NCBI GenBank assembly: GCA_027486105.1 | Contig: JAIXPV010000270.1 | Coordinates: 1 to 53,011, forward strand | DNA: 53,011 bases | From: Runella sp. | GTDB taxonomy: Bacteria; Bacteroidota; Bacteroidia; Cytophagales; Spirosomataceae | Reading direction: 5' to 3' | Shown: positions 1-53,011 of the stretch, piece by piece | Position numbering within the stretch: the first letter of the stretch is position 1 | How the letters are laid out: each line of letters starts with the position of its first letter | Position numbers and translations under genes: made by a program | The notes under the pieces: model-generated | Databases searched by the model: none | Seen by the model: the letters and a program-made list of their open reading frames with translations, nothing else | What the model was told of the DNA's origin: nothing

Positions 1-79
1 GGCCATAATTGAACATTTCGTAGGTCTAAGTTAAATGATTTTACTTATTTCTACTGTCCAGTTTTTGGGGAGCACTATA
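1..79 (-). mobile_element. Left end of an IS3-family element (second copy, cut by the window edge)
   Basis: Positions 1-79 are identical to 52321-52399, including the orfA start (CAT at 4-6) and the terminal IR. Identity stops exactly at the IR end. Confidence 0.93.
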
Positions 80-82
80 TTC

Positions 83-771
83 CTATGAAAGTGCCATTTT
101 ACACGAAAAACTATTTACCTCTTTTCGACTCTCCAGCCGCATTCCGAAAGAGAACTTCTATCGGAGGTTGAAGGAAACGCTCGACCTGACTTTCCTGTAT
201 GAGCATACAAAAGAGCTCTATGGAAAAACAGGGCACCCTTCTATTGACCCCGTAGTGTTCTTCAAATTCATGCTCATCGGGCACTTGGAGAACATTACTT
301 CTGCCAGAAAGCTGGTTGAGCATTGCTCGCTTCGGATAGATATGCTGTATTTTCTGGGCTACAACATTGATGAGCCCTTGCCCTGGCATTCCACCCAGAG
401 CCGTACCCGCCAAATTTACCTGGAAACTCTTTTTGAATTAGTATTCGATAAAGTATTCAGTCTTTGCGTAGCCAAAAATATGGTAACCGGTCGCAGGGTA
501 GCCATCGATTCTGCCCTGTTAAAGCCAATGCTTACATGGAAAGGCTATTAGACAAACAACCTGAAAGACCCGGACCCAAGCTGCTACCGCAGGCTGACGA
601 ACAGAATGGACTCATAGACTCAGTACCCAAGCCCGTAAACCATCAAGCTACGCCGTTTATTACCACTTCCGATTCTCAGCTAAGGAGGTTAGCCAAGCAC
701 CAACAAAACTTGAAACAGTCGCCGACGGCCTTAGCTTCCAACCCAAAGGCACAACTACTGAGCAACAAAAC
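83..771 (+). pseudogene. IS1182-family transposase remnant (body; frameshifted near 520, truncated near 771)
   Basis: Reads EKLFTSFRLSSRIPKENFYRRLKETLDL...GHPSIDPVVFFKFMLIGHLENITSARKLVEHC...IDS, then continues in another frame as VKANA...LLSNKT. Its first 13 codons lie at 51089-51126. Confidence 0.85.
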
Positions 772-899
772 TGTTGAAATCACGACTTATATTACCTGCG
801 ATTATTGCATTCTCACAGAGCCCTTGTTTCGAAGGCAAAGTTTCTTGTCTTTATTAATGAGTATTCCGAAATTCCTATCGGAATACTCACTTTCCCCTT

Positions 900-1391
900 T
901 TACTGTTTTTTAATTCCAATTAAATAACCGAGGTCACCTGCATCATTTACACCGAAATAGCATTTTATTTTATTCCCTGAGAAAATGGCTCTGGAATCTC
1001 CTAAAAAAGTAGCTGCTTCAATGTCGTTGTTAGAGAATGCTTTAAGGGTTAAGCTCCAATCAGTGCTATCTCTCGACAACCTACTCCCAATTCTTGAATT
1101 TGTTTTAATTACTAATTTTATTTTATCTACAGAAATCTTGCTGACTGAAATAGACGCATTGAACTCGGTTGTATCTTTTTTATACGGTAGACCATAGGTA
1201 ACGGTACCTGATTGAAATTCATTTAACAGATAGTCGCCTGTTACTTTATCAGATATATCAGGCTCAGGCTCTTTCTTGCTGCAATTGCTTAGTAAAATAA
1301 GAAAGCTGATTATGCCCCATGAGAAATGGCGCCAACAACTACTGGTTTTTGAAGTTGTATTTGTACGAGGAAACAGTTTCTGATTTGTCAT
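900..1391 (-). CDS. Putative lipoprotein (start uncertain)
   Basis: Hydrophobic stretch with lipobox-like LILLSNC followed by SKKEPEP. Last gene of the RHS cluster, overlapping the end of the YD-repeat gene. Confidence 0.6.
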   Translation of the reverse strand: MTNQKLFPRTNTTSKTSSCWRHFSWGIISFLILLSNCSKKEPEPDISDKVTGDYLLNEFQSGTVTYGLPYKKDTTEFNASISVSKISVDKIKLVIKTNSRIGSRLSRDSTDWSLTLKAFSNNDIEAATFLGDSRAIFSGNKIKCYFGVNDAGDLGYLIGIKKQ

Positions 1392-4300
1392 TTTTTACTT
1401 CTGTTAATCTTCCGAATTCATCAAATAAATAGAATGTCTTTAAATCAGTAGGGTTTGTAGTGGAAGTATTGCCGATATGTGGTTGATATGTATAGCTTAC
1501 AACCAATGATAGAGGTAATCTACTGCGAAAATCACTCATTTTAGTTCTAATATCTTGTTCATTACTAAGAGCATTGACCTGAGTAAGGCTCAGGCTCATT
1601 GCACTCAAAGCTGTTTGAACCTGAGCAAAACTTGCATTTTTTACTTCAGCAATAGGCAATGCTCCACCGTACCCCCACAAGTAAGATGTATAGGAATTGT
1701 CACGGCCTTTTACCTCGATCAAATTGCCAGTAGCATCATCGTACTTAAACGTCTGCTGATCGGTATAAACAGGGGAATTGCTGATATTACTTGGTTCATT
1801 CAGCTCAGTTTGAGCTATTTTTTCCAATATTACCCGATTATTTAAAATACCATAGGTATTTTGAGTTGCCTGCAACAATTTTTCTGCGCCATTGCCATTC
1901 TGTACTTTATCAAATTTTTCGACAACTGCGTTTTGAATATTTCTAACGCCTTTCATTTCTGCTAATGTATTGCTCGAAGTTTGATAATCAGCAGGGTAAC
2001 GGAAAGCAGTGATATATTTTATACCGTCACTATTCGTACGCGTTTGATTTTTAAGTTGTAAATGAGTGGGGTCATATTCAAATGTTTGTTCCGCTTCACT
2101 GTAATTCGTAGAGTTTGAAGCGTAGTATCTTTGTTTTACACTTTGTAAATATAGCCAATCAGTCCTTTCATTAAAATTTGTAAATGCGAAATTATCAAGT
2201 GTTGTGCTATAATTTGCATCCCATCCTTCAATCTTATACCCTACTTTAATACCAGGTACTTTCAAAGGGTTAAAAGCCGTTAAGTTATGAGTATTGATAT
2301 CCATTTCTACTTCTTGAAATCCAGAAGAACCTTCTTTTCTGTATGCTATCTTTTGTTTGGGCAACCCTCTATAAGGATCCAGTGAAGTGGATGGGCCGAA
2401 GGGAAATGAAATGCTGACATTGTCTAGTTGGAACGAAAAATCATGAACTTCTTTTCCATTTTCTCCATTCTCTCCGTGCAATACAGTTACTTTTGTATAG
2501 CATACGAAACTACCAGAAGCAGTACCTAAAGAGACATTAGAAAAGGACGTATTTGCGATATAGTTAGTGACCACACAACCCGGAATGTTAGCAGTCTGAC
2601 AAATCTTCGTTGGGTAGGAATATAAGGGGACAGAAAGAATTTTACCAGATGAAAATCCGTCTGATTCTTTGTAGAAGTATACTTTCTTTAAGGGATTAGG
2701 GTCAGAATCGCCATTAGATGTTATTATTTTTTTTATTCGTAAACCGCCAGCTTTTTTATTGGGAGAAACGTCGCCATTTGCCAGAATTTCCACTTCCTTT
2801 TCGGTGAATGTTAGAGTAAAAGTATAATTGCCTGATGAGGGACCTTTAATTCGGTAGATTCCGTCAGTAAGAAATGTCGTACAATTACTGATGTTACCAG
2901 CATAATTATTAGGTCCGTTTTCTGACCAATTACAGGTCCCAAGCACCTTGTTGCACTTTTCAATTTTTATTACAGGGCAATTGGTAATTTCATTCAGCTC
3001 GCAGCCAGGTCCGGGGTTTTGCAAATTGCAATTTTGAGTGGTTAAATTTATTTTGACAGGTATTTTTCCACTTGCGTCGTAAGATTTAATTTCAAATGAT
3101 TGTGAAGTAGTATTAAGATTTGAAACAGTAATACTTGTTGATGATGCTTTTTTAAAATAAGGCAGTGTTGGTTCTATACAGTCATGTAACTCATAATCAA
3201 AATCTGTAAATCCTCCTGTTGGATAAGTAATTCGTTTAAGCGTAAAAGTTTTTGCAGCTTCTAAGTAAGGGTCACGGTTGGCTCCCGGCATGAAAACATA
3301 ATTACCATTAGAATATCTTATCGTACGTTCCGGAATAAAGGAATAGAGTGCGTTATCTTTTCCGTTAAAGTAGCCCCAGTGGTCCTGTGCATATCTGTAA
3401 CTGTTCGCTGTTAAATTATCTGTACGGTCAAAGTAAGTAAATTGATAGGCAGGTAATGAAGATAAAACATTAACAGATTGTCCAGGAAGACCTGTTGGAG
3501 AAAAAGTGCTTTTTTGTTCTTTAACACTATTCAGCTTAAGATGAGTTAGAGAAGACTCGTAAATAAAATATTCATGATCAAGAACAAATTCACGCAATTG
3601 CTCATTTGTCGTTGTATATAATCCCACTCGTTTGAGGGTAGGGGCATTGGGAATATCAGTACGCGGAGTTATTCCATAACTGAAGTGTAGGTAGCCATTT
3701 GCAAAGTTAATTTTTGTTAGGCTGCGCATTCTTACTTTGATTTCATTGTCACAGTATGTTCTAGGTGGAGTGCCAGTAATTTGTGGTGTATCACTGTCTT
3801 TTATATATTTTGTTTCACTTCCCAATGTTTTATAAATTACCTCACTGCTTAATCCGCCATATTCAAATGTTATCTCATCCGTATGATCAGGTGAAATGAT
3901 TTTAGTTAAATACCAAGCTGAGGTATAGCTGCCTATATTGTTTACGGTTAAAGAAACTCCACTACCATTAGTGCATATGTTTCTAACCGTCTCTTCTTCA
4001 GTATGTTCAAATATATATTCTGTACCGTCTTCAGTAAGAATGGACCATCCTCCTGAACGAGGGTTCGCACCAATGGACGGTTTAACAACAAACTTATTTA
4101 AAAATCCTGAATAGATTTTCCCGGATTGATCAAAGAAAAACTTTCCAGAATAACCGCCGAAATTGAAGTAAAATATATCAGGTTGTGTGTCTATGAGACC
4201 ATCTGCAGCCTGTTTGGCATAGGCAGCATTGGTACCTACCTGATTTGTTGGATATGATCCACTAAAAAAACCAACTCCGAGCTCTTCGTCGGGACGTCCG

Positions 4301-4617
4301 CGCATAGAACGGGTTATAATGCCCCCTGCCTGTAAACTCCAGCCCAACCCTACGTTACTTGCTTTATCCTCCACTTTGACGCCTCCGGCGTGGTAAGATA
4401 ATCCTACTGCAAGGCTCAACCGTTTACTTTTGATATTGAACATCGGTACGCTTACCTGTGGTATACCAGTGTAAAGTCCAACTGGAATTTCTTCATATTT
4501 ACCTATGGAAGCCGCATTGGGGGAAGGCGGGAATACATCTGGCAAAGAAGCTGGACGCACTTGACAAACAATTTTACTGCTAAAAAAAAGCAGAATGTAT
4601 AATAATATTTTTTTCAT
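1339..4617 (-). CDS. Secreted YD-repeat/RHS-associated protein (Bacteroidetes type)
   Basis: Signal peptide; motifs PSPNAASIGKY, LSYHAGGVKV, VGLGWSLQAGG.ITR, DTQPDIFYFNF, DHWGYFNG, YPTGG.T.F.YE, GGLRIKKI, C-terminal YLFDEFGRL. Confidence 0.88.
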   Translation of the reverse strand: MKKILLYILLFFSSKIVCQVRPASLPDVFPPSPNAASIGKYEEIPVGLYTGIPQVSVPMFNIKSKRLSLAVGLSYHAGGVKVEDKASNVGLGWSLQAGGIITRSMRGRPDEELGVGFFSGSYPTNQVGTNAAYAKQAADGLIDTQPDIFYFNFGGYSGKFFFDQSGKIYSGFLNKFVVKPSIGANPRSGGWSILTEDGTEYIFEHTEEETVRNICTNGSGVSLTVNNIGSYTSAWYLTKIISPDHTDEITFEYGGLSSEVIYKTLGSETKYIKDSDTPQITGTPPRTYCDNEIKVRMRSLTKINFANGYLHFSYGITPRTDIPNAPTLKRVGLYTTTNEQLREFVLDHEYFIYESSLTHLKLNSVKEQKSTFSPTGLPGQSVNVLSSLPAYQFTYFDRTDNLTANSYRYAQDHWGYFNGKDNALYSFIPERTIRYSNGNYVFMPGANRDPYLEAAKTFTLKRITYPTGGFTDFDYELHDCIEPTLPYFKKASSTSITVSNLNTTSQSFEIKSYDASGKIPVKINLTTQNCNLQNPGPGCELNEITNCPVIKIEKCNKVLGTCNWSENGPNNYAGNISNCTTFLTDGIYRIKGPSSGNYTFTLTFTEKEVEILANGDVSPNKKAGGLRIKKIITSNGDSDPNPLKKVYFYKESDGFSSGKILSVPLYSYPTKICQTANIPGCVVTNYIANTSFSNVSLGTASGSFVCYTKVTVLHGENGENGKEVHDFSFQLDNVSISFPFGPSTSLDPYRGLPKQKIAYRKEGSSGFQEVEMDINTHNLTAFNPLKVPGIKVGYKIEGWDANYSTTLDNFAFTNFNERTDWLYLQSVKQRYYASNSTNYSEAEQTFEYDPTHLQLKNQTRTNSDGIKYITAFRYPADYQTSSNTLAEMKGVRNIQNAVVEKFDKVQNGNGAEKLLQATQNTYGILNNRVILEKIAQTELNEPSNISNSPVYTDQQTFKYDDATGNLIEVKGRDNSYTSYLWGYGGALPIAEVKNASFAQVQTALSAMSLSLTQVNALSNEQDIRTKMSDFRSRLPLSLVVSYTYQPHIGNTSTTNPTDLKTFYLFDEFGRLTEVKNDKSETVSSYKYNFKNQ

Positions 4618-4710
4618 TGATATATGATACTAAAACTGATTTGAAAACTGATTAATAGTTAATTAATACCGTCTTTAATTTTAATTATTTAGCAATAACC
4701 ATACTAAAAA

Positions 4711-5325
4711 TTAAATTATATTAAACATTGAGTTTGGGTTCAATGCATGAGTAACTTCAGCTTCCTTTGTAATATTTGATATAACGATTCCGCTTTCTGC
4801 AATGTTATAGATTTTATCTTGATAGCATTTTAGAATTGTGCTAATCAAATTTGATATGCTTGAATAATACATTGGTAAACTGTTTTGGTCTTGTATGATT
4901 TCCTCTGAGAAAAAATATACTGGAGAACTTTGGTTGTCCAAGTCAATAATTAAATAACTATTGTCTAAATTTGAGAATATTGGAAAAAATGAAGGTTTCC
5001 ATATTTTTCTATTTTTAATAAATGGCTTTAAAAATGTTATCCCTTTATTTGTTGATTGTGCTGCTTTTAGTGAACTTTCAAGGGATAAAAAATAAAAACC
5101 AGGAAAAAAATCCATGTCATTATAACTATACCCTTCTAACAACTTTGTTCCATTTTTCCAGTTATATAAATCCAACAGTTCTCTACTTGGTATATATTTT
5201 AATTTTTTCTCTTTAAATTTGTAAGTTAAGTCTATTCCATCTTGGAATAAATGAACTACAGGACGATTATACTCAGTAAAAATTGCGAATAATTTCTCTA
5301 AAGTTTTCTCCATGCTATTTTTCAT
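4711..5325 (-). CDS. SMI1/KNR4-family immunity protein
   Basis: Motifs PSRELLDLYNWKNG, FFPGFYFLSLE, FFPIFSNLDNSYLIIDL. Directly downstream of the RHS nuclease tip; AT-rich. Confidence 0.8.
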   Translation of the reverse strand: MKNSMEKTLEKLFAIFTEYNRPVVHLFQDGIDLTYKFKEKKLKYIPSRELLDLYNWKNGTKLLEGYSYNDMDFFPGFYFLSLESSLKAAQSTNKGITFLKPFIKNRKIWKPSFFPIFSNLDNSYLIIDLDNQSSPVYFFSEEIIQDQNSLPMYYSSISNLISTILKCYQDKIYNIAESGIVISNITKEAEVTHALNPNSMFNII

Positions 5326-5368
5326 TTTGAAATTGATTAAACTAAGAAATGATTAAGTTGATAACTTT

Positions 5369-8300
5369 CTATTTCTTAAAAATTGAACGAATGGGAACTA
5401 CTAAAAATGCATCACCTTTTTTTAAATTATAAGTTCTGTAGAACTTATTAAGCAATATTCCTTGAATACGATTCTCTATTGCCCTAACTCTCATTATATG
5501 TGCTTTCTTACCACCTTGAAATGTAGAAGCGTAGGGATACTCATCCCATTGATATCTTCTTTGTCCGGTTGGATCAGCAGGTCCTAAATTGCCATAAGCT
5601 TCTCGACGTTTTTGTGATTTTTCTGCTTCAGTAAATGCACCGTAATTTAAAATTTCATGGCCTGTTTCTAATATACCTTCTATTGTATTTACGTATATTT
5701 CAGGAGTAAGGTCTGCAGGAACAAAATATACAGGTAATTTACGCCTTGGGTTTAGTTCTGCAGGAGACACATCTGAATAAGTATTGACAATACCCCAAAC
5801 TAGTAACCAAAGAGGATTAAATTGTTTGATTCCAGTTTTGGGACCAATCAATGCTCCTGATGCTACTCTGAAATTTTTGTCATCATTATTCTCTAGTTCA
5901 GAGTCTTGTGCTTTTGGTTTTACTTCTACTGTTTGCAGATACCCTCCTTCCCTCGTCCAATTTTTTCCATCAAATAAATATATTTCACCCCCTGATGAGA
6001 TGTGTACTTGCCCTGAGTGTGGATTTTTATATAGCGATTCACATTCTGGACAAAGCCCTAAAGGGTCATTAAACAGAATAGGGTTATTATAAGCATAGTG
6101 GTAAGGAGTAAAAGAAAGTTGTGTTTTTATGCCTGATAAAGGATCAATTGCCCACCAGCGTCCAATCTCTGCATTATACATCCTAGCTCCAAAATCAAAC
6201 CATCCTGTTTCGCGTTGTTTTTCCTTGTCTGTGAAAGTAAATCTATCAACGGGACTTCCGTTTATCTTTTCAGAAGCAGGGTATAAAGGTAAAGTTAATC
6301 CCCACGCATCTGGATGATTTTCCTGAACTACTATAGGTGCGAAGGCTTCTTCCGGTCGGGTAGCTCCCTGTTTCTCAGCGCACCTGCAAGCCAGACGCAA
6401 ATTACCCAAATGGTCTTTCAGTTGATACTCAAAACGGTAAAAATTGTTTTTAACTCCATCGGTAGGATTTACAGCCCGTTGCGGAGGTAATATCCGACCT
6501 TCAGAAGTGGGAATAAATTCTAGACCATCTTGGTCATAGACCAAACCCGCTATATAGTGATTTTTCTTTCCATTTGGAAAAACTGCCAATAGCTTTTGTC
6601 CGGATCCTGTATAGGTATAATTTACCTCCTTTCCTGAAAAGGTGACTTTCTCAGGAAGATTAAGATAGTTATATTCTACTTTATCAATACCCTTACCTGA
6701 ATCTGTAATTAAGTTGCCGTTTGGATCGTAACTATAATTAGCTACACCGTCTTTAAAGAAATTCGAATTAACCCCGTTATTTCCGCCATCGGTTACACTA
6801 ACAAGTTGATTGGAAGCATTGACAATTTTGTAATTATATACTAATTGATCTACTGGACTGCCATTAAAAGACCGATTCATAGCAGTGATGTTTCCGTTAT
6901 CATCATAGGTAATTTCATCTCCTGTACCAGGAGGACCATAAAGCTTAAATATTGATGCGCCGTTTTTCTTTAATTCGGCAAATTTTAGACGATTGAGTTC
7001 ATCGTAACGGAAGTCCTGAGTATACGGATCACGTACTTCAATATCAAAGAGATCATTATTTGTGCCTTTGCGTTTGGAAGTTCGCCAATTCCATTCAATA
7101 ATATTTCCTACTTTATCATATTTGAGGCTCATACCGAAGAAATCCTTATCCGCAAAATTATTCCACAGTTGGTCTGGATTGTTAATTTTTGTCAACCAGC
7201 CCCTCATTTCATAAGTATAGCTAAGGCGTTGCAGGTAACAGCCGAGTATCTTTTCGTCCAGTTCCCCAATTGCATTGTAACTATGACGTGATACAGGTTC
7301 CCAATAACTTTCATCAATGCGCTGACAAATGGACTTTACGCGTCCGCCAACGTCATAAGCAGTACGGGTTTCAATGCGGAGATTATTTTGGGTTGAAAGT
7401 TTATTTTCAAGAACTCTGCCTGAGAAGTCAAGTTTGGAGGAACTGTAGTCGGTCCCCCCTTTATGATTTTCAGCGGCAGTTTGTATAACCCTGCCCAATT
7501 CATCATAATAGCTATTAGACATCAATGTTGTTTTTATAATATCGGTCGTAGGATTCAGTACCGAAGTACGACTTCCTGTAGGTAATCCCTGTAGGGATGT
7601 ACGAGCTGACTGCCCAAACGCTTCGGCAGCTTTAAATGCAAGAGCTCCGTTTGGATAGGTATCATAAAAATTTTCGGTCAGAAGATTTCCATCTCCGTCA
7701 GTTGTTTTTTTAACACGATTAAGCCCATCATATTCAGTCTGTGTTATTTTACCGTTTGGATCTGTGACTTTTTTTATTAAATCCCTTTCATTATATTCCA
7801 TCAGAACCGCTCCTGACGAAGGAACTTTCTTTTTAATAAGACGACCTCTGGTATCATAGTCATACGCAAAAAGAAGTTCATTATTAAAAGGTAATATGGA
7901 ACCCGTCAATGATTGGCTCGCCAATGGAGGGATTACACAACGTAACCAGCCGAAATAATCGTAGCAATAATAGGTTTTTCGACCTGCTACATTTGTACAG
8001 ACGATGCGGCCCTCTTTGTCTTTGTATTCAATCGTAATTTGGTCTTTTTCATTTTTTATTTCAACTACTGAAAGTTGATTTGATGCATAGTCACTGACTG
8101 TAACTGTCTTATCATCATAATTATACGTTAGCAACTTAACTTCCCCTGAAGTATTAGTTCGATAAGTTATTTGAACGGGAGTATTGTCTGGACCAGGAGC
8201 AGTCTGGCTTAAAATACGATTGAGTGGCGATGGCTCAAATTCAATTTGAGAGTATGCATTACCTTGTTTTTGCAGTGTAGAACTGTAAAAGGTATTTATA

Positions 8301-11300
8301 AATGAAGATAAGTTTTCACCGAGAAATTTTCCCTTGCTGGCCATATCCGTTGGCGGAGCATAGGGTAAATATTTTTTGATTTCACGGCCAAAAGCATCAT
8401 ATTCCATGTAAGAAACTATATCGCTGCTAACTGGTGCATGTATATCGTGTCCGCCTGTGGCTACAGCTATTTTCTGAATTGGTCTACCTAAACCATCCAA
8501 ATAAGTAATATTCTGTACCACAGAGGATCCTGTCTGATTTAAATGGTTATTTTCAATTATATAATTCTGATTTCCTGAGCCAAGATTACTGCTGTTTACA
8601 GGAGGGTTATCCGTATTTTTAACCCTGTCATTGGTAGTACAATCATCACACCCGCAAAGTATATCTTTGATGGTCAATTTAATATCTTTGAAACACGTAG
8701 GTTTTCCCTGCACTGAAACGGTGTAAGTATAAATACCAGTATAAAGCGGTTTCACATAAACACTGTCAGCAGTGCGAGTTCGTGTACTATCAACTGCAGT
8801 CAGACTGCTCACAAAATGCTTGAGCGTTTTGTGCTCCCAGTTAAAAATATCGGATGTGGCCAGACTCCCAGCCCGAACCGCCTTTAATTTGACAACAGTA
8901 CCCGATAAAAATTCAGTTTTATCAGGCTCCTGAACAACATTAAACGAGCAGGTCGAAAAAGGGGACAAATATTGTCCTGAAATTGGCAGTTGATTCCAGC
9001 TTCGTCCAGGGATTTGCCAACTTACCGATAAATTGTCCCCCCCAGACCCGTCTTTAACAAGTGCTTCGATATAATACTTTGTACCTTTTTTAAGTGTGAT
9101 GAGCTGAGATTTTTGCTCACTATACTGTTGGTACTGTCTTGGCGAACTCCAACTGTTATGGTAAGCTATTTTTACTTTATTGGCAGGATTATCATCGGTG
9201 CTGAGCCAAAGTTCTGTGTTATCATCAGCCGCAACATAGAATGTATACTGTCCGTTTGCGGGAGGGCATATATAGCCTCTCATCCGGGCCCCATAGTTGT
9301 CTGCAATGTCCTGTGGTGCCTCAAAACTACTGCGGAGTTCATTCACATCTGCTACCTGCGTAAATTTAGTGCTATTTTTAAGGTCATTGACAGAAGTTCC
9401 GTTGATATTATTCCAACGCTCGTATGTTATATACCCTGTTGCTGTACATTGCTGATCTACGGGCGGGTTGTATGGACAGGTTGTGGGCTCAATGAAATAT
9501 TTCTGATTATCTGATGTATGATTACTACTAAGCTGAATTTGTGCACCATCACTTTGACTGTTCCCGCTTACGTCAAAAGAAACCGTCAAATCATTTTGCG
9601 GAGAAATTCGGTAACTGTTATCCGTATTCCGAATAATTTTCCAGGCTTGGTTATAAGCAGTTCTTTCAACCCACATACGTATGCTCCCTCCACTTGATTC
9701 AATTACGCGGGTATCTTCGGCATTAATAATCTTTACATAGCCTACTGTGGCTGCTGGAGTAAACTGCCATATTTGAGCATCCATTCCGTTGAGGGTCCGC
9801 TGTTTCACTGCTACTCCGTTTACATTTCCAGTTGAATAGTCAGCATAGATTGGTTTGTTGCTGTTTTTGGGTTTAATGGTATAACATGCATTAAGAGACC
9901 CTATTACCTGAATATCTTTCGTTGGGGTGTTACAGCCAGTACAATTTGTACAAACGACACTATAGGTAGTGTTTTGAGCAGGGGTAACAGTAATCTGAGT
10001 GCCGATTGCTAAAGCTGTACCATCTCCCGTACTCCAAGCATATTGATTGGCAGGAGTAGCAGGTTTTGGTGCTGTAAATCCATCTGTTACCGATACGCCG
10101 CCATTTAAATTAGCAGTCCCTCCCGCTGGAATCATTGCAGAGGTTTGATTTCCGTTAATTGTTTCAAATCGGAAATAAGCTCTTAAATTTGCTTCGAACC
10201 CCGTTAATATTTTTCGATAATCCGTTTCAATTTCTGCTTGGGTGCGTGCTTTATTCCAGACCCTTACTTCGTCAATTTTACCTGCAAAATGGCCATAGTA
10301 ATCCCCTCCCAACGTAGCGGAAGGGTGTACCAGTTTAGAGGATGTAGGAGCCGCTGCATTTGATGGAGAAGGTTGACCATTAATATAAAGTGCAGGTTTA
10401 TTATTTTGATATACAACGGCAATATGGGTCCATCCGCTTAATGTTGCAGAGTGATTTAGCACTAATGGCATATAATTGTCCGTATGTTCAGCCAGTTGAA
10501 CCCCATTGGTACCTACAGCAATTCCCATACCTGCATTTGCTGCATTATTACTCCCTCCTCCCCAGTCTGGATACAACGCATAACGGTTACTGTAAACGTT
10601 TCCAGTTACTGTTTGTTCTGGCAGAACCCATGCTTCCCAAGTAAAATTGGTATGCAGATCTCCAAAGTTAAAATTCTGATTAAGACTTGTACTGCTACCG
10701 CCATCAAACCGCAGCCCTTTCCCCCCATTGTAAGAACCATTACCAACCGTTAAAACACTACTCTCTCCTGGTAGCAAATTAGTATTGGTTGCCGAAATAC
10801 TCAGTTCGCAAGGCTCTGGCAGCACTTTTACAGGAATATTGGCTTTACAGGTAGCATCACTTCGACTCACGGTATAGGTTATATCATGATCAGGATAAGC
10901 CACTACCACTGGGCCAGCTGCACTAAACCCATCGGGGTTCGTCCAGGAAAAGGTTACATTTAATGACCCTGGATCGTTATTGTTTCCATCGACCAGTTGA
11001 TAAGTACCTCCCAAATTAGCATAACGCCCCTGAGCGGGAGAGGGTTTGACCTGATTATTAGTTATTTCCTCAAAGCGCCAATAGGCGACTAAATTCGGTT
11101 CTTGACCAGATAAAATTTTCTCAAAATCTGCTAAGATTTGCGCTCCAGTACGTGCAGTACTCCACACCCTTACTTCATCGACTTTTCCGATGTAGCGCCC
11201 AAGGTCGTAGCCCCAATGTGCGCCCCCAATATGTGCTGTAGGATGAATATTTTTAGTGGTGGTGGCATTACTGGGATTGCTTGCCTTTGCAATCCCATTG

Positions 11301-14300
11301 ATATATATAGTGGGAACTTTATTATTATAGACAATGGCAATATGATTCCAAGTACTGCTTGACAGGGGTGTATCAAATCGCAAAATCTGCGGTAAATAAT
11401 TGGAACCATGCTCTACCAGTCTCACACCATTCGTTCCTACTGCAATTCCCAAACCTACGTCATTGCCTAGGGTGCCATTTCCACCCTGAACAGGGAAAAG
11501 CAGGTAATGATCATCATTGTTATTATTGGTCAAAGCGGCATTAGGCATTACCCAAGCTTCCCATGTAAATGTATTACTGACAGAACCTAAGTTAAAACTG
11601 GGCTCAAATGTGTGATTATTGTCGGTAAAACTTAAGGCTTTACCAGAATTAAACGGCATTCCGTCTACGGCTAATATTATGGCATCCCCCAAAACGACTG
11701 GATTAGGAACAGCTGTAGCTGAAAAACCGCAATCGCATTTAAGAAACAACTCTTTTGAGGCCAATTGACATTCTCCCAGGGGGCTTTCTGGATTATCCAC
11801 TCCCCTTACTGTCAGCCGGTATCGTCCATCCACCAAATTTTGTAAAACGCTTTCATTTGCTGTCCAGTCCGTTGATAATGTAAAAGCACCACTTACCCAT
11901 TTTTCAACTTTGTATTGGACGGTTAAAGCTGCCAAATCTCCTTTCAGTTTGACTTTAATATTAGATTTGAGATCATTGGTACATTCAGTAAGGGGTTCAC
12001 CATCATAGCTGAAAGGACCGATTACTCCGACAGGTTCTGTGTTGGAAATAACACCCCCTGCATCTCCGCTTTTTCGACATGTTGCATAGTAAGCGGTAGT
12101 AGTAGTTGGTGTAACTGTGATGGATGTTCCCTGTCCCCCCGTAGACCAAAGGACTGTTCCCTCACAACAAGAAGCGGTTAATTTTACGCTTTCGCCGCTG
12201 CAAATGGTTCTTTTTGATGCATTGACCACAAAATCATCCAGAGTAACGGTTAGTGTTTGGGAATTTGGACTGATACAGGAGGCTGATCGTTGACAGCGGG
12301 CTACATAATTAGTAGTTACAACGGGTGACACTGTAATTGAATTTCCTGTCCCTGCAGAGTTCCCAGTCGTCGTGTTTGTCCATAGAACCGTTGCGTTGGA
12401 CTCACAACCAGAAGCAACTAGTGTTGTTGATTGGCCGTAGCAAATAATTTTTGGAGTAGCAATTATTTGTGGTGAGTTTGGCGGGGTAAAATTTACAGTC
12501 GTGGATGCTGTATAAGGGCAACCGTTGTATGTAACCGTCAATGTATACGTTCCGGGATAATTTATGCTGGGATTTTGCAGTGGACTGCTGAAATTATTAG
12601 GTCCAGACCAACTGTAAGTTCCTCCATTGGATGAGGTTGCTGACAAGTTAGCGGATGTTCCCCCACAAACTGCATTATTGGATGCCGTGACTTGTGTTTG
12701 ATTTGTCTTGACCTGGACGGTGATTTCTTTTGAGCAAGTAGTAGCACCTATACAGGTAGCAGTATAACTTATGGTAGCCGTTGGATTAACCGTTATGGAG
12801 GAAACAACAGCGCCGTTACTCCATTTAATTTGCCCCGAACAGTTATTCAATGTCAGAACTACATTGTTTCCAGGGCAAACGGGGGTATTAGGCTGTGCGG
12901 TGAGAGTTATATTGAGTGCATCACAATTGACATTTACATTGAGTGTACCAGCGTTTGATGCAGCAGATGTACACCCAGATTTAGAACAGACAGCAGAATA
13001 AGAATATGTTCCAACACTGCTGGGAGTTACAGTCAAAGTAGTCCCTGTTACACCTGTATTCCAGGTTACGGTTCCATCTTCACAGCCAGAAGCTGTAAAT
13101 AAGGCAGATTGGCCTACCTGAATCGTTGTTAGTGAAGGAGTAACGGAGGGTGCATCTGGAAGGCTGTTTACCGTTACAGTCACACTTGTGGAAGAAGTAG
13201 AACCATCACAATTATCTTTTTGACATTTAACGCTGTAAGACGTTGTCGCTGAAGGGTTCACTGAAATGAGCGAACCTGTTGCCCCGTTTGACCAAACATA
13301 TGTCTGCTCGGCAGAACAACCCGAGGCGGTCAGTCCAGTACTACCTCCACGGCATATTGTTGCAGTTCCTGAAGGGACGGGAGTCTGTGAAGGAGAACAG
13401 CCACACGCTATATCTTCATTACGGGTGGTATTATAAGACGCGGAGCATGGGTCAGTATCAACATAGGTAATTCGCTTTACGGTGCCGATACAGATAGAGC
13501 TTTGTTGGGTCCAGTTAGGGTTGGCATTACAAATATCAATAGTAATATTACCTGCGGATGAAATACATCCTCCTACTGTACAGGTAGCCGAATAAGTAGT
13601 TCTGGAGGTCGGATTAAAAGTCCGGGATGTGTTAGTTTGATTATCACTCCAAGTGACGGTACCGCTGCATCCTGAAACCAGAATTGTAACAGGTTGTCCT
13701 GATCCGACTATATTATTGGTAGCGTTGGAAGTAAGGGTTGGGGATGCGATTGTTGTAACGATAATAGTTGAGGTCACCGCTGTCGGAGCGGTACATCCGG
13801 AGGCTGCTGGACAGGTAACGGAATAAGTTGTGGTACTGCTGGGAGAAACGGTTATATTGCTTCCTATAGCACCAGTTGACCAAATGGCAATATCACCACA
13901 ACCAGAAGAATTCAGTGTAATGGATGCCCCGTTACAAATACCTGTAGAAGCGGTGATTGTTGGAGACGGTATAGGGTCTACATTGATATATATTTCGTTT
14001 GAATTAGCACTTATGCAGCCGGGGCTGGAAGTTGCTTCACACACTGCCGTATAAGTTGTAGCGGATTTTGGATAAACAGTTAAAGAAGTACCCCTGTTGC
14101 CAGTTGACCAAATGACGTTACCAGCGCACCCAGTGGCGGTAAGGGTTACTCCCCTTCCGCAGGTAATATTTATGTCTGAAGATGTAATCGAAGGAGCCGG
14201 GGGGCTGGCCGTAACTGTAACAGTAGTCAAATTGTAAGGACTATAGCAATTCCCTATTTTACGTTGAGCATAGAATGTATAAGTACCTCCCATATTACTA

Positions 14301-15394
14301 AAAGTTGGTGTATAGGAAAGACCACCCATCTGTACTATTGCACCCGATGAGTTATACCAAATCATTTCATTAGCATCAGCTCCAGTGGCCGTCAATGTTA
14401 TACTTCCTCCTCCACAGAGTGATAAAGGGGGATTTAAAAATGGTTCATTAAAGGAAGAGACATTAATAAAACTACAATCATTGGGAAGAATTATTTTTGT
14501 ATTGCCCGATGTACAATTTTCGTATTCAAAAACTATCTTGTACTTTTTGGTATTAGAAACATCGGTAAAAGTGAAACTGCCAGTACTATTTTGTTGCGTT
14601 GAACCCACAAGAGTTAAATAGGGATGTTGGAGAGCGCCTTCTATGTCGTCCCATGTATCATAACATACGTCATCATTTTCCTGAGCTTCATACAACGAAA
14701 CTTTGACATTTACACCTTCAACAGCGCTATCAAAATAAGCAGTAATGGAGCAGTTTTGCACAGAGTAGGAGGTACTTATAGTAGTTCCACATACAGGTGG
14801 TACTATAGTAATATCTGCAAGCCGAGCGTTTTGATTATTGGAAGCAATCGTTTCGGACGAAAGCAAGGGAATGCTAAGTTCGGATTTCTTTTCAAATATA
14901 GAATTGGGGCCAGTATTCTTTGCTCCTCTAAGTAAAGTAAATACTGGGCTGTCTGTCAATTGTGTAAAATACCCCCTTAAGGTGTATTTTACTGTATATT
15001 TTTGGGAAGATAATGTTTCCCCAATATAGTCTGTATAATTTCCTCCTGTTTGAATAAAACCTTCAGGCATAACAACCTTAATGGAGAATTCTTTTTGATG
15101 TTCAAATGTAAAAAATGCCGCTGAAGGTATTTCTGTTAAATGGGCAGTAATGGTCAACTCAATCTCCTCACCTACCTTAACTTCTTTTTTATCTGATTTC
15201 ATCCTAAATAGTACAGGATCAACGGACCTAGGTGTTCGTACATTTGGCATGAATGTACGGTAAGTCTTTAAAGATAATGGTTTTAGAGGTGGAATTGAGT
15301 GATTATTTTCTTTGTTTTTTTTTATATCTGGTTTGGAATAGACTGTGTGAATTAATAAGCTACTTGTTAGCAGCAGATGTAAGAAATGCTTCAT
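5369..15394 (-). CDS. Giant RHS polymorphic toxin/adhesin: Ig-like repeats, 2x LamG, ricin-B lectin, PA14, DUF6443-like region, RHS core, C-terminal NucA/NucB-type nuclease
   Basis: Signal peptide from ATG 15394 (MKHFLHLLL); Cys-rich ICxGxSxTLTASGC repeats; two W.HIA.VY...IDEVRVW domains; QxW repeats; YGARMRGYI.PP.NG.YTF; YLDGLGRPIQ; DFGARMYNAEIGRW...NNPILFNDPLGL; WDEYPYASTFQGG. Confidence 0.92.
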   Translation of the reverse strand: MKHFLHLLLTSSLLIHTVYSKPDIKKNKENNHSIPPLKPLSLKTYRTFMPNVRTPRSVDPVLFRMKSDKKEVKVGEEIELTITAHLTEIPSAAFFTFEHQKEFSIKVVMPEGFIQTGGNYTDYIGETLSSQKYTVKYTLRGYFTQLTDSPVFTLLRGAKNTGPNSIFEKKSELSIPLLSSETIASNNQNARLADITIVPPVCGTTISTSYSVQNCSITAYFDSAVEGVNVKVSLYEAQENDDVCYDTWDDIEGALQHPYLTLVGSTQQNSTGSFTFTDVSNTKKYKIVFEYENCTSGNTKIILPNDCSFINVSSFNEPFLNPPLSLCGGGSITLTATGADANEMIWYNSSGAIVQMGGLSYTPTFSNMGGTYTFYAQRKIGNCYSPYNLTTVTVTASPPAPSITSSDINITCGRGVTLTATGCAGNVIWSTGNRGTSLTVYPKSATTYTAVCEATSSPGCISANSNEIYINVDPIPSPTITASTGICNGASITLNSSGCGDIAIWSTGAIGSNITVSPSSTTTYSVTCPAASGCTAPTAVTSTIIVTTIASPTLTSNATNNIVGSGQPVTILVSGCSGTVTWSDNQTNTSRTFNPTSRTTYSATCTVGGCISSAGNITIDICNANPNWTQQSSICIGTVKRITYVDTDPCSASYNTTRNEDIACGCSPSQTPVPSGTATICRGGSTGLTASGCSAEQTYVWSNGATGSLISVNPSATTSYSVKCQKDNCDGSTSSTSVTVTVNSLPDAPSVTPSLTTIQVGQSALFTASGCEDGTVTWNTGVTGTTLTVTPSSVGTYSYSAVCSKSGCTSAASNAGTLNVNVNCDALNITLTAQPNTPVCPGNNVVLTLNNCSGQIKWSNGAVVSSITVNPTATISYTATCIGATTCSKEITVQVKTNQTQVTASNNAVCGGTSANLSATSSNGGTYSWSGPNNFSSPLQNPSINYPGTYTLTVTYNGCPYTASTTVNFTPPNSPQIIATPKIICYGQSTTLVASGCESNATVLWTNTTTGNSAGTGNSITVSPVVTTNYVARCQRSASCISPNSQTLTVTLDDFVVNASKRTICSGESVKLTASCCEGTVLWSTGGQGTSITVTPTTTTAYYATCRKSGDAGGVISNTEPVGVIGPFSYDGEPLTECTNDLKSNIKVKLKGDLAALTVQYKVEKWVSGAFTLSTDWTANESVLQNLVDGRYRLTVRGVDNPESPLGECQLASKELFLKCDCGFSATAVPNPVVLGDAIILAVDGMPFNSGKALSFTDNNHTFEPSFNLGSVSNTFTWEAWVMPNAALTNNNNDDHYLLFPVQGGNGTLGNDVGLGIAVGTNGVRLVEHGSNYLPQILRFDTPLSSSTWNHIAIVYNNKVPTIYINGIAKASNPSNATTTKNIHPTAHIGGAHWGYDLGRYIGKVDEVRVWSTARTGAQILADFEKILSGQEPNLVAYWRFEEITNNQVKPSPAQGRYANLGGTYQLVDGNNNDPGSLNVTFSWTNPDGFSAAGPVVVAYPDHDITYTVSRSDATCKANIPVKVLPEPCELSISATNTNLLPGESSVLTVGNGSYNGGKGLRFDGGSSTSLNQNFNFGDLHTNFTWEAWVLPEQTVTGNVYSNRYALYPDWGGGSNNAANAGMGIAVGTNGVQLAEHTDNYMPLVLNHSATLSGWTHIAVVYQNNKPALYINGQPSPSNAAAPTSSKLVHPSATLGGDYYGHFAGKIDEVRVWNKARTQAEIETDYRKILTGFEANLRAYFRFETINGNQTSAMIPAGGTANLNGGVSVTDGFTAPKPATPANQYAWSTGDGTALAIGTQITVTPAQNTTYSVVCTNCTGCNTPTKDIQVIGSLNACYTIKPKNSNKPIYADYSTGNVNGVAVKQRTLNGMDAQIWQFTPAATVGYVKIINAEDTRVIESSGGSIRMWVERTAYNQAWKIIRNTDNSYRISPQNDLTVSFDVSGNSQSDGAQIQLSSNHTSDNQKYFIEPTTCPYNPPVDQQCTATGYITYERWNNINGTSVNDLKNSTKFTQVADVNELRSSFEAPQDIADNYGARMRGYICPPANGQYTFYVAADDNTELWLSTDDNPANKVKIAYHNSWSSPRQYQQYSEQKSQLITLKKGTKYYIEALVKDGSGGDNLSVSWQIPGRSWNQLPISGQYLSPFSTCSFNVVQEPDKTEFLSGTVVKLKAVRAGSLATSDIFNWEHKTLKHFVSSLTAVDSTRTRTADSVYVKPLYTGIYTYTVSVQGKPTCFKDIKLTIKDILCGCDDCTTNDRVKNTDNPPVNSSNLGSGNQNYIIENNHLNQTGSSVVQNITYLDGLGRPIQKIAVATGGHDIHAPVSSDIVSYMEYDAFGREIKKYLPYAPPTDMASKGKFLGENLSSFINTFYSSTLQKQGNAYSQIEFEPSPLNRILSQTAPGPDNTPVQITYRTNTSGEVKLLTYNYDDKTVTVSDYASNQLSVVEIKNEKDQITIEYKDKEGRIVCTNVAGRKTYYCYDYFGWLRCVIPPLASQSLTGSILPFNNELLFAYDYDTRGRLIKKKVPSSGAVLMEYNERDLIKKVTDPNGKITQTEYDGLNRVKKTTDGDGNLLTENFYDTYPNGALAFKAAEAFGQSARTSLQGLPTGSRTSVLNPTTDIIKTTLMSNSYYDELGRVIQTAAENHKGGTDYSSSKLDFSGRVLENKLSTQNNLRIETRTAYDVGGRVKSICQRIDESYWEPVSRHSYNAIGELDEKILGCYLQRLSYTYEMRGWLTKINNPDQLWNNFADKDFFGMSLKYDKVGNIIEWNWRTSKRKGTNNDLFDIEVRDPYTQDFRYDELNRLKFAELKKNGASIFKLYGPPGTGDEITYDDNGNITAMNRSFNGSPVDQLVYNYKIVNASNQLVSVTDGGNNGVNSNFFKDGVANYSYDPNGNLITDSGKGIDKVEYNYLNLPEKVTFSGKEVNYTYTGSGQKLLAVFPNGKKNHYIAGLVYDQDGLEFIPTSEGRILPPQRAVNPTDGVKNNFYRFEYQLKDHLGNLRLACRCAEKQGATRPEEAFAPIVVQENHPDAWGLTLPLYPASEKINGSPVDRFTFTDKEKQRETGWFDFGARMYNAEIGRWWAIDPLSGIKTQLSFTPYHYAYNNPILFNDPLGLCPECESLYKNPHSGQVHISSGGEIYLFDGKNWTREGGYLQTVEVKPKAQDSELENNDDKNFRVASGALIGPKTGIKQFNPLWLLVWGIVNTYSDVSPAELNPRRKLPVYFVPADLTPEIYVNTIEGILETGHEILNYGAFTEAEKSQKRREAYGNLGPADPTGQRRYQWDEYPYASTFQGGKKAHIMRVRAIENRIQGILLNKFYRTYNLKKGDAFLVVPIRSIFKK

Positions 15395-15644
15395 AAAGAG
15401 AACCGGATGGAGGAAGGGACAAATGATTTGAGATTCAGAGTGCATATCTTATGCCAGTAATCTCCGTTTGAAAAATAAAATATTTTTTCAAACTAATTTT
15501 AAAGTTTACTTTTCTGAAAAAGAAAGCGTTATAAATTTTACCTCAAACTGACCACAATTAATATTGTGCACAAACGGATACTTATTGGGGGAAGTGGCAT
15601 TATAATTGACAGCTTTAAAAGTAAATCTCTAGAGACAAAACATC

Positions 15645-17603
15645 GTGAAGCTAATGGGTATTGGAAAAATTGTATTGCCCAAAAATCGTCCTATTCTGAC
15701 ACTTATTCTGTTGCTGGCATATGTTGCTGATAATCATTGTTATGCCAGCCATATTTTTGGTGGGTACATTAATATGGTGCAGCTTGATCAGGGATCAGGA
15801 AAATTCCTAATATCAATGAATACCTATCTTGATATGGCTGAATTGAAAAACCAGGATGATATAGACGTTGCTTTTTTCTCTAGTGAAGAAGTTAAAATAT
15901 ACCGAAAAAAAGACAATGTTTTAATGCGAATGTGGGTGTGGCCTAGACCTATAATAGACACACTGATTTATAAAAATCGAGCGTGCGCAGAGCAAAAACG
16001 CTTGAACACCTGGGTTTTTAAATACCAAATGGAAATAACACTTCCACCAAAAGAATTTTCGGACCCAGATGGGTATTATATTGCCCGAGAACGTTGTTGT
16101 AGAAACGCGGCTTTGACAAATATTCAGCGACCCAGTGATACCGGCATGGTTTTTTATTCCGAGTTCCCTTCACTATTTCAAAATGGACAACCAATCCAAT
16201 ATTCATCGCCAGTTTTTGGTCCACTTAACGGAGACTACCTCTGCGCCAATAAAACGTCTAAATATGATTTTTCAGCTACTGACCCAGATGGAGATGAATT
16301 AAGATACACGTTGACAGACCCTGTCAAAGGGAATACTGGACCTTTACAGATCTTTATTACATTTCCAGGCCCCTATTTGCCTGTTGAATGGTTGCCAGGT
16401 TATTCTGCCATGAATGCAATTCCAGGCACAATTCCTTTACGAATTGACAGTAAGTCTGGAATGCTAACAGTAAGGGCAAATCGGATTGGACTATTTGTAT
16501 TCTCTGTACAAGTTGAAAAAATACGTAATGGAAAACGGATAGGGATGATACGTCATGAATTTCAATTGCCTGTGGTGGATTGCTCAGCAAAAACACCGCC
16601 CGTTCCGATTATCACCTATCAGGGAAAACCAGTTACCGAATTAGCGATTTGTCCCAATGAAATTATTACCCTTGAAACCGAATTCAATAATGAATGGGCT
16701 TTTCAATGGCAAAAAAATGGTGATAATTTAGACAATGCTGTTTCAAACAAACTACAGGTGAAAGATGTTGGGGAATATACTATCGTAAAAAGCTTCCTCA
16801 AAACCTGTTCAAATGATACAATAGGGCCTGCTGTAAAGCTAAAGGTAACGGACAAAGTTACTCATGTTAAAATTAATGCTTCAGGTCAGAGTCTTTGCTA
16901 TGGGGATTCGTTATTACTCAAAGCGTTTTCAACGGATAGTGTTACTTTCGAATGGTCAAAGAACGGCACAATGTTACATTTGGGTAATGTATTAAGAATA
17001 AAAGAATCGGGAACTTATCGTTTACAAGCTAGCAAATCCAATTTCTCCTGTTCTGGTGCGGCTGACAGTATTCAAATTCAGGAACTGCCCCCCCTTAAGT
17101 TACCGCTTTCTAAGGATACCACTCTATGTGAAGGTGATACAATTTCCTTACAAACAGCTTTTATAGAAGGATGGCAATATAGTTGGTTTAAAGAACAGAA
17201 ACCTTTAATAGTTAATGCTTCACGCATAATGATTACCCAAATAGGGACATATCAGGTAAACGCTACAGACTTAAGCGGATGCAAAGGGTCTGCGACATAT
17301 CAAATAGCGTATGATCCTGATTGCAAGTTAAAAAAAATGAAAATTTATATTCCAGATGTATTTACACCTAATGGGGATGGTATTAATGATACTTTTGAAA
17401 TAAAAAATATAGAACAATACTCTGATAATGAAGTTACTATATTTAACCGGTGGGGAGAGATTATATTTCATTCAATAAATTATCAAAGACCATGGGATGG
17501 AACTATAAGTGGAGAACGTTTGCCAACTGGTATCTATGTTTACAAAATTACCTTACGAAAAGAGCAATTTAGTTATAGTGGACCTTTAACTATTGCATAT
17601 TAA
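15645..17603 (+). CDS. Secreted Ig-like protein with type B T9SS (gliding-motility-associated) C-terminal domain
   Basis: Signal peptide, ASHIFGG, RCCRN, DPDGDELRY, and C-terminal IPDVFTPNGDGINDTF...IFNRWGE...WDGT...G.YVY. Confidence 0.88.
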   Translation: MKLMGIGKIVLPKNRPILTLILLLAYVADNHCYASHIFGGYINMVQLDQGSGKFLISMNTYLDMAELKNQDDIDVAFFSSEEVKIYRKKDNVLMRMWVWPRPIIDTLIYKNRACAEQKRLNTWVFKYQMEITLPPKEFSDPDGYYIARERCCRNAALTNIQRPSDTGMVFYSEFPSLFQNGQPIQYSSPVFGPLNGDYLCANKTSKYDFSATDPDGDELRYTLTDPVKGNTGPLQIFITFPGPYLPVEWLPGYSAMNAIPGTIPLRIDSKSGMLTVRANRIGLFVFSVQVEKIRNGKRIGMIRHEFQLPVVDCSAKTPPVPIITYQGKPVTELAICPNEIITLETEFNNEWAFQWQKNGDNLDNAVSNKLQVKDVGEYTIVKSFLKTCSNDTIGPAVKLKVTDKVTHVKINASGQSLCYGDSLLLKAFSTDSVTFEWSKNGTMLHLGNVLRIKESGTYRLQASKSNFSCSGAADSIQIQELPPLKLPLSKDTTLCEGDTISLQTAFIEGWQYSWFKEQKPLIVNASRIMITQIGTYQVNATDLSGCKGSATYQIAYDPDCKLKKMKIYIPDVFTPNGDGINDTFEIKNIEQYSDNEVTIFNRWGEIIFHSINYQRPWDGTISGERLPTGIYVYKITLRKEQFSYSGPLTIAY

Positions 17604-17825
17604 ACCATGGAAATCCGTGTCGGATAAGGCTTATTGTTTTAATCAACCTCATAATTTCATCAATTATTTTACCCCTGATACTTTTCAAAAGAGAAATCAG
17701 AGCAAATACTCTAAAATTGGTGTTTCAATAAACAGGTAAGACAGCTCTGTTTTTTGTACGCGTACTTGAATATGACCGTGATGTATCAGATGATTGGGAA
17801 GATTATATACCTATTGAATTTTAAA

Positions 17826-18171
17826 GGAAATTATTGCAAGAAAACCCGCTCATCAAAGCCGTCAGAGAAATTGCTTTAGAATTCAGGCAACTCATGAAGA
17901 CGAAGCAAGGGGATCAACTACAGACCTGGTGTAATAAAGCGCTTGATTCGGGAGTGGAGGCCCTGAAAGGATTTGTCAGAGGAATTAAATAAGCTTTTAA
18001 AGCTATTTTCCAAGCCTTCACCTCCGAATGGAGCAACGGACAGGTCGAAAAACAAGTTAATAGGCTCAAAAATATCAAGCGTCAGATATATGGAAGCGCG
18101 AGTTTTGAGCTGCTCCGCAAAAGAGTCATTCTGATAGGAAACATCAACTTTCACCAAATGTGACGATGAGC
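17826..18171 (+). pseudogene. ISL3-family transposase C-terminal remnant with probable right end
   Basis: My translation gives LKGFVRGIK*AFKAIFQAFTSEWSNGQVEKQVNRLKNIKRQIYGSASFELLRKRV, with an internal stop. Ends ...TTCACCAAATGTGACGATGAGC. Confidence 0.82.
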
Positions 18172-18442
18172 TAGATTGAGATACAAAATTGACCTAACAT
18201 ATAGGTAATATCCTAATTAACAGGCAATTGCGTGCTTTTTTTTAAACTTCACCCGCGCGCCCCCCTTCCCCTGTTCTTAATCAGAACAGGTCCGTACTTT
18301 TCATTACTTTTTTTCAGTACTTTTTTCAGGACTCGCTTTGCGGAAAAGGACAATTTTGCATTTTTTTCCCTAAAAGCCCTTTAAAATGTTCTTAATAATT
18401 TTTAATAAGTACTTAATTAAGAACTTGCGTCCAAAAGTTAGC

Positions 18443-19195
18443 TCATTCTCGCCTAAAAAAGTCTCCAAATGAAGATTGAAGAATTTCGCCCAAGGTCGAT
18501 GGGGGCGCCATACGCTTTTCGGCCTCCATTTTCTGGCGCTCTGCTGCTAATTGCATTTGATGAAACGCTTTTTTTACTTTTTGTTTGGCCTCCTGTTGGC
18601 GTCTAGGCTGCTCTTCTGCCGAAAGGATCCCCATTCTTATAGCTTCATTGTGTCGTTCATCGTCAAATTGAATCACCGTAGGGTCAATCTCCAACACAGT
18701 ACAGGCCGTGTTTTGATTCGCAAGGCCCAGCCAGCCCCGGGTTTTAAGGCGGAAAAAGCTTTTATAAGCTTTCAATAGCTTGTTGATATGATTTTTAAGG
18801 GTGGCAATGCAGCAACTGTCATTGAGGGCCCTGCGCAGGTAACTGTACGTAATACGAATCTGATAGTTTTGTGCCGTGGACTTACCCCAATTTTTCACGT
18901 AGTACATGATGAGCTCAATGGCCGTATTTTGGACCGACTGGTGCATTCAGGGATAAATCTGTTTATTTTCGTCACATAATTGCCTAATGGCGGCATTTCG
19001 GTCGAAGAACTCCCTGATCTTGGCTTTGGTTTTGCCCATGGAAATACGGGGCTTAGTGGGTACCACGGGTTGATGCTGAAACATGGACGATGCCCAGGCA
19101 TCAGCGGAAACGGCAGGTCTAAACATAGGCAACAAAAATGAAGGAAGACGAAGTAATTTTTGGACGGCTGTCTTTTTGTTTGACTGTGTAGACAA
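18443..19195 (-). pseudogene. Hypothetical DNA-binding/replication-associated gene split by an in-frame TGA
   Basis: ORFs 18947-19195 and 18443-18946 share a frame and abut exactly (CCC TGA ATG). Located next to the primase and rep genes. Confidence 0.55.
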
Positions 19196-19302
19196 ATTAC
19201 GCGCTATTAAATGACATAATCAATGTACTATTGATAAAAAAATCAAATCGGGGTTAACGGCAAAACAGGTCACGGCCAAAGTATCCGCTCCTCCGGCACT
19301 GC

Positions 19303-20283
19303 TTAGCGCTGCGATAGATTCTGGTTGACCCACCAAGCGTTAAGGTCCCATTTTTTGAGGATGTCAGGCGAACAGTTCGGTGGCGGCGGGTACAATTCTA
19401 TGGTGGATCCCGCGGGTCGGTTACGTTGCCGTAAAAATTGCAGGATTTGCTCCTCCATCAGCTGTCCACCCTGTCCGTATTGGGCCCAAACGGCCACGAA
19501 GCGGAACGAATGCTGATCTAGATAGTCGAGGGCCTGCCCGATCATTCCGGTACCGTTGAGGACCATAAAATTCTCCGTTTCGGTCGGGATCGGATTATCT
19601 TTTCGACGGTTTCGGGTAAGATAGGATCCAAAGTCAGGTAATCCCTCAAAGATGTGGAGCGTATTGTCTCTGTCCGCAGTTCGTTGCGCCCTAAAAACCG
19701 AAATGGCCTTGGCTCTAATAGAGAGCTTCCTAAAGTCTGCCGCAACCTCTCTGGCCTCATATCCACCCGCAAGATTGGCGATTCCAATGGCGGCATGAAC
19801 GAATTGTGGCTTATTGAACCGCGCAAACCTAATCTGTTGGAGAAAGGGTGCCATGGCTGCCGGGTCAATGGCGCGTTGAAGCAGCCATTGGGCGCTCGAA
19901 GCCCATGGTGCCGTTACGGGGAATTGAAACGGCTGGGCGGAAATGATTTGGAAAGACGGCGGGGCCGTTTGGAGTTGCTGGGGTTGCCCCGCTGTAGTAT
20001 CCAAAATATGCATGTCGCCGACGGTATTTTCAATAAAAGCCAAAGCTTCCGAAACGGTATTGAGCTGCCCCATCCTTTGTGCCAGCTCAATGATGTTTCC
20101 CCCTTTACCTTCGGCATGGTCATAATAGGCCCTGGCATCGCGTGAGAGCTTGAAGCTGGCGGAGTTTTCCTGCCTGAATGGTGATTTATACCATTTGCAA
20201 CCGGATTGCACCCTAACAGGCAAGTGGCCGAGGTTTTGCAGAAAAACATCTAGTCGAATGGATTTTGCCTGATCAACGCGCAT
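19303..20283 (-). CDS. DNA primase-like protein (CHC2 zinc-finger-like plus Toprim-like domains)
   Basis: Motifs WYKSPFRQENSASFK, YYDHAEGKGGNIIEL, IFEGLPDFGSYL, typical of primases on Bacteroidetes mobile elements. Confidence 0.82.
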   Translation of the reverse strand: MRVDQAKSIRLDVFLQNLGHLPVRVQSGCKWYKSPFRQENSASFKLSRDARAYYDHAEGKGGNIIELAQRMGQLNTVSEALAFIENTVGDMHILDTTAGQPQQLQTAPPSFQIISAQPFQFPVTAPWASSAQWLLQRAIDPAAMAPFLQQIRFARFNKPQFVHAAIGIANLAGGYEAREVAADFRKLSIRAKAISVFRAQRTADRDNTLHIFEGLPDFGSYLTRNRRKDNPIPTETENFMVLNGTGMIGQALDYLDQHSFRFVAVWAQYGQGGQLMEEQILQFLRQRNRPAGSTIELYPPPPNCSPDILKKWDLNAWWVNQNLSQR

Positions 20284-20340
20284 GTGACATTTTGTCAGTT
20301 AAAAGTCTGATTATCAGATACTAATAGGTTTAGCAGGGCG

Positions 20341-20348
20341 CAAAAATA
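20341..20348 (-). promoter_or_regulatory. Bacteroidetes -7 promoter box (TAnnTTTG) for the primase gene
   Basis: TATTTTTG on the minus strand, about 58 nt upstream of the ATG. Confidence 0.45.
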
Positions 20349-20492
20349 CAAATAAAATACTATAAATTATAGTAAAAGTACAATTTCCGCGCAAAACCCT
20401 TCTTTCTTCATTAGCAAAATCATTTTTCAACAACTAACCGATTTAGTAAAGGATTTTTTTGAAATAAAGGTGTATTAAAATATAAAGGTTTG

Positions 20493-20628
20493 TGGGACAA
20501 AATCGCAGTACCAAAAACGACAAAATCGCTGTTGATAATGGTGACAAAATCGCTGTTGATAACTTTGGAAAACATTGAAAATCAGTCAGTTATTAACAAT
20601 TGTGTTTTATTACTGCGATTTTGTCCCA
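20493..20628. repeat. Iteron cluster, putative oriV
   Basis: GACAAAATCGC at 20496, 20519 and 20543 (the last two share 20 identical bp). An inverted copy at 20611-20628 is the exact reverse complement of 20493-20510. Immediately downstream of repA, next to an AT-rich tract. Confidence 0.8.
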
Positions 20629-20641
20629 TATTTCTATTTAA

Positions 20642-21571
20642 TCAATTGAAAATCAGTTTTTTAGGTATTGGAGTTATGCTATTATAAAGTACCAAGCCTC
20701 TTGTTCCTTTTTCCTCTACTCTCGCTTCTGTATAAAGGCTTTTCACAAGCCGATGAATCTTTTTAAAGTTAGTTCTAAAGTCAGTCATTCGTGTATAATC
20801 TCCTCCAAATTGCTGTTTGATTGTCTGCCACGTCAGAAATTGTGGTTTTCCCTGCGGTACACGGTGCAAACGATGAGCAAGGAATGTATACCAGTCTATT
20901 GCTGTTGCGTTGTTGCTGAGAGCTACAAGGTGGCTTTTAGCTAATGGAACTGCATGTTCCATTAAATTATGAAAATAGGCATCCGATAATTCTATTTGGC
21001 TAGGCCATAAAACTAATTGATCTGGTTTCTTTTCAGGAAATAAAGTAAATCCACTTACAATAGGCATATTGATATTTGTCTGCCCTTCGTTTCCGTCATA
21101 GGTCATCCTTACTACACACGAGGCCAAACGGCTGATTTGATCGCGAACAGCATTGACCTGGCTTCCACTCTCCGAAAAACCCATATAATTATTAAAATCT
21201 GTCACGCTATTAGCCGGCATACCGATGATGCGATTTTGGGTCTTCAACGCTATAGTATTTAATGTAGCAAGGATGATACGAGCCTTTACACCGTAGGGCA
21301 ATCCAAGGTACTGCATTTCGTGCGTGACAGGATTTCTGATAGGCATAGGCATTACGTATAAGGAGAATTTGCCGCTTTCAGTCTGCCATATCTCGTTTGG
21401 CTTTAAATCAGGTTCTCTCCTAGGCAGATAACAATGCGACATAACAGACGATTGGAATAAAATCTCCCTATCATCGGGTTCCTCTTGATAAGCCTCATAA
21501 ATCAACTTATTCCGCCGTTTCGCCACGGGAGAAAGTTGTAGCTTTTTATCCTTGTCTAGGTTTTCCTTCAT
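20642..21571 (-). CDS. repA: Plasmid replication initiator RepA (RepA_C / IncW-like family)
   Basis: Motifs LPRREP, GLPYGVKARIILA, LWPSQIELSDAYF..L.EHAVPL, AIDWYTFLAHRLHRV, QFG. Coupled to the par genes and adjacent to iterons. Confidence 0.88.
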   Translation of the reverse strand: MKENLDKDKKLQLSPVAKRRNKLIYEAYQEEPDDREILFQSSVMSHCYLPRREPDLKPNEIWQTESGKFSLYVMPMPIRNPVTHEMQYLGLPYGVKARIILATLNTIALKTQNRIIGMPANSVTDFNNYMGFSESGSQVNAVRDQISRLASCVVRMTYDGNEGQTNINMPIVSGFTLFPEKKPDQLVLWPSQIELSDAYFHNLMEHAVPLAKSHLVALSNNATAIDWYTFLAHRLHRVPQGKPQFLTWQTIKQQFGGDYTRMTDFRTNFKKIHRLVKSLYTEARVEEKGTRGLVLYNSITPIPKKLIFN

Positions 21572-21870
21572 TGTACGCTATATTTACGGCGCTCCCTTTC
21601 AATTTTTTCCTGTATCGCCTCTATCACCCAATCATGAACCGATATTGTTATTTTTCGGCTTCGGTGCGGCCGCTTGTCTCTCAATTGCTTAATACTTTCC
21701 ATTTCTTCGCCCGTCATGATGAGCTTTATGCTCTTGGTACCACTTGTTGCTATGTTGGCCTTAGCTTTACCTGTAGGCGACCCACCACCGTTAATAAATT
21801 CCTTTAGCTTCTTTTCAGATACTTTTTTGACCGGTGGCTTTAGCGCTTCCGGCTCTCTTGTTATGGCCAT
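21568..21870 (-). CDS. Small ParG-like (ribbon-helix-helix) partition protein
   Basis: 100 aa, follows parA; EFINGG motif and C-terminal ISVHDWVIEAIQEKIERE. Stop overlaps the repA start (ATGA). Confidence 0.7.
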   Translation of the reverse strand: MAITREPEALKPPVKKVSEKKLKEFINGGGSPTGKAKANIATSGTKSIKLIMTGEEMESIKQLRDKRPHRSRKITISVHDWVIEAIQEKIERERRKYSVQ

Positions 21871-21942
21871 AATGACGTTTATTTTGACGTTAAAAAAGAC
21901 GTTTATTTTAAAGTTATTTTAGACGTTTATTCCAACGTTTAA
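21871..21942. repeat. Centromere-like repeat array (ACGTT core, about 11-12 bp period)
   Basis: aatgacgtttattttgacgttaaaaaagacgtttattttaaagttattttagacgtttattccaacgtttaa, between parA and the ParG-like gene and overlapping the parA 3' end. Confidence 0.7.
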
Positions 21943-22584
21943 TTTGTTCATTATTGTACTGAATACCAGATTAATTTCACTTATTGCTTTCTGATCATAA
22001 GGCTGCCATTCAATCACGCCCTGTCCTACGCTGGCTGCATTGGCAAAGCTTTTCCGTGATACAATGGCAGGACCAATATATTCAATCAAGGTACTTTCAG
22101 TAAGCAAATCTGCTGAATCTCGGTTATCAGAACCTTTAGGATCAGCACGGTTCAGGATTGAAAACGCATGTAGCTCATCAGATTTTAGCGATCTAACTTC
22201 CTTTACAAGATTTTCAATGTCTGCGATTGTCCAAAGATCGAAACTACGGGGATTGAATGGCGCAAGGAGAGCATCTGAGACAAACAACGCTGCTCGTTGA
22301 CTGCTGGTGTCACGCCCTCCAGTATCAATAACAATGTGGTCAAATTTTGGCTTAAACTTTATTACCTGTTGGCGCACCGCATCACCAAGTAGCGTAGTGG
22401 CTGTATAACCGCTATTACCATCTGTGTTCCGTTCACGCCATCGAGTGAATTTGGTTGATGTACTTTGCTCATCAGCATCAACAAGCAAAACATCATATCC
22501 TTGATTGACAAGCCATACCGTGAGGTTTGTAGCAATTGTTGTTTTTCCGCTTCCTCCTTTTATACCTCCAACTGTGAATACCAT
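21919..22584 (-). CDS. parA: ParA Walker-type partition ATPase (short, type Ib)
   Basis: Deviant Walker A KGGSGKTT, LLVDADEQ and IVIDTGG; no N-terminal HTH. Confidence 0.93.
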   Translation of the reverse strand: MVFTVGGIKGGSGKTTIATNLTVWLVNQGYDVLLVDADEQSTSTKFTRWRERNTDGNSGYTATTLLGDAVRQQVIKFKPKFDHIVIDTGGRDTSSQRAALFVSDALLAPFNPRSFDLWTIADIENLVKEVRSLKSDELHAFSILNRADPKGSDNRDSADLLTESTLIEYIGPAIVSRKSFANAASVGQGVIEWQPYDQKAISEINLVFSTIMNKLNVGINV

Positions 22585-22600
22585 TATGTTACAACATTTT

Positions 22601-22658
22601 AATGACGCTTATTTTGACGTCAAATTTAACGTAAAAATTAACGTTAAATCAAACGTTA
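22601..22658. repeat. Centromere/operator repeat array upstream of parA
   Basis: aatgacgcttattttgacgtcaaatttaacgtaaaaattaacgttaaatcaaacgtta. The first 20 bp match 21871-21890 at 19 of 20 positions. Confidence 0.7.
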
Positions 22659-22735
22659 TGCTATTTATTTTATAAACACAATCGTTCTGCCTTACCTAGG
22701 TAACCAAATTATCGCACTAACCAATAACTTATAGG

Positions 22736-23350
22736 CTAACTTTCATTAAATGATTTTAAACCATTGTTTCTTACAAAACTGGCAATAGTGAGTCTATGTA
22801 CATTCAAAATCCTGCTGATTGCACTAAATGATACCTTTTTATCCAACAATTCTTTTATCTTTTTCTCTTGGCCGGTAAGCTTAGTTTTGGAAGATTTACG
22901 ACCTTTGGGACGACCCAATATCACTCCTTCCGCTCTTTTTCTGGCCAGAGCTTCTTTGGTTCGTTGCGAAATAAGGTTTCGTTCTATCTCCGCTGAAAGG
23001 CCAAATGCAAAAGCTAAGACTTTAGAGTTGATGTCGTTACCAAGCCGATAGTTGTCTTTGATTGTCCAAACTTTCACTTCTTTAATCATACACTGATTTA
23101 GGATGCCCATTATCATCAGCAGGTTTCTTCCCAGTCTTGAAAGCTCACTACAAATCAAAACATCGTCTTTTTTCATTTTATTAAGTAATTTCCCTAACGC
23201 TCTATTTTCAGCAGTTTTAGTGCCAGTAATAGTTTCTTCAAGCCAACGGTCAATGACCATTTGATTTTTCTCACAAAAGCCATTTATTTCAAATCGCTGG
23301 TTTTCAACCGTTTGCTTATCGGAGCTTACTCTGATGTAACCGTAAATCAT
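22736..23350 (-). CDS. Serine recombinase, Mpi-like DNA invertase/resolvase
   Basis: Motifs MIYGYIRVSSDKQ, SELSRLGR, AEIERNLISQRTKEAL, LGRPKG, and a C-terminal HTH. Confidence 0.92.
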   Translation of the reverse strand: MIYGYIRVSSDKQTVENQRFEINGFCEKNQMVIDRWLEETITGTKTAENRALGKLLNKMKKDDVLICSELSRLGRNLLMIMGILNQCMIKEVKVWTIKDNYRLGNDINSKVLAFAFGLSAEIERNLISQRTKEALARKRAEGVILGRPKGRKSSKTKLTGQEKKIKELLDKKVSFSAISRILNVHRLTIASFVRNNGLKSFNES

Positions 23351-23411
23351 TAATACAAATTGTTTAAGTTAAAGATAGTTTTAACCTATACAATAACCTT
23401 GCTATTAAAAT

Positions 23412-23508
23412 CGCCCCATTCTTCGCGGCAGGGACATCAAACGATATGGCTACGAATTTGCGGACTTGTGGATTATCAATGCGCACAACGGTGTGAAAGA
23501 AAAGGGCG
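23412..23508 (+). other. Inverted 97-bp fragment of the type IIG R-M gene
   Basis: The plus strand encodes RPILRGRDIKRYGYEFADLWIINAHNGVKEKG, the expected continuation of the minus-strand gene after KSAEVI. Bounded by CGCCC/GGGCG. Confidence 0.85.
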
Positions 23509-26313
23509 TATAACTTCGGCAGATTTTGGGTCGGCAGCAATGAGCTCGTCTTTCTTGTTGCCATCTATTATAAAAGCTTCATTATAGCCTGTAAGAATAC
23601 CTCTATAAATGTTTATATTCCAATCTTTAAGCGGAGTTCCGATTCTTTCTATTTTTTCCCTGATTCTTTGCTCTATCGGGCTAAGAATGACCCAACTATC
23701 AGACGTTTGAAACTGGCAGGCGGCTTGGTGCTGACTAACATAAGCGTGAAGTGAATCAGGGCATTTGTCTTTTACTAAACATGCTTTCGTTTGCCCTTGG
23801 TTGGCAATTTTTTGAGCCAGGAGGATATTAGTGTCTACGGTAGCATTATCAAAGATTTTTTGACCTGCAAAATCAATTAGGATAACTGGATTTGTCTTTT
23901 CGGCAAAGAATTTACGCAATGATTCGCCATAGCCTGCCCTCATCCATTTGTTGGAAGTAATGTAGCACAAAATACCTTGATCTTTAAGGCATTTGAAGCC
24001 CTGCTCATAAAAGAGCGAGTAAATGTCCCCAGTCCGTTCAAACGTTTGAAACGTTTCTCCTTCAAATAATTTAGCTAAATAACCACCCTCGTTTTGTAGT
24101 TGGATATAAGGCGGATTTCCAATGACTATATCAAATCCTCCATGTTGAAAAACATCTTTAAAAAACAAGTGCCACAAGAAATAGGGACGCTCGTTAGTTT
24201 CTTGGATACGGTCGAGAGACAGCAGAGCATTTTGGAGGCGAAACTGTTCCTTTTGTAGGTTTTCAAGAGCTCTTTGTTTGGTTGTCAGTGCTTTTTGTTT
24301 CTTTTCTCGGTTGGCTTTGTTATCAGTATCATAAATCGTGATGAGTCTTAACTCGTTTTCCAAGATGGCTATTTTAGTTTGAACCTCTGCCAGTTTTAAA
24401 TCTACATTGTAGTGCAGGTGCTCGTGTACAATGTCATTTATTTGTTTTTTAATAGTAGGTTTTTGCAGGCTATCAATATCAAAAAATGTATCAATCAGTT
24501 TATCAAGGTCTTGACGTTTAGTGTCTAAAAAATCCATACGTGTTTGTTGGACCACCACATTGCCAAATATATCCAGCTGTTGCCCGCTTTCAACAAGTGC
24601 AACCGCCGTTTTGATTTGTTGCAAGTTGTTAAGAGGTATTCCTTCAAAGCTTTCCAAGAGGCTATTGCCCTGCATAATTTTGTAGTCGAGGTTGGGCAGT
24701 GGGCAGGGCGTTTCTTCATCCACCACGAGTGCCAGCCAAAATCGCAAGCGGGCAATGTCTACTGCGCCTTTATCAATGTCTACTCCGTAGATGCTATTTT
24801 GGATGATATGGCGTTTGGCTTCAGCAGGATCAAGGGTTAAATCTAAGGTCATCTTTGCCCTGAAAACCTCGTTCAACATACCCATCGGAAACGCTCCCGA
24901 GCCAATGGCCGGGTCGCAAATCTTCACGTTGTCAAGCAACTGCTCAATTTTTCGAGCATTTTTCACCACAAATCCTTTGGGCGTACCACGATCGTTGTGG
25001 TGTATGAAAGACCTTACCGCTTCAGCAGACTGCACCTCTTCAAACGAAGAGGGAAGGTTTGTTTCAAGGTATTGAATCAAACTTTCCCGACACATGTACT
25101 GAACAATGGCCTTAGGCGTGTAAAAAGCCCCTTTGTCTTTGTTTTCTTCGAGCAAATTCTCGAAGATATGCCCCAGCATTTCGGGGTCAATGCCTACGTT
25201 TGCATCGTCGGGATCGTTTTCGTCAATGGTGAAATTGTACCGGTCAAAGAAATCAAACAGGTCCCGGAAGTATATTTCCGGAAAATCAAAATGATTGGTC
25301 TGAGGCTGATCGTTGTCGAAAAGGCCGCCGTTGAGATAAGGGATTTTAACACCACCCTTGGCCCTTCCCCACGTTAGGGAAGGGAGATAGAATAGGTCAT
25401 TTTCGCGTTTGGTATTGAGAGTTTCAAAGAAAAGTTTGGTTAGTACTTCGCTGTAAAAATGCCCTTTATCAGGATAGTCAGTAAAGAGATTTTTAATAAA
25501 ATCGGGGTCTCCATTGCTCCATTTAACCACTTGCTCCTCTCCTCGAAGGAGAGGAATGTATGGACAACCCATCCAGCCTTTTTTTTGCAAAAAATATAAA
25601 AATACGATGCGCCCAAGCAATTTTTTAGCAAAATCCCGGATGGGTTTTTCCTGTTTAGGTTGGGTAACCTGTTCGCTATCTACCAGCAAGCTGCGATACT
25701 GCGGTATGTTATTTACGTATTGCCAAAAACGTTCATACTGCTCTCGATAGCCTTTAAAAAATTCTTTATTGAGTTTGTCGACGGAGAAGGCAGTGGTAAC
25801 CGCCTCAATTGTACTTTCATTTTTATGTCCTGCTAATTCCAACAGTCGTCGGGCGGGAGTAGTACAGGATTCATTAGGCCCCAGCAGAAAACTATACCGT
25901 TTAGGTGCGGTTTGGGTTATGATAAGTTCTCCATCGGTATTGAAAGTACTGCTTTTGGCAATAAATGAAAAGCGATAGTCTTTTTGATCCTTGGCATGAA
26001 ACAGCACCAAAAGTCCTTGAAACTGTCCGAAATCAATGAGTTTCGCTGCTAAATTACGTAACTCTACTCGATTGCGCGCAATTACTTTATTGTCGGTGAG
26101 TTGAACATCGACAAGTGCGAGCCGTTTATCATCGGCAAGGGTAACTACGCCAAACTGAAAAGCTTTTTGAACAAAGTCTATACCTTTAAACAAAGGTGAG
26201 TAGGCAGAAGGTAAAAGGAGTTCGGCGCGAGTAAAAACGAATTTTATGATCTCCTGCCAAGTTTCGAGGCGATACGGCTCGTGTAGCTTATCTTTTAGTT
26301 CTTTTTCGGTCAT
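23476..26313 (-). pseudogene. Type IIG (Eco57I-like) restriction-modification enzyme, C-terminally disrupted
   Basis: Motifs PYLNGGLF, GAFYTP, ICDPAIGSGAF, GFDIVIGNPPY (N6-adenine MTase), YRGILTGYNEAF. The frame breaks at the inversion, and the distal TaqI-C-like target-recognition region is absent. Confidence 0.82.
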
Positions 26314-26409
26314 TCCAAGGTTTTCTTTTCGTTTTACTATTTTATAAAAAAAGAAATTTTTTCAATTAAAACCCTAATAATCAATATATTATAATATTTT
26401 CTTTTTTAT

Positions 26410-28068
26410 TCACTTTTCATTTCTTTTTTTTTTTGCCAATTCATATTTGCGGTATGTTTTCCCCCCTGAATATTCTAACTCTTCCTCCTCTACTAATTTA
26501 TACACCGCTTTTTGAATATCCTTGCGGTCAATTTCCTCAAATCGTCTGTGGATATCTTCAACACTACTTTGAGGTCTCAGGCGCAGTTCTTCAATAATCA
26601 GGGCTTTGAGACGATGTGGCTCTATGACTTTCAAACTAGCTTTTACATTGAGCTTGGCGTTAGCGATCAGTTGAGAGTTGATGAGGTATTCGGTCCCTTT
26701 TTTGAGTCCCCGACTAACAATCAATCTCTGTTCAGTTAATCGACTTATATATCCTCTGAGGCGTTCTTCTTCAGGTAACTGTAACTCTTTGTAGAGTTGA
26801 GTAGCCGAGATTTTCTGCCATCGTGATATGATACCCAAGGCAATAAACTCGCGTTGTGACAGTTGGTAATGGTTCGACACATATTCAAGCAAAGCGATGC
26901 TTGCTTCGTCAAGGATTTTAGACTCCTGCACCACTTTAACGCTGTCGTAGTCGGCCTCAACGATTGGAAAAGGTTTGGCATTACGGCTACTGATTTCATA
27001 CAACAAATCAAAACCTGACCCTTCTCCTTCCATGAGATTGAGATCATGAAATATTTTGATGAGATGCGGGTTTCGCCGGGCTGTTTTGTGCAAAATATTG
27101 TCTTTAGAAATTCCCATCAATAGTCCACCTGGGTTTTTGATCTCTAATCTGTCTACATGGACATTGATAAAAATATCTCCAGATATGGTATAACTTTTAT
27201 GGGCAAAGGCATTGATAAGCAACTCTCTAATGACCCGTTCGTCATAAAACCGAATGGGTTTACGCTGAAAAAGTCCGTCTTTGAATTCGTGATAATAAGT
27301 CAGTTCGATAGCTTCTTTTTCGATTTCCAGCAATAGTTCTTTGGGATTGAGGGAATAGTCGTGCCAATCCAACTTACGTACTTTTTCTTCTAAGTCATTG
27401 TAAACCAGATACTGTATTGTAAGCGGATATGCCAAGCGACTGCGTTGGGAGGCATTACCAAGCCACAAAACGCCTAAATTTGTTAATTGTCCGTTGTTGA
27501 TAAGGTTGTAATGCTCAGCAATTTCAGCATCACTTTTTTGCTTTACAGTATCTTTTACGCGTGGCGACTGCCTAATATCGTATGCAAATTTTGTTAGATG
27601 GTAGACTGGAATATCTTTGAGCCAAACATTGCGCAGTTGTAATTCCCACTGAAAAGCATCTTTTTCGGCGGCTATCCTTACCAGATCTTCGCTACGTGCT
27701 GCGTGGCATTGGTCACCTACCCGAAGGTAAATTTTGCCATCGTTGGTAGTAGCAATAGTTTTGGACGAAGGAAAAACAGTAAGTTCAAAATATTGCCCTC
27801 CATTAGGATGTATTAATACGTCACTCGCTGTTACACCCACATTGAAAGACAGAGAACGAATTCGGTTAAGGGTTTTGTTGATGTCTTCAACGTTGATTGT
27901 TTGTTCACTTGGCGGCATTTTATTGACATCTTCTATACCAATAATAAGTTTACCGCCTTGAGCGTTGGCAAAACAAACTGCCGCTTGCGTCAAGTCTTTA
28001 AAACCACTCTCGCCTTTATGAATGATGCGAATACTCTTATAATCAATATATTGGGATTCTGGTGTCAT
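26410..28068 (-). CDS. AlbA_2 (Schlafen-like) plus HATPase_c_4 / wHTH ATP-binding protein
   Basis: Motifs IDYKS, FANAQGGKLIIGIED, RELLINAFAHKSY, LEIKNPGG, RNPHL, EGEGSG. Confidence 0.88.
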   Translation of the reverse strand: MTPESQYIDYKSIRIIHKGESGFKDLTQAAVCFANAQGGKLIIGIEDVNKMPPSEQTINVEDINKTLNRIRSLSFNVGVTASDVLIHPNGGQYFELTVFPSSKTIATTNDGKIYLRVGDQCHAARSEDLVRIAAEKDAFQWELQLRNVWLKDIPVYHLTKFAYDIRQSPRVKDTVKQKSDAEIAEHYNLINNGQLTNLGVLWLGNASQRSRLAYPLTIQYLVYNDLEEKVRKLDWHDYSLNPKELLLEIEKEAIELTYYHEFKDGLFQRKPIRFYDERVIRELLINAFAHKSYTISGDIFINVHVDRLEIKNPGGLLMGISKDNILHKTARRNPHLIKIFHDLNLMEGEGSGFDLLYEISSRNAKPFPIVEADYDSVKVVQESKILDEASIALLEYVSNHYQLSQREFIALGIISRWQKISATQLYKELQLPEEERLRGYISRLTEQRLIVSRGLKKGTEYLINSQLIANAKLNVKASLKVIEPHRLKALIIEELRLRPQSSVEDIHRRFEEIDRKDIQKAVYKLVEEEELEYSGGKTYRKYELAKKKRNEK

Positions 28069-31000
28069 GCATTGAAACTTTCTGAAATGATAATTTTGGG
28101 TATAAGATCCTTAGGAGTGGTTTTCTTTTTTGAAGTCGGATTTTGTCGAATTTTCAAATTATAACTATTCAATATTTTGAGCAATTCATCCAACAATGCT
28201 GACAGTTTTAATTTTGATGTTTTCTGGTTTTTCTGCAATTTATTGATGTCACGTTGGAGATTTTGGTACCAACCTTTTTTCAAAGCTTCTTTGGCTAAGA
28301 GTATAAGCGTTTTATCATCTTGGCTCAAGTGTGGTACATTCAAAAAACCGTTCAAATATTCTTGGGCTTTTTTCTCGTTGGGGCCTGGAGTTGTGTCTAT
28401 TTTGTGTTCACTTCCCGCTTCTCGCTCAATATCGGCCTTAAATTGTCCGATAGCAGCCTGCACCTGATCATGGTGAATTGGGTGTAATGCTATGGCCTTT
28501 TCAGACTCAGAAGCCTGAAATTTCTTGACAGCTTCTAAAAAAGATAGGGGAAGCACATCGCCATTGGATTGTACATAGAAAAAAGCATCGCGCTTGTGGT
28601 TTCTTACAAAGCTGATAGTTTCATTACGTTGAGTTTTATCTTTACGCCCTACCCGTGCCCGTAGCGGCATTTGCTGAATCTTGCGGAAATAATCTGGGTC
28701 TTTTTCTTTTAATTCCCTGATTTTCATCAAGTATTCCAACTTTTCATCTTTTTCTTCATCGGGGTCTTTGTCAAAAAGTCCGAAGGTCTCGGGGGTTTCG
28801 TCAGGGCTATAAATTTGACTATCTTCACCTAATGCCGCGTGGAAGGCTTGCAGTTTCATCAGTGCTTTTTTCTGTAAGTCAATATCGTTGTCAACCTGCG
28901 CTGTTGGAAAAAAGTTAAATACATGCACTTCTTTGGCTACTGATCCAATGCGGTTTACTCGCCCGATACGCTGCATTAATCTGGTAGAGTTCCAGGGTGT
29001 ATCATAATTGACAATCACGTTGGCACGGTGCAGGTTTACACCTTCCGCAAGTACTTCTGTTGAAATGACCATATCATAATCATTGCGCTTTATTCCCGAA
29101 TAATTGGCATCGAAATTTTCACGGATAATTGGCATACGATCCTTGCGGGTATGGCTGTCGACTGTCAATATTCTTTGCTCAATAAAAATCGGTAGTTTAT
29201 TGGCTAAATAATCAGTTGTTTCTTTGCTTTCAGAGAAAACGACTAGTTTCTTTTCGTGATTGATTTCGGAAAACAGGCGAGAGTTGAGGTATTCAACGAA
29301 GGTATCAAGCTTAGGATCTTTGTCGCCAATTTGTTCCCAAAGAGTTACCAATTTAGTTAATATTTCTTGGTCTTGTTTGAGGCCACTTTTAAAACCCTCT
29401 TCAAAATCATCGGGGGCACAAATTTCGATGGTAGGGTCGTCGAGTTGCCGTTCCAATACCAAATCTAAGAGTTCATCTTCTTTACTGTCGTTGATGTACT
29501 CACTCACGGGAAGGTTGGGGGCAATAAAAATACGGCCTTGTTCAAACATGATAATCATGGCTTGATTGGCCTGTAAAAATCGCCTCAATGAAGCCTTAAA
29601 AGCATGAAAACTGCTATCAATGCGTTTTACGAGCATGGTCTTCATGATTTTGGCCAACTGTGTGGCAATCATATCAGCTTTTTTGTACTTCTGTTTTTTG
29701 TAAGGTTTAAGAAAACCTATGGCCCGATAGCGGTTGTATGTAAGGCCTAAAGTAGGGTGTGTCAAAAACCAAATGGTTTCGTCATAAAGGCTTTCGAGCT
29801 GCGGGTCCAATTGGTAAAAAATTTTCTGTGGCCCTTTTACGTCGGGGAAACGGATACCCTGATCGTCAAGATCTTTTGAGTATTGGTCATGAATCTGCAA
29901 ATCGGTACGGGTTCGCCGAACGGTCAGAGGTTCGATGACTTTATTACGGATTTCGGTATAAATTCGTTTGACAATGGCCAATGTATCAACCAAATCAATT
30001 TCATTTTTGGCTTTGCGATAAGCGTCAATTTGCTGGCGAAAGAAGTGCTGTAAGTTGCCTACTTCGAGGGTAGAATCTTTGCTGTCTTGAAACAAATATA
30101 CCAAACTCGCCACGTCTTCGGGACGATTATTAAGCGGTGTAGCAGATACAAGCATTACTTTTTTTTGGGTGCTTGAACCGTCGGGCAATACTCTACGGGC
30201 AGGCGATTTGCAGATTTTTTGCAGGTCGTTGTAGGCCGTAGAAGCATCTGACCGAAACTTATGGGCCTCGTCTACAATCACCAAATCGTATTTTTCTGGA
30301 TTACGGACTTTGTGTAAGCTGCCGTTGGTTACGATTTCATAACTTTCAAATCCAAATTTTTCAAGGGTGTCGTCCCAGTTACTCTTGAGAGCGGGCGGCA
30401 CTACAATCAGGGTACGAGATCGATGTTCTGGAAAGCCATTTTTGAAGAAAAACTTTTTGGCAATAAGCGTTGCAACGATGGTTTTGCCTAAGCCAACGAC
30501 ATCGGACAAGAAAAAACCGCCGTGGCGTTCCATTTTGGCGTATCCGTCGTTGACAGCGTCAATCTGGTACGAGAGTCGTTTGAAGCCCTTAGGCAGGTCA
30601 CTCACAGAATTAGGGTCGAATTCAATGCTTTTGCCAAAATACTCAATTAAAAATTTCAAATAGACCTCATAAGGGGTGAAGGTATCATTAAGGTAAGTTT
30701 GATGTCTGAGTTTATCGACGAAATCCTCACTGACAGACACACCCTCAACCCAAAGTTTTTCAAAGGTGTGGGTGGCAAACTCAATGTCGGTATCGTCGCG
30801 GAGCTCGACGTTGAATTCAAAATTACGGTGAAGACCCGCGTCGGTTAGGTTACTCGACCCCGTAATAACTGACCCGTAGCCATGCGCATGTTTGGTTTGC
30901 TCTCTGAATATGTAAATTTTAGCATGAATATTCTGTTTCGGATGTACTCGTATCTGTAGTTTTTGTGTTGCCAAATCGCTGATGAATTGCAACATACCAT

Positions 31001-31319
31001 CTTCAACAGTTTTTGAGTAAGCGGCTTGCTGAATATTTTCTTTTAATGATGAAAAAAATTGTTCCTGAGATAGATGTCCATCAACTTCGAAAATAACCCC
31101 GTTTTTTTGAGCATCAGCTACCAACTGGTCAATATTGATACCAACTAATATTCTGATTTCTTTGGCATTATCTATAAAAGGTCGGATTTGAAAATAACCA
31201 GATGCTCTAAAATAGCCCACAAGTGCATCAAAAAAATAGATATTTTTATGCAAAAAAACTCCTTCTATTTTTTGTAATAGTGTATTATCTGTTTCGTTAG
31301 TGAAGAACTTGGTGGACAT
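28065..31319 (-). CDS. PLD-nuclease-domain SNF2-type helicase
   Basis: VGYFRASG, HAKIY...GSSNLT (HKD-like), DVVGLGKT, DEAH, SATP, STEVLAEGVNL, QRIGRVNR. Stop overlaps the next ATG. Confidence 0.92.
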   Translation of the reverse strand: MSTKFFTNETDNTLLQKIEGVFLHKNIYFFDALVGYFRASGYFQIRPFIDNAKEIRILVGINIDQLVADAQKNGVIFEVDGHLSQEQFFSSLKENIQQAAYSKTVEDGMLQFISDLATQKLQIRVHPKQNIHAKIYIFREQTKHAHGYGSVITGSSNLTDAGLHRNFEFNVELRDDTDIEFATHTFEKLWVEGVSVSEDFVDKLRHQTYLNDTFTPYEVYLKFLIEYFGKSIEFDPNSVSDLPKGFKRLSYQIDAVNDGYAKMERHGGFFLSDVVGLGKTIVATLIAKKFFFKNGFPEHRSRTLIVVPPALKSNWDDTLEKFGFESYEIVTNGSLHKVRNPEKYDLVIVDEAHKFRSDASTAYNDLQKICKSPARRVLPDGSSTQKKVMLVSATPLNNRPEDVASLVYLFQDSKDSTLEVGNLQHFFRQQIDAYRKAKNEIDLVDTLAIVKRIYTEIRNKVIEPLTVRRTRTDLQIHDQYSKDLDDQGIRFPDVKGPQKIFYQLDPQLESLYDETIWFLTHPTLGLTYNRYRAIGFLKPYKKQKYKKADMIATQLAKIMKTMLVKRIDSSFHAFKASLRRFLQANQAMIIMFEQGRIFIAPNLPVSEYINDSKEDELLDLVLERQLDDPTIEICAPDDFEEGFKSGLKQDQEILTKLVTLWEQIGDKDPKLDTFVEYLNSRLFSEINHEKKLVVFSESKETTDYLANKLPIFIEQRILTVDSHTRKDRMPIIRENFDANYSGIKRNDYDMVISTEVLAEGVNLHRANVIVNYDTPWNSTRLMQRIGRVNRIGSVAKEVHVFNFFPTAQVDNDIDLQKKALMKLQAFHAALGEDSQIYSPDETPETFGLFDKDPDEEKDEKLEYLMKIRELKEKDPDYFRKIQQMPLRARVGRKDKTQRNETISFVRNHKRDAFFYVQSNGDVLPLSFLEAVKKFQASESEKAIALHPIHHDQVQAAIGQFKADIEREAGSEHKIDTTPGPNEKKAQEYLNGFLNVPHLSQDDKTLILLAKEALKKGWYQNLQRDINKLQKNQKTSKLKLSALLDELLKILNSYNLKIRQNPTSKKKTTPKDLIPKIIISESFNA

Positions 31320-32118
31320 AAATAATTCTAATATTGTTGCTGAAATTAATAGAGAAAATAGAAAACCTTGAATCGGTGTACTTCAAAGAGCAGGGCTTTC
31401 TCATAAAAATGACAGAGTGCTCGTAACCCCCAAATAACTCTAGTCCTTTTAGGATTTATGATAGCCCAAACTTAGTTTTTGTAACTCATCTAGCTATTTT
31501 AATGACAAACAAGCAAGTTATGCCTAATATTAAAACATTGATTTACAGCAATTTAATTTTTATAAAAAAAACTGTATTTAACAGTTAGTTACGGTCGATC
31601 GGACATTACGAACGATATACCGATGGTGATTTTTCAAAGTGCTAAGGATTTTTTGTAAATATATAGAATTACAGTTATCAAGAGGCTTGATACTTACTTT
31701 ACCTATTTTTCGATGTAGCTTGATTCTTGACATACTTGCAGCGGTAAATAGCCTTAAAATGCTGTATATAATGGGTAATAATAAGCTTAAAGACTCAAAT
31801 TCATCCATTTGTATAATATTGATTTTAAGCATTTTAGCTTAAAATATAAGGCTGGATACAAAAAAGTATTAACATTATCCAGTAAGCTACTGGAGATTAG
31901 GAATTAACTTTATTTTACTGATTATCAGTTGATTGATTTTTAGGGTCATGACCGCTTGATAATTTTTCGTTATACCAAGTAAAAAATGAATTTATCATAG
32001 TAGAATCAGTGCTGTTAGCATCGTTCATTCGATATTTTTTGTCTTAAAAGCCACTTTTTACCTACTTGAGGTAACCCCTTTTTATTCCTGCGACATTTCG
32101 GGCTATGGTCTAAAGATT

Positions 32119-32294
32119 TTGTATATACAATTGTATGTACAAATGTATATACACCCACTTTTTAACAGAGTATATACTTCACTAAAAACAAAAAACCTAT
32201 GTTACAGGCATGTAACATAGGTTTTTAAGAAAAATAACATATATCTCGACCTTTTTATTAATACCGGGACTTGTACATACAATTGTGCAGACAA
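32119..32294. repeat. Composite site A: 12-bp TGT-N4-ACA units, 36-bp palindrome, 12-bp units
   Basis: Units at 32119, 32131, 32143; palindrome AAAAACCTATGTTACA-ggca-TGTAACATAGGTTTTT at 32191-32226; units at 32271 and 32283. Confidence 0.75.
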
Positions 32295-32906
32295 TCAGGC
32301 TGCCAACAGGGCTTCTTCTGGTTTTGAAGGAGAATATTGGATGATTTTGGGTCTCATCTTCATGATTGAGGTCCATCGCCAGAAGACAAAGGCTGCCAAT
32401 GCCAAAGCCAGCCCCAATAACCACAGTCCATTTTGTTTTAAAAAACTCATTACCTCTTGGCGGGTGATGGGTTCTTCAACGGTTTCGGGCATTACCTGCG
32501 CCTGTAATACAGTGGGAGAGAAGGAAACCGTTGGTTCTTCTGTCTCCGAAAATGCTTCTGCGATTTCTATCGAAGCACTCTTGGCCAGCAACTCGATCAG
32601 ATCGGACTTGCAGGTGATTTTCTTACCCTCAATGGTATGCCCCCTGATATTGTTGAAAAGCGCGGTAAAGGCTTCATTCTTCTCGTAGGCTTCCAGCCGG
32701 TAACGGAGCTCTTTTAATTGACCTTCTAGCTCCTGAATTCTTTCTTTATCCAAAGCAGCGGCCTGCACCTGGCCCGTCAAATCCTTAAAGCTTACAATGG
32801 CTTTTCGGATAAACTCACTTTCCTTGAGGTCTAACTCCTGCGCAAACTCTTTGAGCAGAACTTTGGTGGGTTCATCCACGCGAAAGTTGATTGTTTGATT
32901 TTTCAT
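32295..32906 (-). CDS. Hypothetical protein: N-terminal RHH-like domain, coiled coil, C-terminal transmembrane helix
   Basis: MKNQTINFRVDE...SEFIRKAI; DKERIQELEGQLKELRYRLEAYE; LWLLGLALALAAFVFW. ATG 32906 preferred because a TATCTTTG box lies at 32947-32940. Confidence 0.72.
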   Translation of the reverse strand: MKNQTINFRVDEPTKVLLKEFAQELDLKESEFIRKAIVSFKDLTGQVQAAALDKERIQELEGQLKELRYRLEAYEKNEAFTALFNNIRGHTIEGKKITCKSDLIELLAKSASIEIAEAFSETEEPTVSFSPTVLQAQVMPETVEEPITRQEVMSFLKQNGLWLLGLALALAAFVFWRWTSIMKMRPKIIQYSPSKPEEALLAA

Positions 32907-33209
32907 GGTTGTTTTCGTAAACTGTAAATATCTTTTAAGCAAAGATATTCTTATTTTAATGAATTAAAACGAAGGAATCGGATTAAACCATGTATGCCTC
33001 TTAAAAAAGGTTTCCCGTTAGTTGTGGCGGTAATGGGCTGCGATTTTGTGCCGCCAGGATATTAGTGATCTAAAGGCAACGATGCATACAGACAGATGAC
33101 TGTCTGTATGATGATTATGAGAGCAGAAAAGTGAAGGCTGACTTTACGACTGGTGTTTTAGGTGATTTTATCTGACGAAGTTTATCCTTTAAGACCCAAG
33201 ATTGTGAAG

Positions 33210-33385
33210 CTGTAGGGACAAATGTGTAGACAGTTTTCAGATCAGCTGAAATGGCAGAGAATACACTGTGTTGGTTTAAAAACCGATGTTACAGGTCTGT
33301 AACATCGGTTTTTAATATATAAGGCAAAATAATGCCCATGAATATAGGTGTCAATTTTTCGTGTATGTACAATTTGTAAGTACAA
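33210..33385. repeat. Composite site B: 12-bp units, 40-bp palindrome, 12-bp units
   Basis: Units at 33210 and 33222; palindrome TTAAAAACCGATGTTACAG-gt-CTGTAACATCGGTTTTTAA at 33276-33315; units at 33361 and 33374. Confidence 0.75.
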
Positions 33386-33671
33386 AAAAACGACCGAATG
33401 CTGGAGATTGCAAAACCCCACAAAACAGCCATAAAAAACCCAAAATTTACCTCGATATACTGCCAATTTTCGCCGAAAAAAGTGATGTTGGATTTGGTGA
33501 TGACTCACCCACTCGGCGTCCATCTAAAAGCTGTATATTCTATAAGAAAAAGCAAACATTGGCCCAGATGATGACCAAGTTCCTTTCCTTAACCGTTGGA
33601 TAACTTTTTTAAAAAAAAGGTAAAACACGGCACAAAAAGACATACATTTCGTTTTTGAACCCACACGATTT

Positions 33672-36134
33672 TTGATGATGTCTTTCCGAGTTCTCTTTTT
33701 CACCCTTCTCGTTTCCTTTTACACGGCCGCCCAAAGAACCCTTCCCTCTCCCGTCATCCTTGTTCACGGATGGACCGGTAGCGCCGAAACCTGGAATGAA
33801 TTTACTGACTATCTACAAAACCGTGCGTTCCTGACCGTCGAACGCAATTCTCTGAGGTATAATCTGGATTGTGATTATAACCGTAAAACTTCCTATCTCT
33901 ACACGGACGTCTGTGATTACACCGGGCCGCTCGGCAACAAAGACGTTTATGTGGTCAATTTCAACGTCGGCAGCAGCATGAGCAGTCAGTCCGCCGCCGT
34001 CAAACAGGGGTATGCCCTTGGAGCAGCCATCCGACGGGTGTTGCAAGCGACTGGGGCGGATAAAGTGATGCTGTTGGGGCACAGCATGGGGGGACTGGCC
34101 ATTCGGGAGTATCTGCAAAACCCCTCCAACTGGCCCGCCGACGGACGGCACCATATCGCCAAACTGGCCACCATCGGAACCCCACATCAAGGAAGTAATT
34201 TTACGGGCTGGAACATCGGTGCATTGGCCGGTTTTGACGAAAACTCCGAAGCGGTTCGGGATCTGAGAGAATCGTACCTGTTTTCCAACTGTACAAGAGG
34301 GGGGCAGGCCATTGCCTGTCCGGGAGTATATCTTTGGGGAGGACAGGAATCGGCGGCATGGATGAAGACCAACGCTTTTGGAGGCAGTAATTTTTACAAT
34401 CTGGACGTAAACTGTAACGGATACGCCGGGGATAATATCACCGGGCTCAATCAAAAACCGATTCATACCGACCTAGATTTTGCTTGTGTGATCGGTGGTC
34501 CCGCCAATACGGACGGGGTTGTTTCCGCAAAAAGCCAAAACCTGAATGCCCTGTACGCCGTCGGGGCGGAATTATTTTATTATTCCTGTAACGGTGATCC
34601 CCTATGTCATACCAATGAACCTAAAAAAGCGCTAATCCAGATGATTCAGGCGCTGGATGAGCCCAAAAAGAATCTGACGGAGATTTCTTTGGGAGGGGTG
34701 CATAAAGGTTTTTTTACTGGCCAGCCCGACGGAAGCGTTACCGACCGGGACAGTTATCGGTTATATGTGCCGCAACGGGGTGTTCTGTCATTCATCGCTT
34801 CCGCTTCCCAAGCTGCTTACGGCCAGATCAGCGTCACCGATCCCTTCGGTGCTCTCGTGACCAGAGAAACAATCGATGCTCAGGGACAACGATTTGTGTC
34901 TGTGAATGCCGCTGGGTATTACACTGTTTCCGTGGAAGGCAACTCTTTGGGCACTTGGACAACTTATGAAGTATCCCTCGGTTTCTGCGCTTTGCCTACG
35001 CTGCCGCTGATCACGGCCGCCGGGGCAACGGAGTTCTGTGATGGACAATCGGTGACTCTTTCTACCGCTGCGGGCTATGATGCCTATGAATGGACCAAAG
35101 ACGGGGTGCGGGTGACGGGAACTTCCCCTCAACTCTCGGTACATCAGTCGGGAACCTTCAGCGTACAGGGAGTCAAATGCGGTACTGTCTCCAAGTCCCT
35201 CAATACGGTGACAGTCATTGTCAGGCCTGGGCCGCTAAAACCAGTCATTCAAAAAACCGACTTTCCAGATCGGTTCCTGCTGACCTCCAACAGCCCGGAG
35301 AACAATCAATGGTTGTATGAGGGCGCACCGATCAGCGGCGCAACGGCGGCTATCCATGAGCCGCAGGCCTTGGGCACTTATACGGTCACTGTTACCAAAA
35401 ACGGCTGCTCCACTTCCTCCGAGGCCATCCGGGTCACCATGGAGCCGCCCGTGTTAACGGCAATGGGCGCCAATCCGCTCTGCGAAGGCGACAGCCTCCA
35501 ATTGAGCACACCGGGCGGATTTGAGCGCTACATTTTTTCGGACGGCACGAACGAAGCCGTCAGCGATAAAAATCAACGGACGGTCCGGCAGGCTGGCACC
35601 TACCGTGTCGCGGTCAAACGAGGAAAATTCACCAGTCCCTTCTCCGAGCCGTACTCCGTAACGGTTAACCTGCGACCACCCAAGCCGCTGGTGACCCTAG
35701 AAGGGAGTGGACTGAAATCAAGCAGTCCAGTCTACAACCAATGGTACGTCAACGGAGAGATATTGCCAGATTCTACGGGACAGTATCTACGGGGGATCGG
35801 TTCGGGGGCCTACCGGGTACGGGTGACGGTAAACGGCTGTTTTTCGGAATCCGATGTGTTTGTCATGACCGCGCTGCAAACCGGCAGCGATGTTACGGTC
35901 CGCGTTTATCCCAATCCCGGTGACGGCCGTTTTTGGGTCGCGTTCTCGCGCCCGCTTTCCGTTCGGCAACTGATCATTTATGACCTTCGGGGGGAGGAAA
36001 TAGACCGCCAGCTGCCGACGGGTTCTTTCAGTGAAAAAGAATTCATTCAGCTAAAAGCGTCCCCAGGAACCTATCTGTTACGGGTGATAACCGAGACTGG
36101 GGTGTACACAGTCCCCTTTATCATTCTTCCCTGA
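33672..36134 (+). CDS. Secreted alpha/beta-hydrolase (lipase-like) with Ig-like repeats and type A T9SS C-terminal domain
   Basis: Signal peptide, VILVHGW, GHSMGG nucleophile elbow, TIGTPHQG, DGVV, C-terminal VYPNP...GTYLLRV. Visibly GC-richer than its flanks. Confidence 0.9.
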   Translation: MMMSFRVLFFTLLVSFYTAAQRTLPSPVILVHGWTGSAETWNEFTDYLQNRAFLTVERNSLRYNLDCDYNRKTSYLYTDVCDYTGPLGNKDVYVVNFNVGSSMSSQSAAVKQGYALGAAIRRVLQATGADKVMLLGHSMGGLAIREYLQNPSNWPADGRHHIAKLATIGTPHQGSNFTGWNIGALAGFDENSEAVRDLRESYLFSNCTRGGQAIACPGVYLWGGQESAAWMKTNAFGGSNFYNLDVNCNGYAGDNITGLNQKPIHTDLDFACVIGGPANTDGVVSAKSQNLNALYAVGAELFYYSCNGDPLCHTNEPKKALIQMIQALDEPKKNLTEISLGGVHKGFFTGQPDGSVTDRDSYRLYVPQRGVLSFIASASQAAYGQISVTDPFGALVTRETIDAQGQRFVSVNAAGYYTVSVEGNSLGTWTTYEVSLGFCALPTLPLITAAGATEFCDGQSVTLSTAAGYDAYEWTKDGVRVTGTSPQLSVHQSGTFSVQGVKCGTVSKSLNTVTVIVRPGPLKPVIQKTDFPDRFLLTSNSPENNQWLYEGAPISGATAAIHEPQALGTYTVTVTKNGCSTSSEAIRVTMEPPVLTAMGANPLCEGDSLQLSTPGGFERYIFSDGTNEAVSDKNQRTVRQAGTYRVAVKRGKFTSPFSEPYSVTVNLRPPKPLVTLEGSGLKSSSPVYNQWYVNGEILPDSTGQYLRGIGSGAYRVRVTVNGCFSESDVFVMTALQTGSDVTVRVYPNPGDGRFWVAFSRPLSVRQLIIYDLRGEEIDRQLPTGSFSEKEFIQLKASPGTYLLRVITETGVYTVPFIILP

Positions 36135-36336
36135 TGTCTTCGTCAGGGACGTCCTCTGGTGTTGTCCGTATACTGAACCCCAATACGGGGTATTCGTACC
36201 GTGTCTCGGTTTACAATGCCCCTAGGGAATGTTTGCTTTCCTCCGCCCTCTCCGTCAGAAACTATGCCTACTCTGATTTACACTTTTTTGGTTTTGGGCA
36301 GGAGGCCAATTCTCATCATCCTTAACGATAAGCACT

Positions 36337-37074
36337 ATGGCAGCCCAAAAACCAGCTACCTGTATTTCATTTCAACCTACAAAATCTCAACTTGATGAGA
36401 TTGAGAAGTGGCTTCTTGAAGAAGAGAGGTCTTTGAATGAGGGATTTTACTGCAATTGGAGTATAATTCGGAATCTTTATCAGAAAAAGCAAATGGCAAC
36501 TGTCTCATTTGAAAAGTTGACTGTCGGCTTTGTCGTTTGGCTTTATACATCAAAGTTTACAGCACACATTGAAATGGTTGAGATTAACATTAACTACCGA
36601 AACAAAGGATTCGGCCGAAAGCTCATCACTGCGCTGCTGGATAAATTTAAGAAAGATACTATTTATGCAGTTGATTTACAGTGTGCTCCTGCGGAGTCGG
36701 AAAGTGCATGGAAGCATATGGGATTCAGTAACTTCCCCGATGGTTCCGAGCGGTGGAACACAGGCAACAGGAAAATGTATAAAATTTTAGTTCCCTCAGC
36801 AGCCACGGGTAAACACAATGGGTCAAGTGAGGTTATTCAGCTCTGGAATGCAGAACCCATTCTTGCATCTGACAGGGAACCTGAATGGGAATGGAATGTA
36901 CAATTTGAAAAGAATACCCATGTGTTAGTTACCCCGATAATACATCCATGCCTTCATGATTGGAGAATCCGATGGAAAAGACATGATAAAACACTCAAAG
37001 ACAAAAAGGTTAAATATTTTTCCCACTCCACTCTTGTTTTTGATAACTTTCTGATCATTAAAGAGTTAAATTGA
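36337..37074 (+). CDS. GNAT-family N-acetyltransferase
   Basis: YRNKGFGRKL acetyl-CoA-binding motif A and AWKHMGF motif B. Confidence 0.82.
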   Translation: MAAQKPATCISFQPTKSQLDEIEKWLLEEERSLNEGFYCNWSIIRNLYQKKQMATVSFEKLTVGFVVWLYTSKFTAHIEMVEININYRNKGFGRKLITALLDKFKKDTIYAVDLQCAPAESESAWKHMGFSNFPDGSERWNTGNRKMYKILVPSAATGKHNGSSEVIQLWNAEPILASDREPEWEWNVQFEKNTHVLVTPIIHPCLHDWRIRWKRHDKTLKDKKVKYFSHSTLVFDNFLIIKELN

Positions 37075-37894
37075 AGAGAAAATTTATAAGTAAAAGCCTA
37101 TTCAAATGTTATCGCTATTTTGATTCACTCTCCCTAATTGTAAAAAGAAAGTGTATATATTTTTTAATTCGGTGCTGCGCCTGTGAGCGTCCGCTTTAAT
37201 TGGTTTATCAGTACGTCGGTTCTGCAAAACACCCTCTTCAAAACGCAGAAAACGCCTTTTTTCTCCGATGTGCCTACTTTGCCGGTAGGGAGATATGCCC
37301 AATCGCTCACGGATCTTAACGATTGAATCATTAAAATGCCGGCGAAGGCCCCAGCAGAAGGATCTTGCGAGGAGTCCGATATGCCGTTGCCGTTTAACGC
37401 AGGAATATACATCGGTCATGCTCCTAATGTTTGAAAGACAAATGATAATCTGTTCTATGTGAGGTGATTTTTCGGTAAGGATAGGTATTATATGCTGCTA
37501 TCGAAAAAGTAGCGGCTACCGCTGGAAACAGGCCAATACGATCAATAACCATGGTTTCCTGTGGGATACCTGCTTTTTAGTCCAATATTGGTATTTGTAA
37601 AACATGTGCATAATTATCTCATTATCAACAAGTTTATTTATAAACAAAATTCGCTACCCTCAGTAACCGACAGGTAACTTCAATGTTTCTGCTGGTAATT
37701 GTTGGAATCGCGGGGGTTTTCGGAAGTAACTCAGTTACTGAATGGCGTTTTTTTTACAACATTGATACCGTTTTTTTTACCCCAAAAAAGGTATTTTTTA
37801 TGTCGATTATCGGCTTTTTTGCCCTTTTTGAGATGCTTCACCTTCCCTGTCCGTAAATGCCCAAAGAAGAGTACGTGGTTTTGTAAGTATTCCG

Positions 37895-38764
37895 ATGAAA
37901 GTCCGTTGTCGGTGGCCATGTTTCACCGGAATACTCATTTATGTACTCGGCCTGTTTTCAACGCTGATAGAATCCTTTTTACGCCGCGATTTTGGCGAGC
38001 GTTTTTATACGCAAAATAACTTTATCGGCGGCTTGATCGTGATGGCCGCACTGAATGTGCTTCGAATTATTTTTTCGACATTCAGCTTGTCGGGCGGTGC
38101 GAATATGGAAGGCGATCCTTTAATGTGGTCAATCATCAAACTCTATTGCTTGGTCGTTTTTTTCATTTTGCAACGATAGGGGTACAGGATTGTGGAAACA
38201 CAGTTATGATAGCGGCGATAGCTGACTGCTTCCCGTCGGCAGATTCATCATTGGCGTTTCCAATCAGCTTGCAGCCGTGCTTTTAAGCCTCATTGCTGCG
38301 TTCCTGCCAGCGCAATACAAAGAACGATTTTCAGGCGGCGGGCCAATCTTTCGCGATGTACGTAGCTTCACTGAAAATATGTGGAACCTGCCTTAGTGCT
38401 TTTGCTGGCTTACCTTGATTATCGTGGCGGAGAAACCGCCGTATGGGTTTGGCTATTGATTTCATTCACGGCGCTTCAAGTGTCCACCGCCGCACGTCAC
38501 CAAATGGAGCGTGGCCGCCTTCTCGATTTCCGTGATGATTTGCTTGATGCTGCGGCACTGAAAGACCTTGAACTGGATAAGCAAACCAAAGGTGCCGTTC
38601 AAATGCAGCAACGTATTGAGTCGATGGTGAAGGAAGCCGAAAAACGCCCCGAAATTTTGGAGGTTATTCAACTCGAACGACCCAATCATGCATGGGCAAT
38701 ACAGGCAATCCTCGCTGAGCAAAGCAGAAACGCGGCGCAAAACGGCGGAAGTCAATCAATTTAA
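37895..38764 (+). pseudogene. Fragmented membrane-protein gene
   Basis: Two hydrophobic ORF pieces (FLRRDFGERFYT...; EPALVLLLAY...) separated by stops and frameshifts. Confidence 0.5.
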
Positions 38765-38891
38765 AAACCAACTTAACTAATTAAAACAATGAAAAAGGGA
38801 CTGTTTTTTTTGCGGTTCGGCTTTTCCGCCGCTTTAATCATTGTATAATGAAGCTAAAGATGCATCATTTTACAATTATATTTAAAGTGGC

Positions 38892-39240
38892 GATAGAGAC
38901 AACGGGGGCAGGTCCGTTTTAATTGGCTATTTACCAACGGGTTACGGGCGCGTAGTATTGGCTGATTTTTGGTACGGTTTGCGTATGGGGATTAGACATT
39001 TTACCTTTAATATGAATAGGAAGAAACAATATTTTAAAATAAATGCATAAAAACAGATCACACGTTTTTTTCTCAAAAACCCTTAAAACGAGGATAGAGA
39101 CAGCAGGGGTCGGGCCATTATAATAGGCTATATGTCAGCGTGTTACTGGGGGTATCATACTGTCTATTTTCTGGTAAGGCTTGCATATGGGTAACAAGGG
39201 TTTTACTTTTGATAGAGTAGAAAAAACAATATTCTTAAAA
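38892..39240. repeat. Degenerate tandem duplication, about 148-bp units with a 201-bp period
   Basis: Units begin GATAGAGACA at 38892 and 39093 and share GGCTAT, GTTAC, TGGTA.GG.TTGC.TATGGG, TTTAC.TTT and AAACAATATT. Confidence 0.65.
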
Positions 39241-39842
39241 AGACCAACTGTCTGACGTAATGCTTTAGATCGCTATTATTTTGCATCAAATCACCTATAA
39301 CTATTCTCGTAAAAGCTATAATGGTGATTTTTGGCAAATACCTTTCCTTTTGAGAGAGAAAACATTCCGTTATACTTGGCATCAGATTAAAATTTCAGCA
39401 TCCGTTAGTTTACTCTATCATAGTTTAGCATGGATTGGCATGGTTTAGCGAGTTATAGCATAAAAACGGATTACACAGTTTAATACATGAAAAAAGTGTC
39501 CGAAATTTGATAATTGTAATATCAATGATTACAAAAAAGAAGGGTGTCCAAGTACCAATAGCGAGTTGGATTAAATTTATTTGAAGAAGCAGCAATTTGA
39601 AAATGACAATCGAACGAATTTAGACAAAACTTCCTTGGTTTGAAAAATTAGCTCCCATACCTTTACGAAATGCGGAAAATTTCAGGAAGTGTAATATGAG
39701 ATTTTCAGTAAAATATAGTAGATATTATATATCAGGAAAAGTTATAGACCTTTGCCTGACAAAGAAAAAAGGACCCTGGTTGCAGCCAAAGTCCTTTAGT
39801 TAGTCCGATTGCAGTAAGAGTACCTAGTTGATTACCGCAGTA

Positions 39843-40016
39843 ATGCAAAAAACAAAAAAACAGAGATTTGAGGCATCCGTTGAGTTGTCCTACTCGCAGC
39901 AGCTTGTCGTTAATGGTATGCGTCTGACGACCGCAATTATCAATTTACTACGTTTTCTTTGGGAACCTTTCCGATTATTCGTAACAGATCGCCCAATTGG
40001 AGAAATAGTTTTTTGA
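39843..40016 (+). CDS. Small ORF (57 aa), possible type I toxin or regulatory peptide
   Basis: ATG at 39843, amphipathic segment AIINLLRFLWEPFRLF, structured leader and downstream terminator. Confidence 0.3.
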   Translation: MQKTKKQRFEASVELSYSQQLVVNGMRLTTAIINLLRFLWEPFRLFVTDRPIGEIVF

Positions 40017-40043
40017 TAACTACATTTTTTAATGCTTATACCT

Positions 40044-40075
40044 GCCCCGTGTTTTCCCAAAACATGGGGCTTTTT
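40044..40075 (+). terminator. Intrinsic terminator
   Basis: GCCCCGTGTTTT-ccc-AAAACATGGGGC hairpin followed by TTTTT. Confidence 0.7.
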
Positions 40076-40174
40076 GCAACAAACTACATTGTACTGCTTA
40101 TAAAGAGGTACACTAGTTTACAATACAAACTTACAAGAAAAAATATTAACCTAATACTTTGATTTTAGTTTAAG

Positions 40175-40863
40175 TTATAAGAGCATGTTTAAAAATATAA
40201 TTTTTAAACATGCTCTTAACATTAAATTACTCTGATAATAAGCATTTTTAATGCGCTGCACGGTATCGAGTGACAAGTCATATATCTTGGCCACTTTGCG
40301 AATACTGATACCCTGCTGTAAATCCTTCAATGGCTTGGAGTATTTGGCTCTTAAATCATCATCGGAATACAATCGCCCAAACGTCTTACCCTCCGGCCTG
40401 GCTTCATCCATACCGCTAACATTACGGTCAATCATAGTTTCCCGCTCATGACATGCCACTTCAGCCGTAACGGAAAAAATCATAGATACGGCAGAAGTCA
40501 GCTTGCCATTCGGTAGCAGCGTCTCGGCGCTGTACTGGTGGATATAGATAGATATTTTCTTTTCGGTCAGATACACTAAAATTTGAAGGGTCTGCGACGG
40601 GCGACGGCCTAAACGTGATACTTCCGTTATAAGAACCTTTTGAATCTGCCTTGTCTCGCATAACTGTAGAAGCTGCTCGATGCCTTCCCGATCATCATTG
40701 CCTTTGGTGCCTGTGATTTTTCAGTGATGACTTTAACAAACCTCCAATCCCGCTTTCCAACAATAGCGGTAAGGTCAGTAATTTGCCGTTAGTACTCCTG
40801 AGATCGCTTTGATACACGGGTAAAAAGATGGAATTCACGGGGGAGGGCAAGGGGGCGTTCATA
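40175..40863 (-). pseudogene. Degraded serine recombinase
   Basis: Minus strand reads FTRVSKRSQEY*RQITDL..., then after frameshifts AEVACHERETMIDRNVSGM...GKTFGR and an HTH (SIRKVAKIYDLSLDTVQRIK). Confidence 0.78.
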
Positions 40864-40877
40864 GGAACAAAAATAAC

Positions 40878-40919
40878 AAACTGTACCGAAATAAGCTAGG
40901 GTTTACATCGGTACAGTTT
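40878..40919. promoter_or_regulatory. Inverted repeat, putative res site/operator
   Basis: AAACTGTACCGA-N18-TCGGTACAGTTT immediately upstream of the recombinase pseudogene. Confidence 0.5.
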
Positions 40920-41039
40920 CACTATGCCCTAAATCAAGTAGTTATGTCTGTCAAAATAAGGATTTGGTGAAATGAAATACAAGTAGGGTGGTATCTGTGT
41001 GAATCAAAGTCTGGCTTGACACAAATGAATAATGTTGAT

Positions 41040-42326
41040 TCAGTCATTAAGAAATGAATCTCCGTTAATCGGCATTTGGGCCATTGGGGAACTCCATTGT
41101 TGTGCGCCGCTTTTGGCATCCAGTACGATCCCTCCCTGTCCTGTGTCCAAATAAATATGATCACCAATGGATTTTACCCCGCCCAAAGCGCCGTCAGGGA
41201 GATCGCGTTGCCACAATTCCAGGCCCGTTTTTTGGCTGATGCCTTTTAACTTATTATTTTGTCGAAGTATAATAATTTCCTCATTTCCACCCAAAAAGCC
41301 CAAAGTGGTAGGACCAATGTTTGTTAAAGTCCACTTATGAATTCCCGTAATCATGTCTATTGAACTCAATTTTTCATTTGCCTCAGCCCCGAACTGTGTC
41401 GTTAGAACGAATATATTGGGACCTAAACGAAGGGTAGCACGGTTTATAATGAGCGGGCCATCACTTAAACCAACTTTATACTCCCATTTCAGGGCACCAG
41501 TTACGGCATCAATTCCTATCAATGCCTCCCTGCTTACATCTGTCCCTACGGATACCAATACACATACCGCTTTCTCTTCTTTATCAAACCAAAACCATCT
41601 TGAGCGTAATGGTTTGATATACAATGGCGGTTTAGCGGTCCATTTACGCTGACCGGTTTTAATATCATACGCATAGACCATGGACTCCTCATTGGGAACA
41701 ACGATATACAATGATTGGTCGGTCATTTCAATAAATTGATAATCACCTTTATTTTGAAGCGGCCAGCCCCATTGCTTACTCACCGGAGCTAGGAGAAAGG
41801 CCCCTTCAGGGGTATAAATATAATTATCATCCATGCGCAAAATTCCTGAAAAAGGGACATTCTCCAGCAGCATATCAATTTTGCCACTTTGAATATCGAC
41901 CAGATAAATAAGGTACCCGTTGCCCACTGCTTCAACCAACACCTTCGTTGCATTGACAAAAATTTTACGGGCAATCAATCCTTCCTTTACGGAAAGCTTC
42001 CATTTTTGAGTACCATCAGTGGCATCAATAGCCACGACTTCCGTCTTTATCGGCCGGGAGTATATTACATTGTTTTTTAAAATGTTTATTGAATTACCAA
42101 TATCATCAATGGTTACTTTTCCAACATACTCCCGATAATTCCACCCTAAGTTACCGGTTGCAGCATCCAGAGATTTCAATACGCCATCCCGGGACCATAA
42201 AAAAAAGTAAGACTCGGTTTTGGGGTCAGCCGTGACGGCTTCGCGTGATTTACAGCTTATCAGGAAGGCAAAAAAAATAAAATAGGAAGATTTTATGAAC
42301 CAGGAACTGGCGGAATGAAATACCAT
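41040..42326 (-). CDS. PQQ-like beta-propeller lipoprotein
   Basis: Lipobox FLISC and repeated A.D..TG...W blades. Confidence 0.85.
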   Translation of the reverse strand: MVFHSASSWFIKSSYFIFFAFLISCKSREAVTADPKTESYFFLWSRDGVLKSLDAATGNLGWNYREYVGKVTIDDIGNSINILKNNVIYSRPIKTEVVAIDATDGTQKWKLSVKEGLIARKIFVNATKVLVEAVGNGYLIYLVDIQSGKIDMLLENVPFSGILRMDDNYIYTPEGAFLLAPVSKQWGWPLQNKGDYQFIEMTDQSLYIVVPNEESMVYAYDIKTGQRKWTAKPPLYIKPLRSRWFWFDKEEKAVCVLVSVGTDVSREALIGIDAVTGALKWEYKVGLSDGPLIINRATLRLGPNIFVLTTQFGAEANEKLSSIDMITGIHKWTLTNIGPTTLGFLGGNEEIIILRQNNKLKGISQKTGLELWQRDLPDGALGGVKSIGDHIYLDTGQGGIVLDAKSGAQQWSSPMAQMPINGDSFLND

Positions 42327-42640
42327 AATACAATTTGTACTTTTGTTTTTTTATGATGAATAAAAGTAGAAAAAAGAGTTTTTCTAAGCCTGCGTTATCA
42401 AAAAATCATCAAACGGAAAGCCCTGTTTTTCTGAAAACCCAGTGGACAAAGCAATTTCTATATGGGAGATCCGAATAACAAACGCATTATAGGAAAAGGA
42501 GAAAAGTTTTTCAGAGAAAGAATGCATAGAGCCTTCTCCGGGAAAAGAGTTTCGCATTTTTTCTTCGATTTGCCTCCGGGTTTGCAGTAGAAAAAAGTCT
42601 GTTTCAGCATTCATCTTTATAAGAAAACCAAGAATCACCT

Positions 42641-43165
42641 ATGAAGAATTGATTACGGTCTTACGGACTGCCCCTGTCCCTTGTTTTTGTAATGAGTATT
42701 TCCTGTCAGCGAGATGCTCCGCCCTCTTGCCTATTAGGGCAATTCCTATCAGATACTCATATATATTGCCCTACAGGAGAGCCACTTGTTCCCTATTCTA
42801 AATATTTAGCCTATCGACTTGAATTTCGAAAAGAGAAAAAAGGGTACATGACTTTTGCCATTTGCAATATGCGTACGGGTACAAGCAATCAATAACAAAT
42901 GAATTTTACCTACTCCACCTCGGGCAATAAAATCAGTATTGAAGTAGGGGAAATTTTTTATAAATATATAGTCAGTGGTAACGCAATAGGCGTAGGGTCT
43001 TTAACAGAAGAAGGCAAATCAGATATGAATAAAATGTACAACTTTTTCCCTGATACCAAAAGTATCGAACTGACCTATCAATGCACTGATAAGGGGTTGA
43101 CTTTTGAGACGGCTCTCTTAGGCAGTAAAAATTGGCAATCATACGATTTCACTACGCTGTATTGA
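42641..43165 (+). pseudogene. Lipoprotein pseudogene
   Basis: One frame from ATG 42641 (MKN*LRSYGLPLSLVFVMSISC) with in-frame stops at 42650 and 42893, joining ORFs 42692-42895 and 42899-43165. Confidence 0.6.
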
Positions 43166-43383
43166 CCATTTACAAAAAAATACATTGGTTAAAAGTCAGA
43201 GTTCGGTTGGCAGTATCTGAGGTTATACTAAGTAAATCAAGGCTTTAACTGACAAAAAGATTGAAACAACCTTGGTAAATCCAGAGATTAAAACTTTTTA
43301 TTACTAACTTTCTTGTGACTTACTTAATGAAAACTCATGTTTGGAACAATTCGTGAATTGAGGGAAACTTACCCAAGTCTTTG

Positions 43384-43427
43384 AGGGGTAACATTTCTGG
43401 AATGACCGTTGCAGAAGTGTTACCCCT
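43384..43427. promoter_or_regulatory. Inverted repeat, putative res site/operator of the resolvase
   Basis: AGGGGTAACATTTCTG-N12-CAGAAGTGTTACCCCT (1 mismatch), 16 bp before ATG 43444. Confidence 0.55.
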
Positions 43428-43443
43428 GTTGTATATTGCAGAC

Positions 43444-44127
43444 ATGAATTACATTTCATATATACGGGTAAGCACTAAAGGGCAGGAACGGAGCGGTTTA
43501 TCGTTTGAAGCTCAAAAAGCAATAATTGAACACTATGCACAAATTGACAAAGTTGAAATAGTTCGAGAGTTTATTGAAACAGAAAGCGGTAAAGACATCG
43601 AGAACCGCCCAATTCTTAAAGAGGCAATTCAATATGCATTAAAACATAGGTATATTTTAGTTGTTGCTAAGCTCGACCGCTTGAGCCGAGATGTTGAACA
43701 TATTTTTAAGATTCATAAAGAAATGGGTTCACTTTTAAAAAGTTGCGATTTGCCAACAACAGACGCGTTAACGCTATCAATATATGCTGGTATAGCCCAA
43801 AGGGAACGTGAACTGATTAGTATTCGTACTCGGCAAGCGTTACAAGCAAAAATAAGAGGTGGTGCCAAATTGGGTAAAATGTCAAATCTTACAGATAAAG
43901 GTCGAAGAGCAGGAACACTTGCACGTAGTTATAAAGCTCAAAGCAATCAAAATAATCAACGAGCAAAAGCATTTGTGCATATTTGTAGACAGAAAGGAAT
44001 GAGTCTTGCTGAAATTGCAGAGCAATTAAATAGTAATGGATTTAGTACTGCTACAGGTAAAAAATTTAAAAAAATGACAGTATCAAGAATTTTATCAGGC
44101 CTTGATATTAAGACTTTCAAACCCTAA
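43444..44127 (+). CDS. Serine recombinase (resolvase family)
   Basis: Motifs YISYIRVSTKGQ, ETESGK, AKLDRLSR, AQRERELISIRT. Confidence 0.92.
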   Translation: MNYISYIRVSTKGQERSGLSFEAQKAIIEHYAQIDKVEIVREFIETESGKDIENRPILKEAIQYALKHRYILVVAKLDRLSRDVEHIFKIHKEMGSLLKSCDLPTTDALTLSIYAGIAQRERELISIRTRQALQAKIRGGAKLGKMSNLTDKGRRAGTLARSYKAQSNQNNQRAKAFVHICRQKGMSLAEIAEQLNSNGFSTATGKKFKKMTVSRILSGLDIKTFKP

Positions 44128-44135
44128 AAAACTTA

Positions 44136-45506
44136 ATGGATTTATTAAGAATAGATGCAGGTAACAGGTTTGATGAACAATTAGATAAACTTTATAAAGA
44201 TTATCAGACTCATAATGAACCGATTGAATTTAGTTTCCGTAAAGCAGTACCGTACCTAACAAAAGCTGATATTGCCACTCATCTAATACATCCATATCCT
44301 GCAAAATTATTGACGCATATTCCCCATTTTTTCTTAAATAATGAGTTTATCTCACAAAAGGGAGACTTGGGACTTGACCCCTTTTGTGGATCAGGAACAG
44401 TTTTATTAGAATCTTTATTAGCTGGCAGGAATTGCTATGGCGCTGACGCAAATCCATTAGCACAGTTAATATCTCAAGTAAAAACATCATATTTAAATGT
44501 TGAGTTATTGAACCTACATTTATCGGAAATAAAAGAATACTACTTAAATAATGAAAATTTACATACTCCCAAAGTAGTGAATATAGATCTTTGGTTTTCA
44601 AAAAGAATCCAAAATGAACTATCCAGATTACTTGGAGCTATACGTACAATAAAAGATATCAATTATTATAATTTTTTTTTAATTTGCTTTTCAGTTTGTG
44701 TTAGGAAGGTAAGTAATGCAGATCCACGGGTGTCAGTACCTGTAAAGTTAAAACTGAATCGTTATGATAACCATCAAATTCTTAAAAATAAAGCCAGTCA
44801 AAATATTGAAGATGTTTTTAATGTTAATGTTTTAGATAAATTTTTTGAAATTGTAGGAATGAATATTAAGAGAGTAGATAATTTAAATCAATTAAATAAA
44901 TATAAAAATAAAGCTCATATTATTAGTAATGATGCTAGAAATTTGACCGAAAATTTTAATTCAACAACGCTATTACCTTCAGAAAGCATTGATTATATTA
45001 TTACATCACCACCCTATGCTGGTGCTCAAAAGTATATAAGAGCATCAAGCTTAAGTTTATGTTGGACTGAATTGATTGAGCCGATGCTTTTGAAAGAATT
45101 AAATAGTAAAAACATTGGAAGAGAAAATTACGTAAAAGCTGAATATATTGAATTCATACCTACAGGCATCATAGAAGCGGATCAAATGCTTGAAGAAATA
45201 TATAGATATTATCCATTGAGATCTCACATTGCAGGTAATTATCTCAGAGAAATGTGTATTGCTTTCACTGAGATAGCCCGTGTACTTAAAAAAGGAAAAT
45301 ATTTTGTTTTAGTAGCTGCAAATAATCAGGTTTGTGGTAGAGATTTTCCTACTCAAAATTACCTCAAAATTATAGCTCAGAAACTAGGATTTAGTGTTGA
45401 GATAGAATTGATAGATGAAATACATTCTTATGGGTTGATGACGAAAAGAAATAAAACAGCGAATGTTATTACTCGGGAATGGATTACTGTATTTAAAAAA
45501 CAATAA
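44136..45506 (+). CDS. DNA methyltransferase (amino-MTase; SPPY suggests N4-cytosine)
   Basis: HPYPAK and DPFCGSGT (motif I) precede ITSPPY (motif IV); ARVLKKGKY. Confidence 0.9.
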   Translation: MDLLRIDAGNRFDEQLDKLYKDYQTHNEPIEFSFRKAVPYLTKADIATHLIHPYPAKLLTHIPHFFLNNEFISQKGDLGLDPFCGSGTVLLESLLAGRNCYGADANPLAQLISQVKTSYLNVELLNLHLSEIKEYYLNNENLHTPKVVNIDLWFSKRIQNELSRLLGAIRTIKDINYYNFFLICFSVCVRKVSNADPRVSVPVKLKLNRYDNHQILKNKASQNIEDVFNVNVLDKFFEIVGMNIKRVDNLNQLNKYKNKAHIISNDARNLTENFNSTTLLPSESIDYIITSPPYAGAQKYIRASSLSLCWTELIEPMLLKELNSKNIGRENYVKAEYIEFIPTGIIEADQMLEEIYRYYPLRSHIAGNYLREMCIAFTEIARVLKKGKYFVLVAANNQVCGRDFPTQNYLKIIAQKLGFSVEIELIDEIHSYGLMTKRNKTANVITREWITVFKKQ

Positions 45507-45507
45507 T

Positions 45508-46503
45508 ATGATGAAAGAAGAGTTCTTAGATAAAACTTATGAAAAAATTAGGATTCTTAATGAAACTGTCTGGGAATATAAAGCAGACAAAAAAAAGATA
45601 ACTAAATGGCTCGCCAATTTCGCGGATGAAGATGAACAATTACATGCTTTGTACTTAGTATCTCAATTTATGTACTTTGGAAGTCTCCAAATGAGAGAAC
45701 TTTTAAAAGGCTTGTATAGAGATTTATATAAATACAGAATTATTGAAGAAATAAGGAAAAAAAACAGCGATACTACTGATTTAGATTTTATAAACGTATC
45801 CTTTGAAAAACTCCTAAGAAAAACACGTTTCTTAGGAGTTGGTAATCCTTCAGAGAGTGGCACACATCTTTTATATTTTTTTAGGCAAGAAAATAAATTA
45901 CCTAAGAGTCTATTTATCAATTCCAATGAAGTTATTGATAGAAAACCTGGAGAGCCTGATAAACTTCATTTCCCAGACGTAGAAGAATATATTTTTTTTG
46001 ATGATTTTTGCGGCTCCGGTACCCAAGCAATAGCATACTCTGAATCAATTTTGACTGAGATTAAATTAATAAATCCCAACGTGAAAGCATCCTACCTGAT
46101 GCTATTTGCAACTAAGACAGGAAAAAGAAATGTTATTGATAATACAAAATTTGATTATGTAGAGTCGGTTTTTGAATTAGACGAATCTTTTAAGTGTTTC
46201 GATGGTCAATCTCGATACTTTCATACAGATAATACTCCTACATTTATCAATAAAAATTTCGCTGAAAATTTTTGTGGTAATATTGGTAATTCTATGATGG
46301 AAGTTTTTTTTAAAAAAGAAGGCGTATCTCTAAGCAAAATACCAGTTTATGCCAATGACAATAAATTAGGGTTTGGAGACTGTCAACTTTTAATAGGATT
46401 TTATCATAATACGCCTGATAATACATTGCCTATTTTTTGGTGGGATGAAGAAGAACCTATTTGGTACCCTATTTTTAAACGCTATAACAAAATATATCAA
46501 TGA
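45508..46503 (+). CDS. Phosphoribosyltransferase-fold protein (conflict-system type)
   Basis: PRPP-binding loop IFFDDFCGSGTQ, SESG, LGFGDCQ, HNTPDNTLPIFW, W.PIFKR. Confidence 0.8.
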   Translation: MMKEEFLDKTYEKIRILNETVWEYKADKKKITKWLANFADEDEQLHALYLVSQFMYFGSLQMRELLKGLYRDLYKYRIIEEIRKKNSDTTDLDFINVSFEKLLRKTRFLGVGNPSESGTHLLYFFRQENKLPKSLFINSNEVIDRKPGEPDKLHFPDVEEYIFFDDFCGSGTQAIAYSESILTEIKLINPNVKASYLMLFATKTGKRNVIDNTKFDYVESVFELDESFKCFDGQSRYFHTDNTPTFINKNFAENFCGNIGNSMMEVFFKKEGVSLSKIPVYANDNKLGFGDCQLLIGFYHNTPDNTLPIFWWDEEEPIWYPIFKRYNKIYQ

Positions 46504-48497
46504 ATCAGTCCATTGCTTTTAATCCATTTAATATTACAAAGGCAGTTGATTACACAGACGCTCAAATTAACCAAGCTTGGGTAGATTTGCCGACTGAAAA
46601 TGGGAAATTTACTGATATAGTTAAGCCTACGATGTCTATGCCAATGATTATCTTGGGCGGAAAAGGGAGCGGAAAAACACATATAATGCGATATTTTTCA
46701 TATGCATTACAGAAAATAAGATATGGTGATACACTTAAGGAAGCTCTTAACAATGATAGATATATAGGTATATATATGCGTTGTGGTGGTTTAAATGCAA
46801 AACGCTTTTTAGGAAAAGGAGTTAATTCAGATCAGTGGCTACAAATATTTAGTTATTATATGGAATTATGGCTTTCCCAATTAGTTCTAGATGCATTAAT
46901 CGATATATTACCACATTTAGAAGGAGAAAATTTCTCTGAACATGAATTTGTGGATTTGTTACTAGAATTAATAGATAAACCAATTTTTTTAGAGCAAAGA
47001 ACTTTAAAAAATTTTAAATTGTTTCTAAATATTGCACAAAAAAGACTAGACTATGAAATTAACCAGCTTTCACTTTCTAGAAATAATATATCTGAAAAAA
47101 TAGAAATATTAGTTTCTCCTGGCAAACTAATATTTGGTATTCCAAAAATAATTGAAACAAAGGTGCCTTTCTTTAATAATTTCCAAATACTATATTTAAT
47201 AGATGAGTATGAAAACTTAGAAGAATACCACCAGAAATATTTTAATACCCTTATAAGAGAAAGAGAATCACCTGCTACATTTCGAGTTGGTGTAAGATTA
47301 TATGGAGTAAGAACATTTGAAACTTATAGTGCTAATGAGTCAATTAAGGAAGGTTCAGAATATGAATTATTTGACATTGATTCTTTTTTGAGGAGTAGTA
47401 ATAGGTACTCTAAATATATGGAAGACATTTGCTACAAACGTCTTGAATTGAGCGGATATTCAATTTATCGTAAAAATTTAAAAGATTATTTTGAGGAATT
47501 TTCAATTGAAAATTTAAATCATGAGTTGGCTAGCATTAACCAAAAGCATGAGTTAAATCATTTTATTAAATTAAAATCAAAGAAAAAACAAAAAAAATAT
47601 AAAGATAGTTTTATTGATGAAGTTGTAAAAAACCTGACTTTTAAAAATGATTATTTGTTAGAGCGTACAAATGTGTTCTTGTTTTATAGATCTTGGAAAG
47701 AAAATAATACTTTAAAATATTTACTTAAAGCTTCATTGGATATCAAGAAAGATTGTAGTGTATTTTATAGTAATTCTGAGATTGAAAAAACAAGACATTA
47801 TACTGTTTTAGAAAAATTTAGAAACGATTTAGTTGACCAGCTTTGTCGAGAAAACAATATTGATTTACCCTATTATGGGTTTGAAAATTTTATTGCAATG
47901 TCATCTGGGATACCCCGTGTTTTACTCAAGACGTTGAAAGAGATATTTAAGCAATCTTATTTTAATGGAGAAAAACCTTTTATTGAAGGTAAAATAAGTA
48001 AAAAATCTCAAATTAAAGGCCTCAAAATATCAACTGACTGGTTTATAGACGATGCTCCTCCAACTGGGAATAAGTTACTAAGAACTTCATTAATTAATAT
48101 CGGAGATTTTCTAAGAGAAATTAAATTTTCAGATTTACCACCAGAATGTTCTATCTCAATATTTAGTATTAATAATTCTTATATTAGTGATTCAGCAGCA
48201 TTAGTTCTAAGATTATTAACAAATTATTCTTATATTATTTTAGTTCCTGAGAGAAGAGAAAAAAATGGCAATTCAATTAATAGAACTTATCAAATAAATG
48301 GAATAATTGCTCCAAAGTGGGAGTTGTCCATAAACAGGCGAGGAGTGATTCCTCTTAACCGAGATGAAGTAGATACTATTTTCGGTGAAGCTACTGAAAA
48401 ATTTGATGAAATCATTGAGAGAAGAAGAAAAAAATATAATCATCCCCTTACTGAGAATTCTAATACACTTCCCCTTTTTGAAGATGAACTTAATTGA
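46500..48497 (+). CDS. Large P-loop ATPase (ORC/CDC6-like)
   Basis: N-terminal NPF, Walker A GGKGSGKT, Walker B YLIDEYENL, SSGIPR. ATGA overlap with the PRTase gene. Confidence 0.8.
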   Translation: MNQSIAFNPFNITKAVDYTDAQINQAWVDLPTENGKFTDIVKPTMSMPMIILGGKGSGKTHIMRYFSYALQKIRYGDTLKEALNNDRYIGIYMRCGGLNAKRFLGKGVNSDQWLQIFSYYMELWLSQLVLDALIDILPHLEGENFSEHEFVDLLLELIDKPIFLEQRTLKNFKLFLNIAQKRLDYEINQLSLSRNNISEKIEILVSPGKLIFGIPKIIETKVPFFNNFQILYLIDEYENLEEYHQKYFNTLIRERESPATFRVGVRLYGVRTFETYSANESIKEGSEYELFDIDSFLRSSNRYSKYMEDICYKRLELSGYSIYRKNLKDYFEEFSIENLNHELASINQKHELNHFIKLKSKKKQKKYKDSFIDEVVKNLTFKNDYLLERTNVFLFYRSWKENNTLKYLLKASLDIKKDCSVFYSNSEIEKTRHYTVLEKFRNDLVDQLCRENNIDLPYYGFENFIAMSSGIPRVLLKTLKEIFKQSYFNGEKPFIEGKISKKSQIKGLKISTDWFIDDAPPTGNKLLRTSLINIGDFLREIKFSDLPPECSISIFSINNSYISDSAALVLRLLTNYSYIILVPERREKNGNSINRTYQINGIIAPKWELSINRRGVIPLNRDEVDTIFGEATEKFDEIIERRRKKYNHPLTENSNTLPLFEDELN

Positions 48498-49497
48498 CTA
48501 TTCTATTTTCTATAAAAGAAAGTACTTAACACCGGACGAATTACCTAAAGACTCCTATGATGTATTTATTTCTGCATTTAATGATAGTGAACGTGTAAAA
48601 TCAGTCTTTGAAAAAGTCCAAGCTAGTAGTAAGCACTGGTTGATTTTGCCTGAATACCAATATACTCCTGCGGAGTATCCTGTAACAGGCATTATTTACA
48701 TTTCTCCAATCAATAAAACTGAAGATGAAGCTATCTTCAGTTTTATTGATTCATTAGGAATTGACTTTACTAAATCCAAAATTTGTATTGATATTACAGG
48801 GTTCGTAAGACCTCACCTGGTATATTTAGTTAGATATTTTATTGATTTGCCTATAGATAAAGTTGATTTTATATATACAGATCCAGTGACATATGTCAAA
48901 AAAGAGAATACTCCTTTTTCTGATGAATATGTAGAAGTTCGCCAAATAGCAGGATGTCAAGGATTACATAATCCTGAAACATCTAATGACTTTCTTATTA
49001 TTGGCTCAGGTTATGATAATAGACGTATTAGTGACATTGCAAAACATAAAGATAAAACGATCAAAGTTCAGGTTTTTGGTTTTCCATCTTTGCAACCAGA
49101 TATGTACCAGGAAAATATTCTTAAAGCATATCTTGCAGAAGAAGCCTCTGCTGATGGAAGGCAATCCTTAATAGATCCTGATTATACAATTTTTGCTCCT
49201 GCAAATGATCCGTTTATCACAGCTAATCTATTGCAAAGCTTTATTTCTAAAGAGAACATAAAGCAACAAATTACAAATCTTTATCTTTCACCAATGGCGA
49301 CTAAAGCTCAAACTTTAGGCTTTGCTTTATTTTATGTTACTGAATGTTTAGAATATCCAGTAAGTATGATATTTCCCTTTTGCAATCATTATTCTAGAGA
49401 AACTACAAAAGGGATTTCTAAAATATGGAAGTATACTCTGGAGTTTAATGAGCTGAGAAAGGCTCAGTTTAAAAAAAATAGTTGCTTTGTAATTTGA
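48484..49497 (+). CDS. Uncharacterised alpha/beta protein, possibly tandem CARF-like Rossmann folds
   Basis: Motifs ICIDITGF, FIYTDPVTY, LIIGSGYD, YLSPMATKAQTLG. ATG 48484 overlaps the ATPase end by 14 nt. The fold call is inference. Confidence 0.65.
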   Translation: MNLIDYSIFYKRKYLTPDELPKDSYDVFISAFNDSERVKSVFEKVQASSKHWLILPEYQYTPAEYPVTGIIYISPINKTEDEAIFSFIDSLGIDFTKSKICIDITGFVRPHLVYLVRYFIDLPIDKVDFIYTDPVTYVKKENTPFSDEYVEVRQIAGCQGLHNPETSNDFLIIGSGYDNRRISDIAKHKDKTIKVQVFGFPSLQPDMYQENILKAYLAEEASADGRQSLIDPDYTIFAPANDPFITANLLQSFISKENIKQQITNLYLSPMATKAQTLGFALFYVTECLEYPVSMIFPFCNHYSRETTKGISKIWKYTLEFNELRKAQFKKNSCFVI

Positions 49498-49525
49498 TAA
49501 AATGCTTGAGTACTAATTCATAGTT

Positions 49526-50749
49526 ATGAGTAATACAAATCAATCAATTACTATTTTTATTTCCTATTGTCATAGGGACAAATCAATAGCAGAAAAAATA
49601 GATAAAGATTTAAACCGAATAGGAATAAGCATTATAAGAGATTATCATGAATTGAAATATACAGACAGTATTAGTGAATTTATGCATAAAATTCGCAGAG
49701 CTGACTTTGCTTTATTGCTTATTAGTGATGATTATTTAAAATCGAAAAACTGCCTTTATGAGGTTGGACAACTTTTAAAGGAAGAGAATGTATGGAAAAA
49801 AATTCTACCCGTTATAGCAGATAAAACTAATATTTACGATGCGGCCAGTAGAATTTACTACATTAAATATTGGCAAGATCAAGAAAAAAAGCTAAAGAAT
49901 TTATTGTCAGATGTAGATATTATAAATGCACTACCCTCTTTTAATGAATTAAAAACTATTGGTACGTATGCTGGGTTTATTGATGAATTTTTGTCTAAAA
50001 TTGTAGATATGTTGCACGTTGACTTTCAGACATTAGTTGAGAATCAATATAGACCTTTATTTAGTAAAATAGGCGTCGATGATATTACTTATTTGGTTGA
50101 ATTAATAAATATATCTAAGATTGATAATCTAAGAATTAAGGATATTGCTTTAGAAGAATATCAAAATAAATTTGGAGTAAATACTTATTTGTTTTGTATG
50201 AAAGGTAAATTAGAAAGTGATTTGGGTAGGATAGATAAAGCTAGATATTATTATAATAAATCTCTTGAGTATGATTCTAATAACACAGATGCTTTAAACA
50301 ATTTAGGGTTTTTGTTTCATTATTTTTTTAATGATTTAGTTGAAGCGGAAAAATTATATAAAAAAGCTTTAAATATTAACCCTGATTTTATTACTACATT
50401 ATTAAATTTAGGAGTATTGTATAGAAACACGGAAAGAGTTGATTTAGCAATTATTTGTTTTAAAAAGGTTTTAAAATTAGATTCCACTAATTGTAAAGCT
50501 CACCAAAATCTCGCAAATATATATAGTATTGAAAAACTTGACCTTGAGAAGGCTGAAATGCACTATAAAAAGGCTATGAAATACGATTCAACTAATATTG
50601 AAGTGTTAATATGGTACGCTAATTTTTTAAAAGTTCATAGAAAGAAAATAGAAGAGGGTAATAGACTTTATAAGAAAGCCAAATCATACGATAAAGCAGG
50701 AAAGTACACTACGTTCATTGATACTATGTTAAAATCACATAAAGGCTAA
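49526..50749 (+). CDS. TIR domain plus TPR-repeat protein
   Basis: IFISYCHRD, LLISDDYLKSKNCLYEV (catalytic Glu position), and about 5 TPRs (ALNNLG, LLNLGVLY, AHQNLA). Confidence 0.88.
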   Translation: MSNTNQSITIFISYCHRDKSIAEKIDKDLNRIGISIIRDYHELKYTDSISEFMHKIRRADFALLLISDDYLKSKNCLYEVGQLLKEENVWKKILPVIADKTNIYDAASRIYYIKYWQDQEKKLKNLLSDVDIINALPSFNELKTIGTYAGFIDEFLSKIVDMLHVDFQTLVENQYRPLFSKIGVDDITYLVELINISKIDNLRIKDIALEEYQNKFGVNTYLFCMKGKLESDLGRIDKARYYYNKSLEYDSNNTDALNNLGFLFHYFFNDLVEAEKLYKKALNINPDFITTLLNLGVLYRNTERVDLAIICFKKVLKLDSTNCKAHQNLANIYSIEKLDLEKAEMHYKKAMKYDSTNIEVLIWYANFLKVHRKKIEEGNRLYKKAKSYDKAGKYTTFIDTMLKSHKG

Positions 50750-51021
50750 ATAAGATCAAATATAACTGAAGACTTATTTAACTACAACTTATTATCGTTA
50801 TGTTTTACCTTTATTTGATTAATTAAATTTATTCTCTTTGTGGCCGTTTAAAAACGAGCGTTCGTAAAATGCCACAAAAGCGGTAAACGCCTGAAAAATG
50901 TCTCAGTAACTCGTACAAAAACACAAAACCGAACTCTAATAATTGAGATAATGAAATGAGACATTTCTGAAGGATTATTCAGAGGTGTTTTCGGGATTGG
51001 CTCTGGTCTCACAGAACCCCC

Positions 51022-51126
51022 GTGGCTGTTGCACAACTCTAACTATACCAAAAGCGGCTGAACAGGTAGAGTTTTTGTATCTTTAGCTATGCAAGGCAAA
51101 AAATACGAACGCGAAAATGTAAATTC
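51022..51126 (+). mobile_element. Left end and first codons of the IS1182-family element interrupted by IS3
   Basis: Putative IR GTGGCTGTTGCACAAC at 51022. ATG 51089 reads MQGKKYERENVN and joins in frame with position 83 onward. Confidence 0.72.
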
Positions 51127-52399
51127 TACTGTGCTCCCCAATTGTTGGACAGTTTTGGGGCTAAATTAAGATGGAACTAACCATCCTATTAATTGTACTT
51201 TTTTTCTAACGGATATACCATTGAGCTGGCGTTTGATAATCCAACGATTGATGTTTCCGCTGGTAATTATACATTTCAAAATACTTAGTCAAGCCTCGGT
51301 GTAATGTCAATCCGTCAGAGTAAGCATGTAAATATACATGTTCATATTTAACTGTGCGCCATAACCGTTCCACAAAAATATTATCCAGAGCGCGTCCCTT
51401 AGAGTCCATACTGATCTGTATTTCAGCAGCTTTTAAGGGAGCCAGAAAGCGCGGGCTCGTAAACTGACTTCCTTGATCCGTATTAAATATTCGGGGTTTC
51501 CCCCATCGGTCAAGTGCTTCCTGTAAGGCATCAATACAGAAATCGACCAGTAGCGTGTTCGACAGCCGCCAGCTTAGAACAAATCTGCTGTACCAGTCAA
51601 TAACTGCGCATAGATATAGAAATCCGGTAGCCATCGGAATGTAGGTTATATCTGTTGACCAAACATGGTTTCTGGCTTCAATGGAAATGTTCCGCAGCAG
51701 ATAAGGATAAATTTGATGTCCTTCCATCGGTTTAGATAAGTTAGGCTTAGGATAAACGGCTTCTAATCCCATTAAACGCATCAAACGACGTATTCGCTTA
51801 ACATTTAAAGGCTTATCCACACTTGTTAACTCTTGATGCATTCGTCGGACACCCAGTTCTGGCCGGTCAGTAAAGAATTTATCGATTCGTGCCATTAACG
51901 CCAGATTTTCAGTTGATTCTCCAATGGGTTGATAGTAATAAGTAGAACGGGACAGACTCAACAATTCACATTGTTGGTAAATACTTAATTGGGCATGAGC
52001 CGGGTCAATTAAACGTCGCCGATTACCTACTAATTCGTCCGTAATTTTTTTTTGAGGTAATCGTTTTCCACCTTTAGCTGACCAATCTGTTGAAATAAGG
52101 GGGCTTCTATTTCTTCCCGATCTTGGGCAGACAAGCCCGAAGTTGTTTGACCGTTGAATAGCGTTGGCAGTCCTTCCAAGACCTGCTGTTTCCAGCTGGT
52201 AATTTGGGTGGCATGGATGCCATAGTCGCTGCTGAGCTGGGCAAGTGTTTTGTGCCCTTTGAGAGCTTCCAGCACTACTTTGATCTTGAATTGTGCGTCG
52301 TGAACGCGGCGAGTTGATTTGGCCATAATTGAACATTTCGTAGGTCTAAGTTAAATGATTTTACTTATTTCTACTGTCCAGTTTTTGGGGAGCACTATA
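51127..52399 (-). mobile_element. Complete IS3-family insertion sequence (1273 bp)
   Basis: Imperfect IRs TACTGTGCTCCCCAATTGTTGGACAG and TATAGTGCTCCCCAAAAACTGGACAG; orfA/orfB arrangement. Confidence 0.93.
51206..52326 (-). CDS. IS3 transposase OrfAB (orfA 52030-52326; -1 frameshift into orfB)
   Basis: OrfA HTH/leucine zipper; A9 slippery run at 52045-52053; DDE motifs WSTDITY, FNTDQGSQF, DNIFVERLWRTVKYE. Confidence 0.93.
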
Positions 52400-52598
52400 G
52401 TATTCCCCTTTTTACTTACGACCAAGTAACCGTGATGCGTTCTTTTATAGAGTACGGTCTTGGTATTCCAACACCACGGAATAGAAAAAAAAGTGGTGGC
52501 AGAACTGGCGTAGATGATAACACAAGATATTTTGGACAGCCCAATGTAATTAATTGTGACGGTTTGCATTAAGGCTTGATTTTCAACAACTTTGCTTC

Positions 52599-53011
52599 AT
52601 TGAAGTAAAAAAGAAAAAACGTCAATCGAGCCAATACGACAAGATTTTTAAGGAGAATATTGAAGCCGTAATTTCAAGTATCATGCAAAATGTGCTTAAA
52701 ATTACGGCTGTTTCTATGGAAGAATTGCCTGATGATATTCAACATACCAAAGAACGCAAACCCGATGTACTCAAAAAAGTTACTGACACAAAAGGCGCCA
52801 CTTTTGTACTTCAAATTGAGTTTCAAGTACGGGATGAACCAAAAATGGTTTATCGAATGGCGGAGTATTTCATCATGCTTGAAAGAAAATATGAGTTACC
52901 CGTAAAGCAATTCGTCATTTTTCTTGGTTCGGACAATCCAAAAATGCCAACCAAACTTGACCGAGAACGGTTAAAATTCAGTTATCCACTTGTTTCGCTT
53001 TCAACACTTGA
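52599..53011 (+). CDS. Rpn/YhgA-like PD-(D/E)XK protein, partial (start uncertain, runs off the window)
   Basis: Open frame not in the ORF track: SQYDKIFKENIE...KERKPDVLKKV...VLQIEFQVRDEPKMVYRMAEY... Confidence 0.7.
   Translation, partial: MEVKKKKRQSSQYDKIFKENIEAVISSIMQNVLKITAVSMEELPDDIQHTKERKPDVLKKVTDTKGATFVLQIEFQVRDEPKMVYRMAEYFIMLERKYELPVKQFVIFLGSDNPKMPTKLDRERLKFSYPLVSLSTL

Follow-up and report, generated by a model that had tools for sequence, protein, structure and literature searches.

A Runella plasmid of the RepA_C/ParA type, probably a free circle, whose IS3-family element gives its contig the appearance of a cointegrate

The best named relative of the RepA protein reported here is encoded on a 36-kb circular plasmid, pSLIN03 of Spirosoma linguale DSM 74 (CP001772.1, 36,434 bp). 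The two plasmids share the order and strand of a 323-aa ORF, repA, a 99-aa ORF and a ParA-type gene, a related iteron-like region and an IS3 element (80-82% identical), and the typing of pSLIN03 as non-mobilizable is a further likeness. It differs in host genus, in its unrelated cargo and in its IS3 copy, whose flanks do not match and which a reverse-transcriptase gene interrupts. Integration of the F plasmid through an IS, as in Hfr formation, is established and RecA-dependent in the account of PMC7690428, and an IS common to plasmid and chromosome would permit the same integration and excision here, although integration of the Runella plasmid is hypothetical. The IS2-like megacircle of Burkholderia thailandensis E264, as described in PMC6350997, resembles the present case in its IS3-family element, its one-IS circle and its polymorphic toxin-immunity cargo, but it is a chromosomal composite transposon with a proven two-IS form and transposase dependence, whereas the circle described here has its own replicon and a hypothetical two-IS form. 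In the IS26 cointegrates and translocatable units treated in PMC4471558, the target duplication lies outside and the donor flanks inside, as along the contig path analyzed here, but IS26 belongs to the IS6 family, for which replicon fusion is the normal product, and not to the IS3 family.

The window is a 53,011-nt stretch that makes up the entire contig C572 of a Runella sp. assembly (G000), a fragmented MAG that is 84% complete with contigs of at least 2.5 kb; it is the longest of 788 contigs (N50, 9.5 kb). Positions 80-52399 are a Runella plasmid of the RepA_C/ParA type in which a single IS3-family element sits at a TTC duplication. It is likely a free circle, and the assembler likely departed from it through a second, separately inserted copy of the IS. 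Contigs of public short-read runs were compared with window positions 34652-53011, and the IS was present in two of the four runs examined (X1 and X2). The features are as follows.

1..79, minus strand: stub with which the contig begins, from the IS3 end that lies upstream of orfA; 100% identical to 52321-52399
80..82, plus strand: TTC, one copy of the putative plasmid-site target duplication; IS-to-TTC junction also in X1 and X2 contigs
83..103, plus strand: right-hand part of a 30-bp insert with TGT..ACA ends, lodged in the IS1182 gene and interrupting it
104..772, plus strand: IS1182 transposase pseudogene, residues ~9-231 of 509, starting with a 6-bp duplication copy (104-109)
4711..15445, minus strand: cargo, RHS protein (3358 aa; Pfam, NCBIfam Rhs core) with a C-terminal NucA/NucB nuclease domain, then an SMI1/KNR4 immunity-type gene
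19303..20283, minus strand: primase-like gene, with weak matches to the CHC2 zinc finger and to DnaG, both below curated cut-offs
20496..20625, no strand: iteron-like repeats, direct 11-mers at 20496, 20519 and 20543 and an inverted one at 20615
20642..21571, minus strand: RepA (RepA_C family; PF04796, E=1.2e-16), 86.7% identical to that of pSLIN03
21568..22660, minus strand: partition module of a 100-aa ORF, a ParA-like ATPase and repeats, in the same gene order as in pSLIN03
21919..22584, minus strand: ParA-like ATPase (ParA E=2.7e-40; 138 bits, cut-off 180)
21870..21940 and 22600..22660: repeats of 12-bp period within the partition module
22736..31319, minus strand: cargo of an Mpi-family serine recombinase, a truncated type IIG restriction-modification gene, an AlbA_2/RecG-like ATPase and a PLD-SNF2 helicase
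43233..50879, plus strand: cargo module of a resolvase, DNA methylase, PRTase-CE, ORC-CDC6-like ATPase, CARF-like protein and TIR-TPR protein; limits set by loose ends in runs X2, X6 and X7
51089..51117, plus strand: 5' end of the IS1182 transposase gene (ATG at 51089), ending in a 6-bp duplication copy (51112-51117)
51118..51126, plus strand: left 9 bp of the 30-bp insert, the last three bases being a TTC copy
51124..51126, plus strand: TTC, the other putative duplication copy; TTC-to-IS junction also in X1 and X2
51127..52399, minus strand: complete IS3-family element, 1273 bp (NCBIfam IS3 and Pfam matches)
52030..52326, minus strand: orfA of the IS3 element, from frame analysis
orfB, minus strand: ends at 51206, in the -1 frame relative to orfA
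52400..52402, plus strand: GTA, from the target duplication at another insertion site; X2 has the GTA-to-IS entry, and the empty allele in X1 has GTA once
52403..53011, plus strand: sequence flanking that other site, with the 5' portion of an Rpn-like gene (TIGR01784 match at E=3.6e-5, under the cut-off)

The preliminary description of this DNA had named repA, iterons and par genes, and all of these were recovered, so that an initiator, nearby repeats and a partition ATPase stand together as in a RepA_C/ParA plasmid. The gene is the sole RepA_C match in the assembly. The iteron-like repeats adjoin its stop codon, in a region 71-78% alike in pSLIN03 and two family genomes. Of the RepA relatives with retrieved contigs, the six nearest are encoded on contigs of 19-68 kb. 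Cargo blocks in 18200-38199 were matched among 19 genus genomes, and no whole related plasmid was found there or in PLSDB with 17800-23500; viral contigs held neither a RepA relative nor an IS end. No description of this plasmid came up in the literature searched.

The assignment of the insertion sequence is supported by an NF033516 (NCBIfam IS3) score of 263 bits against a cut-off of 160, by the pairing of an HTH orfA with a DDE orfB (Pfam HTH_Tnp_1, HTH_21, rve and rve_3) and by terminal inverted repeats that agree at 21 of 27 positions. A run of nine A residues at 52045-52053, in the orfA/orfB overlap, is a candidate slippery run, and frameshifting is predicted from the sequence. Termini in the IS3 family are typically, but not universally, 5'-TG...CA-3'; these are absent here, and both ends start with TA, as they do in relatives at L011, L015, L023 and L024. 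The family makes target duplications of 3-4 bp, and duplications of 3 bp were found at GTA and GTC, two sites for which an empty allele is seen as well as filled junctions. Copy-out/paste-in transposition, as presented for the family in PMC7780238 and PMC11708052, leaves the duplication around one new copy. Matching 3-bp flanks are missing in the three other assembled copies with both ends visible (on pSLIN03, where the finished sequence has ATG/GTT, and at L024 and G018), a sign that elements of this type do undergo rearrangement. Five loci with an IS end were found in JGI metagenomes, none with the window's flanks.

Observed across the window and the public runs are the replicon genes, an intact IS, the junctions TTC-IS, IS-TTC, GTA-IS, IS-GTA, GTC-IS and IS-GTC, and empty alleles at GTA and GTC. 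The triplets had been read correctly before (TTC at 80-82 and 51124-51126, GTA at 52400-52402), and the GTA predicted ahead of the left end of the IS is present in X2. The run contigs show three target sites for the IS, which is collapsed there into one repeat: TTC, on the plasmid, is filled in both X1 and X2; GTA is filled in X2 and empty in X1; and GTC is filled in X1 and empty in the source assembly. The partner site thus changes, but the junctions between plasmid and IS persist. A single 1275-nt contig of depth 52.4 represents the IS in X1; TTC and GTC each provide one entry to it and one exit from it, and its neighbors lie at depth 17.9-28.8. The GTA site of X1 is empty, with GTA present once, on a 16,070-nt contig of depth 22.5 that reads across it. 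The empty GTC site lies among housekeeping genes at C375:14808-14810; two proteins of C375 recur letter for letter on a Logan contig of 20,453 nt, which is as long as the IS-GTC contig of X1, so that both belong to one host lineage. X2 holds the junctions GTA-IS, TTC-IS and IS-TTC, and the IS-GTA exit is not among the X2 pieces listed (26 further pieces and two loose ends lie outside that list). The upstream GTA flank is absent from the 84% complete source assembly, with its contigs of at least 2.5 kb, and the evidence for that side comes from X1 and X2. None of the short-read contigs examined, in any run, extends through the IS into unique sequence at both ends, so the pairing of entries and exits is putative.

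Two direct-repeat IS3 ends had also been reported. The 79-nt identity and the element itself are there, but a whole left copy is not: where a cointegrate has two whole copies in direct orientation, this contig has one and a stub beginning at its first base, with nothing to the left. Exact terminal matches of at least 25 nt to elsewhere in the assembly occur at 200 of its 1576 contig ends, none longer than 119 nt; 56 ends match over 119 nt and six over 79 nt, a local peak compared with one end each at 77, 78 and 80 nt. MEGAHIT uses k values of 79, 99 and 119, and the match sizes fit a multi-k short-read assembler. Because stubs of this size recur in the assembly, positions 1-79 are most likely a graph overlap rather than a second copy. 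No further IS copies or ends were found in this 84% complete genome with contigs of at least 2.5 kb.

The IS1182 gene carries an older part of the history. Joining 51126 to 83 had been said to restore one reading frame; the frames are indeed compatible and the second piece is an IS1182 transposase fragment, but the ancestral gene is not restored. The joined frame keeps 36 extra bases, made up of the 30-bp insert within a 6-bp duplication, with the IS3 element inside that insert, and the apparent restoration is for this reason, on comparison with homologues, a coincidence of length. From the start Met to a conserved Phe there are 12 residues in 91 of 120 homologues (the other 29 are off-pattern), and the window's pieces give 24. 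The fragment matches P0001 in two frames (93% and 85% identity), with a frameshift near 515-524 and an NCBIfam IS1182 score of 110 bits (E=1e-31; cut-off, 270); with the insert, the frameshift and a match that stops at residue 231 of 509, it is no full transposase of ~500 aa. It has no DNA match among 19 genus genomes. Searches for the parent of the 30-bp insert turned up no element that ends in this way: one of 150 family genomes matched, within a coding gene, and 12 exact 19-mer matches in GTDB contigs had no further common flank; multi-copy matches in G395 and G362 fall within inner parts of other repeats, and the ends of the pSLIN03 IS21 do not match.

We consider it likely, at a probability of about 0.8, that the plasmid exists as a free circle of 52,320 bp bearing a single IS3 copy and that a separate, probably chromosomal copy was joined to it by the assembler. 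The IS1182 element would have arrived first; an element with TGT..ACA ends would then have inserted with a 6-bp duplication and survived as 30 bp, and the IS3 element would have entered this remnant, duplicating TTC. By copy-out/paste-in, the IS would have reached a second site, GTA in the population of the source assembly and GTC in that of X1. Short reads cannot span a 1273-bp repeat, and an assembler collapsing the copies would enter the IS from the plasmid and leave by the GTA flank, keeping the IS-TTC link as the 79-nt stub.

The preliminary description was right that the interval is a formerly circular plasmid that received an IS3-family copy at TTC. Its further step, fusion with another replicon, is unlikely. 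In a true cointegrate, the plasmid would be integrated as GTA-IS-TTC...plasmid...TTC-IS-GTA, through RecA recombination with a chromosomal copy or transposase-led fusion, and could be excised again. The contig path has exactly the expected flanks, with TTC inside and GTA outside, and a flank ending in GTA precedes the left end of the IS in X2, but a collapsed repeat yields the same pattern, and two separate simple insertions yield the identical four junctions. RecA-dependent integration of F through an IS provides a precedent (PMC7690428), and the unmatched flanks of the related IS on finished pSLIN03 also speak for fusion. X1 speaks against it, having both TTC junctions, an empty GTA site and its second copy at GTC, so that the two runs would need two independent fusions. 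The stub of a size seen elsewhere in the assembly and the intact replicon and partition genes argue in the same direction, as does the location of RepA_C in near-complete relatives, which is off C1 (C4 in G016, C3 in G024), with none in three of five. Plasmid depth is similar to that of putative chromosomal contigs (17.9-28.8 versus 22.5 and 26.7 in X1; ~5.8 versus 4.2 in X2), as a cointegrate would have it, but this does not separate the two states, since an integrated copy gives the same depth; the X1 plasmid-side contigs themselves vary (33% G+C at depth 17.9 versus 44% at 28.8). More likely is what that description had itself raised as a caveat, namely that the join was made in assembly, through the repeat.

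The topology would be the same if TTC were not a duplication and the IS3 element had entered a longer TGT..ACA element whose interior was lost by adjacent deletion or IS3-IS3 recombination, leaving 9 bp and 24 bp with TTC, by chance, at the end of the one and the start of the other. A 30-bp element is indeed very short, and IS3-family adjacent deletions are common in the evolved E. coli of PMC11708052 (14 of 83 events). Those 14 events, as reported there, left no duplication, however, and a chance 3-bp match is expected about once in 64, which with the 3-bp duplications made by this IS at GTA and GTC leaves this version highly improbable. No empty TTC allele was seen, and it is from the GTA and GTC sites that we infer TTC to be a true target duplication.

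The sequence beyond the IS, 52403-53011, matches DNA of relatives at 85-89%, on contigs of 7.43 Mb and 805 kb, and is probably chromosomal. No relaxase or type IV secretion Pfam family was found among the 39 ORFs of at least 80 aa scanned (of 70 ORFs; best five families per protein), unlike in an Hfr-type integrated conjugative plasmid such as F, and on this basis no chromosome transfer is predicted. It is a rather doubtful idea that a non-conjugative toxin-and-defense plasmid of Runella shuttles between free circle and chromosome via the IS3 element, docking wherever a sibling IS resides (GTA or GTC, by population), as a self-replicating counterpart of the Burkholderia megacircle.

Should a cointegrate prove to be real and the dominant form, Cytophagales would provide a case from the field in which IS3 mediates the fusion of plasmid and chromosome; the process is known, and only the host would be new. 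If the free circle joined by the assembler is correct, the value is modest: the window would provide a near-complete Runella plasmid with an RHS toxin-immunity pair and several defense genes, and a clear illustration that a contig can look like a cointegrate when target duplications are exchanged at its edge.

The interval between the IS ends is a plasmid, and the repA, iterons and par genes that the preliminary description named there were found. It encodes a RepA_C protein that shares 86.7% identity with the RepA of pSLIN03, a circular plasmid of Spirosoma linguale DSM 74 with the same gene order around repA, and has iteron-like 11-mers and 12-bp-period repeats surrounding a ParA-like gene. 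RepA relatives occurred in 20 of 200 genomes of the family, and the six closest relatives for which contigs were retrieved were on contigs of 19 to 68 kb. The contig, C572, is the window in full and the longest of the 788 contigs of this MAG (N50 of 9.5 kb); among the 181 contigs of at least 10 kb, it was second lowest in G+C (39.1% versus a mean of 44.9%), and only one contig was more distant in its use of tetranucleotides. The circle closed at the IS measures 52,320 bp from the repeat spacing. The cargo comprises an RHS nuclease with an SMI1/KNR4 gene, secreted proteins, recombinases and defence genes, and no relaxase or conjugation family appeared in the 39 ORFs scanned (of 70 listed). From its sequence the host is a Runella species, because the LpxB encoded on contig C375 groups with named Runella proteins. 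No published account of the plasmid was found in the literature searched, supplements apart.

The repeated IS ends, with TTC inside both and GTA outside, were verified in the window sequence, and 1-79 is identical to 52321-52399 by self-comparison:

51127-52399, complete IS3-family element, 1273 bp, with orfA and orfB and terminal repeats alike at 21/27 positions
80-82 and 51124-51126, TTC on both inner flanks of the IS ends
52400-52402, GTA on the outer flank of the IS

The element scores 263 bits for the IS3 family (cut-off, 160), and its orfB lies in the -1 frame relative to orfA, with an A9 run. No further copy or end of it was found in the contigs of the genome searched. On pSLIN03, which has the closest RepA, an IS3 element 80 to 82% identical lies at 10136-13632, split by a reverse-transcriptase gene and with unmatched flanks.

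Exact matches elsewhere of at least 25 nt occurred at 200 of the 1,576 contig ends and were never longer than 119 nt, with 56 ends at 119, 6 at 79 and one each at 77, 78 and 80 nt. These lengths fit a multi-k short-read assembler; the MEGAHIT k list includes 79, 99 and 119. The left IS "copy" (1-79) is a stub, which shows that reads link the IS end to TTC and not that a second physical IS copy exists.

Joining 51126 to the left flank had been said to restore one IS1182 reading frame. The frames of the two pieces are indeed compatible, but homologues lack 12 codons present at the join: the start-side span is 12 residues in 91 of 120 homologues (29 fall outside this pattern) versus 24 from the pieces here. 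The 36 extra bases are a direct repeat plus an insert:

51112-51117 and 104-109, 6-bp direct repeat flanking the insert in the IS1182 gene
within 51112-51126 plus 80-109, 30-bp insert with ends TGT..ACA, 9 bp left of the IS and the remainder right

Since the insert and its repeat straddle the IS, an earlier insertion would have entered the IS1182 gene, and its remnant would then have received IS3. This nested pattern strengthens the argument for a former junction between 51126 and 80, as the gene and the 6-bp duplication alike carry on over the join. In addition, the gene is frameshifted and truncated. No parent of the insert was found in the family genomes, GTDB contigs or pSLIN03 IS21 ends. 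Another IS remnant, at 17800-18170, matches ISL3-type transposase regions of Runella rosea plasmids at 88 to 89%. Two other genomes (G395 and G362; loci L079 and L098-L108) each carry a short non-coding repeat, in 9 and 13 copies, that is unrelated to the finding.

Part of 43100-53011 occurs in 20 public runs from 10 studies; four of these runs (X1, X2, X6 and X7) were compared as Logan contigs over 34652-53011. X2 has TTC-IS and IS-TTC junctions and a GTA-ending flank running into the IS, the triplet predicted before the left IS end; an IS-GTA exit was not among the X2 matches listed. The IS had a depth of 8.5 in X2, where the plasmid stood at about 5.8 and the tail at 4.2. In X1, which the run search marked as a possible source, the IS is a single contig (depth 52.4), entered from TTC- and GTC-ending flanks and left into TTC- and GTC-starting ones, and the GTA site is empty, with a 16,070-nt contig running through unbroken with one GTA. 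The GTC site is empty in the Runella MAG, at 14808-14810 of C375, which carries housekeeping genes; two C375 proteins recur without any difference on a Logan contig of 20,453 nt, which equals the IS-GTC contig of X1 in length. At both GTA and GTC, then, the 3-bp duplication is clean and an empty allele is known. Past GTA, the tail includes a portion of an Rpn-like gene, the closest matches to which are on large contigs in relatives, one measuring 7.43 Mb; the tail is probably chromosomal.

Because of the X1 pattern, we favour a free circle with an assembly join through the IS (probability about 0.8) and consider a dominant cointegrate, with the plasmid integrated via the IS, unlikely. IS3-family elements move by copy-out/paste-in, leaving one new copy and a target duplication at the new site (PMC7780238, PMC11708052). 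Two separate simple insertions would give the four junctions, and the 1273-bp repeat would collapse in a short-read graph, so that either pairing of flanks could be written out. A cointegrate yields the identical four junctions (following the logic in PMC4471558), depths agree with a free or integrated form alike, and matching flanks are missing from three related IS copies in other places, of which one is on a finished plasmid. A cointegrate could have arisen by RecA recombination between shared IS copies, the route known for F (PMC7690428), or alternatively by a transposase-led one, as in the Burkholderia megacircle (PMC6350997). X1 keeps the TTC junctions while its GTA site is empty and its second copy is at GTC; a fusion at GTA is not needed, and a cointegrate would require two separate fusions. 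The fusion with another replicon proposed earlier is therefore not upheld, and the apparent one is most likely an assembly path. No contig spanning the IS with both flanks was seen in the runs compared over 34652-53011.

Within that span, the defence module alone occurs in X6 and X7. Two further features of the plasmid are:

43233-50879, module of resolvase, methylase, PRTase-CE, ORC-CDC6-like ATPase, CARF-like and TIR-TPR genes
23476-26313, minus strand, type IIG restriction-modification gene that ends early

The module is nearly identical in other contexts, including an 11,900-nt contig in X6; X6 and X7 part from the window at 50878-50879, and a flank other than that of the window precedes 43233 in X2 and X6. 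The module resembles a mobile defence cassette, and recombination may take place at an inverted repeat near 50890-50970, judged by eye. Some 95 bp, directly adjoined by an Mpi-family invertase gene, are enclosed by 5-bp inverted repeats (23412-23416 and 23504-23508); by eye, this segment reads as the natural continuation of the type IIG gene on the opposite strand. We also noticed a 3358-aa RHS protein (4711-15445) with lectin-like, Ig-like and NucA/NucB domains, which is followed by the SMI1/KNR4 gene, and a 1092-aa ORF (1339-4617) without Pfam or NCBIfam match, together a putative plasmid-borne polymorphic toxin locus for inter-bacterial competition. At 40245-40654, the plasmid path in X1 branches, with a 93-nt match to another contig and a 50-nt piece whose depth is 63.5; beyond this region depth drops from 28.8 to 17.9, which could reflect G+C bias or a variant without 40.6-51.1 kb. 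The window reads AA at 47583-47584 versus TT in all four runs (K362 versus L in the ATPase), and X1 and X2, unlike the window, have G at 37026; these differences probably stem from consensus errors in an assembly of low depth, or are private variants.

In conclusion, the near-complete plasmid, of an already known replicon type and with nested IS insertions, is real. Given the X1 and X2 junctions and the empty GTA and GTC sites in X1 and the MAG, respectively, one host lineage keeps the TTC junctions of the plasmid constant, with a second IS copy at differing sites. A rare integrated subpopulation is to be expected whenever an IS is common to plasmid and chromosome.
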